A stretch of 64,000 nucleotides of DNA, taken from Bispira polyomma (taxonomy: Eukaryota). Of this stretch, positions 1 through 64,000 are shown in pieces. The notes beneath the pieces were generated by a model. It ran no database searches. It worked only from the letters and a program-made list of their open reading frames with translations, and had not been told where the DNA came from. Numbering within the stretch: the first letter of the stretch is position 1; each line of letters opens with the position of its first letter. The position numbers were made by a program, and so were the translations under genes. The stretch covers positions 54,250,001-54,314,000 of the forward strand of contig OZ287757.1 of assembly GCA_965649765.1 (NCBI GenBank), written 5' to 3'.

Positions 1-48
1 TTCATCTATATTATGTAAATAAGTTGGTTGCCGGTTCTGAGAGTAAGA

Positions 49-304
49 AATGCTGTTAGGATGATAGCCGACAAATTTAATTGGGTTTGAAAGGTGAGGA
101 CATAGTGGACATTATGGTGGAACAAAACCACAAGAGTGACGTAGTCACAAATTTCTGAATGGCAAGCCACAAGCCGCAATGCTGTTAGGATGATAGCCGA
201 CAACTTTAATTGGGTTTGAAAGGAAAGGAAATAATGGAAGTTATGGTGGAACGAAACCACAAGTTTTACTTAGTCAAGAATTTCTGAATGGCAAACCACA
301 AGCC
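49..304. repeat. Tandem duplication, two diverged copies of ~129 bp
   Basis: aatgctgttaggatgatagccgacaa...tttctgaatggcaa(g/a)ccacaagcc occurs at ~49-175 and ~178-304. Confidence 0.85.
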
Positions 305-1179
305 TTCTGCAAGTCTACTGGCGACTGAAGACCTGTAGTTTGCAGTAAACTATATATATAAAAAAATATAACTCTGACTCTCGACAATTAACAAGTCGTT
401 CAAGGTCTTGAGAAGTATTTGTCAGAGTCCTAGTACCTTAGACAAGGAGTCTTGTTGGATCCTGGCTGATCGGCAAGTCTTGGTGAATCCTATTGAGTCC
501 TGGTTAATTGTAGTGCATTGTCACTCCTAAGAGTAATCCGGAATATAAACCTGGGTAGTCTGTTGTAGATCTTGCCCCTGGCTGTGTTTATTCCTCAAGG
601 TTTTTGGTCCTGGTAGAATTGTGGTCACTGTTTGTGTGACTTCGGATAACTCTTAGGTAAGCATAAAAAACCTAGATGTTTTCAATACCACTTGTGGTAA
701 ATCTAGAACAATCCTAGCATAGTCGTAGAATTCCTGCAGGAAAGTTTTGATATTATCACGACTCTGAATGACCTAGAAAGTTGTGATGATTTTTTCCCAT
801 GATAGACCAGAAACTAGGATCCTAGAACAATCAGCATAGCTGTGGATAATTCTGGGGGTAGGACATGAATGTGGGACATAGGCATAAAACCCTTACCCCC
901 TTGACAACCTTGTCCATCACCTAGTGCTCGACGGATATTAAGTGTATTTGGCAGTACCATACCTGTCAGCCAGTATAAGATATTATTGTATAGCCCTCCT
1001 TCAGCACATAAAACATATTTGGAACACTGCATTTTACATTTAAAAAAATCAATTTTGGTTTATGATGTAATCATTTGTTGCAAAAACGTCATTTATGACG
1101 TCATCAAAGTGTGTCAAAGTATTTTCCTCTGATTGCTTTGAATCTGTGGTGAAGGGGATAAAAACTCTTGATGTTCCAG

Positions 1180-1316
1180 GTATCAGTTTGGGAGCCTCTC
1201 CCCTCTGTGCTGTTTGCTATAGCTGCTATACTACCAGGCCTCCTATGTTTGGTGTTACCAGAAACCGTCAACAGACCACTACCAGACACATTCCAGGAAG
1301 CAGAGGACCTCGCCAG
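1180..1316 (+). CDS. SLC22 / organic cation transporter-like gene, penultimate coding exon (last TM helix)
   Basis: ttccag|GTA...GCC AG|gtagat. Reads VSVWEPLPSVLFAIAAILPGLLCLVLPETVNRPLPDTFQEAEDLA: a hydrophobic helix followed by the SLC22/MFS signature LPETxxxPLPDT. The rest of the gene lies upstream of the window. Confidence 0.9.
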
Positions 1317-2425
1317 GTAGATGGTTTGTTATTTCAAAATTCAGGGGCGTAGCAAGTTTAGAGGCCAGTATGCACAGGCGTACTAATTTAACGACAGAAA
1401 AAAAATAATGTAAAAAAAAACATAATAAAAAAATATTTAAGGACCAAATGATATTTAGGCAAATCTTGTCCAAGGATCTTATCCCACCGCTGAACCTAGC
1501 GGCATTAGTGGGAGTAGAAAGTGGGAGGTTCCGATCACCAGATGAACTCCCTAACCACTAGTTGTGGTCATGTAATGTATAACGAGTGATTGCTACAGTG
1601 CCAAAAGTTAATGTCCAGGCATCCTCTAAAGGCACACCATACACCAAATTAACAAGCACTGAAGCTTGGCTGTTGACACATTGGCAGATGCAGGATTCCG
1701 TAAAGCAGGGAGGGGGGTTCCTTCTGGATTTACCTATGTTAGGGGTATCAGTGGCAAGCTTTTTCCATTCATTCGGATTAAAATTTATTTTAAATTTAGT
1801 TGGGTTGTGCGTCGCTTTTAAACAGCATAGGTCATATCATGGCAGCCAGATTTAAAGATTGAAAAAACCCTACTTTAGTAAAAGACCATATATAGTAGAA
1901 TCCCTTGTGTCTATGTGTCCAATACATACGTCTGCATCATTTAAAACAATATGGAACCATCATGTTATTTCATTATTTCTTTAAAATAAAGTTTTTCCCC
2001 TTTTCCCCTGTTATTTTACTTATTATTTGAGGGTGTAACCGACTCTATCTTTAATATTTGTAAATTGGAACTACTTGGTTTATTCTCAGAATTCCAAATG
2101 GTATCTGTGAATGTTCAGTTTTTGAGCAAAATGGTGCTGACGTGAGAATTTTGATGATGCTTATGTCTAAAATAAATGAAATATCACCCATAGTTAGATC
2201 AATGATTTTACAAAGGAGGAGGGAAACGAAGTTCATCAATGTTATAATTTGGTTGTCAGATTCATGTTTGCTGCTGACAAAAAAAAATTGATTTTTAAAA
2301 GGGTGGGTTTGTTGACAGGACATGTTGACAATCTAGAATACCATTATACCGTTAAGGAACATGGCTATAATGTGTTTTATATTGTTACATTGCTGACTAT
2401 GCACTAATGAGATATTATTTTGCAG

Positions 2426-2546
2426 GAGTAAGCCCTCTGGAAAACATAATAAAGACAAACCGAGTGTGCCAACTGAGGGATGCAAGGTGGAGTGTGAGAA
2501 AGAGACTACATCAGGTCATGATGAAGCTGCCTGTACAAGATTATGA
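2426..2546 (+). CDS. SLC22-like gene, terminal coding exon
   Basis: ttttgcag|G completes AG+G (Arg), phase 2 as required. Reads RSKPSGKHNKDKPSVPTEGCKVECEKETTSGHDEAACTRL*, TGA at 2544-2546. Confidence 0.75.
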
Positions 2547-3009
2547 AAAAATTAGCACAATTATGAACAGGAAAGACTATGATAAAACTGTGAAGTTGAA
2601 GAAATTGAGCCATTGGTTTTATTACATTTTCGTGTAAAAATAGGCTATATTTTTTAGTAAAATTTATCAATAAGACATGGAATTAAACATAGATTAATAG
2701 AACAGTACAATACCCTAGAGCGGTATCCAAACAAATGGCTAAGTCTAGACATTGTTCCAAATCTAGCACAACAGTATACTAGATCTAAAACAAAGTCTTG
2801 GCTTAGCTCTTTTGTAAATACCACCCATTGTGGAATAAATAAGAGTTTGAGGAGTTACAACAAAGAATTGTTAATAAAAAAAAGCTACGATCTAGCAGTG
2901 TAATGTTATAAAATTTTATTTTTTTAATGTCATAACATAATGTATTGCCCGTCTGGTAATAAATAATAATTGAAACATTTATATAGCACCAAATTGATGA
3001 GAACATCCT

Positions 3010-3300
3010 CTAAGGCGCTGATATGCAAAAAGGGAAAATCAAGGGGCAAGCAAAAGTTGTTACCAAAAAGCATCCACCAAAGGAATGGTGACTGAGGAGG
3101 GGGGAGGCCAATCTGAAAAGGTAAGTTTTCAAATGGGATCTGAAACCAGTAATTTTATCCTGTGATCTGACAGTATGTGGGATTTTGTTCCATTCCACAG
3201 GAACTGCAACGGCAAAACAGAGCCTACCGATAAAGTGCACAAAAACCTATGGTCTGAGCGAATTTATCAAGAAGTGCTTCAAAATGCCCATATTTGGCAT
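3010..3300 (-). mobile_element. L2/CR1-type LINE 3' fragment
   Basis: Minus strand reads FAVAVPVEWNKIPHTVRSQDKITGFRSHLKTYLF, the typical L2 ORF2 C-terminus (WNxLP...FKxxLKTYLF). Confidence 0.75.
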
Positions 3301-4679
3301 AGGGTATAAAATTACAAGCAGTGTATTAGTGAAGAATTCACACTGTCACTTGGCCACTAATAGGATCAGAGTTTGATCGCTGGGTTTAGCCCAATCACAG
3401 AAGGAACAACGATATATTAGACATTTCTATACATATTATGAGCATAATATCTGGTGGAATGATAAATAAATGCTATAATACCTAGTAGTTGAGCCACTAA
3501 CATTAAAAATATGTCAAAAACTAGTTGAGTTATAGAGGTTTAAAGTCCAACATATGCCTAAATTAGGATCAGCATTTGATAAATGCTTCTACACACCAGA
3601 GCTGAGATTCCAACCAACGACTGCAGAGGATATTTGGATGTTCCACTGCATCGGATCACGGTCGAAGTTTTGAAATAAATCTAATTGACTGAAGAATTAA
3701 CATAAAACTGGGTGTGAGGGGATAGTTTACTGTCTCAAATTCAATCAACAGTATTTATTCGGCTAGGACTCCATCAACTAAAGGCAATGTAAGGAATTGG
3801 GAAAGTCCACCACATATATTTGCAATAGGTTGAAGTTCTAAAGTTTCCTTCAACGACAAGAGTCACCTTATTTAAAAAAAAGACACGGGCACACAGTGTG
3901 TAAAATTGTTGTGAACCTGAGTCTAGGATCCCGCGAAGCTCTGAAGTTTAGTATTGACCAACTCCTGTGACCAATATATAAGGAATTGCTTAGTAAGATG
4001 CGAGAGCCATTCTGCTACTGAGACTTGAACTAGTATGTACATTGTTGAATACCAAAATCATATTATATGGTATTATCATATTCGGTTCGGTTTTGAGAAA
4101 TACAACAAAACATAAATATGACACGCCTCTGCCTGGCCTAGTCGATTACTTTCAACCAATCCATGAAGGTCTTAACATATTATTTCTAAGATGGTGACGC
4201 CCTGTTTAATGGTGGTGCCCTTGTCAGAGTAAAAGCACCATCAAGCTGTGCCTGACAAATATTGTGACCTGACCAGTGATATCTATTCTGGTGGTATAAT
4301 AGTTACATCTGCCTGGTAGCTCATAATTATGTAAGCACAGTCAACACAAATAACTGTCACTCGGTTATTGGCAAAGCTAATTACACAAACCATTATCACA
4401 CACAACCAAAGGTAACACTTTAAGAACCCTAAAACAAATTTAGAAAAATGTGAGAAAGAAAGACTTTACATGGTATTTAGTTTTGTCAGTATTTAATTTC
4501 AATTTGGAGTAATTTATGCAAGCCTCTGTTGTGGAGAGGCAGTCAGCAAGTAGGCCGAGATTTTTGTGAGCATTATGAGGGTTGAGTGACAGATTTGAGT
4601 ATCGTCAGCATACATATGGTGTTTAACATTGTGGCTATTAATGACTGTAAAAAAGTGTAAAAAGTAGCAGCCCTAAGGG

Positions 4680-4900
4680 TACCCCGACATGGAGGTTCAA
4701 AAAGGATCAGAAATTATCAGCCAGTTTGATCTTTTGGGTTCTGAGAGCAAGATAGAATCTACTCCAATCAAGGACAGTTCCATTAAGTCCAAACCACTGC
4801 TTTGGGTGGTCGAACAGTAGACCATGTTCAATAGTATCAAAAGCTGCTGAGCTCTAGACCATTCTCTCATTCCCCACTTATGATACATAGCACCAAAATT
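4680..4900 (-). mobile_element. Decayed LINE (L2-like) reverse transcriptase fragment
   Basis: Minus strand gives WFGLNGTVLDW-like residues typical of the RT region before the GVPQG motif; frameshifted. Confidence 0.5.
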
Positions 4901-5541
4901 CTGCAATTTTGCAAATTACTGTAAATAGGTGTGGTATGGTTTTAGGATGGTTTGCATTAGGGTTGTTTGGGTGTATCTGGTATATCTGTGTTTTCAACTT
5001 TATGGTTTCCGTAATACGTGTACTTTTTTATGACTTGTCACCAACATTTTCTCTTTATGTTTTGTTGGCTCTTGAACTATGGTATGAACCTGATGTTATG
5101 GATATGCTATTATCTGTACTTTATCTCCCTCGAAATGTGGGACTCCAAGCTATCTCTAATGCTAATTCCGTCAAGTGTTTCAACGTGGGTAGATCATAAA
5201 GTCCTCATATAGAGTTATAATCTGCATGGAACTCTTTGTGGGTGTGTTTTTAAAAAAGGAATATATTCTGGTCTGTGTTTAGACCGAAGTTTTCATGTAT
5301 TGCATGTGGTTTCTGATAGTGACTATAATAGTCAAGCACCCTGTCGTTTAGGTTTTTTAATCGTTAAATTGATCTATCTAATAAACATTCAATCTTTTTT
5401 ATGTTCCCAACTACTAATAAATCCTCTTAATTGTTCAACGTTTTGGTACAATTATCTAGAATACTGTTTAAATCTACTTGCTGACAAAGAAATACTGTAT
5501 ACCTCTTGCACACTTTAATTCTTGACATGCCTGACATTCCT

Positions 5542-5653
5542 GGGGCCGTATTCAGGAAGGGACTAAGCCAAGTCTTAGGCTTAAAGCTAGCACAAACGTA
5601 TACTGATTTAAGCCTAAGGCTTGGCTTAGTCCCTTACTGAATACTCTGGGCCC
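5542..5653. mobile_element. Short foldback MITE / near-perfect hairpin
   Basis: gtattcaggaagggactaagccaagtcttaggcttaaa pairs with tttaagcctaaggcttggcttagtcccttactgaatac (38-bp arms, 2 mismatches, ~20-nt loop). Confidence 0.85.
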
Positions 5654-7476
5654 TGCTACTAAGGTTAGATGGACTACCTTTGATTAATTTATTAAGTGCA
5701 TTACTATAGTACATGTCATGTTATACACAGAAACTTGTTAAACCTTTAAAACACAACTGTAAATTTACAGGAACATCTTCACATATTAATGGCAAATACC
5801 TCTGTTAAATTAGGAATGTTTAAAAGACAACGAATATACATTTAGGCCAGGTTTTACCTACAATGTGCATTTGTGTTACGATTTGCAACTATATGTCATA
5901 TGCATATAGGTGTGTCTCAGAAATACTAATATTACTGTGGCATTTGGAAGATTAAATTTTTGTTTTAAATAGTTGGGTGGTGGGGTTTTCACTTGAATGA
6001 ATACATCACTTTCTGATACATACAAAGTGTATATATATATAAATATTCTATAATCATTTTGGGGATATCGCGCCATTCAATATTTACCAAACTAGACATT
6101 CACTCTCTGACACAAAATAAAGGCCGAGTAATTCATGTGTTCAGTGACGTCATAGTATTTTATTGGACACGTGTTGAGAATACTCCAATACATTTAGTTG
6201 TTCATTTGGGCTTTGGTGGAGGATCGAAGAGGTATGATATTCTACGACAGTGTTTTTCTTTACTGAAAATTATTTTATTTTTTGGCAGAACTTGATTCAT
6301 GTATAACTAGAGTCATCTTCAAGTGAATTGTTTAATGGCTTCATTCAGAAGTGATATATAACATACAGTACAGTATGTTATTCCGTTGATTTCGGTTTAA
6401 TTATTAGACATACTTCAGCAAAACGTAAAAAATTTGGTGAAAACCATGCTGGCAAAACTTTCTGAATTTTTGAGAATTAAAGTGAATTGAATTAAAGTAA
6501 CACTATTGTTTGACAAAGTTTTTAACCAAGTCATTCTACTGTAGGTAACCCCCGACATGATTATAAATACTTGTTGAAAGTCCGGCTGTCAATATAAAAA
6601 AGCTAGTGACGCAGTTCACTGAGCAATATTTGATATTTTCACCAACGTTCTCTTTAAATATCCTTCAAATTGAATCAAATTCTGTGTTTTCGTATAATTT
6701 TTTTTCCTACAGAATGACGTCTTTCTTGTGTAACAGTTTATATAACTTCCACTTTGATTAAAATAAGGTTTATTTTTGCCGTTCACCAAAATGTCGACTT
6801 AAAGCTATCAAGCTAGGCAGTAGATAGGTTTACACATCTTATTTGTGGACGTTATTGTAACGGCAAATTCAAAGGCAGAAATATGACGTCATGCATAACC
6901 AGGTTTCATTAGTTGTAGCTTTGGTGTACATTATAGTGCCTACAGCATACTGTCTCTGGTCTTATAATTCTAGACTGCCTTATATCGCCAACCAATTTTT
7001 ACCCACCCCGAGAAGCATATTGATATTTCAACAGAAATACTGTGGTGTGGTATAGAAAGCAAAATGACGCACTAAAAAGTGAGTTTCAGCACCCGTATAT
7101 GTGGCACTAAAAAGTGAGTTTAAACACCCGTACACGTGGACTGTAGTTACACCTGTCTTCACTCTCGCCCGTTTTTGGCAATAGTTTTCTTCTGAATTGT
7201 AGCTGTTAAAACCACACATGGCATAAATCTGATATAAATATGAAGAAAAAAAAATGGTCAGGGAAGCTTATTGGTGTCGGGGAAAAGCTTAAAACCTATC
7301 ATTTTTTACCTGGCCTTCCCACTCTAGTTTCCTGTACACCCTCCACATCCTTCCTTGCAATGTCCATGGATCACACAATTGGATCACGGGAGTTCCGCTG
7401 TTGCACTTTAGAAGATGCATCACTGAAGCCTGTTAAAAATGTATAATAATAATATAGTAATAATGCACAGCTAGGT

Positions 7477-7703
7477 TACTGGTCGCTAGATATTTTTGTC
7501 AAGTAGATATTTCTGTCATTGACAAAATAAACCATCTTAATCACAGCAGTGACATGGAATTTATTTTAACTGCTAGATAAAAGGTCAATCTATAAGAATT
7601 ATAACAAAACATAGAAGTTTATTATTCAATTTAGATTTTAAAAGCATTTAAATGGACTACGGCATAAATATCCACTTAACAAAAATATCTAGCGAGGCAG
7701 TAG
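7477..7703. mobile_element. MITE with ~35-bp terminal inverted repeats
   Basis: tactggtcgctagatatttttgtcaagtagatattt versus aaatatccacttaacaaaaatatctagcgaggcagta. Confidence 0.7.
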
Positions 7704-8202
7704 CATCACCAAATTTTAGTTTTCATATCAAATATTTCGCAGACAGAAATTGTTACAGTACATAAAGTTACAAAAGAATTTGTACTAACAGACCAATTAA
7801 CCTCTGTCTACCAATGAATGTGTAAATAGCAATTATTATGTCAAATCAATGTGTCTAAAATTATATTTACATTACAAAACTAAAATATTTCTTCCGAGAT
7901 GCTTACAGTTTCAATCAGGTTTGGGTTTTGATTGGTACTTTGTACATGGGCGTTAATTGGTCTGACACCAGCAGTGTTTCTCAAACATAACGTTATTCCT
8001 CAAAAAATTATAAACGGTCCACCCCACTCCCATACAAAGCATTGATATGAAGTATTTTATTCTTAAAAGTCGTGTAGATTTCACTATAAATTACAGCTCT
8101 TATTTTTTGTAAAAAAAAATATTTCTTGTTTTTCAGGAAAATCTTAAAGTGAGTTATAAGAGTTTAAACAAGAGGCTGCTCTTTTTGTGGACGTCTAAAA
8201 CA

Positions 8203-8272
8203 ATGGGTCCGATGTACTTCCTGTTGATTGCTGTTGCATTGTGGGGCTCGACTTGTCAGGTGTCCTTTGCAG
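8203..8272 (+). CDS. Protease coding exon 1: signal peptide MGPMYFLLIAVALWGSTCQVSFA
   Basis: Good Kozak context aacaATGG, hydrophobic core ending S-F-A, donor GCA G|gtaaaa. An acceptor tttcag at 8136 implies an upstream non-coding exon. Confidence 0.85.
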
Positions 8273-11200
8273 GTAAAATATTACGCCCCCCCTCCCCCTA
8301 TACACACAATAATCTTGGTTTATTTCCTTCCCAAACTTATTTCCTTCTTAACAGATAATAAGAGGTCTGACTGTCGCTTGTCTTTGTTTATTCAATCTTA
8401 TCTCTTTTTTTTTCAGTTTGTTAGAATCATTTAAAAACTATACAGTAACAGCTAAACTTCTTTCTCTGTCAGACGATAACCAAATGTTCTATTTGACCAT
8501 AACTAAAGCTCTTGTATCTTCTTGTTCTATTATTACTCGCATGTTTTATATCTTTTGTGTCTATCTATTCTGTCTGTCTTGACTTACAAAGTCCCAGTAT
8601 TTATATGGACATCTCTAATACAATTGATTTCACTGATAAACCCCAAACCCCGATTTTGACCAATTGGAAGTAGTGATAGGAAAGTCTCCCGGTTTGACAC
8701 CTGCTAATTGCCACAAGGTTTATTGGTTGATATAACAATTGGAATTGGAATTGTGATATTTAACAGCCACCTTTTTAGTACCTGTTTAGGTTATATTGGG
8801 ATGGGTAGTTGGAAACGCTGGAGGAAACACTGCATACAGTTGATCAAGGTTCTGCACTGAAACCAGTGGTCCACAGTAAGGAACTACCACCTTTCCCACA
8901 TAGGCATCGACGGGATTCGAACTCACGCCGCCCAGAGGTGAGAGACCAGTGATTGTGAAGCGCAATGCTTGCTAACCACTAGGCCACCGCGGCCCCCTGG
9001 TGGATATAACATCCTCAGGGCTAAGATGTAAACATACCATTGCCTACTACAGACTATCCCTTTTGGACGCCGAACATAATCTTCTGAGATTGATTTATCA
9101 ATGGGGTGCCATATAAAAATACTTAAGATAATAACGCTACCATAGAACCTCTATTATCTGAACACATTCGGACAGTGATGTTTTTGATTTGGATAATATA
9201 AAAGTTCATAAACTAGAAGAGGTGTCTCTGTATAAAACCGAAGTAACATTGGAAAGGAGTGCCTCAAATTGAATATGCCTATAAGTAGAAGTTTGGATAA
9301 TAGAGTTGCTACTATCATAAATATTTTGTGGGTGGGTTGTTGTTTTTTTAGCAGAGAGTGGTGAAACCATCGCATTCGTAAAGATACACGAGACAGTGAT
9401 CGGCACAGAGAAACGAGAGTTAATCTACTTCCCCGATGTCCTGGATGTTGACATGGAGTTTGGGGATGAAAGTCAGAAACTACATCTAGAAAAGCAGAAG
9501 AATCTGGATCTTAGGAATGTTAAAGTGTCCACCAGCGATGGAACACAAGTGAAACCAAAAAGGGTAAATGTGAACATTTGTCAATATACTTGGGGTAACC
9601 TCTTGTTTGGACACTGTAGGTCTAGTGGGTAAATATCCTCGCTTTGAGGGTGTAGAACACCTGGGTTCAATCCCAGTATGGAGCAACCAGCTATTGGTAA
9701 TGTGTTTTTAAGTTCTATAGCATCAATGACCAGGCATCCTCTGTGGCGCATATTGTAATAAGTGTGCAAAAGAATAGATCGGAAAAAAATATCCCATGAC
9801 CAAGAGACGAAGTTGAAGCGGATAAAGCGAGTTGATACCAATGCGTGTTGATCTTTTCCCTGAAGCCGGTAATTCTTGTCTTAGTGCAAAGAGTAGGAGG
9901 AAGACTATTCCACTCGGAATGTGCTGCAACTGTGAATGATTCGGGTACGGACAGATACATAGCGACTCAGATAACACCCCTTCAAATGGCATCTTGTTGG
10001 AAACTCACTTTATAATGTCAATTTTCATGTAAAACTCAGTAGGGTGTAGTGGTAAAAAGTGTCTGCTTTAACATCACTGGCCTCTCGCCTCTGGGGATCA
10101 AATCGTGCAGATTCCTTTTTCATGCGAGAAAGTTGGTCAGGCAATTGCAGTAGGTCAGTGGCTTTAGCAATGGTTTCACTCCCCACTAATCCTGGCTGTT
10201 GCGATATGATCAATGCTGTTGAAAGCAACGCTAAAACCCGAATGATTTTAAATTTAACCTAAGCAGCCAACAACATTTGTTACTCCCAGAACTTATGTCT
10301 GTTGGCAAGCAGTCAACACTGCAAAATTATTGTCTTTTTTTCCTAAGATCTAAATTTTAGAGTAAGTTTGGTTGATCGGGCAGACGTTAGTTTTATAGTA
10401 TGTTTACATTTAAAATCTCTAGCGGTGTATAGTTTTGATTTTACTGGCGGTTCTATTTAATCTCGGAAGTTTTAGCAATAGCATCAATAGTGTGGTGACG
10501 AAGACATTGTTTTTTGTGGGTATTTTCTTTTTCTAGCGGGTAGCTTGGTATCAAGATTTGGACAACATGGCTGCTATCATGGTTGAAGTAAATGAAGGTG
10601 AAGGAAGACTGAAAAAGAGCCTGGTAACTATTCTAGTTTTATTTTATGGCAAAGCCTACAATAAACTCATAATATGTTGAAAAAATTTTAATACTTTGAC
10701 TTTCACTTTTAATAGGATAAAAAGTTTGTATTAGTATGTAGTATGGGTTTTGTGTATTTTTTTCATTTTAGTTGCCCTTTCTGCTTGGTATTGATTTTTG
10801 GATTAAAAGAAATAATAAAAATATTGAAAAGTTTATCAAATTTAATATTTGGATAATAGAAAGTTCAGATATTAGAGGTTCTACTGTAATGTCAATACTA
10901 CAGACAGGGACGATGCTTTCTGGAAGCAGAGCCTTTGAAATCCGACCTGCCCCCAGATCACTGAAGATGCTAGAGGATCTGCTGACAGCTAGAGGCCTGG
11001 GGACACATGACAGTCACATGATGCACGTCCTTAAAGAGGTGGACCTCTACAAACTGACAGACTTTGATGGCCAAGGTATCTACAGTATAACTTGTACATT
11101 CAAACCCCTTTAAGTCGAACCTCAAGGGACCAGTAGAAACACTTCTACTTAAGCAGGATTTTTGATGAATGGGGTAGATTTTAAAAGAACCAGCCATAAA

Positions 11201-14200
11201 TTTTGCTCCACATAAAAGGGACATCGAGTTAACAGGGTTTTACTTAAAGGGGTTCAATTGTATATGCAGACTGCTTAAAGTAATCGTTGCATGAAATCGG
11301 TCCCATCGTATGGGTCGGTTTCTATAGAGCTGAACATGGTGTCAATATACCACTGTAAAGCTTATGGGGCGGTGACACTGGGTACATTCAGGTTTGTTTA
11401 GTTTTATATTATAGGAAATGTAAGCAAACTAGAAATAAAGTGAAATTTTGGAAAATGTATCCTACAAATTAATGTATGATGTATGAGACGTTTTAACCTG
11501 TAACCTTGTAATCTATATGGCCGGTAATATTTTAAAGAGGCCCTTTCTACTGTACAGGTTAAATAAAGTGGAACCCTGTTAAATAGAACCTGAAGGGACC
11601 ATAAAACAGATATTCTACTTAACAGTAAATTTTAATTATAAATACAGCAGTGGGACTTTAAAATAACTTCTACTTAACAGGTAATTCTGCTTATCAGAGT
11701 TTTACTTAAAGGGGTGTTTGCCTGTATTGCTTTACAATATAAATGATTTTTAAACGGTCGCTGTCCTAACTTAGGAATGGTCTTTTTATAGAGCACATTT
11801 TCATAGGAAAATTTACTGGAGAATTTTATGTGGGTTTTACGTGGAAGTGGTCCTCAAGTTGGAGTGGCCTTTAGGTGGGGAGTGGCCTTTAGGTGGGGAG
11901 TGGCCTTTAGGTGGCAGTGGCCTCTAGGTGGGGAGTGGCCTCTAGGTGGGGAGTGGCCTCTAGGTGGGGAGTGGCCTCTAGGTGGGGAGTGGCCTCTAGG
12001 TGGGGAGTGGCCTCCAGGTGGGGAGTGGCCTCCAGGTGGGGAGTGGCCTCCAGGTGGGGAGTGGCCTCCAGGTGGGGAGTGGCCTCCAGGTGGGGAGTGG
12101 CCTCCAGGTGGGGAGTGGCCTCCAGGTGGGGAGTGGCCTCCAGGTGGGGAGTGGTCTCCTTGAAAGTAGTCGCTAGTACAGGTTTGACTGTAAGTGTATA
12201 TAGTGAGAAAGGCTGGCAGTAAACGTCCCAATGTTATCGACTATATTCTCAGTTAAACTTAAATATCACTACAGAAACACTTGGACTTGAGAGATAACTT
12301 CAAACCTATCTCTTCGAACTCCCTTTATTGGCACCCACCCCCTTTAGTTCCTCCCTGTACACCCTCATATCCTTTGTTGCCACCTTGCCTTTGTTTTCTG
12401 TGGACTTAGTGGTTAATTGGATTTGTTGTGCTATAGGGAATAGCTCGCACCATTAAGGCACATTAAAAATCTAAAATACAATAGAATCTAAAATACAATA
12501 AAATCTTGGAAAACCTACCAGCTATCCCAATACCAATAACCTCACTTTTAGCATCTGGAGTGAAAGGTGTGTGCTAGTCTCGGGAGAAATTATATGCTGT
12601 GTGTAAATGTTTGATATCATCAGACCTAGACTTCACTATAAACTCTAAATCACCTCGCCCCCTAGTTCAGTCTAAGACAGCTGTTGTTAAGCAATGTTAA
12701 CAACCCCCAAAATAAATTCCACCAAGTTCTACCTTGCCTGCTTTCTTTCACCAAGGAGTTGACCCTGGACAGTTAATCAACCGAGCGACTGCAGAGACGA
12801 GAGACGTTCCTTTGGCGGCAGAGACGCAGTACTCGTCCGCCCGTCAGGGGAGGGCAGCAGCAGACAGGAACCAGAACCTCTTCCACATAGAGATGTTGTT
12901 ATTGGTAGACTACTCGGTGTACTCATTGTAAGTACTCGGTGTACTCATTGTAAGTACTCGATGTACTCATTGTAAGTACTCGATGTACTCATTGTAAGTA
13001 CTCTGTGTACTCATTGTAAGTACTCGGTGTACTCGTAAGTAGTCAGTGTACTCGTAACAGGGCTAACACTGATCCCATAACATTACATTTGTTTGGATAA
13101 TAGAAGTTCTCAAGTGTGTCAACATTCTTTTATAGTTTACCTATCATTATAATTATCAAACTTTTTTTAGAACCTATTTTCTATTGTATAAAATTGTAAG
13201 GCCCAAGAGTGGCCGCAGGTGGCAAAGTGGTTAGAAGCACCTGCTTAATTATCATTGGTGTGTTCGAAATCCCATTCATTCCTTCATGTGGGGAAGTTTG
13301 TCGGGTGGTTCTGGTTTACAAGTACTCCAGGTGACAAGTTTGTCAGGTCCATGGTTTACAAGTGATTAAGTACCACGTTTTCTCTGCTATAGGTTAACTT
13401 GAGTTAAGGCAGCTAAATTAAAAAAAATATTCAGAATCCAAAAAAATAATTGATAAAACCTAGTACCAAAAAGTAACTTGTAAATCGTCTTAGTTTTTAA
13501 CTTTTAAAACTCAGCTGGTCAGATGCTTACATGTGCTTAAGCACCGGCCTTACTTTTCTATTGAATTGGGCTGTCGTGATATGGACATGAGCCTGTTATA
13601 AGCAACCTCACAAACATCTCACTAAATCTTAAGGTGCTGAATTAAAAAAATATTCAGAATCGAAAGAAATCATAATTGGTGAAAAACTAGTAACAAACAA
13701 GTACCTTGTAAAAGGATTTTGTTTTTACCTTTCAAAACTCAGCTGGATGAATGAAGTCAACCAAGTTGAAGCAGATGCTAAAGAAGAAATTCTTTATTTC
13801 TACGTCCACATATTCAACGCGGTGAGTGACTTGCTATTTAAATGAATTTGTTAATGGATCGTGTAATATCCATTTATCTGTGCATTAACCACTCGGGTTT
13901 TCCAGAGTCTCACTTTCAGCTCCACTATCAGTGTGCTGGACTATTAATCTCAAGATCAGCAAGAGTTACGGTTCGAATCCAAGCAGAACCAAGTTTCTTT
14001 AGTTGTTTACAATGGTAAAAAGATCGCACAGTTTGACAGGGCGATATGCTTCTGTAATGGCCCACTATTTAACAATAGTTACAAGAATTCTGCAATATTG
14101 TAAAAGAGATTTTTCAGAAAATGATCTATTCCAATTTTGTATTTGGTAATATGTTGTCTTGAAAAAAGGATATATATTGGGATATATAGAGTTCTTAATA

Positions 14201-16461
14201 TATTGTTACTCTTAATGTGTTTACTTCTATGCCATATTTTTTTAGAAGGCACAGCCTGATACTGTTTTCATTTTGTGAAAAGTGCGCCGCCAATTAAGAA
14301 ATAATATGGAAGGCCTTCATGGATTGGTCTCACAATCGACTGGTCAAAATTGAGAGGGTGTCCAATTATTAAACGTTGATGTGGCAAATTTACATACTCG
14401 GGCAAACCCATCAGTTGTGCCTGTCTTTTTTTTTTTGAAAGACTACCCTTGTTTTTTTGTATTTTAGATGTACATGGCCTACAGAAACATTGACCCTGCA
14501 AAAATGACCATTGTCCTGTGGTTAACTGAAATTCACATCATTAACGTAAGTATTTTAGTTTTTAGTCAGTTTGTAAATTTTAGTGGACATATGTGGCTGT
14601 AATACCCGTGTATGATCGGTGCGTTTAACACTTGGGCATCCGGGGTTATCCCTGTAACTCAACTGTTAGGGCATGCAACTATTCATCCTAAGATCCGCAA
14701 GAGCCACGGTTTGAATACCAACAAAAGCAGGTTCTTTATAAGTTTGTGTGAATGAGAGGAGTTGTAGTTTCTGTCCCTTGCAATTGACAGATGAGTAAAA
14801 ATTATTATAATAATAAGAAATTTTAAAAGAAATTGGTATAACTACTTTTTTATTACTTGGGCAATTAAGGTAAAGACACTTTGTATAGATGAAAAGCATG
14901 TTGCTACGACTACATAAATCTATCTTTTTGTTTCAAAGTGACGTACAAGCCCACATTAATAGGGTAAATGTATTAAGCTTGAAGTTGTATCAAAATACTG
15001 TTACATGTCATAACAAGAATTGTATTGTATTAGGGATTTTGTTCATGTCAGGCACCTTAAGCACCACAACAGAATCGGTTAATAATCAAACAAAATATCC
15101 AAATAAAATAGCCAAGGTTGTAGGGAAGCATGTTTGGGGCGGGGGTACAGGTAAGAAACTCGGGAGTAAGCATGTTTAAAGAGATGGGTTTGAAGCCTTT
15201 CTGCTAAAACCAGAAAGTGTTTCAGGTGACCTTAAGCTGAACTGGGAGACATTTCCACAACATAGGGGCAGCAATAAGGCTCTAGATCCAACCCTGTTGT
15301 GCTCCTTAAAGCACATGTATTGTGGCCTAGACAATGTGCTCCTACCGTTACGGCGTCCATAGTCAGTACTGTATGACTGTGTTTTGACAGGAAGCATCCA
15401 AAGAGGTTGCTAAAGCCAGTCCTGCCAACACCACCTCGATTTTTGAAAGGGTTGACGACTACCTGGCAACAGAACAACTTAATTTTACATATACAGATAA
15501 CGTGCAGCTGTGGACCAAGTAAGAGGATTTTTATTTTAATGGTCAGGTGTAAATCTTGTAATAAAAAAGATGGTTATACTGAGTGAAATATATGGCCAAA
15601 TATTCCCACAATCAAATGTATTATTGGATGCCAAGTGGTGCTAGAGTGTGTAATTTGAATATTCCAAAACAGTTCAAGTCATACTCTTTGTCATGTCATT
15701 TTGTCTGATCAGCATGTACATATCATTGGCCTACTGTTAAGCATCCACATAGTCTGTGGGTAGTGTACTTGTTTTTGGCTAGATGGCCATCATTGCCTGC
15801 CTTGGCAGAAATTATAGTAATCTACATGTACCCAATTTCTTCAGGCAGGATTTGTGGACTCAGAATCTAACAACAGACACAGTGTTAAACGTAGACGTAC
15901 TTGGTGTTGCGTATGTATGCGGCTTGTGCTGGGTCAATGTCAGCATCTCACTAAACGAGGACCATGGACACTACTCTTGGGTGACGGGCGCTCACGAACT
16001 CGGACACAAGTAAGTACATGGCTCTTTATACAGGCGCTTCACACCAAAGGGGTTATTTAAAGTAGATATGTTACAGGGAATATGTGTAATCAGGGAATAC
16101 GCGTATACTTTGTTTTGGTCGGGGAATACGTGTACATTGACCGAAACAGTTAAAAGCAACGTCGAACCCAAATTGAAATGAACGTAAACCAAATATCTAC
16201 AAGCTTGGTTATAATCAATGTCACGGGGCCGCGGTGGCCTAGTGGTTAGCAAGCATTGCGCTTCACAATCGCTGGTCTCTCACCTTTGGTTAGTGAGTTC
16301 GAATCCGGTTGATGCCTATGTATGAAAGGTAGTAGTTCCTTACTGTGGACCGCTGGTTTCAGTGCAGAATCTTGATCAACTGTATGCAGCGTTTCCTCCA
16401 GCGTTTCCAACTACCTGTCCCAATATAACCTTAACAGGTACTAGAGTGGACGTTAAAAATA

Positions 16462-16492
<31 letters not shown>

Positions 16493-19400
16493 TCAAGGTC
16501 AAAGCAATCGCTCTGTGGGTATGGTTATCAGTTTACAAAAGTCAGTAATAAAACACTTTACTGGATTGCCACTGGTACTAAGATACAGGAAAATAAAACA
16601 GTGAGAAAAATGGATAATCGTATCCATAAGATATAAGCATTGACATAATCGTGCTATCTTATGGATAGAGGGGGGTGGGGGTGTGTGTATATTGGAAAGA
16701 TGTAGGTAACCATGGTTATTTATGCCATTCCTGTAGATAGGGTAATGTCTGAACTTGCAAGGATTTTAGCTTTCATATTTGGCATCCATATGGTGTCTGT
16801 TTCAGTGACGGTCCATTTTTAATTTGGTGTTAATATACCTAAAAATAAGTGAGAAACAGCAATTTTCTTTTTGGGGATTGTAAGCTTTGATTAAATTGAA
16901 TCACATGATTTTCCGAGCATGCACAGTTGGTCACTCTTGGTTAATCAATACACAAAATGTTGCTAGAGCCTTCCAACGATAGATATTTTCTATGATGTTA
17001 CCGGAAACAGTTACTTCACTTGTCTGGGTTTGCAGTAAAAATACCACGAAAAAAACCATATATTTATTATATGTATCGGGTACACGTTTTCTGTGCCAAT
17101 AATATAAGATATTTTTTATTTTATTCAAATATCAAACATATATACGGCTACTTCTATTTTGGGGTAGCTCACTCTTGACAAAACGAGCCTTTGTAGGCGA
17201 GACGGGCTTGGCTGAAAATCTGCGGATTTTCTGACAAATGACGTCGGTGAAAGTTTTTTTTCTTAGAGATTTTCGGAAACGGCTGCAAAAGATGTCGTCT
17301 TTGAAAATAGAAGATAAAACTAAAACAATGACAATTGGATCCCAAAAATTAAAAAATTTATTACCACAATAATCACATAATTTCGTTTGTTTTAAACTTC
17401 TTATTTACTGATTTTGAAGTATATATATTGTGTACTTCGTTCTAGCTTGCCATAACGCCCGCATACAGTTGGTTATAAGCTTCAATGAATTGATGTCGCG
17501 AAAATATCCTGGTATATGGTGATAGTTTTCTTAATATTTTACTGCATAAAATGGTTCTATATCAATATTTTTGTATCACCAAAAAGCTATTTTATACTTT
17601 TCGACAGTCCAAACAGTTGCCAAATCCAATGAATATTATTTAATTTTTTTTAAGAAATCGTTGTTAAAATCTTAAGTTTTGACATAAATAGGCATTGATC
17701 AAATTATGATTTTTCTGTAAATACCTAAGCTAAAATTTTAAGATTTATATATCATCAAAAAGCAATTTATTCACTTATTTATGGTCCTCTTTACAGAATA
17801 AAATTTCATTGAATATCGACTGAGATAGTGTTCTTTTTATTATGCATACATATTTTACTGTGAATTTTATGTGGCAGTCAAAATTTTATTGTTACAGAAA
17901 TCTGTGTATACTGAACGATCCTTGACCCAGTCAAGCTGAGATCGGTTAGAAACTGATTAAACTTCAAAATATTTAGAAATTAAAACGTTAAAATGACAGT
18001 TTAATACTTCCAAATAAAGTCCGCGTCGTTATGGATGGATTGTATGCTTTAGCAAGACACTTGTTTAATGAAAAACTGAGAGCCGTGAGCGATAATTGAA
18101 GATCGATTTTTACTGATGGTTCGAGATGGTTCACTATTTGTGACTGGTTCACACTTTTTGGACTCGTCGGTAACATGCTGTCGTGGCATCATCATGGTAT
18201 GGCCGCTTTGACAGGGATGGCCAAACTTTTAATTGCCTACATCTCCCTTATTATTGGTTGTAGAGGTTTGGGATGTGAAACCAACCCATAGGAAATCATG
18301 GGCTGGTAATCTTTTGCTGTGGTCAGATTTGACCTTGGAACCCTTATGCAAGGTCAAACAGGTGGGCCACACTTTAAAAGTGCCTATCTTACACTTATTA
18401 TTGGTGACACAGGTTTGCAATTTGAAACCCACTTGTACCATTTTAGGCTTTAGCATGAATGCCCTGTAGGAAATCATAGGCTTCTAGCTTGGGTGCTAGC
18501 TACCGAGGGTGCTTTGTCTTTCTGGTGGATGCAAATATGCATCGATGGGTTAGGTGTAGTTTTCTTTAGGCATAGTAAAAATTTATGGGATAACTTTTAA
18601 TAATAGCTTAATAATTTTGTAATAATGAAAATAATGAAACTGATTTAAACAATATGAAGTTTTATTTGGTTTTGAGATAGATAAAAAATTAAATTTGTTC
18701 TTCTAATTATTGTAAAAATCTTAATTTTACTGAGTATATGGTATATATATAAGTGCCTCCATCTGTTTTTTTGTACCTTCATCTTCTGTAATTATACCTT
18801 TATTTTTGGTGCATGTGCAGGGTTTTTGTATGTGGCCCCCTTATTGTTAGCACTATATTGTACCTCTTTCATATGTACCCCCCTCTATATTTTTGGTACT
18901 TCTTTGTACCTCCAGTCTTGGTAGCCAACACGATGAGAATGAATGCATTAACCCAAACAAGTACATCATGTCATCGAATCAGTCACAAGTAAACGAGGAT
19001 ATCACCAAGACAGCATTCAGCTTCTCTGGTAAAGTAACATTTAGTACTATTGCATTTACGACACATTTATACCAATTTACTCCCGATCATTCGAACTTGG
19101 CTGATCGGCAGAGAATGGGTCATCAATACTGGATAGCATATTATTCACCAGATCATGCCCAGGACACCATACTTTTGGCTTTGTGTATACAGGGCTAACA
19201 CCAGCTAGAACTACCAATAGTGATAGTGACTCATTAGAAGCAATGAAAGCAACGTTAGACAATGTCATTGCATTAATATGGAGTACCAACATTAGCACCA
19301 AGTCCTCTAACAGGGTTGATGTTTCACAAAATATCCTCATTTTAATTTTTGGTACTCTTAAACAAAGGTTTGGTAGTCCAGCCTAAATATATAGTCAATG

Positions 19401-22400
19401 TATTAGTGTGACATGTTGTACATGGTGCAAGCGTGACTCTGAAAGTAATCTTATTCCACTGAATAATTTTGTCGGTCATCATTACTTGAATTGTTGATCA
19501 GTATTAAAATACTAATGTATGTGTCTACCTAAATATAAGGATGCAATGTTAAAAAATTTATCAGTTTCGAATGAGCGAGCAAAAATGAGACCTGTCTTTA
19601 CTTCTTTGTACATAAACATTACATTTGCAGTGTTAGTTGAAGTTAAGATAAAAATTTGCAAATATATTTAAAATTTAATGAAGTAGTCTGTCGGACTACC
19701 TTTTGGAATGGTTTTGGTTGTCCATTTTCATTTTTACTTGACTAAGATATACGTAGACCCCTGTCTAAAGTGTTTAGTCTCGAAAAAGGGACTAACAGTA
19801 AACCACGAGAACAAGGTTATATCACCAAGAGAATCATCTGGCCAGAGAATCAGGTGGCTAGTTTTAAGAGATAGGTCTTACATATTACTTCTGTATAGCG
19901 TGAGATCAGATTGGGAGCGAACATTGACTAGTAACTTCTGCCATTCCGAGCAGTAGCTATAAAAATATCTTATCCCACTTGTTTGGTTGGGAAGGGGGGG
20001 GGGGTGGGGGGAGGGGGGGATTGTTCCGATAGTCTAGTAGTTACTGGCCTCTGAACAATTGTATCCACCGAGGAGGTGGATGCTTTGGTTTAGCGTTGGC
20101 TACGCCGCCGCCGAGAAATTTTCAGTTAACATTCTCAGCGAAAAACTAGACCAGCTAGCTCAGCCAAATTTGCATGATATCTTCATTGGGATGTAAGCAC
20201 CTCTGCGACTGAAATTAGCCTTTTTCTGAAAAACAAGATGGCCGCCATGGGCATTTCTTTGAAAATTATCTATCTTTTTCTACTGGCTGGTTCTCGTAAC
20301 TAGAAGGTTGAATCTCTTCATAGGTGATATGTATAACAGATATATATGTCCTCTACAAGCATGCAGACATTTGACTTGGAAGCTCTTCATTCAAGGTCAT
20401 CCACGGAGTGCCAAAGTACCCCACATAGCAGACTTTAAAAGTGCCTATGTCTCTTATTATTGGTCCTAGAGATTTGGCATGTGAAGCCAACCTATAGGAA
20501 ATCATGGGTTGGGAGTCTTCCGATGCGGTCAGGTTTGACCTTGGGGGCCCCTCCAAGGTCAAACGAGGATAACGAAACCTAGAAGTGCTTAGAACTCGCT
20601 TATTATTGGTCCTAGAGGATTGCAATGTAAAACCAACTCATAGGTAATCATGGGCTAGGACTCTTCTGATGTGGTCAGAAAATCATGGTCGTAGAGGTTT
20701 GGGATGTGAAACCAACCTACAGGAAATCTTAGGCTGCTAATCTTTTGGTCACATTTAACCTTGCATCCCTTGTGCCAGGTCAAACGGGTACGCCAAACTT
20801 TGAAGTGCCTGTCAGACTTATTATTAGTCCCACAGGTTTGCAATGTCAAACCCACTTGTGCCATTTAAGGCTTTAGCATAAGTGCCCTATAGGAAATCAT
20901 AGGCTTCTAGCTGGGGTGCTAGCTAGAGTGCTTGCTACTGCGGGTGCTTTGTCTTTTTGGTGGATACAAACATGCATCGGTTCTCCGATGCGCTAGGTCT
21001 AGTTTAGGTTTGAATCTCATTCATTCATTTATATTAGACAGTTTGAGACCGATTAAATCCAGTTTTAGGCTCAACATTTTGTTTATACCATAACTATTGT
21101 ATTTTTTTTTTCAGATTGTTCGATAAACTATTTCAAAAGTTGCTTACTTGGCAAAGACAATACAGAGTAAGGAATGTCTTTCACTTGCTACTTGTCAGCG
21201 ATCTTGGCATTAGCAATCTTGGGCACCAGTCTAACCAAGTTGTCTGTACTAACAAACCCAGACACCAGTCTAACCAAGTTGACCCTACTACCAAACCCAG
21301 ACACCAGTCTAACCAAGTTGTCCCTACTAACAAACCCAGACACCAGTCTAACCAAGTTGTCTGTACTAACAAACCCAGACACCAGTCTAACCAAGTTGTC
21401 TGTACTAACAAACCCAGACACCAGTCTAACCAAGTTGTCCCTACTAACAAACCCAGACACCAGTCTAACAAAGTTGTCCCTACTAACAAACCCAGACACC
21501 AGTCTAACTTGTCTGTACTAACAAACCCAGACAGCAGTCCAAGTTGTCTCCACTGACAAAATCAGACACCAGTCTAACTTAGTCGTCCACACTTGTTAAT
21601 AAACTTGACACCAGTCTAACCAAGTACTCCCCTCTTTCGAATGCTGATAGATTGAGTTGTCTTCAACAGTATGTTATTTCATTCAGATGCAGCTGTTTGT
21701 AAGATTGTAAGGATATATAGGTAGTCAAGTGCACTTTCCATCTTCAAACGCCTCCATTGGCTACCAATTAAAAGAATTTTATTTAAAATTCCATCTGTAA
21801 ACTTTAAAAGCACTGCATGGATTGATTGCTGATTACCTTTTGCTGGCTTAATATCAGGGGAGATAATCTAGAGTATTCATGTAAAACAAAGGACAATTGA
21901 AAACCAGAACTCGTCTGTGTGACAGATCCTTTGCCATTGCGGCAAAAAAAATTGTCGAGCCAGTGGGCAGAAAACAGTACAGAAAACTGTTATTGCTTTG
22001 AAACCTTTTAAAATAACTATTTGATAATTTATACCAAGGGACAGTTAATTTTGCATTGCTTTTAATCATGTTTTATAGAAAATGCACTTTATATAAATCT
22101 GTCTACAGTGCTACAAATACAAAATAACTAGTGATGTCATTTGTGCTGTCCTATGGTCTAGTGGTTAGAGAAGGAGTTTGGTGATCTAGAAGTCCTAGGT
22201 TCGCCTCAACACTCAATGGCGCTTGGTTTATTGGTAGGATAACATCCTTGGGGAAAATGAGAACATATCATTGCCTACTGATGATGACCAAGGACATCTG
22301 ATTGGTTGATTAATTTGGTTGCTGCGCTTTGGAAAGATGCCCTCGCATTAATAAAGCGCATTAAAAATATCATTTTGCTGACCTCATATCAGTGCAGAAA

Positions 22401-25400
22401 CCATCTAGAATATTGAGTGAAAACACAGGACTGTTTTGCAGGTGAAAATTAGAGCTAACTTCAGTGACGGATTCTTGGCTGTTGTGGCCTCAAGATTGCG
22501 GAACTAGCTGCCAAAAAACCAGATTTGGTCTGGTGATCAGAAGTTTCTTGGTTTATTGGGGTATAACAGTATCCTTTGGCAGAGTTGGTCTGCAGGATAT
22601 ATATATATATATATATATATGTATGATTGATTCGGTTGTATCGCTTTAGAAGATGCCTTGCATCAATAAAGCACATTAAGAATTATCAATCTTTCAAAGT
22701 GCTGACTGGAAGTTACTGTTTTAGTGCTGTTGTGGTCCTGGAAATTATTGCCGCTGTGCCAAACCAAAATTTGTCGCCGTCTTTTTGGTGCTCTGTAATG
22801 GGACTAGAAATTACTAGTAAACGGCTGTGTAATTTGAGGTGTCTTTATTTCAGCTTTCATATTCCCGGCTGCAAAACTCCATGAAAGAGCCATAAAAGTG
22901 CCATAAAAGTTTGTTTCAATGGAGATTTCCTAACGCAAAATTTCCTATAGCGTATACATAACCCAAATTTTTTCCAAAAAATTCCACATTGGTTTTGCCA
23001 TAGAATTTTCCAGCCATTATTGCAAAGGCTGGAAAAAAAAGTGCCTCAAATTACACTCGTTTACTAGTTATTTTTCCAGTCGACATTACAGAGCACCAAA
23101 AAGAAGGCCACAAATTACGGTTTGGCACTCTGGCAACAATTGCTAGTCGGCACTTTAGAAGTCTCCCCCTCCGCCCCCAAAAACAAAAAAAAAAAAATGG
23201 CCTAAAACTACGCATCTATGGTGCAAAAGAAATAACTACAAAATTCCCTCCCCTTTTCCTTTCAGAACCTCCTTTCCCCGAGTTTGTACCTTCGATACTG
23301 TGTGTGAACATGGTCGACCTCTGAAAGGCGTGGATGACTTACCAGGTCAGAAGTACAGCCTCTCGGATCAGTGTGACCTGTTTGTAGAGCCAGAATCCAC
23401 CTACGATACACAAGATAAATGTGTAAGTATATATTGTAAACTTATAAAGACATTCTTGCATCTGCTGGGATTCTATCCAAGGTTGTTATGGATCTTGAGA
23501 TTATTAGTCCTGTGTTACTACACTAACAGTTGACATGAAGGGGAAACCTCCAGAAGCCTTGGTATTTAATGAACTGTTATACTCGGATATTACATGTCTC
23601 TTCTCAACAAAGACCTGTCCTCTGGTCTTTCACAACTACCCTAAACTCCCTCATAATAGCCCATGGGCTTTTAACTTAAATTTAAGGAAATGTAGGGGAT
23701 GGGCTCTAAAGAGAATGTGGTTGTATTGCGATAAATATCCTTACCTTATCCTCACTAAGTGCTTTTATTCATTTTGAATAATTGCTCGATCAAACAAGTC
23801 TTTTTTATAAAGACTATTCTTGTTAATTTTACTATCAACCGACAAAGAGGAATGCGCATGCGCAGGAAGTGTTGTCACTTCTGTTAGTGCTTGCACGCCT
23901 CAGATTCATTTTGGTCGTCCGACAGATCAGACCTCCTTTTTGCTCGGCCAAGCGAAGAAAGATGACCCTCTCCAACAAATACTAGCTGAGCTAGGTAAAT
24001 TGTCAGAACGTCTGGAGAAAGTAGAAGATAGAGGCAGAGCCTCAAAAACCAGTACTTTCGGGAGAAGTTATGATTCTGAAAAAGAATATCATGCTTCTAG
24101 GCGTAGACGGAAGAGATCTGAGTCACCCATGGATGGTGACCAGACAACTGACCAGGCTGACCACGTGGCAGAGAAAGACGACCCCTCATAGAAACACAAC
24201 AGAACCCAGCACCAAACCTGCCAAAATCTTTGGGAACAGGGATAGAAGTAAAAAATCGCCAGTACTTCCCCTCACTCTGCCTCCAGTTGACGAAGTTGTG
24301 TCTCGCTGGAAATTTTACGAAGATCTGGCTGCGGGACGTCCCGATCCCAAAAGCACTAAAGTTATCGATTCAACACCCATCAACAAAGGCAGTTTTATTA
24401 ACTACTCGAGACCAGCCATGAGGTTCTACAGATCGACCTCTAATGCATTTTCGCTCACAGCGCCGAAGTGCCAGGACGCCTTCAAATGCATCATGGCGAA
24501 AAACCCCATACAGCCAATGTGCAAATTCCAATGAAGCAGGTCGTCCTGATGGAAACAGTGCTGAGGGAAAACGTTCAGGTACTGAGTTACGTTTCCCATT
24601 TTATAAGGGCTTTGGACAAGACTCCCTTAGAATCTGACGCTAACTTACTAGCTTTGGCTGATCTAGTGAAGGAAGATGAGGCCACCAGACTTACTATAAA
24701 AGTGGGCGATAGTGTTAAAATCGCTGGAGCTATCCTTGGGTCGGTAGACAAAGCACTGGAGACAACAGTGGATACGTCCATCGCCCTAGCCTGCAACCTT
24801 CAACTAGCTTGTAGGGACTCAATATTAAAGACTTGCTGTTCGCCCATTGACGAACATGATACCAATAGACTCATGAGGAAAGGTTTCCTAACATCTGACC
24901 TCTTTAACCCTACCACGTTAAACAAAATCGAGAAGAAGCAGGCTAAAGCCAGATATAAACAACCTTCTCCAAAAAGACCCAGGTATTCAGATTCTAAGTC
25001 AGCACACAAGCAGACTTACCAGGCCACTTATCACAGTAGGAATACTACCTTCAAGCCCAACCAGAATTGGTCGAAAGGGCGTGGGACCGACTTCAAGAAG
25101 TCCTCCAGTTACCAGGGCCAGACCAACAGCACACGTGGTGGGAGAGGCAGTGGGCGGCGTACGTGACAATCAAAGATCTGGTGGGGCCGCTTAGCAGACT
25201 ACTGGCAGGTATGGGAAAAATTAAAGTGCCATCCTTGAGTTGTGCAAATTCTGAGATACGGGTAGCAAATATTGCCGGAAATCAGAGTGTCGTTAACCAG
25301 ACATCCGGGTGTTTTGAGCGGTTACAAAGACAAAGAAAAGCAGGCATTTCTCAAAGAATGTGTAGCCCAAATGCTAGAAAAACAAGCGATTTGCAAGGTA

Positions 25401-37400: not shown

Positions 37401-40400
37401 AAGACTTTTTTGTGAATACTGCCTTCATTAACTGCTAGACGTACGTTTTTTTCAGACCTGACAGGACAAATCTCGTGCATTCCGGAGACCTTCCCCTGTG
37501 ACGGGGCGCAAGACTGTCCCTACAATGATGAATCCATTAGCTGGTGTGAGAGCAAGGGTTATGACAAGACATGTTTCGATAGCTGCCACGTACCGTGTCC
37601 AATAAATCGTGAGTATTTTTCAATGAATATGTATATATTAATTTAGTTTGTGTGTTTGAAAACTGATCGGTAGCCTAGAGGTTAGCAAGCATTGCGCTTC
37701 ACAATCACTGGTCTCTCACGTCTGGGCGGCGCGAGTTCGAATCCCGTCGATGCCTATGTGGGAAAGGTGGTAGTTCCTTACTGTGGACCACTGGTTTCAG
37801 TGCAGAACCTTGATCAACTGTATGCAGTGTTTCCTCCAGCGTTTCCAACTACCTGTCCCAATATAACCTACTAAAAGGTACTAGAGTGGACGTTAAATAT
37901 CCAAATTTAAGTTTGAAAACTGATGCAGGGTTCGCAATATATACCAGGCTTTTCAGTATATCGTACATTAGTACATTAAGTGCTTTAAACTTTGGAAACA
38001 AAACTAAAGCTTGCTTGCTTTCTTACTGATGAAGGCAATATATACTGTTTTTTCTGTAGTAAACTGGCGATATATACTGTTATTGCTGTAGTAAACTGGC
38101 AATATGTACCGTAATTTCTGTAGTGAACTGGCAATATATCGTAATTTCTGAGTGAACTGGCAATATATACCGTTATTTCTCTAGTGAACTGGCAATATAT
38201 AGTTGGGGGGGGGGGGGGGGGCTATTAATAAATAAATCAGTTGCGGTCTGACATATACTGTCGCAAAAATGATAGTAATATCATGTTTAAATAGTTTAAC
38301 AGAATATCTGTGGACTTGTAACTATGGCCTAAATTCTACATTATCACTCGACTATCTAATACAACTCACTGTTTTAACAGATTTCATAAGCGAGAGATTT
38401 GTACCAATCTTGCCATAATATTTTAATGTAGTACTGCTAAAATACTGACATTTGGTAATCTAAAAATCTTGCTAAAAGGATGGAGACTGCTGTAAGAAAA
38501 GGGGCATTCATTACAGAAAATATGGTATTTATAAAAACTACATCCAAGACTTGGGCCCCAAATTTCATAGTTTTTTAACTTAGCAGGGTATGTAGGAACG
38601 TTAGGCATTAGACATGCTGAAGACCAAACTTTACAGAGCAGAAAAACCTTGGCCAACTATATACTGTTTTGTGATTTTCTTCACCAGTGAACTGCCCATC
38701 TTGGATGTATGTGGTACAAGACATGTTTAAAATCGAACCGTTGAATCCCAACCTAAATACAAAATAATTCCATTCTATTTCCTACAGCAAATCACTGCAT
38801 GGGACCTTGTAGATAAAAGGGTCTTGATGCTTAAAAACGAAGTAGCACATATACACTCCTGTGACTTCATAATAAGAACCTTTTTACCAGACATGTTTAC
38901 GAATTTACATTTAAATGGTAGCACCTTTATTGTACATAAAAGCTACACTAACGCCGCTTTGGAGATTGTATTGTATGTTGTATTTGTTACACATTCTATA
39001 TTGACGCAAGACATTTACTAAGCGCAACAACACAATGAATTAACCAATTTAGAAGTCAAAAAATAAAAACATAGCTAGGTCATAAGGGGTGTGCAGGGAA
39101 GAACTATAAAAACGGGTACTTTGATGATAGTTTGTCGATCAGTTCTTATCTAAATCCAGAAAGTGTTTCCAGTGATCTAAGCTCAACTTTGAGGAGTATT
39201 CTTGTAACATATTGGCAGCTATTGAGGAAGCTCCAGACCTAGCCTTCTTGGTGGGTTTAATGGAGGAAACATAATGAAGTCTTACCTCTCTTAAGGTTCA
39301 CTAAAGGAAAGACTAGTAGCAAGGTAGGACGGCTGTTGAGACACAACAGCTTTGAAAGTAGTGATTACATGGATTCCAGACAGTGAATCTAATCAATTCT
39401 GTAATGGCGCTTTTTCTCTGTACCAGCCGTTTCTATTGCTCAACACCCAGATTCAGCAGTCGTATTGTGGTAGACAGAAAAAAACGTGTCCTTGTCAGAG
39501 AGGTAGTCTGTGATGGTAGGACTGTGTCAGGCTTTTGATAGATAGGTTTTAAGTTGCTTGCTTCTGAATGTTGAAAGAGAAGGTTAACCACCTGTATGTT
39601 GTGGTGGATGGTTCTACACCTTATGTGGAGCATACTAGAAGCTACAATTGACTTTTGATTTGTGTATGTGGCGATTTAAGGTAGGAACATTGAGGAACAT
39701 TTGTTAGGATTACCACGACAGGTATTGACTTCCGAGAGTAAGAGGGGGCGTGATACGGGCCGAGGTATTTTGGGAAAGCAACTTGATAACCAGTATGAAA
39801 TGTATACATCAAAATTGAACAGAAAGCCAGTGTAAATCTTTTAGAACAGGAGATATGTGGGAATACTTCAAGGTACGAGGTATGTGTGATCATATGAGGT
39901 ATGAGTATTCTGTATTGCCCGAAGGCGAGACTTTTCCTTGTAGACGAACTGCTTAACAATGGTTACAGTAGTCAATGTGACTGTTCACAGGAGCATTTAA
40001 CGAATAACACAACGACAAAGTATGATGTATAGTAATTTTTACTACGATCGGAGGCGTAGTAACACAAATGTGAAGGCTAAAATATCAGGCTTTGAAATGT
40101 GTTCTTCCTATTCTAACAGGACCAATTAAAATTATCACCTAATTCAAGCTGTTTTTACTGCCAAATTTCATTATTGAAGGAACTATATTTATACGGGGCA
40201 TCAATACACTGCAGACAAAATTGGTCTATTTTCGTGTATGTGTGTACACGGTTATTTTACCGAGGCATTCGGCCAATTAGAATCACCGACACTGCCGTGT
40301 CTTGGTAGAATAGCCAAGAACCCTGCAGCTATATCCTGCGACAATCCTTACATTAAAATGATTTGACCAAGCAGTAGCCATAAGATGCACACAAAAAAAG

Positions 40401-43400
40401 TAATTCCTTCTTCTGTATTCAGAGAAATCGTTATTAAGCTTTTTGAAAAAAAATACTAGTAGGAACTTTTCTGGAGAAAGACGAAATTTCTAACCAAAAA
40501 GAGGGCAGATGTCGCCCCATTGTTTCATCCTGCAATATACAATCTATTCAAAGACACCAATGCACTCGAGTAGTGAAGGAGTAGAAACTATAAGTCAATT
40601 CAGCATTTCGAGTGTGCATATATAAATAGCTGTGTGTGTGCTTCGGGATAAACGAACCACTAAAAGCTAACTGAACCAGATCACGTATTTACATTTTCTT
40701 AAATTAAATGTTATAACATACATTGTTGTAAAACTGAACTTATAATCAAGAAGCTTTCATCAAAACCTTTTCTAAGACTCCAATATTGCCTATATTAATA
40801 ATTTATATTAATTGCTTTAAGTTTTTCTAAAATTTTAAAGTAGAAAGAAATTGCCGACATTTTGGCAGATTTTGAAATACTGTCATTATCGGTCACACTC
40901 TGCTATTATTTATCCTGAGTTGGACAATCACACTCGAAATGCTGAATAGGCTTCTTGTGTTTTCACTTTTAATTCATTTTCTAGTTGTGTCTTCTCTCTA
41001 TGTGTTGCAGGTACTGCTGATGTGTGGGAGTGCATCTGGTACGAGTTCCCTTGTGATGGGATTCGCGACTGCTGGAACAGCGACGACGAAAACCTCGCTT
41101 GGTGCGCCTCCGAGAATATCACGCCAACGTGCTATGGCTCGGACAATATTCCTTGTCCCAAACAGGGTAAACATTTGAATTTTATTTTATTATTGGATTT
41201 TAAGTTGCCAGGACTAGTGTTCAGGGAGGGGGAATTAGTGCTGAAGCCACACACTGAACTATGGCAAAGTACTTGACAACACTTTCTCGCATTTTTTGTC
41301 CAGAACTAACATTTTACAGTTAAACAACAAAAAAAGTGTGAAACACTATCAAGTGAGCAGTTAGAAAAATAAAATGTATTATAGGAATGAAAAATACAAA
41401 AGGGAGTTTCATGCGCATTTTAAAACTATCGCTGGGTTGGGTTTAATGCACAAGGCCCAAGTATTTTATTCCTATTCTAAAATGATAAACCATTAATTTT
41501 CATTAAAGTGATACCATGATACCCAAGAACATGTTACTACTAATTAGATGGTTCCATGTTTTGGCTGTTCCATCATGTAAACATACACAACAACCAAGTT
41601 GCAAAAACAAAAAGAAAATGTCTCCAAAAATTGCTGTTTACTTATTAATAACTCAAAAATAACTGCAAGTAAAAAAATTCATGAAATTATAGCCAGAAAG
41701 CTGATTTGGTTGTGATTACTGTGCTTTTTGTTGCATCAAATTTCAACTTTCATTTGTACATCCAACGCCTACTGCTCAAAGATGGAACAGTCATGCTTTT
41801 TCGACATCACTGTTTTATACAAAATTTATACATTGCGTAAAAGGACGTGTTTACGGGCTTAAATGAGCAAGTCTACCATAATTTTAGAATACAGAACACA
41901 CTAGATGGTATGATAACGTGTACCTTGTGTTACATGAAAACCAAAGTTAAACTAGTCAACTTGCTATTGGTATGTGGAAAAAACAAACAGCTCTACACTT
42001 TGTCAATTAATGTACTATCGCATCTCAAAATGACTGGGTATAGAGTCAGGAATCCAACATTCGATACTATATCTGAAACTTGCCAGCCAACTAAAATTAA
42101 AGGAAAATTGGTAAAAACTGACCAAAAAATAACTTGAATTTAAGTCAGTAAGGACAAATTGGTTGCAAAAATCTCGATTTTAGGAAATATTACCCACAAT
42201 TCTACCCAAAACATAACATTTTCTGGGTGGTGAATTTCAGGTACAGTGGCCAATTTTAGATTCCTTACTGTAATAATAAAGTACAGCTATAGAAACCTCT
42301 ATTATACAGCCATGTTGGTAGAACAGGATTTTGTGCAGATAACAGATATGTCATTACTAACCCCTTTTTGACCTTACCTGTGGACTAGCAGTCAACGGTA
42401 AAGTCTATTCACCAGTGCCATGTCTGTCAACAACCAGCAGCCGACACCCCCCCTCTCCCCGACACCCCCCCCCCTCTCCCCGACACCCCCCCCCTCTCCC
42501 CGACACCCCCCCCCCCTCTCCCCCGACATCCCCTCCCCCCGACACCCCCCATAATTTTGTTCAGCTTTCCTTCAGTACAGCACAATTGAAATGGCTTGGT
42601 ATGGTGGAGCTCCCTGAATAAATCCATTGTATATAAGTGCATTATGAAACCCCAGGAATCGCCTGTAGTGAGTGTTTTAATGTCTTTAACTATCTGCAGC
42701 CTTATACCTGGGAATTTCCTTCGATACAAATGTCTATGACTATCGTTAAATTAGTGGCTAAGGGGTTAAAAATGGAAGAGGTAAGTCTGTATAGGACACA
42801 ACAGGAAACCACTACTTTGTGGAAGAGTTGAATAATCGGTTGATAAATTTAATGTTTTAATAACAGTTAATTTCACTTGAACTCCTGATAGAGAGTCGTT
42901 GTACTATACCAAAGGGAAGAAAACGTTGACCCACTTCCATGACGTCACATATGACGGTGTTGCTACCACTCGCAAATTAATACCTAAATTTAATTTTATG
43001 TTCAAATCACTGTACATGTACCTTATCGATTGTATTCCTGTCTGCTGTAGGAGCCATATAATAATATTATATATAGACGTTCACTGCTGGCCGATGGACA
43101 CGATACTGGCTGGTAGAAACGACAGTGGACCGACATTGTCAAAGGGGGGGTTAATCAAGGTTCTGCAGTAACAAATGGAACACAAATATTTATTTTTAAT
43201 CTTTGCAGATGACAGTTTCACTTGTATCCCTGCTTCCTACACCTGTGACGGTTTTGAGGATTGTGCCCTGGGTTCCGACGAAGACCCAGACTTCTGCAAA
43301 AACATGGTTTGTCCAGAAGGCACGAGTCGCTGTCCAGATCAAGGTAAATTCGTTGTTGATTTTCATTTTTTTTTACGTCATATGATGACATATCTGAAGG

Positions 43401-46400
43401 TAATCTCGTGACTAGGTTTCTGTGGTCCCCTAATTAGTATATTACCAATTGTCTACGAGATGTCTAACCAAAACTTCATTCTTCGGTTGTTGGGTAATTT
43501 TGACAATGCCTAGCCCCTTACAACTTCAATGTTCATCAAACATTCCTGCTTGTGTAAAACCTTTCTTATTTTTATTTTCACTCCAATTGGCATCTTTTTC
43601 TTAATTTTCATAAGTTTGCTTACCCATGGACCAGACCTTCCATTTTGGGATATCAGCACCTTAGAGGATGTTTCTCGTCAATTTGGCGTTCTATAAATGC
43701 TACAAGTATATTATTCTTTAGTTAAATCGATGGATGGTGTTCCCCTTGGGAGAATATCCTGGGCCTGTATTCTGGAACGTATACTGAGCTGAAACTCGTA
43801 CTCCACTCAAATATAGACTCTGTGGAAATCCTTGTACATGGAAGTAACATACTTGTGACCATTAATAGAGCTTTTAACCCTGAATTCAAATATCAAGTCA
43901 GATTTTAGATATATTTGACCTATCCAGAGTTATAGAGAATCCAGATTTGAATTAAGTACGAGTTTGAGCTGAGTATACATTTGAGAAAACCAACCCAGGA
44001 AATCAGTTTGTGGCTATAGATCGCATTTATTACATTACATACAGTAGCACCTTTATTATCCAGCTATTTTGTTCTGATAATAGAACGTTTTTAAAATAGA
44101 AGCATTTCAGCAATTAAACAATGGAGAGTGCCACTTTGGGCAGAGTGGATGTGTTTGTATGTAATCGCATATCGGTAAACAGTGGTCTCCCTTGGCCTGG
44201 TGGTTTGACAGTTGGTCTGGTGCTCAGAAGGTTCCCAGTTCAACTTCCAACTGGGAGAGTTTGTCTGGTGATCAAAAGGTCTCTGGTTCAACTTTCACTA
44301 AAAGCCGCTAGGTTCAGTGGTGGGGGCAACATCCTTGGGCAAGATGTGAACATGCCATTGCCTACTGATGATGACCCAGACTATGTTGTTGCAGGGACTG
44401 TCCCTTTTGGAGAATAAGCGGCTTAGAGAATGATATTTCAATAGGGCGCTTTGTAAATAGAAATACTTCAATAATATTAAACAGAAATTTGAATAATAAA
44501 CACTCTGTACTGTGCATTTCTTTCAGAGGATTATGGGACGGTTCAGTGCATTCTGACAGAGTACCTCTGCGACGGTTTCATTGACTGTCTGTATAAACAG
44601 GATGAGAATCCCACTTTTTGTGCCTCTGCAGGAATCCCACTGACCTGTGGTCAGTCAAACACGTTACCATGTCCAGGTGAGAGGATTATGTGAACCCCTG
44701 TGGTCTCCCTTGATATCTGTGAGCATTGCAGTCACAAAAGTTGTAATTTGCTTGTTTGTGAGAGTTTTTGTGGGTGGGTGGGGGCAGGGAGTAGGGGGGG
44801 TGGAGGTTGGCATTTTGTGTCCAGATTTTTTTTCAATTGCATCATCCTTGTCACAGTCTTCAGTCGAACTCGGATCATTAGACACACTTATTGGTTTTTG
44901 GAAAAATCTAAAACCTATATTTTTAATCAGGCCTTTCCATTGTAGTTTCCCTCCTGTACACCCCCACATGCTTCCCTGTGACCTTGCTATGTCCACTGAT
45001 CACATGATTACATCACTGATTCTGCTGTTGCCTAGCATCCATAAAGTGAATTAAAATGCATATTAATAATAATAATCTATGAAATGCTCATTGGAGACCT
45101 ATTATCAATTTTATACAGAATCTATCTAAACTCAAATTCATTCGAATTGCAAAAATGAAAACAATTTCAAAGCAACCACAACATACACTAATACCTCTCT
45201 ACCTGCACTGCAATTATGGTGGCAAGTGCCCTGGTCAGTGGTCGCCTTGATTACTGTAACTCTCTTTTCAGAGGTCTTGCTGGGATTAGCCTGTGCAAAT
45301 TGCAGTCGGTGTGTCCAAAACAGTTTGGTTCGGATAGTAAAGAGAAAGTTTAAGTTTACTCGCATTACTCTTGTTTAAAAAAAAACCTCCACTGGCTGCC
45401 TAAATATTGAGTATAAAGCAATATTTAAAACTGCTATCTTAGTCTATAAATATCTCGATTCAGTTTTCTCTCCATATTTTAGTCCTCACTCTTCTCCCCT
45501 GTACATGTCAATGAAATACAAGGCCTAATAATGATTCTTAAGTGTCCCTACCTTTGTACAATTACTTCACAGGTCAAAAAGACATTTTAACAATAATTTC
45601 TCGTTTTATGTTTCTGTGCTGTAGAATGATCTGCCTCGTGGTAGTTGTAATGCCTCCTCACTTGCTTCCTTTAGGAAAAAACCTACCTACCTATTTAGCT
45701 AGGCTTTTTCACTATAGCCTCGTTACCTTTTCTGTCGTCTCTTTGGTCATAACCTCTCTACGTCCAGTGGCTATATGAAATTGTTAAAATAATGTTCCGT
45801 CTCCTGCGCGTTAGAGTCAGCTAGCACAGAGATAAGCACTGTAAAAGTTATAAAAGTACTTGGTTTTCCAGATGCTCCAACTAACGGGCTGCATTACTGC
45901 ATTAATGAGACCTATTTCTGCGACGGTTACCTGGACTGTCAGGACGGAAAGGATGAAGAACTGGCAGAGTGCCAAAAACTGGGAGTCACGCCTAAATGTT
46001 ATGATGAGGATGAGATCCTATGTCCCAAGCCAGGTGGGTTCAGTATACAGCCACATATTGCTTTTGTTTGAATTTTGAAAGTGATATCTGGATCCGATTC
46101 GGTCTAACTTGCATGTTCGGGAAAGTCCGGAAATTCATGAAAATATTATATCGCCTGCAAAGTAAAAACTATGTGCAAAAATATATTGTTTTGGGGGTAA
46201 TTTTGTTGTTTATACAAATTCAAAAAAAATAAAGCTACCTACCTAGTAGAATTTTTCATATTTTGACACTTTCATCAGTTTTAATTAATTTTTTTGCGAG
46301 TCACCATGGCTGACACGGCTGTAGTATGACGCAATTTCATTGGTTCAGACATTGACTGTTTCAGTGATTTTTATTGGCTGAACACACGTATAGCGACTGA

Positions 46401-49400
46401 CTAACCTCTAGTACAATATTGCCACAAAGTTGGACTATATGGGGTTTTCACTAAAACTAGGATGGACCTAAAGAATTTTATTACATTAAATTGCATACAT
46501 GCACACGCAGGTAGAATTGTATATAAAGGCTAGCCTCGCTTAAATGATGAAAAAAATTGTACTTTGAATATGTAAGTGGCTTGTATATACACCATTGACG
46601 GGTCTTCCCAAGCTGAAGGTACTTGGGTAGTGAAGGATATTTGTTTATTTAGATATGTGTAAATAAAATGAACTACAATACTCCTATATTCATTATTTAT
46701 AAAATGTTTTTATTAGTATTTGCAGAAGATCGAAAGTTTAGTCCAAACGGCTTTTGAAAATGGGGTTCGGAGCCGATTTAATAAGATTTGCATGTTTGGC
46801 AAATTCATCAAAATATTATATATTTATCCAACATATTAAATTGTTTTTTTTATCGGGTTTCAAGCTAGATTATGTAAAAAAAAAAAAATTATTGAAATTG
46901 TTTTTATGGTAATTTCGTTGATTATACAAAGAAAACAAATTGTTAGCTATCTTTAATTTTAAGCTACGTTATATTTTCATTTTTGTCTGTTGGCTTGTTC
47001 TCTAGAATCTTAAAAAATATGTGCCCAGTTTGAGACCATGCTTTCCATATACATCCAATTGAAGATATGTGACCAATTGTTGTGAAATTCAACAAGAGTT
47101 GTCTTTCAAAAAATAACATACGCACAGTGTGAAATACACCATAATATATATATGGCCACCATAGAATGGAAACATCAGCCTTTCGCCTGATGAAATCCCT
47201 AAATGGTAATAAATGTGTGACTCTAATTTCTCATCTAGATGACTATGGGATGGTGGTGTGTAGTTACGCCCACTTTGAGTGCACTAATTATACATACTGC
47301 CCCACGATGACAGAGGACGAAGAGTTCCAATTTTGCAGTAACCTGGAATGTCCTAGAGCAGATGCACTCTGCCCCGGTACAGGTAATTATGACTTTCTTC
47401 CTTGTTTATGCACACTGGCCTCCCACCTTTATAATATATATATGGTCCCGGTTTCGAATCTTGTTAGATTAGTTAGGGTTAATTATTTGGTCAAAATGAC
47501 AGGCCATCAGCAAGCCCTTCTGTTGAGTTTCATGAGATTTTGTTTAATGGAATTGTTGAAATATTGGCGTATTACCATTATAATCGCCACGATGATGACC
47601 TTGAAATGACCTGAGCCGTATCAAAACTCTGCATTAGTTTATTCAATTGACCCTGGTTTCTTATATGCTCACAATGCTTTACAAAGAGCCAAATTCCTAT
47701 TTTGTAAATGCTTGTAACCAAATGAACTGATAATCCAAGAAACCTTTTACAACCTAGCCTTGCAACCTGTATGGTCCCAGGTTCGAATCTTTGCTTGTTC
47801 ACCCATTTAAATTATTTTAAGTATTTGTCAATTTTTCATTCATCAAATATGGGTCAATTGGTACTTAAAGGTAACTTAGTCATTTTTCAAAAGACATTTG
47901 TTTGCCTTGGCTTCGAAAACCATACATTTTGTTTACACTAAAATGATATTCTGACAATAAAATTGTCTTTTGATGCATTAGTTTTATTTTTTTAAATTTT
48001 GGTAAATGTATTATATCTTATAACAGGTATTTCTTTGATCTCGCCATGGACTATTACATTTGTAGTTTAATTTCATTGACAACTGTCTTTCCCTGTTAGA
48101 AGTCTTGGCCGTTTCTAAACGGCTATTCGGTCGCAAAATGGCAAGTATTATGTTAACCTTCACAATTTCTTTAAAAATTGTAATGACTACTAGTGCGAGT
48201 AGGGTTAGTGCCTCGTATAATTAGTAATGACTTCTAGTGAGTGGGATTAGTGCCTCGTAAAATTAGTAATGACTTCTAGTGAGTAGGGTTGGTCCCTCAT
48301 ATAATTAGTAATGACTTCTAGTGAGTAGGGTTGGTGCCTCATATAATCAGTAATGACTTCTAGCGAGTAGGGTTGGTCCCTCATATAATTAGTAATGACT
48401 TCTAGTGAGTAGGGTTAGTGCCTCATATAATTAGTATTGACTTCTAGTGAGTAGGGTTAGTGCCGCCTATAATTAGTAATGACTTCTAGCGAGTAGGGTT
48501 AGTGCCTTATATAATTAGTAATGACTTCTAGTGAGTAGGGTTAGTGCCTCATATAATTAGTAATGACTTCTAGTGAGTAGGGTTAGTGCCTCATAGGTGC
48601 CCTTGAGGTGCTTAAGCGGAAACAAGTTATTATAATGTACACACTTATACACTAGGATGTTTAATGCTATACAAAATGTTCTTGTTACCCAGACGACTGG
48701 CGCCAGTGTCTGCCATTTTATTGGGCATGTGATGGGCTGCAGGATTGTCACTATGGAAGTGACGAAGATCAAGACTGGTGTAACAATATGACCTGTAACC
48801 CTGGATACGTCAGCTGTCCAGGGCGTAAGTATACGTCACATGGTTCTTTACTATACAACGCCATACCAGTTTAATGTAGCTCTCATCGGCACACAGGAAT
48901 TCAGCATATGTGGTATGGGTGCTTTAAATGTAAAATTAAATATACGTTTCAATTTGTGAGGTCACCAGTTGTAGCAAAGACAAACGTATTCTCCCTTGGT
49001 ATAGTAGATTTTAATCTCCATCGGTGACAAAGGGGTTAATGCAAGAAATTCAACAATTAGTATTAAAAGTTCAATGTTTCAGTTCACAATGTGTGCCAAA
49101 AGTTTATTGTAATACACACCAATGGGTCTGCTTGCTACTTTCTCATTCCCAGTAGTTAATGCCGACTAAAACGCATTTTAACACTATTTTCTCATGATGC
49201 ACCGAGGCTGTGGATTGATCTGCCTCGTGATATTTGCACTGCCTCCTCACTTGCCTGTTTTAGATCAGATACTGTAAAGGCAGGCGACCGCACATAATAT
49301 TAAAAATTTTCAATATCAAGCCATTTCCATAAATGTCCTCTGTCCATGTAAATGAAAATAAAATAGGACATTTGATATACTGCACTTATACAACACAGGG

Positions 49401-52400
49401 TCGTTCCAAATGCACTTAACTCATGGGCAGCCATAATGAGCGCCGTGCCATGGCTTGCTTGAAGATGACTATTTATCAGTGTCCCCAAGGATCTTTAATC
49501 TGCCACAGGAGATCAATGCAGAGGACCGCCATTTTAAGTGGTCATCCAAGCCACTAGGAAAACTTGTGTTCACATCTTGTTATGTCACTAAATGAAACCA
49601 GCGGCCTGTACCGGTATTAGAACCAGGGACCTTCTGATCATCAAACCAATGCCCTCGCCACTAGGCCACGGAGATCACCGACCACGGGGAGGACATGTCA
49701 CATCTATATATCCATCTGTCCATCTTCAGTCACTTACTCTTTCCCTGTGATAGTGGTTGGTCTGTTGTTTGTTGTCTGTTTATTTGATTATATATCCATC
49801 TCTCCATTTTTATGCCTTCAGCCACCTACTCTGGCCACCATGAGTGTATCATTCACATTTTAATCTGTAATAGGTAGTGTGACTATCTCCCCATCTGTGT
49901 CTATTTTGTCCATCTATCTCCCCATCTGTGTCTATTTTGTCCGTCTATCTCCCCATCTGTGTCTATTTTGTCTGTCTATCTCCCCATCTGTGTCTATTTG
50001 TATTCTTTCAGTCACCTACTCTGGCCTCCCCGAGTGTATCGATCCCTCCTCCCCCTGTGATGGTAACTATGACTGTTACTACAGCGATGATGAAGACGTC
50101 TCCTGGTGTCTATCTGAAGGTTACGAGCCTCACTGCAGCCAAGAGGGCACTATCGCCTGCCCTTACGACGGTAAGTCCAGGACTTTTATTATTACACCAC
50201 AACCTCCATTGTCAAAACTGCTGCTGTTCAATTTTTAATGAATTCAGTTTTATGAACTCGATCATTGCAACGGTAACTCAAGTGGACCGTGGTGGCCTAG
50301 TGGTGTTAGCACTTGCTTCACAATCACTGGCCACTTACCGAATGTGGGTTGGAATCCCATAGTTTGTTCTTTTATTAGTGGGATAGTTTGTCAAGAACTT
50401 GCCACAGGCCGGTGGTTTACAGTGGTTTCGCCTAAGCTGTTAAAAGCGACATCAAATCCAAGTAAATTCAAATATATTAAAAATTGTAAATTAGTGACGT
50501 TTTCTTCCAGTTAAAATTTTAACTTGTACAGTTAGTATTCAATTTGATGAACACAATTTCACTCTTCCGAATTTTTATTTTTTTCCTGTTTCTTCCAAAT
50601 TGATACTTTTTTCCTTTTTTGCTTTTTTAAAGTGAACTTTCTAATACTATCCAAAACACAATCCCTCCTCCACCCCCAAGATGCTCGTTTATAATAGGAC
50701 GATTCTACTGTACAACTATAACACCTTATTTCACACTTGTGCGGTGTCGTGTGCCGTGTGGGATCTTTTCTCGATAGACTCCATTGGCAACCTATCAAGT
50801 ACCGCATTGTTTCGAAGACCAATGTTTAAGTCAGTCAGTCCCCATATCTTGCCTCTTTGCCTGTCTTACTGCAGCCTTACCAAGGGGGAAAACAGAATCT
50901 CATTCTCTGATACCAGAACCATTAAATGGATTGGAGTCTATGCCTTCTCTGTCACAGCACCTGAACCCTATGGAATAATTTACTAGCCAATATATAGGAT
51001 CCCAGGAAACCCCTCTTGTTTCAAGAGCAATTTTAAGACCCATTTCTTTACCCTCGCTTACCCTCGATAGACATTTTTTTCCTCCATGTCGCCCCCCCTC
51101 CTCCCATCACGAATTTGCAATCTGAAGACTTCAATTTTAACAACTTTGTCAATGATGTGGCTCTTTTGGCATCAATAAGAAGCGTTACAAAAATCTATTG
51201 TGTACTTTATATATCAGATTATTCTGTCTGCGAAATAATGACCAAAATATTGTGTTGCGTGACTATATACTAGCTAAAACCTTCCGACCAAAAACAATTA
51301 CTAATATCTATGATGTCCGCCCAATAATATGCAGTAAAATATGTCAATTCATGAACTTAATTCATTATTATTTGGAATATAACACAAGACGCCTTCGGCA
51401 TTTTCCGTTTACTTCTTGTTTAAATATTGATTGATTGAGCAATGAAAATAAAAATGTAGATATATACAGACACTGATAACCAACAGTTAAAAAAATCACG
51501 GTTTTCAAAAAAGTAAGACCATGCCGGAATATATTTTAAATATGTTTTACTGCATTAAATGGCCCTATGTATGCTTCAAGTCGATGGAACTTTACTATTA
51601 ATTCAATATACATACTACCAGTACCACCTACAGGAGGTTATATTTTGATTTTTGTCCGTTGGTTTATATTTGTGACCGCTTCAGCGGCTACTGAGCCCTT
51701 GTTCGGTCTATATGTGCAGAATACAGCTGGGAAGTGGACTGTATTAATGCCACATATCCCTGTGATGGAATACAAGACTGTTACCTGTACAGCGATGAGA
51801 ACGTCACCTGGTGTAATGAGCAGGAAATTATACCAAAGTGTTTCTACAACGACACCATATTTTGTATACAACCTGGTGAGTGGGTAATATATGTGTACTT
51901 GTTGTATATTGATCTAGTGGCTAGGGTGTAAGTCTGACGATGAGTTGGTCCGGGGTTCTATTCCCAAAGTAATATCTGTGTAATATCAGCGCATTAAACA
52001 CGTGTTTATGAAAACCATGGTGATTCAGGTGGCGTTGTAGCATATCGTTTAAAAAAAAAAATTATTATTAGTAATATGTTTGATTAAAAAAAAGTTGTAA
52101 CTATCTACCAACTAACTATCCAGAATCTTAAACATAGGTCACTGTAATTAGCATGCTAACCCTGTATTATCCTAGATTTACCGAATAGAAGTCAGGCTTT
52201 TACTACAGTCTAGTGCCAAATTGGTATTGAAATGTACACCTTTTTTGAAGGTATTGTTGCATTTTCTATGTAAAAAACCGGTCGCCGTGTTGGCCTAGTG
52301 GTTAGAAACGCCTGCATTTACAATGACTGCCCTCTCACCAATGATGTGCGACATCAATCCCGTTCGTCCCTTAATGTGGGAAAGGTTTGTCAGGTCCTTG

Positions 52401-55400
52401 CCGTAGGTTGGTGGTTTACACAGTGGCTTTAGCTCTGGTTTCTTCCACCATTGAATCTGTCTGTCGCAATATGACCTACGCTTGTTGAAAACGACGTAAA
52501 ATGCAATTTTTTATAAAATTGCAACAGAATAAATTTGCTTTGTTTCCTGATCCTGTTACCTTTTTGTATTTTTTTGCAAGTGTATTTCTGGAACATTTGT
52601 TACAATCTATTGCAATACATATATTGTGAATGCAACTGAAATATCAGTGAAACCACAGTGGGCAAATATGACTGTTAGGCTTTTTTAGTTGCTATATATT
52701 TAATGCTATCATTTTCTATTTAAACAATACTAGCATTTCCTAATAAAAAAAACACAAGAGAAATCCAACAAAACCAGCTAAATTGATTCTCCGCCTTACT
52801 AATGAAAGAAGTAACTGATTACGCCATTACAGACAGATATCTGATGCAAATAAACAGGAAAAAAAATTAAAACAAAGAGTTGTCGTTGAAAATAAGACAA
52901 TTGGGCATACGGTGTCAAATACACTGATGCTGATCTGGCCACTATAAACGCCAGTGTGACGGCGTTATGAATGTGTCCATTTTATCCCTGTCACTCATTT
53001 CCATGCTTGTTATTAAATAGATGTTTTACCACAGATGCACCCCATCAAGTATTAATCTGACGCCCCTCAGTTTGGCCGGGTCGATTGCTTCCCACCAATC
53101 CACGCATGCCTTTACATAATATTGCTAAGACGGTGGCGCCCTTTTCAGAATCTAAACAAAATCAGGCCTTGGCAGGTAAAAGCCGAATAAAGAATCCCAT
53201 GACGAGACTAGCCCCCTACTATCTGACATTTCTAAGCCATTTTCTGTATTTTGGGGGATGTTCGACAGATGAGACTGTGAATTGTGTGCTGCTCGACTGG
53301 GTGTGTGAAGAAAAGGAGAATTGTCCACAGGGAGAAGATTGTACAGATCTGAGCTGCCGAGAAGGACTAACTGAATGCCCTAATCTAGGTAAGTTATGTG
53401 TGTGTGTTGTATAATAATATAATTATACTTTCCATTTTTAACATGCACAAGTCCCCTAACAAAACAGAAGCAACAATCAATCAATGGACCTAATTTTCCC
53501 TATAATTTTGTCCATATTGAACGCATTTCATTTCAATAAATAATTGATTTTTATATGTACAATTGATTTTATCTTAAGGCGTTTGTGTTATGTCATTTGT
53601 CCACCCATTCATTATTCTGAAATGAGCCATTTCTTATCAAAACGTTGTGTCTGGGGTTAGGTTGTTAAGGTATATACAACTCCTACAAAATAAAAAGGTT
53701 TTGTTTTTTATAAACAATAAATATGGGAGTATTTTAAATTTAAGATTAAAACTAAAATGATGAAAATTTAAAAAAAATTACCTTATATGTACACATGGTT
53801 TAGTTGGTTTTAATTTCTTCAACCCATCCAACAAAACATGGCCATGTCAGTGTGGTCTCTGATGGATCTTAATAAAATTGTCACAATACCAAAGATTCTA
53901 CCCTAAAATTAAATTAAAATGTGTTCGATGAGATGCCAGACCTGTGAGTTTTTCGTCTGTAAGTTAATATTTCATTAAGTCACTCTGACTTTAGCCAACA
54001 AAACAGGCTTGTGACAGCATTGATTGTATGTTCTATGGGATATTAGACCTTCAAGTTTTTTATCTCTGAAGAGGGGGCATTTGTAAAGTAATGTTTTATG
54101 AAGTAAGTTGCCTTTGGAAGTTTTCGTGGGCAAAAATATGAGAAGGTTATTCCATGTTTACTACTAGTGCTGTGATAGCTTTTAAAAAACGATGTCTGGA
54201 GCCGATTCATATAAATGCGCAGTTTCGGCAATTTCTGAAATTGTCCCTCTGGTAAAGTAAATGTTTCGATGAGATTTTAAAGCAAAAATTATATGAACAA
54301 GAAGTTATTGAAATAGTTTTTAGGGTAATTTGGTTGTATACTACAAAATTATAATGGCTAGCTATAATTTGAATGATTTTAGTGTTTGCTGCAATGCTTT
54401 CCAGACATAGGCAAAAAGCGATGTGTGACCACTTAGCAGTCACGGGCTTTTTTGTTAGTGACTCCACAGCCATCTCTAGCCGATTACCGAAAACTTTTTC
54501 GTTCAGTTCCCGGCGATGGTTCTCTCATGGGGGTCGAATCAGTTAACCATTCGTGTGTAGTGCTATTGTAGATAGATCCTAATGGTCACCTGTCCCCTTC
54601 TGTTTTTGCAGACAATATAATGTACTGTGTGAATGAGAGTTACATTTGTGATGGTATCTGTGACTGTCTCAACTGCACAGAGGAGAACATGACTTGGTGT
54701 ATTGAGGAGAATTACCCATTGGAGTGTTACTTTAGCGATGAGATAACCTGTCCATTGAGCAGTAAGTATTGTATTCAGATTTATACTTGGCACATATATC
54801 TACCTTCCTCTGGTATTCAGAGTGGTAATTAAATCTTTCCTGACTGCAACAGTCAACTGCCTCATTTACTGTGATTCCCCTAACTGAAAAGCTCTAGAGG
54901 CTTGAGGGTGACGCCATTTATCAAGGATCTTCAGCCCTGCCACTGTCGATAGGGACCCAGTGATAGGGGACCACCATTTTAAGTGGTCATTCGAGCCACT
55001 CGGCAGACGTGTACACATCTTGCCCAAAAATGTTATCCTACCAATGAAACTAGCGGCCAGTACCGTGAAATAGAACCCAGGACCTTCTGATTATCAGACT
55101 AACTCCCTTACCACTAGGCCACGGGGGACCACTATGTAACCTTTTTGAATGGAATCTAATCCAATCTAATCTTTTATCATGCTTATCTGTGTGCCAGCAG
55201 ATTCTAAGGCGCACAAGACAGAAAATCATTTTGACAATCTTGTATAGCCTTTGGACGAACAGGGGTTGTGACCATGTAGGTGCCGGAAAAAAGGTCAGGA
55301 GGCAAAGGTGGAAAAGCCTTGCTAAATAGTTATGTCTTCAGCTTTATCCTAATACAGGCAAGTGAGGAATCAGTACGAATCCAATGAATCTACTCCTGAC

Positions 55401-58400
55401 CGGGGGAGAGCATATAAATCGAATCTCAGCCGAGGTGGGACTATATACTGTTCAATCTTTACATTTTATATCGGTTTCTCTCTGTATATTGTTCACAGAT
55501 GACGTCACTGGGTATGAGCTGTACTTCCAATGTATTCCACCCCAGTGGGCTTGCGATGGCTATGCCGACTGCCCCGATGAAACTGATGAAGACTTTGACT
55601 GGTGCATGTCACTCCCCTGTGACGATTACTTCGTCCCCTGTCCAGGTAAGATTGTTGACAAACATAATACATCTGTGTGTTAACAATTTTAAAATGTTTG
55701 GCTACGCAATGCCTGTAAGCATGTCTTTCGTATGGAATGTTTTAAATCTGCAAAAAACATGCAGTATAATGCTCGGTAGGTTGTTTACGCTCTCCCATCA
55801 GTCTCCCTTGACCCTATTCTGTTTTTAAACTTAAACATCTTGGCAATTTCCCGACCGATTTTAATGCAACAAAAAGCACAGTAATCGCAATAAAGGTAAG
55901 CTTTCTCATCTTTCTCAGCGAATTGTTTTGCACAGGTATCGAGACTTATTTTAACAAATAATAGTGATACAGGAACTATTTTCAAATGTTACAAATGCTA
56001 ACTTTTGCTGCTTTTTAATGGGTTTGTTTATTAAATAGAATGACGGTACTTCACTGTCTAAACAGAATCCGAAACACTAATCCATGAAAATAGGACACTT
56101 AGCGATACGGACACACTTTTAGGTGCTTCAGTAATCTAATCTAAATACCTCTTTTGGGATGGGTGTTCAATTTTCCTTGAGAGAACTCCAATCATCATTA
56201 TTAGCATCCTAATTATAAGGCCAAAGTCGTAATAAAAGAGGGATATAGCCGTAGTAGTTTACAAATTAGCATTCAAGTCCAGAGGAAAGGAAGGCAACAT
56301 TAAAATGGCCTGGTGTGATGTGACTTGGGATGCTTTCTACAAAAGGGTCAATGCTCGGTGATTAATGGGTGGTGGGGGGTGAAGCCCTAAAATAGGGAGT
56401 CTCCAAGACTTGACCATTTGCGAAAAACTAGTCTAACCCCTTTAAGTAGAACTCCATTCATCTTTTATGTGGGTTTTTGCATGATTATGCCAATGCTTAT
56501 TGGCATAATCGTGCTTTCCCGGGGAAAGAGGGGGACAAATAGGGGTAAACCCTTGGTTACACATGGCAACTATATGTCGACAGGGTCATCTCAGAACTCG
56601 CAAGGATTACCGCTTTCATATTTGACGTACATATGGAATCTGTTTCAGTGACGGCCCATTTTTTAATTTGAAGTCAATATTGCTAGAAATAAGTCAGAGA
56701 TCTCCATTTTCTGTTTAGGGATTGTGAGCTTCTATTGAAGGGCCTATCACCACCCATTTCCGGTTTCTCGGTTTCTAGAACGATGTCATCAGCTGGTTGA
56801 TTCATCGATAGTTTTTGTGAATGGTAGTAAAAAAACGTAGTAAGGTCACATGATCTTCCGCTCATGGGCAGTGATGCGATTAATACATCTTTGTAAAGAA
56901 ATTGTTGTAAAAACCTTAAAAGTTTTGAGATCAATAGGCATTGATCAAATTATGATTTCTCTGTAATTACTTAAACTAAAATTTTATGATTTATTTATCA
57001 TGAAACAGCAATTAATACACTTTCTGACCCTTTTTACAGAATAAAATTTTATTTAATATTCACCGAGACACAAGTCTGTATATTGTACATACATATTTTA
57101 CTGTAAATTCTATTTGGCAGTCATTTTTTTTTTAAGAAATCTGCGTATACCGAACGATCAATCTCCCAGTCAATGAAATATGAGCTGAGATCTGTTAGAA
57201 ACTGTGATTAAACTTCAAAATATTTCTGATGGATGGATTGTATGTTCTAATTTGCATCTGTTACACGGCTGTAGGCAATTCTAAACGGTCGGTAATTCTG
57301 AACGAAAATACAAATAAAATCCACCTACTGTAATTTTGAAAGCAACCATTTAACACCAGTAAATGTACATGCTATTATATTCTTTTCGACCAAATTTTCC
57401 ACTTTCTATCAATATTTTCAATATTATCAACAAATATAAAACACTTATTGGTTTAAGTCCTATTTACCAGCTTGTGTCGACAAACAAAATGACGTCATCA
57501 ACATCTGTTCAGAATTTCTGTCTTTGCTATTTGACAGTTTTTAATACATTATTTGACACTTCTCTATTGAAAAACAGGGATATACAAGTTTTGAAACAGG
57601 TACCTAAATAAAATAAGTATTCTTATTTATTTAGTGCCTTTTTAATGCATTTTGTCCCGAATTTTGCAAATTTAACGAAAAATCGTTCAGAAATGCTGAT
57701 GACCGTGTAACAAAAATCTCTATAACCACCACTCGTCTCGAAAACGTAAATTGCTTATATCTATCGTCAAACGTCCTGTTAGTGTACGCTTCCTGTTAAC
57801 GGACACCAGTTCTGCTAGCAAATCTCTTATTTTGGGATTTAAAATTAAAATGAGGATGAAAACATAACAGCATTCTCTAATCTTTTATTTTGTATTATCG
57901 CCCATTAAAGACCGACTCTGTAGCGACTGTATCCTTGTCAATTTCGACGGCTAACTAGTGACTGGGTCACTATTTTCAGACTACGGCTTTGTTGTGGCAT
58001 TATCATGATATGGCCGCCAGGCCATTCTCCTCTTGTCTGACTGTTGTTGCAAAAATGCCTTTTTAGGGTAAATGTTTAAAATCGTAATTTAGACTTTGAG
58101 ACCACTTGGGTATTTGTCTTTCTAACATCGGTAAAACGGCTTTTATTAATCAGTCTTTATTTATGATGGCTGAATTACAGAGTCGACAAGTGAAAACCTT
58201 TATTTTTGTCCAGTTTGTAAAAACATAGAGTGTAGGATTACATGATACACGGATGTTTATACAGTAAAACTTCTATCATCCGAACTGATTCTGATGAAGT
58301 AATTGCCACGCCCCCTAAAAATGTTTTTTCCCTATTGTTTTGTACAGAAAACCATGTTCTATTTTATAAACCTTTCTATTTATCCAAACAAAATCTTTCT

Positions 58401-61400
58401 CTCCCAACATGTTCGGGTAGTAGAGGTACTGGTGTATTCATTGTATCTACTGATCTTCATTGGGAGGTAAGCTTCTCTGCGACTGAAATTAGCCTCATTA
58501 TGAAAAGTAAGATGGCCACCATCGGCATTTCTTTGAAAATTATCCACTTTTTTCTACTGGCTGGTTCTCGTAGCTAGAAGGTTAAATCTCTTTATAGGTG
58601 ATATGTATAACAGATATATATGTCCTCTACAAGCATGCAGACATTTGACCTTTAAGCTCTTCATTGTCATCTGCGGAGTGCCAAAGTACCCTACATAGCG
58701 GACTGTAAAAGTACTTATAATTCGCTTATTATTGGTCCTCGAGGTTTGGCATTTGAAGCCTACCTATAGTAAATCATGGGCTAGGAATCTTCGGATGTGG
58801 TCAAGTTTGACCATGGGCCCCTCATTCAAGGTCAAACAAGGTATCCAAACTTAAAAATGGTTATAACTTGCTTATTATTGGTCCTAGAGGTTTGCATTTT
58901 GAAACCAACTTATAGGTAATCATAGGCTGGGAATCTTCTGATGTGGTCGGGTTTCACCTTGCGCCCTTCCATCAAGGGCAGACAAGGGTTGTTAAACTTA
59001 AAGTGCTTATAGCTCGCTTATTATTGGTCCTACAGTTTTGACATGTGAAAGCAACCTATAAGAAATTATGGGCGGAGAGTTTTCTGATATGGTCAGGTTT
59101 GACCTTGGGGTCCCTCCTTCAGGGTCAAATGACAATAGCCAAACTTAAAAGTGCTTATAACTCTTATTATTGGTCCGACAGGTTTCCAATGTGAAACCAA
59201 CTTGCAGTTAATCATGGACTGAGAATCTTCTGATGTGGTCTGATTTGACCTTGGGCCCCTCCTTCAAGGTTAGACGAGGGTAGCCAGAGCTTGGGTGCTT
59301 CCTACCTAGGATATCTTTCTGGTGGATACAAATATGCATCAGTTCTCCGATGCGCTAGGTTTAGTTCTATATAAAATAAGACTTCCATATACTTTTAGGT
59401 GGCATACAGATCGAGTATCAAAGGCGACAGAAAGGGGACAGAAATCGCCCCCAAGGGCTCACCGAGGAGAGCAGGAAGTCGGTCAGGGGTGAAGGTCGCA
59501 GTAATAGAAACTATGGTTTGAAAGTGAAAGAAAGGGATGACCTTAACACATGGGAAGGCAAGGTCGCAAGGAGAGGGGATAACCGACCGACCAACCTGCC
59601 TGCTCGCGAGGACTTGCACGCTAGAGTGGATAAAGTCAGACAGGAAGTGGAGAACAATAACCAGAAAAAACGAGACAGAACAAGGAGCAAAAACACTCGA
59701 GGCAATACTATTGAGACGAGAGAGGAAAGGCAAAAGGGATCGGCGAAGGATGATATGATGCAAAAGGCAGGAGAAGAAAAGCCTAGGGAATGGGCAAAGA
59801 ATGATATGAAGAAGAAAGCAGAACAAAGACAAAGGGAATCTGCAAAGGATGATATGAAGAAGGCAAGGGAACAAAGGCAAAGGGTATCGGCAAAGAATGA
59901 TATGATGAAGAAGGCAGCAGAAAAGCAAAGGGGATTAACAAAAGATGATATGATGAAGAAGGCAATGGAACAAAGGCAAAGGGGATCGGCGAAGGATGAT
60001 ATGATGAAAAAGGCAGGAGAACAAAGGCAAAGGGGATCGACAAAGGGTGATATTGAGACAAGGAAACACCAGGAACAAAAGAGCGGCAGTGCATGGGTTC
60101 AGAGGTCTCTGAGCAAGGTAAGAGAGTAGAGGAATGTGGGTTATAGCCCCTGAATCTGACCTTTTGACCTTCGTGTGATAATTATTTAGGTCACCACGCT
60201 GAAAGGGTTAAGAGTGCTCGAAGTGTAAGAAATACGTTTCTATAGTCTGTAAAAAAATATGAACAGTTTACAGAGATTTACAAGATTTCTGTGTGTGGGG
60301 TGGTGTGTGTGTGTGTGTGCAGCCTATTGTGTGTATATAATTATGCTGGGGAATAAACCCAGACAGGTCACGCGCGAAAGATTAGATAATATTACAACTG
60401 TTCAATTAATTCTCAATTTTGTATGTCAACAAGGATAAATACCGCCTACTTTTATGCATTTAACAGTGCAGAATGAAAGGCGAATGCCACAAAAAATAGG
60501 AAATGGACTCAGAGTTTATCTTTAACAGGGCTCCACTGTGGCCTGTAATCTCGAATTTTAGTCGAAACTACTTCATATAATGTCATTTAGTTTGTCTTGC
60601 GTTGATCGTGAGAAAAATTAACTTCCCAAAGGATTACAATACAGAGGCGTCTTTATGTCAACTCAGTGTACCAGTGAATCATATGCAGGCCCTCAGAGAA
60701 AAATCAATAACAATAATGGATTGTGTTCAAATACATTGCTGGTACCTAATTCACAAAATTAATGTTAAACCATTGAAAAACCATAGCTTACTCAAATTGA
60801 CAAAATATTGGTTTAAAATAGGTTTATCAAATGACTTATAATCGTTTGTAATGTTTGCTGGCTTTTTTTACGATTTTTGATGACTCATCTGTGTGAATAA
60901 ACCAGTCAACAACTATCTTTACCATTACATAGTAAGGATCATTGGTTTCCGAGTCCCACTCCTCTTCCAGCATTTAAAGCCAAATGAGTGTATGGTAGTT
61001 GTACACAGAACTCGGACAGTTTTAACTTGTAAGAGTATGTTGTGTAATATGCATTCTGTCATGCCGGCATCGTAATAACCCATAACAATCCACGGCCTGT
61101 ATCCACAAAATGTCAGTCTTAAGATTTTCGTCTTTGATTTTGGCTAAAAAAAGGTTAAGATTTTGGTTATGAATCTCTGTTTAGTGTTAACTTTGCTCTT
61201 AACCCACTAATTGTGTATATACATACTCTATATACACATAGTCCCCCCAAGAAAACGATTATAAGCAATAATTTTTTTACCAAAAATATTAACTAAATAC
61301 ATAATATAGATCGTCTCTGTGGCCTAGTGGTTAGAGCATCCGACTTTGTATCTCAGGGTCCAGGTTCTATAGTCGCTGCTAGCCTGGAGATGGCTCCCTT

Positions 61401-62012
61401 GGTACATAATACTGCCAAAATCGTGTCTCCACTTAGCTTTCTGATAATATTTTGTAGTTTAATATGCAATTCTCTATCAACTCTTTCAATGTTATCGGGA
61501 CACAAATAACTTCTTTCATAGGCCACTCAATTTCAACTTCACCATATCTTCAAAAGACTTATTTAGATTATTGTATTAAAGTCCCCTTTATCTTTTTTGC
61601 AATGTAGGCAACAGGTCTGCCTTCATGTGAACAAACTTATAACTAAACTATTTGGACCATTACCACAAGTCGGTTTGTTTGATTTAAATCATTGATCATT
61701 CACTTAACCTTTTTTAGCAAAAAAATAGAGCACTTTTTAATTTTTTTGGAAACATTTTAATTTTTTTGGAAACATGTTGATTTTTTTTAGTGACTTTGAT
61801 TTTCTAAGAAAAACTTTCCTTTCTTAATGATTGACATTTCAGTTAATATTGGTAATCCCTTCATCAATTATCATCTGTTTATGTGTCATTCAATAGTACT
61901 GACTTTTTATACTCTTGAACAATTATTACATAAAACCTTACTTGTGGTCTACAAGTAAGTTTGTTTTTCTATTTTATTTTTTCTGCAGAGGATTAAGCCC
62001 ACTTCGCCATGA
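8203..62012 (+). CDS. Whole gene span: secreted M12B (ADAM/ADAMTS-like) metalloprotease with ShKT-like, mucin, 13 LDLa-like repeats and a basic repeat tail; 32 coding exons, ~1548 aa
   Basis: Hand-spliced GT-AG exons (listed individually) sum to 4647 nt = 1549 codons including the stop, with matching phase at every junction and no internal stop. Confidence 0.85.
8738..8997 (-). mobile_element. tRNA-derived SINE, young family, copy 1
   Basis: Reverse complement of the 16225 copy, with A box (TGGCCTAGTGG) and B box (GAGTTCGAATCC). Flanked by a 14-bp TSD tggt(t/g)gatataaca at 8724-8737 and 8998-9011. Confidence 0.9.
9355..9563 (+). CDS. Exon 2, prodomain (ESGETIAFVKIHE...QKLHLEKQ...VKPKR)
   Basis: tag/cag NAGNAG acceptor, phase 1; LHLEK motif typical of M12B propeptides; donor AGG|gtaaat. 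Confidence 0.85.
9780..9990 (-). mobile_element. L2-type LINE 3' fragment
   Basis: Minus strand SFTVAAHSEWNSLPPTLCTKTRITGFREKINTH. Confidence 0.65.
10537..10623 (+). CDS. Exon 3, prodomain (RVAWYQDLDNMAAIMVEVNEGEGRLKKSL)
   Basis: tttttctag|CGG...CTG|gtaact, phase 0-0, 87 nt. Confidence 0.85.
10904..11075 (+). CDS. Exon 4, prodomain (TGTMLSGSRAFEIRP...DFDGQ)
   Basis: ctacag|ACA...CAA G|gtatct; G...FEIRP matches the M12B propeptide G...YxIxP pattern. Confidence 0.85.
11095..11262. mobile_element. MITE with TA-flanked TIRs (related copy at ~11566-11726)
   Basis: tacattcaaacccctttaag...cttaaaggggttcaattgta. Confidence 0.65.
11861..12160. repeat. 18-bp G-rich minisatellite, ~16 copies
   Basis: Unit ggagtggcct(tta/cta/cca)ggtgg; followed by a MITE-like end acaggtttgactgta. 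Confidence 0.95.
12756..12927 (+). CDS. Exon 5: end of prodomain, RQGR convertase site, start of catalytic domain (FHIEMLLLVDYSVYS)
   Basis: Pyrimidine tract plus aag acceptor (in-phase alternative cag at 12794); IEMLLLVD is the first reprolysin strand; donor TT|gtaagt. Confidence 0.85.
12911..13058. repeat. 22-bp tandem repeat straddling the exon 5 donor, 7 copies
   Basis: Unit tactcggtgtactcattgtaag; the last two copies are shortened to 19 bp. Confidence 0.95.
13743..13821 (+). CDS. Exon 6, catalytic domain (FWMNEVNQVEADAKEEILYFYVHIFNA)
   Basis: ctcag|C...GCG|gtgagt, phase 2-0. Confidence 0.9.
14468..14545 (+). CDS. Exon 7, catalytic domain (MYMAYRNIDPAKMTIVLWLTEIHIIN)
   Basis: attttag|ATG...AAC|gtaagt, phase 0-0. 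Confidence 0.9.
15391..15518 (+). CDS. Exon 8, catalytic domain (EASKEVAK...TDNVQLWT)
   Basis: ttttgacag|GAA...ACC AA|gtaaga; DNVQLWTKQDL aligns with the reprolysin DxAxLxTxxD motif across the junction. Confidence 0.85.
15845..16009 (+). CDS. Exon 9, catalytic domain including HELGH
   Basis: cttcag|G...CAC AA|gtaagt; reads QDLW...VLGVAYVCGLCWVNVSISLNEDHGHYSWVTGAHELGH. Confidence 0.95.
16225..16492 (+). mobile_element. tRNA-derived SINE, young family, copy 2 (full length with poly-A)
   Basis: ggggccgcggtggcctagtggttag head, B box gagttcgaatcc, ~23-nt A tail, TSD-like aatcaa(t/g)gtca. Confidence 0.9.
16630..18210. mobile_element. Non-autonomous interspersed repeat (~1.5 kb); second, internally deleted copy at ~56495-58020
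   Basis: Shared blocks such as ataggcattgatcaaattatgattt... (17688 and 56933), tctgtttcagtgacgg.ccattttt and gtggcat.atcatg.tatggccgc. Confidence 0.7.
18228..18565 (+). mobile_element. HINE/Helentron-like element, 5'-truncated copy
   Basis: Same ~135-bp core repeats and 3' end (ggtggatgcaaatatgcatcg) as the 20059-21005 copy. Confidence 0.75.
18916..19028 (+). CDS. Exon 10: third zinc ligand and Met-turn (NLGSQHDENECINPNKYIMS...AFSFS)
   Basis: ctccag|T completes AAT, giving HELGHNLGSQHD (HExxHxxGxxHD) and the YIMS Met-turn; donor G|gtaaag. Confidence 0.95.
20059..21005 (+). mobile_element. HINE/Helentron-like (DINE-1-type architecture) non-autonomous element with central tandem repeats
   Basis: 5' ttgtatccacc and 3' ggtggatacaa sub-terminal inverted repeat, (gcc)n microsatellite, ~135-bp internal tandem units, 3' hairpin gcatcgg-ttct-ccgatgc then ctagttt. 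Confidence 0.75.
21115..21166 (+). CDS. Exon 11, end of catalytic domain (DCSINYFKSCLLGKDNT)
   Basis: poly-T cag|AT...GA|gtaagg; gives the FSDCS motif across the junction. Confidence 0.92.
21222..21625. repeat. 39-bp intronic minisatellite, ~8 good copies plus decayed ones
   Basis: Unit gacaccagtctaaccaagttgtc(t/c)(g/c)tactaacaaaccca. Confidence 0.95.
22743..23140. mobile_element. Foldback element with ~115-bp inverted arms
   Basis: gtgccaaacc...tttttggtgctctgtaatg...actagtaaacg...gtgtaatttgagg is mirrored by cctcaaattacac...cgtttactagt...cattacagagcaccaaaaag...ggtttggcac. Confidence 0.8.
23266..23422 (+). CDS. Exon 12, ADAMTS-type disintegrin-like/Cys-rich start (…LPGQKYSLSDQC…DKC)
   Basis: ctttcag|A...TGT|gtaagt; PGxxYSxxxQC is the ADAMTS hallmark after the catalytic domain. 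Confidence 0.92.
23920..25166 (+). pseudogene. DIRS ORF1 (gag-like), frameshifted
   Basis: Consecutive ORF pieces 23820/24070/24468 ending in a basic RGG-rich tail, immediately before pol. Confidence 0.65.
25170..27060 (+). pseudogene. DIRS pol: RT, RNase H and adenine-methyltransferase-like domain, frameshifted
   Basis: GFYSRLFLVPK, IDLTDAYLH, QFQALPFG, YIDD, INFKKS, LFTDASNIGWGA, HINLLEL, SDN, NVIADSLSR, VDLFAT...YAFCP, spread over several frames. Confidence 0.92.
27050..28110 (+). pseudogene. DIRS tyrosine recombinase, frameshifted
   Basis: PSWDLSLVL, ALASGKRRGEIHA (catalytic R), LCPV, HDLRSMAAS (HxxR), W...NTFTSFYLKD (catalytic Y). Confidence 0.9.
31081..31197 (+). CDS. Exon 13, ADAM Cys-rich domain (…PCHLLRCVSKDDVC…AAMGTPCDSL)
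   Basis: ttcatcag|TAC...CTT|gtaagt, phase 0-0; AAxGTPC motif. Confidence 0.92.
31993..32056 (+). CDS. Exon 14, end of Cys-rich domain (GCTTGDCVCYRGNCVANSTIT)
   Basis: attttcag|GGC...G|gtaatg; CxxGxCV motif. Confidence 0.9.
32969..33022 (+). CDS. Exon 15, short linker (GPVDKDQQCKLTTYNIIG)
   Basis: ttttttatag|GC...A|gtaagt, 54 nt, phase 1-1. Confidence 0.75.
33185..33345. repeat. ~43-bp tandem repeat, 3-4 copies
   Basis: aaccatttcaaccactgtgttgtcgactagcacttcttgaatg. Confidence 0.9.
35137..35259 (+). CDS. Exon 16, ShKT-like domain (CEDYYGNC…WHC…NCSRSC)
   Basis: tttttcag|CT...A|gtaagt; CxD...C...C...CxxSC spacing of ShKT domains. Confidence 0.85.
36114..36275 (+). CDS. Exon 17, Thr/Ala-rich mucin-like linker (…PPCEIG…TTAAAA repeats)
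   Basis: poly-T caaaag|TT...G|gtatgt, 162 nt, phase 1-1. Confidence 0.85.
36759..36896 (+). CDS. Exon 18, LDLa-like repeat 1
   Basis: ttccag|…QCLPLHFACDGFDDCSGGGDEDLTWCQSQTCPVGLVACPSQ G|gtaaga. Confidence 0.92.
36961..37425. mobile_element. MITE (gtattcacaaaaa TIR) containing a nested MITE at ~37038-37293
   Basis: Outer gtattcacaaaaaggtctt / aagacttttttgtgaatac; inner tacatgggttgtca.taacttgtc / gacaagtttataacaacccgtgta. Confidence 0.7.
37456..37608 (+). CDS. Exon 19, LDLa-like repeat 2 (7 Cys)
   Basis: ttttcag|…SCIPETFPCDGAQDCPYNDESISWCESKGYDKTCFDSCHVPCPIN C|gtgagt. Confidence 0.92.
37668..37910 (+). mobile_element. tRNA-derived SINE, young family, copy 3 (5'-truncated)
   Basis: Near-identical to copies 1 and 2; perfect 14-bp TSD gtttgaaaactgat at 37654-37667 and 37911-37924. 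Confidence 0.92.
38034..38200. repeat. ~32-bp tandem repeat, ~5 copies
   Basis: ggcaatatatac(t/c)gt(t/a)atttctgtagt(a/g)aact. Confidence 0.85.
41011..41166 (+). CDS. Exon 20, LDLa-like repeat 3
   Basis: gttgcag|…ECIWYEFPCDGIRDCWNSDDENLAWCASENITPTCYGSDNIPCPKQ G|gtaaac. Confidence 0.92.
42441..42550. repeat. C-rich low-complexity repeat (~20-bp unit)
   Basis: ccgacacccccc(c)tctccc repeated ~5 times. Confidence 0.85.
43209..43343 (+). CDS. Exon 21, LDLa-like repeat 4
   Basis: ctttgcag|…TCIPASYTCDGFEDCALGSDEDPDFCKNMVCPEGTSRCPDQ G|gtaaat. Confidence 0.92.
44527..44676 (+). CDS. Exon 22, LDLa-like repeat 5
   Basis: ctttcag|…QCILTEYLCDGFIDCLYKQDENPTFCASAGIPLTCGQSNTLPCP G|gtgaga. Confidence 0.92.
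45200..45850 (+). mobile_element. L2 LINE 3' region, decayed
   Basis: ALVSGRLDYCNSLFRGL and LHWLP remnants; the tail abuts the exon 23 acceptor. Confidence 0.75.
45872..46033 (+). CDS. Exon 23, LDLa-like repeat 6
   Basis: ttttccag|…YCINETYFCDGYLDCQDGKDEELAECQKLGVTPKCYDEDEILCPKP G|gtgggt. Confidence 0.92.
47239..47382 (+). CDS. Exon 24, LDLa-like repeat 7 (degenerate acidic motif)
   Basis: catctag|…VCSYAHFECTNYTYCPTMTEDEEFQFCSNLECPRADALCPGT G|gtaatt. Confidence 0.88.
48174..48594. repeat. 42-bp minisatellite, ~10 copies
   Basis: ataattagtaatgacttctagtgagtagggttagtgcctcat. Confidence 0.95.
48693..48824 (+). CDS. Exon 25, LDLa-like repeat 8
   Basis: tacccag|…QCLPFYWACDGLQDCHYGSDEDQDWCNNMTCNPGYVSCPG C|gtaagt. 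Confidence 0.92.
49480..49690 (-). mobile_element. Second tRNA-SINE family, minus strand (sister copy ~54920-55130)
   Basis: Shared caaggatctt…ggacc.ccattttaagtggtcat…gaacc…gaccttctgat…ccactaggccacgg (A and B boxes on the minus strand). Confidence 0.7.
49884..50000. repeat. ~30-bp pyrimidine-rich tandem repeat forming the exon 26 polypyrimidine tract, 4 copies
   Basis: tatctccccatctgtgtctattttgtc…. Confidence 0.9.
50012..50170 (+). CDS. Exon 26, LDLa-like repeat 9
   Basis: ctttcag|…ECIDPSSPCDGNYDCYYSDDEDVSWCLSEGYEPHCSQEGTIACPYD G|gtaagt. Confidence 0.92.
51720..51875 (+). CDS. Exon 27, LDLa-like repeat 10
   Basis: tgtgcag|…DCINATYPCDGIQDCYLYSDENVTWCNEQEIIPKCFYNDTIFCIQP G|gtgagt. Confidence 0.92.
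52280..52505 (+). mobile_element. Old tRNA-SINE (Meta-domain-like); relatives at ~10040-10240, 13207-13610, 35590-35740, 50284-50460, 63300-63460
   Basis: tggcctagtggttag head, core gtttgtcaggtccttgcc…ggtggtttac…ggtttcttccaccatt…gatatgacc…gttgaaa.cgacgt.aaa. The Meta assignment is from recalled consensus and was not searched. Confidence 0.6.
53269..53388 (+). CDS. Exon 28, LDLa-like repeat 11 (shortened, degenerate)
   Basis: cgacag|…NCVLLDWVCEEKENCPQGEDCTDLSCREGLTECPNL G|gtaagt. Confidence 0.88.
54612..54761 (+). CDS. Exon 29, LDLa-like repeat 12 (8 Cys)
   Basis: ttttgcag|…YCVNESYICDGICDCLNCTEENMTWCIEENYPLECYFSDEITCPLS A|gtaagt. Confidence 0.92.
55499..55645 (+). CDS. Exon 30, LDLa-like repeat 13
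   Basis: ttcacag|…QCIPPQWACDGYADCPDETDEDFDWCMSLPCDDYFVPCP G|gtaaga. Confidence 0.92.
57262..57709. mobile_element. MITE (tacacgg TIR family) nested in the larger repeat
   Basis: tacacgg…attctgaacga versus tcgttcagaaat…gaccgtgta. Confidence 0.6.
58441..59366 (+). mobile_element. HINE/Helentron-like element, copy 3, ~5 central tandem units
   Basis: High similarity to 20180-21005, including aaacaagatggccgcc-like block, ~135-bp units and the 3' ggtggatacaa plus hairpin. Confidence 0.8.
59399..60117 (+). CDS. Exon 31, 719-nt charged/basic low-complexity tail with 16-17-aa repeats
   Basis: cttccatatacttttag|GT in the phase-1 frame required by exon 30, open for 239 codons (extends ORF 59518), strong donor AAG|gtaaga; repeat length variants are whole codons. 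Confidence 0.7.
61989..62012 (+). CDS. Exon 32, terminal coding exon (RIKPTSP*)
   Basis: Very strong acceptor tttttctattttattttttctgcag; TGA at 62010-62012 in phase 0; AATAAA at 62141. Confidence 0.65.
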   Translation, partial: RIKPTSP

Positions 62013-62140
62013 TACGTTTCTGTTGCCTAAAGACAACTCCTGGAGAGGCTGGATTAGGACATTGTGTCAAATGCTTTTGTCGAATCTACACAACTTTTCT
62101 ACTCATTATTAATAAGAAATTGTTAAGAATACCTGATAAA

Positions 62141-62146
62141 AATAAA
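62141..62146 (+). terminator. Candidate polyadenylation signal of the protease gene
   Basis: AATAAA ~130 nt after the stop, followed by T-rich sequence. Confidence 0.45.
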
Positions 62147-62250
62147 AACACGTCTATTGCAATCATTTGTTTCAATTCTGTCCCTTTCAGTCGTTTTTTT
62201 TTACCTCTTTGCGGCCTTATGCTGTTTGTAAAAATTTGAGCTTGACCTAA

Positions 62251-62755
62251 TGTGGCAGTCACATGGTCCACGTTCTATAGGACCATTTACTCCCGATGTG
62301 AAGGACTTGTGTGACCTGGAGAAAACGTGCCCAACTTGTTCAAAACGTCGGTGGTTGGTTTTGAAAGCACAGCTAGAGAGAAATGGGAAAAAAGCAGTGT
62401 GGTTGGGGCTGAAACGGGTCATAAACAGGTCTACAACTGCTCAGACTTGTGTAAGACTTGGGTTTAAACTGTTTAGAACTTGTGATCTTGCCAGAACTGG
62501 AGTAATTTGGTGTAATCTGGAGCAACTGTTACATGAAAGTGTGATGAACTGCTTAGATCTAGTCTGTTCAGGACATAAATTAGTCATAAACTGGTCAAAA
62601 AACTGATCTGGTCAAAGCGGAGCATAAACGGGCGATGCAAATATATGCAAATCCAAATTAACATTTTCTCCCCATTCTCTCCCCACCAGCCAAGTTCTGA
62701 TGATCTGGAGTTAACCTATAAGCTTGGCGAGAACTTGGACAGTGTGACTGCCGCA
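62251..62755. mobile_element. PIF/Harbinger-type non-autonomous element
   Basis: TIR tgtggcagtcaca / tgtgactgccgca with a TAA target-site duplication on both sides. Confidence 0.7.
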
Positions 62756-62789
62756 TAAGCATGGATTGGCTGTATCCAGAACTTGTAGT

Positions 62790-63130
62790 AGCGATTGTAG
62801 TGGACTAATGGTTAGAATGTCTTGAGTTTAGATACGAGGGTCCAGGTTTTATCATTATTGCAGGCTTGGAGATTGTACCCTTGGACAAGGTACTTCACAC
62901 AAAGCTGTCCCTCTCTCTACCCAGGTGTATAAATGGGTACCTGGCCTCTAATGGGCATTCGTCATAGTGCCGTTTGTGTGGTAGCATGGCTATAGTATGC
63001 TTCCTGAGGGAGCTAAGAGTGATCAATTGGTTGACAAGTGGAAAAAACCAGGCTGGGGGTGTAAACTGTAAAGTAGGCTGAGACCTCAATACAGGTGATT
63101 TCGGACTAGAAACCTACACGCATTTATTTA
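62790..63130 (+). mobile_element. CORE-like SINE (relatives at ~22150-22370 and ~44300-44460)
   Basis: tRNA-like head then gtacccttggacaaggtacttcac…ctctctacccaggtgtataaatgggtacc, resembling the CORE domain. Confidence 0.6.
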
Positions 63131-64000
63131 TACAGATCTTAACCCTACATTCACATGCATCCTATCCAACACACGTTATACCTGTACTGAATGCTAGCAC
63201 ATCTATATTGTGGTTCCTTTTTACTTTGAACTGCTCACCGTACATATATACAAGTGCAGATTGTGTGTGAAAAACTGCAGTGAGGGATTACAGACAGACT
63301 GCCTGGAACTTAATGAAGCTTTAAGTGGGAAACTTAGCAGGTACTTACTGATGGTGACTGATTTTCCAGTATAAACTCTTGAACACCTGGTTTCGACTGG
63401 TTTCTTTCAACACTCAAAGTGCCTGTCATGATATGACCTATACCATGTGTTAAACCCAAATCAAGTCCAATCAAAATTGAGGGAAATGTACTGGGGTACC
63501 CGCTTCATGAATTAGTTTAGCACACACAGTCTGTTTACTACAATGTAAACAAAAAGATATAGTGCAAAAACAGCCAAGTTTTGTCCCAAATTAAATTATT
63601 GTGCTTTACCCTTTTCAACCCCTATGTTGTGGCCAGCAGTTAAATGTATTAGTTACTCAAAAAACCTAGGTCAGTCGGTAAGTCGTCCGCATCCCCAAAA
63701 TATTAGTTTATTTTCCTTCAGTTGCTCGCCATAGGAAAAAGTACAGCAGGCTCCTCTGTTTCAAAAAAAATATGAGCGAGGCAGTTCTTGAATGCCTAAA
63801 GTTGTCTGTGGTGCGTCTTTTACTGGCTCCAGCTATCTGGAAGCTATTAACAAAAACATTTCCTTCCTTTCGCGGCAGTAGTTTTAACTTTAGGTTGAAA
63901 GGGTCAAGTCTGGACAAAAAAAAGGTAATAGGCTGACCTGAACAATGTCCAATAATTACTGGTTTCAATGGAACGCGTTAGAACATAGATTTTCATTCAG

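What the first reader, a model, noticed from the sequence alone, without database searches (positions are those of the whole stretch)
8203..62012. Unusual secreted metalloprotease architecture: M12B + ADAM-CR + ShKT + mucin + 13 LDLa-like + basic tail
Seen: a complete phase-consistent 32-exon model (~1548 aa) with intact HELGHNLGSQHD and Met-turn, no TSP1 WxxW motif and no transmembrane helix. Known: ADAMTS proteins carry TSP1/spacer domains and ADAMs a TM segment; LDLa arrays are typical of LDL receptors and mosaic serine proteases rather than reprolysins. M12B+ShKT is seen in lophotrochozoans, but I do not recall a characterised one with a long LDLa array. Inference: a lineage-specific, exon-shuffled capture-and-cleave enzyme for mucus, shell/matrix, egg coat, digestion or immunity.
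Basis: partly seen in the sequence, partly recalled or inferred. Interest (0 to 1): 0.8.

Follow-up and report, generated by a model that had tools for sequence, protein, structure and literature searches.

The report
Worm matrix protease with LDL-receptor array
A segmented worm has a conserved gene for a secreted, MIG-17-type matrix-cutting enzyme that carries a long string of LDL-receptor binding modules; no annotated protein or paper I found has this combination, and the string starts and ends half a module out of step, which suggests an unusual fold.

Summary
32 GT-AG exons give 1549 aa with no internal stop, an intact HELGHNLGSQHD motif, no TSP1 motif and no membrane helix. The host is probably an annelid.

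No RNA run was available, but one gene is well supported. A second animal has counterparts of 30 of 32 exons in the same order, including all 13 LDLa exons and a basic tail, with synonymous sites near saturation. Five more loci in this genome place protease-side exons before LDLa exons.

The core (prodomain, M12B, ADAMTS_CR_2, PLAC/ShKT-like) is the known MIG-17/Sona type, common in molluscs. The closest annotated kin are Intoshia linei proteins. None of 83 full-length relatives carries LDLa modules; kin carry ShKT, EGF or Ly6-like tails instead.

The LDLa exons read C3-C6 then C1-C2, leaving half-modules at both ends in both species, whereas two paralogues end canonically. The array may fold as permuted units or close like a Pot II bracelet; this is untested. 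The likeliest role is a tethered matrix or mucus protease with a Ca2+-dependent binding arm.

The joined protein was not searched. Two other first-reader notes cover parts of this stretch; I found none on other DNA.

The parts
8203..8272 (+). Exon 1: start codon and signal peptide
   Evidence: ATG plus hydrophobic stretch; counterpart in second species, 53% identity
9352..12927 (+). Exons 2-5 (9352-9563, 10537-10623, 10904-11075, 12756-12927): cysteine-free prodomain ending at RQGR (aa 210-213), then start of the catalytic domain
   Evidence: orthologue 50-68% identical, with RFRR at the same place; paralogue has RSKR
13743..21166 (+). Exons 6-11 (13743-13821, 14468-14545, 15391-15518, 15845-16009, 18916-19028, 21115-21166): M12B catalytic domain with zinc motif and Met-turn
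   Evidence: Pfam Reprolysin; weak PDB sequence matches to snake venom metalloproteinases and ADAMTS1/4/5; motif intact in the orthologue
23266..33022 (+). Exons 12-15 (23266-23422, 31081-31197, 31993-32056, 32969-33022): subfamily-specific PxxCx5C insert and ADAMTS_CR_2 (disintegrin-like) domain
   Evidence: Pfam continuity across exons 12 and 13; the motif pattern matched only four Intoshia proteins and P0018 among 83 full-length kin
35137..35259 (+). Exon 16: PLAC/ShKT-like module with five Cys; the sixth is probably the Cys of DAPPC in exon 17
   Evidence: ShK E 0.003; the same module in Intoshia kin scores weakly as PLAC
36114..36275 (+). Exon 17: DAPPC plus Thr/Ala-rich mucin-like stalk
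   Evidence: Orthologue has DEPPC plus a Thr/Ser-rich stalk; paralogues have DPPC/DPLC, a linker and a full LDLa module in one exon
36759..55645 (+). Exons 18-30: thirteen phase-1/1 LDLa-type exons, each C3-C4-C5-C6-C1'-C2'; acidic (pI 4.05); half-modules at both ends
   Evidence: one-to-one orthologous exons; no hidden half-module exon in either species
59399..60117 (+). Exon 31: basic tail (pI 10.4 with exon 32), with 16-17-residue Lys/Arg/Met repeats
   Evidence: Stop-free in one frame only, 0 of 20000 shuffles; repeat units of 48 or 51 nt; shorter homologous exon at the same place in the orthologue; unique in this genome
61989..62012 (+). Exon 32: seven codons and stop (least supported exon)
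   Evidence: Strong acceptor and matching phase; no orthologous counterpart found
23721..29296 (+). DIRS-type retroelement inside intron 12 (not part of the protein)
   Evidence: RT and RNase H pieces; inverted terminal repeats 23730-23894 and 29094-29260, internal complementary region 28964-29069

Best explanation
One gene encodes a secreted MIG-17/Sona-type zinc metalloprotease of an annelid subfamily that swaps C-terminal modules; this member carries an LDLa array. Shown from sequence: signal peptide, prodomain, complete zinc site, cysteine-rich and PLAC/ShKT-like domains, Thr-rich stalk, 13 LDLa-type exons (10 with all four Ca2+-cage acidic residues) and a basic tail. Inferred mechanism: it is secreted as a zymogen and matured at the conserved RxxR at the end of the prodomain. 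The basic tail holds it on polyanionic matrix or mucus. The Ca2+-loaded LDLa arm, spaced from the enzyme by the glycosylated stalk, acts as a multivalent exosite that selects or localises substrates, as the TSP1/spacer region does in true ADAMTS enzymes. Most likely it remodels the animal's own extracellular matrix, cuticle or mucus.
For: Intact frame and motifs. Orthologue with 30 of 32 exons in order: protein identity 52-62% by region, pN 0.26-0.30 against pS 0.66-0.91; tail 39%, pN 0.47, pS 0.70. Same-strand, same-order paralogues. In three paralogues a single exon joins the DP(P/L)C end of the core to a full LDLa module. Closest full-length kin at exons 9, 12 and 16 are Intoshia proteins, and the core of one (P0030) is nearest the MIG-17 cluster in the Atlas (features 0.94, TM 0.71). 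MIG-17 is SS-Pro-MP-DI-PLAC and acts on basement membranes (PMC4856095, PMC11232982). The C3-C6 part of the exon-30 model overlays solved LDLa modules at about 1 A over 21-26 residues (E-values above 0.1).
Against: There is no RNA, expression, proteomic or activity evidence. Substrate and tissue are inferred from distant relatives only. No module has the central Asp of DxDxD, which tightens lysine binding about 20-fold in LRP repeats (PMC3304490), so LRP-style ligand capture is not assured. The basic tail is not in the paralogues searched and differs threefold in length between the two species.
Confidence: 0.55

Rival explanations
1. Same single protein, but an outward-facing enzyme of gut, proboscis or mucus glands used in feeding or defence. 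The LDLa arm would bind dietary or foreign proteins or lipoproteins.
For: M12B enzymes are abundant in the Eulalia proboscis secretion (PMC10885894). Leech saliva contains M12B proteases and, separately, secreted four-repeat LDLa proteins (PMC7191736). A MIG-17-like protein is in limpet pedal mucus (PMC7333891). The family is expanded, with a cluster on C6.
Against: Exon number and order in the array are unchanged between two species with near-saturated synonymous sites, which fits a fixed endogenous partner better than fast-evolving secretions. No expression data either way.
Confidence: 0.25
2. The LDLa array mainly regulates or assembles the enzyme: the basic tail folds back onto the acidic array as a built-in RAP-like ligand, or the two terminal half-modules link molecules head to tail into oligomers.
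For: An acidic array (pI 4.05) is followed directly by a Lys/Arg-rich tail (pI 10.4) in both species. The half-modules are conserved, and exon 30 is the best-conserved LDLa exon (78%). Paired positive charges dominate LDLa ligand binding (PMC3304490).
Against: The central DxDxD Asp is absent. The tail repeats are not conserved in the orthologue. No paralogue has a detectable tail homologue.
Confidence: 0.13
3. Two neighbouring transcription units, a MIG-17-like protease and a separate LDLa-array protein, joined only in the model.
For: No RNA junction evidence. LDLa arrays of the same exon class occur at C6:40.37-40.39 Mb and C2:7.41 Mb with no catalytic exon detected nearby (those regions were not fetched).
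Against: Exon 17 ends in a phase-1 donor 483 bp before a phase-1 acceptor, in both species. No signal-peptide exon is evident for a second gene. Single exons bridge the core and LDLa in three paralogues. The order is conserved at six loci.
Confidence: 0.04

Closest known systems
[quoted passage not shown]
   Same: Signal peptide, prodomain, M12B, disintegrin-like/ADAMTS_CR_2 and a small six-Cys PLAC-like module; secreted; no TM. The core of the Intoshia kin P0030 is nearest the MIG-17 cluster.
   Different: Adds a PxxCx5C insert, a mucin stalk, a 13-exon LDLa array and a basic tail (1549 aa against about 510 for the MIG-17 cluster). The PLAC CC pair is replaced by a ShKT-like CxxSC. Orthology to MIG-17 was not tested by tree.
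Intoshia linei M12B/ShKT proteins (OAF70166.1, OAF67595.1, OAF71358.1, A3Q56_02769, A3Q56_00710)
   Same: Closest annotated kin at exons 9, 12 and 16; share the PxxCx5C insert, the CR domain, the PLAC-like module and a Thr-rich stalk.
   Different: Tails are ShKT repeats or only the stalk; no LDLa. All are uncharacterised predictions.
Molluscan and nemertean TSP-less 'ADAMTS-like' M12B proteins (Mytilus, Crassostrea, Patella, Haliotis, Liolophura, Lineus)
   Same: M12B + ADAMTS_CR_2 + PLAC-like module, often with long low-complexity tails; lineage expansions.
   Different: None of 70 hits carries PF00057 or matches the array profile; they lack the PxxCx5C insert.
LDL-receptor family ligand-binding clusters and LDLa-bearing mosaic serine proteases
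   Same: Tandem acidic six-Cys Ca2+-cage modules; aromatic residue before C4 in 12 of 13; 4- to 8-residue C6-C1 links. LDLa-plus-protease mosaics such as nudel and corin are from my own knowledge.
   Different: Secreted, attached to an M12B protease, no beta-propeller or TM. C5-C6 spacing is mostly 10, C2-C3 spacing across junctions is 8-14, the central DxDxD Asp is absent, and the ends are half-modules.
Potato type II (Pot II) proteinase-inhibitor precursors
   Same: Precedent for sequence repeats out of register with structural repeats, where terminal halves form one domain and close a bracelet, or where repeats fold as circularly permuted units (PMC2259423).
   Different: Unrelated fold and function; a structural analogy only.

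Membership tests
Metzincin M12B (reprolysin) | HExxHxxGxxH(D) zinc motif | tested here: met
   HELGHNLGSQHD at aa 383; intact in the orthologue
Metzincin M12B (reprolysin) | Met-turn downstream of the zinc motif | tested here: met
   YIMSS in exon 10; YHIMTP in the orthologue; judged by position, not by structure
Metzincin M12B (reprolysin) | Reprolysin profile match | tested here: met
   Exon 9 hits Reprolysin_5/3 at E 4-6e-4, below cut-off because only one exon was given; full-length kin pass the cut-offs
Metzincin M12B (reprolysin) | Zinc-dependent proteolysis | not testable with these tools
   Needs an enzyme assay
ADAMTS proper | Central TSP1 repeat and spacer domain | tested here: not met
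   No WxxW in the model; no TSP1 or spacer hit on any exon scanned
ADAMTS proper | Disintegrin-like ADAMTS_CR_2 domain after the protease | tested here: met
   Exons 12 and 13
ADAM | Transmembrane helix, true disintegrin and EGF domains | tested here: not met
   No hydrophobic 19-mer after the catalytic domain; no PF00200 hit
MIG-17/Sona-type TSP-less reprolysin | SS-Pro-MP-DI-PLAC order without TSP1 or TM | tested here: met
   Same order in exons 1-17; definition from PMC4856095 and PMC4989167
MIG-17/Sona-type TSP-less reprolysin | Canonical PLAC domain (CC-x-x-C) | tested here: inconclusive
   Exon 16 has CSRSC and scores as ShK below cut-off; homologous modules in Intoshia have CC and score as PLAC at E 0.018-0.7
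MIG-17/Sona-type TSP-less reprolysin | Phylogenetic orthology to MIG-17 | not tested
   No MIG-17 sequence was returned by the tools and the joined protein was not used; only the Atlas neighbour result for P0030
LDL-receptor class A module | Six Cys in order C1-C6 within one module | tested here: inconclusive
   Met across junctions for 12 modules; not met at the two ends, and no hidden exon was found
LDL-receptor class A module | Ca2+-cage acidic residues (C-D-G-x-x-D-C ... D-E) | tested here: met
   Complete in 10 of 13 exons, EE variant in exon 29, degenerate in exons 24 and 28; local overlay with solved modules
LDL-receptor class A module | High-affinity lysine site with central Asp of DxDxD | tested here: not met
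   The central residue is F, A, I, L, Y, N or similar in all 13 exons (rule from PMC3304490)
ShK toxin domain | Six-Cys ShKT spacing ending C-x3-C-x2-C | tested here: not met
   Five Cys in exon 16 and the sixth 12 residues on; 18.3 bits against a cut-off of 20.9

The most novel reading that the evidence does not exclude
The 13-exon array does not fold as an ordinary LDLa bead chain. Either each exon folds as a circularly permuted LDLa module (C3-C6 completed by its own C1'-C2'), or the C-terminal C1-C2 half completes the N-terminal C3-C6 half and closes 13 modules into a disulfide-clasped ring (or links molecules head to tail), as in Pot II precursors. A protease would then carry a Ca2+-binding hoop or permuted arm, an arrangement I found no report of for LDLa modules.
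Probability: 0.4. Interest if true: 0.78.

Novelty: new variant of a known kind. Interest (0 to 1): 0.56.

Why it matters
It shows that the MIG-17/Sona protease core serves as a platform, in annelids and their kin, onto which different recognition tails were fitted: LDLa arrays here, and ShKT, EGF or Ly6-like modules in relatives. That parallels the TSP1/spacer region of vertebrate ADAMTS enzymes and gives a natural set for asking how ancillary domains set reprolysin targeting. The conserved out-of-register array is a small, cheap test case for circular permutation or ring closure in the LDLa fold, one of the best-studied binding modules, where disulfides are reported to stay within a module (PMC4500599). 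The family's closeness to Intoshia proteins is also a possible shared character for the annelid link of orthonectids, though that was not tested by tree.

Tried and rejected
RNA support: the one run search gave three runs, and their contigs cross introns with no exon-exon joints, so they are DNA. Missing exons as the cause of the half-modules: a profile scan and an exhaustive AG-GT scan of introns 17 and 30 in both species found no exon with LDLa C1-C2 or C3-C6 character; rejected. Alternative exon 11 at 20139-20192: wrong phase and lies in a repeat; 21115-21166 fits and has an orthologue. Tail as a chance ORF: rejected, although substitutions among its repeats are not biased to third codon positions. 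Atlas and Pfam gave nothing for the tail. Terminal exons of paralogues after the last LDLa module were not identified. AlphaFold test of permutation: exon 30 gave pLDDT 85 with strands at C3 and before C2'; a paralogue exon gave 77 with a weak end (62) and no such strand. The control is of the longer exon class, no coordinates were returned, and repeat alignments cannot separate within-exon from between-exon contacts, so this shows feasibility only. Structure aligners are order-dependent and covered only C3-C6. Five paper searches aimed at this architecture or family found no description of it. The joined 1549-aa protein was not searched or folded; it was assembled in scripts only to check frame, motifs, composition, hydropathy and Cys spacing.

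Full report
Observation. The result is 32 exons on the + strand from 8203 to 62012, all introns GT-AG, 4650 nt, 1549 residues and a stop. The zinc motif HELGHNLGSQHD forms across the intron at 16009/18916. There is no WxxW and no hydrophobic 19-mer after the catalytic domain. Pfam, run exon by exon, gives reprolysin on exon 9, ADAMTS_CR_2 continuing from exon 12 into exon 13 across the 7.7-kb intron, a sub-threshold ShK on exon 16, and LDLa on 10 of the 13 cysteine exons. The window has no N. All searches used single exons or natural proteins by reference; the joined protein was not searched or folded.

Host. The window is G000:C10:54.25-54.31 Mb of a 1.035-Gb assembly. The genome has three matches over the cut-off to the annelid erythrocruorin linker family and none to the molluscan haemocyanin beta-sandwich (which is weak as absence evidence). 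The closest annotated kin are from the orthonectid Intoshia, which I recall being placed with annelids. An annelid host is likely but not proven.

One gene or two. No RNA was available: the three runs are DNA. Three independent lines support a single gene.

First, paralogues. Catalytic or exon-12-like exons precede LDLa exons on the same strand at C11:51.9, C6:71.7, C6:71.83, C6:70.3 and C10:3.6 Mb; three more loci show only core exons. The two regions I could fetch hold the series from prodomain to LDLa array, with 5 modules on C11 and 12 on C6 by my reading.

Second, in three paralogues the exon after the PLAC/ShKT-like exon begins with DP(P/L)C, continues through a Thr/Pro linker and holds a complete LDLa module in one reading frame. 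It is the counterpart of exon 17 here.

Third, an orthologue in a second animal (ENA ERZ22147071, ctg29889l, plus ctg30934l, probably the other haplotype at about 96% DNA identity) has counterparts of exons 1-14 and 16-31 in order. Twelve of its 13 LDLa exons score best, or tied best, against the window exon at the same position. Protein identity is 52-62% by region while synonymous sites are near saturation (pS 0.66-0.91, pN 0.26-0.30; the alignments were chosen by protein similarity, so pN is biased low). A shorter basic tail exon follows exon 30 there too (39% identity). Exon 15 (17 residues) and exon 32 (7 residues) were not found.

The core. A profile of exon 12 from three paralogues, run against 1.84 billion representatives, gave 27 hits. 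Most are exon-sized fragments from animal DNA in ENA and Logan assemblies. The full-length true hits are three Intoshia linei proteins and one Logan gene; two long hits were unrelated. Two more Intoshia members came from word searches. All have M12B, ADAMTS_CR_2 and a PLAC-like six-Cys module, and most share the PxxCx5C insert of exon 12. The core of one of them is nearest the MIG-17 cluster of the ESM Atlas by features (0.94) and structure (TM 0.71). MIG-17 is signal-pro-protease-disintegrin-PLAC (PMC4856095), and Sona is described as most similar to it (PMC4989167). Seventy mollusc and nemertean proteins share the TSP-less core.

What is new. None of 83 full-length relatives has LDLa by precomputed Pfam, by motif or by a profile of the 13 exons, and paper searches found no such architecture. 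The word searches have limited reach, so this is absence within what was searched. Relatives attach other tails after the stalk: ShKT repeats in Intoshia, two ShKT and an EGF array in SRR23372228, and a Ly6-like Cys domain with a hydrophobic end in ERZ25069863 (read by eye, Pfam blank). The LDLa version is so far seen in two animals that also share a satellite repeat at about 79% identity, so it may be limited to one annelid group.

The register problem. Each of exons 18-30 encodes C3-C4-C5-C6 of one LDLa module and C1-C2 of the next. Read canonically, that gives 12 junction-spanning modules, with C3-C6 left over at the start and C1-C2 at the end. No hidden exon supplies the missing halves in either species. 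The orthologue has the same ends, and exon 30 is its best-conserved LDLa exon (78%). The C11 and C6:71.7 paralogues start at C1 and end at C6, and C6:71.7 uses the same phase-1/1 exon class internally, so the canonical register is the family's ancestral state. For the window gene there are three options: vestigial ends, per-exon circular permutation, or closure of the two halves into a ring or chain, for which Pot II inhibitor precursors are the precedent (PMC2259423). AlphaFold folds exon 30 alone at pLDDT 85 with short strands at C3 and before C2', while an imperfectly matched paralogue control is weaker at its end. This suggests permutation is feasible and proves nothing more.

Mechanism. 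Shown: secretion signal, cysteine-free prodomain with a conserved RxxR end, complete zinc site, Ca2+-cage residues in 10 of 13 exons, an acidic array and a basic tail. Inferred: maturation at the RxxR, anchoring by the tail to polyanionic matrix or mucus, and substrate selection or localisation by the array held out on a glycosylated stalk. By analogy with MIG-17, which is secreted as a proform and acts on basement membranes (PMC11232982), remodelling of the animal's own matrix is the best guess (0.55). A glandular feeding or defence enzyme is the main rival (0.25). All 13 exons lack the central Asp of DxDxD, which strengthens lysine binding about 20-fold in LRP (PMC3304490), so the ligand may not be a classic LRP-type basic patch and the tail-masks-array idea is weakened.

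Verdict. A real, conserved gene and family; a new variant of MIG-17/Sona-type reprolysins; not an ADAMTS proper or an ADAM. Interest 0.56, rising to about 0.78 if the array proves permuted or ring-closed.

Noticed in passing
window 23721-29296: DIRS-type retroelement in intron 12, same strand as the gene: inverted terminal repeats (92% alike), internal complementary region, and RT and RNase H in separate open stretches.
   Followed up: partly
window 18215-18437, 20435-20857, 58706-59286; L048:11000-12220; L051:1-980: A 146-bp tandem repeat family lies in three introns and is shared at about 79% identity with the second species, at non-orthologous places.
   Followed up: partly
G000:C6:40.37-40.39 Mb and C2:7.41-7.42 Mb: Long arrays of the same LDLa exon class with no catalytic exon detected nearby; either diverged family members or stand-alone LDLa proteins.
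   Followed up: no
G000:C6:71706410-71706250 (L041): The second LDLa module of a paralogue has lost C4 and C6 together, the pair bonded in LDLa modules.
   Followed up: partly
window 37456-37608 (exon 19): A seventh cysteine, absent in the orthologue, makes the mature protein's cysteine count odd (105); a possible free thiol.
   Followed up: no
window 54612-54761 (exon 29): An extra cysteine pair in the Ca2+-cage region is kept in the orthologue and in an exon of the C6:40.39 array.
   Followed up: no
L055:4435-5991 (ENA ERZ25069863): A relative with the same protease core appears to end in a Ly6/three-finger-like domain and a hydrophobic, GPI-signal-like end; read by eye, Pfam blank.
   Followed up: partly
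L047 (Logan SRR23372228): A compact-genome animal has the same core followed by a mucin stalk, two ShKT domains and about eight EGF repeats.
   Followed up: partly
G000:C5:65372883, C2:48045835, C4:8741161: Three intron-poor Reprolysin_5 matches in open frames of 734-1338 codons, unlike this many-exon family.
   Followed up: no
window 12911-13053: A 22-bp tandem repeat copies the exon 5 splice donor several times into the intron.
   Followed up: no

Follow-up and report, generated by a model that had tools for sequence, protein, structure and literature searches.

Within the window, the whole 64,000-nt stretch of DNA analysed here, located at C10:54250001-54314000, we built by hand the model of a gene that spans positions 8203-62012, with 32 exons all bounded by AG and GT and 1,549 codons uninterrupted by an internal stop; it lies, like every feature given below by its window coordinates, on the forward strand. 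Judged by the order of its domains, the product is a predicted secreted, ADAMTS-like protease of the M12B type, not an LDL receptor. A signal-peptide-like exon encoding a hydrophobic N-terminus (8203-8272) is followed by predicted prodomain exons (9352-9563, 10537-10623 and 10904-11075), which have no Pfam match and are conserved in paralogs, and then by the exons of an M12B (reprolysin) catalytic domain (12756..21166). Pfam matches to the latter are sub-cut-off and fall on a single exon (Reprolysin_5 and Reprolysin_3, E=4e-4 and 6e-4); the zinc motif HExxHxxGxxH is intact at residue 383, split across the 16009/18916 junction, and a Met-turn lies in the exon at 18916-19028, its Met about 23 residues after the zinc motif. 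ADAMTS cysteine-rich (disintegrin-like) exons come next (23266-23422, 31081-31197, 31993-32056 and 32969-33022; span 23266..33022), two of which match profile positions 1-23 and 27-58 of PF17771 at E=0.003 and 0.02, each below cut-off alone; they precede a ShK-like exon (35137-35259; PF01549 at E=0.0034, short of the cut-off when the exon is scored alone) and a Thr/Ala-rich linker exon (36114-36275). Intron 12 holds the remains of a retrotransposon (~24000-28200) with RT and RNase H matches and a recombinase-like ORF that has no Pfam match; the element is likely of the tyrosine-recombinase kind.

Like ADAMTS proteases, the model has an HExxHxxGxxH motif with Met-turn and ADAMTS cysteine-rich domain 2; its signal-like N-terminus and predicted prodomain may correspond to theirs, and no membrane-spanning stretch was found in its 1,549 residues, nor was a YWTD propeller. 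It differs from them in carrying a ShK domain and an LDLa array instead of a thrombospondin type-1 motif: neither WxxW nor CSxTCG occurs in the model or in the three forward frames of the window, and the 28 of 32 exons scanned have no Pfam thrombospondin match. The best named relatives, which combine M12B, ADAMTS_CR_2 and ShK, are four proteins of Intoshia linei (OAF67595.1, OAF69449.1, OAF70166.1 and OAF71358.1) and DgyrCDS100 of Dimorphilus gyrociliatus, and their nearness suggests that the gene belongs to an annelid-type family. ADAMTS_CR_2 is present in all four Intoshia proteins, reprolysin in three and ShK in three, with a Thr-rich linker next in most. These relatives end in extra ShK or EGF repeats, those examined having no charged tail, and PF00057 appeared in none of 14 long homologues, in a word-based search that is weak evidence of absence; a query with a single catalytic exon retrieved no longer homologue. 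Annelid transcripts with reprolysin and ShKT have been reported, without this architecture in the available part of the source (PMC5778601). A text search of the literature found no combination of reprolysin, ShK and a long LDLa array, which annelid transcriptome supplements could still hold.

The array itself is encoded by 13 phase-1/phase-1 exons (36759..55645, starting at 36759, 37456, 41011, 43209, 44527, 45872, 47239, 48693, 50012, 51720, 53269, 54612 and 55499), each of which contributes Cys3-Cys6 followed by Cys1-Cys2; no further LDLa exon occurs within 40 kb beyond the window. Pfam Ldl_recept_a matches 10 of the 13 at E<=0.1, with five reaching cut-off as single exons, while a family profile matches all 13 and hits LRP2, VLDLR and LDLR. 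The array shows the six-Cys pattern of LDLa with its calcium ligands D-x-x-x-D and D-E, the flanking Asp pair being complete in 11 of 13 modules. The Cys3-Cys6 core superposes on LDLa modules (PDB 2FCW) at about 1 Å over 21-31 residues, and fold searches returned weak LDLa matches only (best E 0.4, Z<=2.7), the domain being small. A reading of the letters and open reading frames, made without database searches (hereafter the sequence-only reading), had counted 13 strongly acidic repeats. The exon count and the acidity stand, the array having a net charge of -112 (about -88 with 12 Ca2+), but the repeats do not correspond to 13 complete modules: the introns separate Cys2 from Cys3, and the canonical reading is therefore 12 whole modules with a half-module at each end. 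The array contains 81 cysteines, an odd number, with extra Cys in the exons at 37456-37608 and 54612-54761 (one with seven, one with eight).

An array that begins at Cys3 and ends at Cys1-Cys2 is found in this gene and in paralog D (C6:40372215-40392620). Hidden capping exons were found at neither end of the array in either gene; two candidates fell within a repeat of high copy number. Near 35870, a stretch with Cys was considered as an LDLa end and rejected (E=28; it would split the ShK domain). LDLa modules ordinarily pair Cys1 with Cys3, Cys2 with Cys5 and Cys4 with Cys6, Cys1-Cys2 lying N-terminal to Cys3; in this ordinary register the two half-modules leave four cysteines without their usual partners. 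This raises the possibility, which we hold to be unlikely, that LDLa is circularly permuted here and in paralog D, each exon folding by itself and all 78 canonical cysteines pairing, or else that the half-modules join head-to-tail and make the array a ring or part of a chain linked by disulfides; the end cysteines could also be free. Circular permutation in which repeats duplicate and the ends are lost is known from the saposins and swaposins, which share with this array tandem modules cut mid-module at both ends; the permuted register here could have arisen in a similar way, had exons been duplicated and the capping exon at each end disappeared, the difference being that our literature search found no report of such a permutation for LDLa. 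AlphaFold2 folds one LDLa exon alone (49-sequence alignment; pLDDT 84, pTM 0.60), and the model has two short strands, one at residues 11-12 and the other at 45-46, as a permuted module would; since an isolated exon has no other partner to pair with, this shows only that a permuted module is feasible, and fold searches, which align sequentially, cannot show permutation. Cys2-Cys3 loops measure 8-14 residues across the junctions versus 6 where both cysteines lie in one paralog exon. The arrays of paralogs A and H start with a whole Cys1-Cys6 module, and those of A, B, C, H and I end at Cys6, as fits ordinary modules spanning introns; in A and C these same exons, internal to the array, function in the ordinary register, which counts against the shift. 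Were the permuted register real, the helical tail described below would start directly at a complete module and could brace the acidic rod, and the gene would hold a naturally occurring, circularly permuted form of an extracellular module that is among the best studied.

Downstream of the array lies the predicted penultimate exon (59399..60117, 719 nt, phase 1 to 0), preceded by AG and followed by GTAAGA, which encodes a Cys-free, charged tail of 239 codons (K+R 68, D+E 41). As the sequence-only reading had proposed, the segment is open throughout in the frame of the upstream exon; the other two frames hold 13 and 19 stops, and none of 5,000 dinucleotide shuffles stayed open. Its donor at 60117 ranks 4th and its acceptor at 59399 ranks 22nd among the gene's own 31 sites, and because both scores fall within the gene's own range we count them in favour of an exon. 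The predicted last coding exon (61989..62012) adds seven codons and a stop, with AATAAA ~130 nt downstream, and its acceptor has the top score among 480 AG sites in 55700-63990. Together the two exons would give a tail of net charge +29, or +0.11 per residue. The tail exon is single copy in the 1.035-Gb genome; its DNA is present in three runs (contigs, from at most two samples) with no letter differences, none of them recorded as RNA. The stretch at ~58400-59366 is an element of very high copy number that contains a tandem unit of 146 bp.

It is conceivable that this segment is no exon, or is usually skipped, being a purine-rich minisatellite in the last intron of a gene whose protein ends just past the array. 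The acceptor is middling and lies 32 nt after the end of the high-copy element, and a direct splice from 55645 to 61989 would yield two residues and then a clean stop. Yet the donor is strong, and the first 339 nt of the exon, 113 non-repetitive codons, are open in only 34 of 5,000 shuffles. In paralog D, moreover, the last LDLa exon is followed directly, at the same position, by a basic exon in phase 1 that is open for 143 codons (0 of 5,000 base shuffles open), and the repeat units show the excess of synonymous changes described below. We consider it very unlikely that the exon is false or mostly skipped; it is probably real and coding, and 59399-60117 is likely the second-to-last exon of the predicted secreted ADAMTS-like zinc protease.

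The tail is not homogeneous. Its first 113 codons (59401..59739) are non-repetitive and predicted to be disordered except for one helix at tail residues 69-99, whereas six full units of 16-17 residues (59740..60036; 71-90% DNA identity), with degenerate units on their flanks, are predicted to be helical. TRF reports 6.6 copies at 59726-60053 (period 48/51, 75% matches). Some seven repeat copies had been described for the exon, which is borne out by the six full units and their degenerate flanks, with the qualification that these occupy only the last ~330 nt, under half of the exon; the accompanying statement that unit lengths change by whole codons without stops is correct, three units being 48 nt and three 51 nt, all stop-free. 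Within the repeat's 99 residues (K20, R11, D10, E9, M11, A12) the net charge is +12, so that a Lys/Arg/Met-rich basic character is present but belongs to a mixed-charge sequence. When the units are compared with the majority unit, synonymous changes make up 8 of the 23 distinct ones, versus 27 of 153 possible changes, corresponding to a dN/dS of ~0.4 (P=0.04; a rough figure that depends on manual gap placement); that the repeat contains no stops is by itself a weak indication (P=0.25 under neutrality). The 17-residue repeat looks like this gene's own way of lengthening its tail, through tandem duplication with weak purifying selection.

In the repeat, pairs of opposite charge at i+3/i+4 outnumber like pairs by 37 to 13 (P=0.026, within-unit shuffle), and for 15 of its 20 lysines an acid stands three or four residues away in the same chain. 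With acids placed three to four residues from lysines, the repeat likely stabilizes its own helix. AlphaFold2, run on the tail without an alignment (mean pLDDT 64, pTM 0.25), places helices at residues 69-99 and, in the 127-208 region, at 127-177 and 181-208, with pLDDT 86-94 over 131-170; together with the charge spacing, this favours the helical tail that the sequence-only reading had supposed. In textbook single helices the E+K+R content is higher than in the repeat, where it is 40%. The tail resembles single alpha-helix (SAH) domains in being a charged, predicted long helix with opposite charges at i+3/i+4, and departs from them in that modest E+K+R content, in its richness in Met, Ala and Asp, in the Gly/Ser at unit joins and in belonging to a secreted protein; such spacing is described as stabilizing single helices in the part of PMC5812594 available to us. 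The tail has no match among longer proteins or in Pfam and no usable match in the ESM Atlas; among PDB sequences there were two matches at E about 0.3, which we judge to be chance, and none to RAP. A likeness of the repeat unit to LEA proteins found no support in Pfam. Taken by itself the repeat is modest, and the tail is of a common sort; it is the protease carrying it that is unusual.

The feature that had drawn attention to this exon was a possible role as a built-in ligand, in which the helix would present successive pairs of lysines to the Ca2+ pockets of successive LDLa modules, in the manner of RAP, and so aid folding or mask the array. On a helix, the KK pairs, which recur every 15-17 residues, would be spaced 22-26 Å apart, close to the 21 Å between Lys256 and Lys270 of RAP given in the available part of PMC3304490. 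The same part of that source describes the lysine pocket of the LDLR family as an aromatic residue two before Cys4 together with D-x-D-x-D between Cys4 and Cys5, its central Asp tightening lysine binding ~20-fold; modules with DxxxD still bind lysine weakly, a blocked-lysine probe being bound 6-9-fold less tightly (PMC3304490), and tethering in cis could add avidity. The modules here keep the aromatic in 12 of 13 cases and both flanking Asp (D-x-x-x-D) in 11, but in none is the central residue acidic (F, A, I, F, F, Y, Y, L, N, I, K, I and Y in order). In the portions of the sources that were available, changing this Asp to Ile abolished ligand use by VLDLR modules (PMC11297306), and doublets that bind RAP strongly carry a Trp in each of their two modules (PMC8239462); here Trp occurs in three of 13 modules, never in adjacent ones. 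Paralogs resemble this gene in this respect, with DxDxD in five of 54 pattern-matched modules (P=0.58 versus this gene; the pattern caught 12 of this gene's own 13 modules). The protein shares with RAP (LRPAP1) and the LDLR complement-type repeats an LDLa-like Cys3-Cys6 core and, in the same chain, a predicted lysine-rich helix, and differs from them in having no DxDxD pocket, YWTD propeller or membrane anchor, its tail matching neither Pfam nor RAP. Further points are that the LDLa-less paralogs E and G seem to have no long tail, which would suit a ligand for the array, and, on the other side, that most repeat lysines already have acidic partners within the helix, that the repeat occurs in no paralog and that the net charge of the tails is inconsistent. 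RAP-like docking on the protein's own array is thus poorly supported, and we think it highly improbable; the modules, which for the most part lack the lysine pocket, likely recognize something other than the usual LDLR-type ligands.

Proteolytic release at the tail's many dibasic sites was also proposed by the sequence-only reading: 12 such sites are present versus 19.1 expected from composition (shuffles; P=0.016), and the tail exon contains no R-x-K/R-R site. Being below chance, the dibasic sites signal nothing in this gene.

The catalytic exon is present at nine genomic loci, seven found by search and two more, D and H, in the genomic stretches taken; A2 and I are further LDLa arrays whose 5' part was not found in the stretches taken. 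All paralog models, like that of the present gene, were built by hand. Members of this reprolysin-cysteine-rich-ShK family, with none to many LDLa modules, lie at C6 70.24-70.34, 71.69-71.98 and 72.79-72.81 Mb, and others at C10 3.60-3.63, C11 51.92-51.96 and C2 7.41-7.42 Mb. We regard the host gene, a member of this expanded family of predicted secreted reprolysin proteases that join ShK to long LDLa arrays, as more useful than the repeat.

Charged exons follow the last module at seven of the eight LDLa-bearing loci (A, A2, B, C, D, H and I); at F, none occurs within 13 kb, and its 3' end was not found in the stretch taken. The six paralog tails measured contain 36-52% charged residues and 0-2 Cys, with net charges from -1 to +11; a stop was reached in two of them, so the other four are partial. 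The 17-residue repeat is in none of them. Among these tails a resemblance was seen only between those of C and I, and none is like this gene's, not even that of D (pairwise E=0.97), its closest paralog, in which 12 of the 13 LDLa exons have their best match and which is ~50% identical. The sequence-only reading had proposed to look for a basic tail in relatives of the gene; what most of the paralogs have in common is a charged exon after the array, in the same place with dissimilar sequence, so that a charged tail appears to be a family trait whose sequence is free. These loci are not all independent: C, I and A2 are near-copies, and E and G, in which no LDLa matches occur and whose ends seem to lie no more than about 2 and 17 residues from a short post-ShK exon, may have lost the array together with the tail in a single step.

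Paralog tails bear also on two further readings. One is that the helical part of the tail forms a coiled coil, an arm that would cluster several proteases with the repeat as spacer. Leu at heptad-like spacing can be seen by eye in the tails of A and H, and in this gene Leu/Val occupy tail residues 72, 76, 79 and 83, inside the confident helix at 69-99; but the hydrophobic stripe here runs for less than two heptads, hydrophobic moments in the tail are low (0.03-0.35) and D's tail has no heptad-like pattern, which together leave an oligomerization arm with little likelihood. The other is that the tail condenses with the acidic array by charge-block self-assembly, or anchors the protein to sulfated glycans or mucus, with no defined pockets. 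The opposed net charges of array and tail fit this, and D shows the same polarity, its tail being +11. Set against it, the tail offsets about a third of the array's charge, its net charge per residue is small, A's tail is -1 and those of B and I come to +3 and +2 over the part that was read. This too we consider distinctly unlikely.

To the more general reading we give about an even chance: that the tail is a charged, partly helical extension that would make the protein soluble or help to package it through non-specific charge, rather than a lock-and-key ligand of the LDLa modules. The feature conserved in the family would then be a Cys-poor tail with 36-52% charged residues and otherwise free sequence, which could help a strongly acidic protein with many disulfides to stay soluble and to be packaged; the splicing and helicity that this supposes are themselves predicted. 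Trimming at basic pairs during secretion is possible, though not signalled in this gene. The tails of B and H (C11:51916945 and C10:3603105) begin with Gly-Lys-Arg right after the last module, which we take to resemble an amidation and convertase signal.

Several paralogs depart from the pattern in other ways. At D (C6:40361488-40393993) the prodomain is present, the catalytic domain is truncated and lacks the zinc motif, and neither cysteine-rich nor ShK exons were found; the long LDLa array, which is followed by the basic tail, includes one exon with a stop and several partial exon copies. Having lost the zinc motif and carrying a stop in an LDLa exon, D may be a protease-dead member or a pseudogene. 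G has His-Ile-Leu-Gly-His where other members have His-Glu. Just downstream of A, at C6:70351897, lies a single ORF of 268 codons that by eye is like a Ras-family GTPase.
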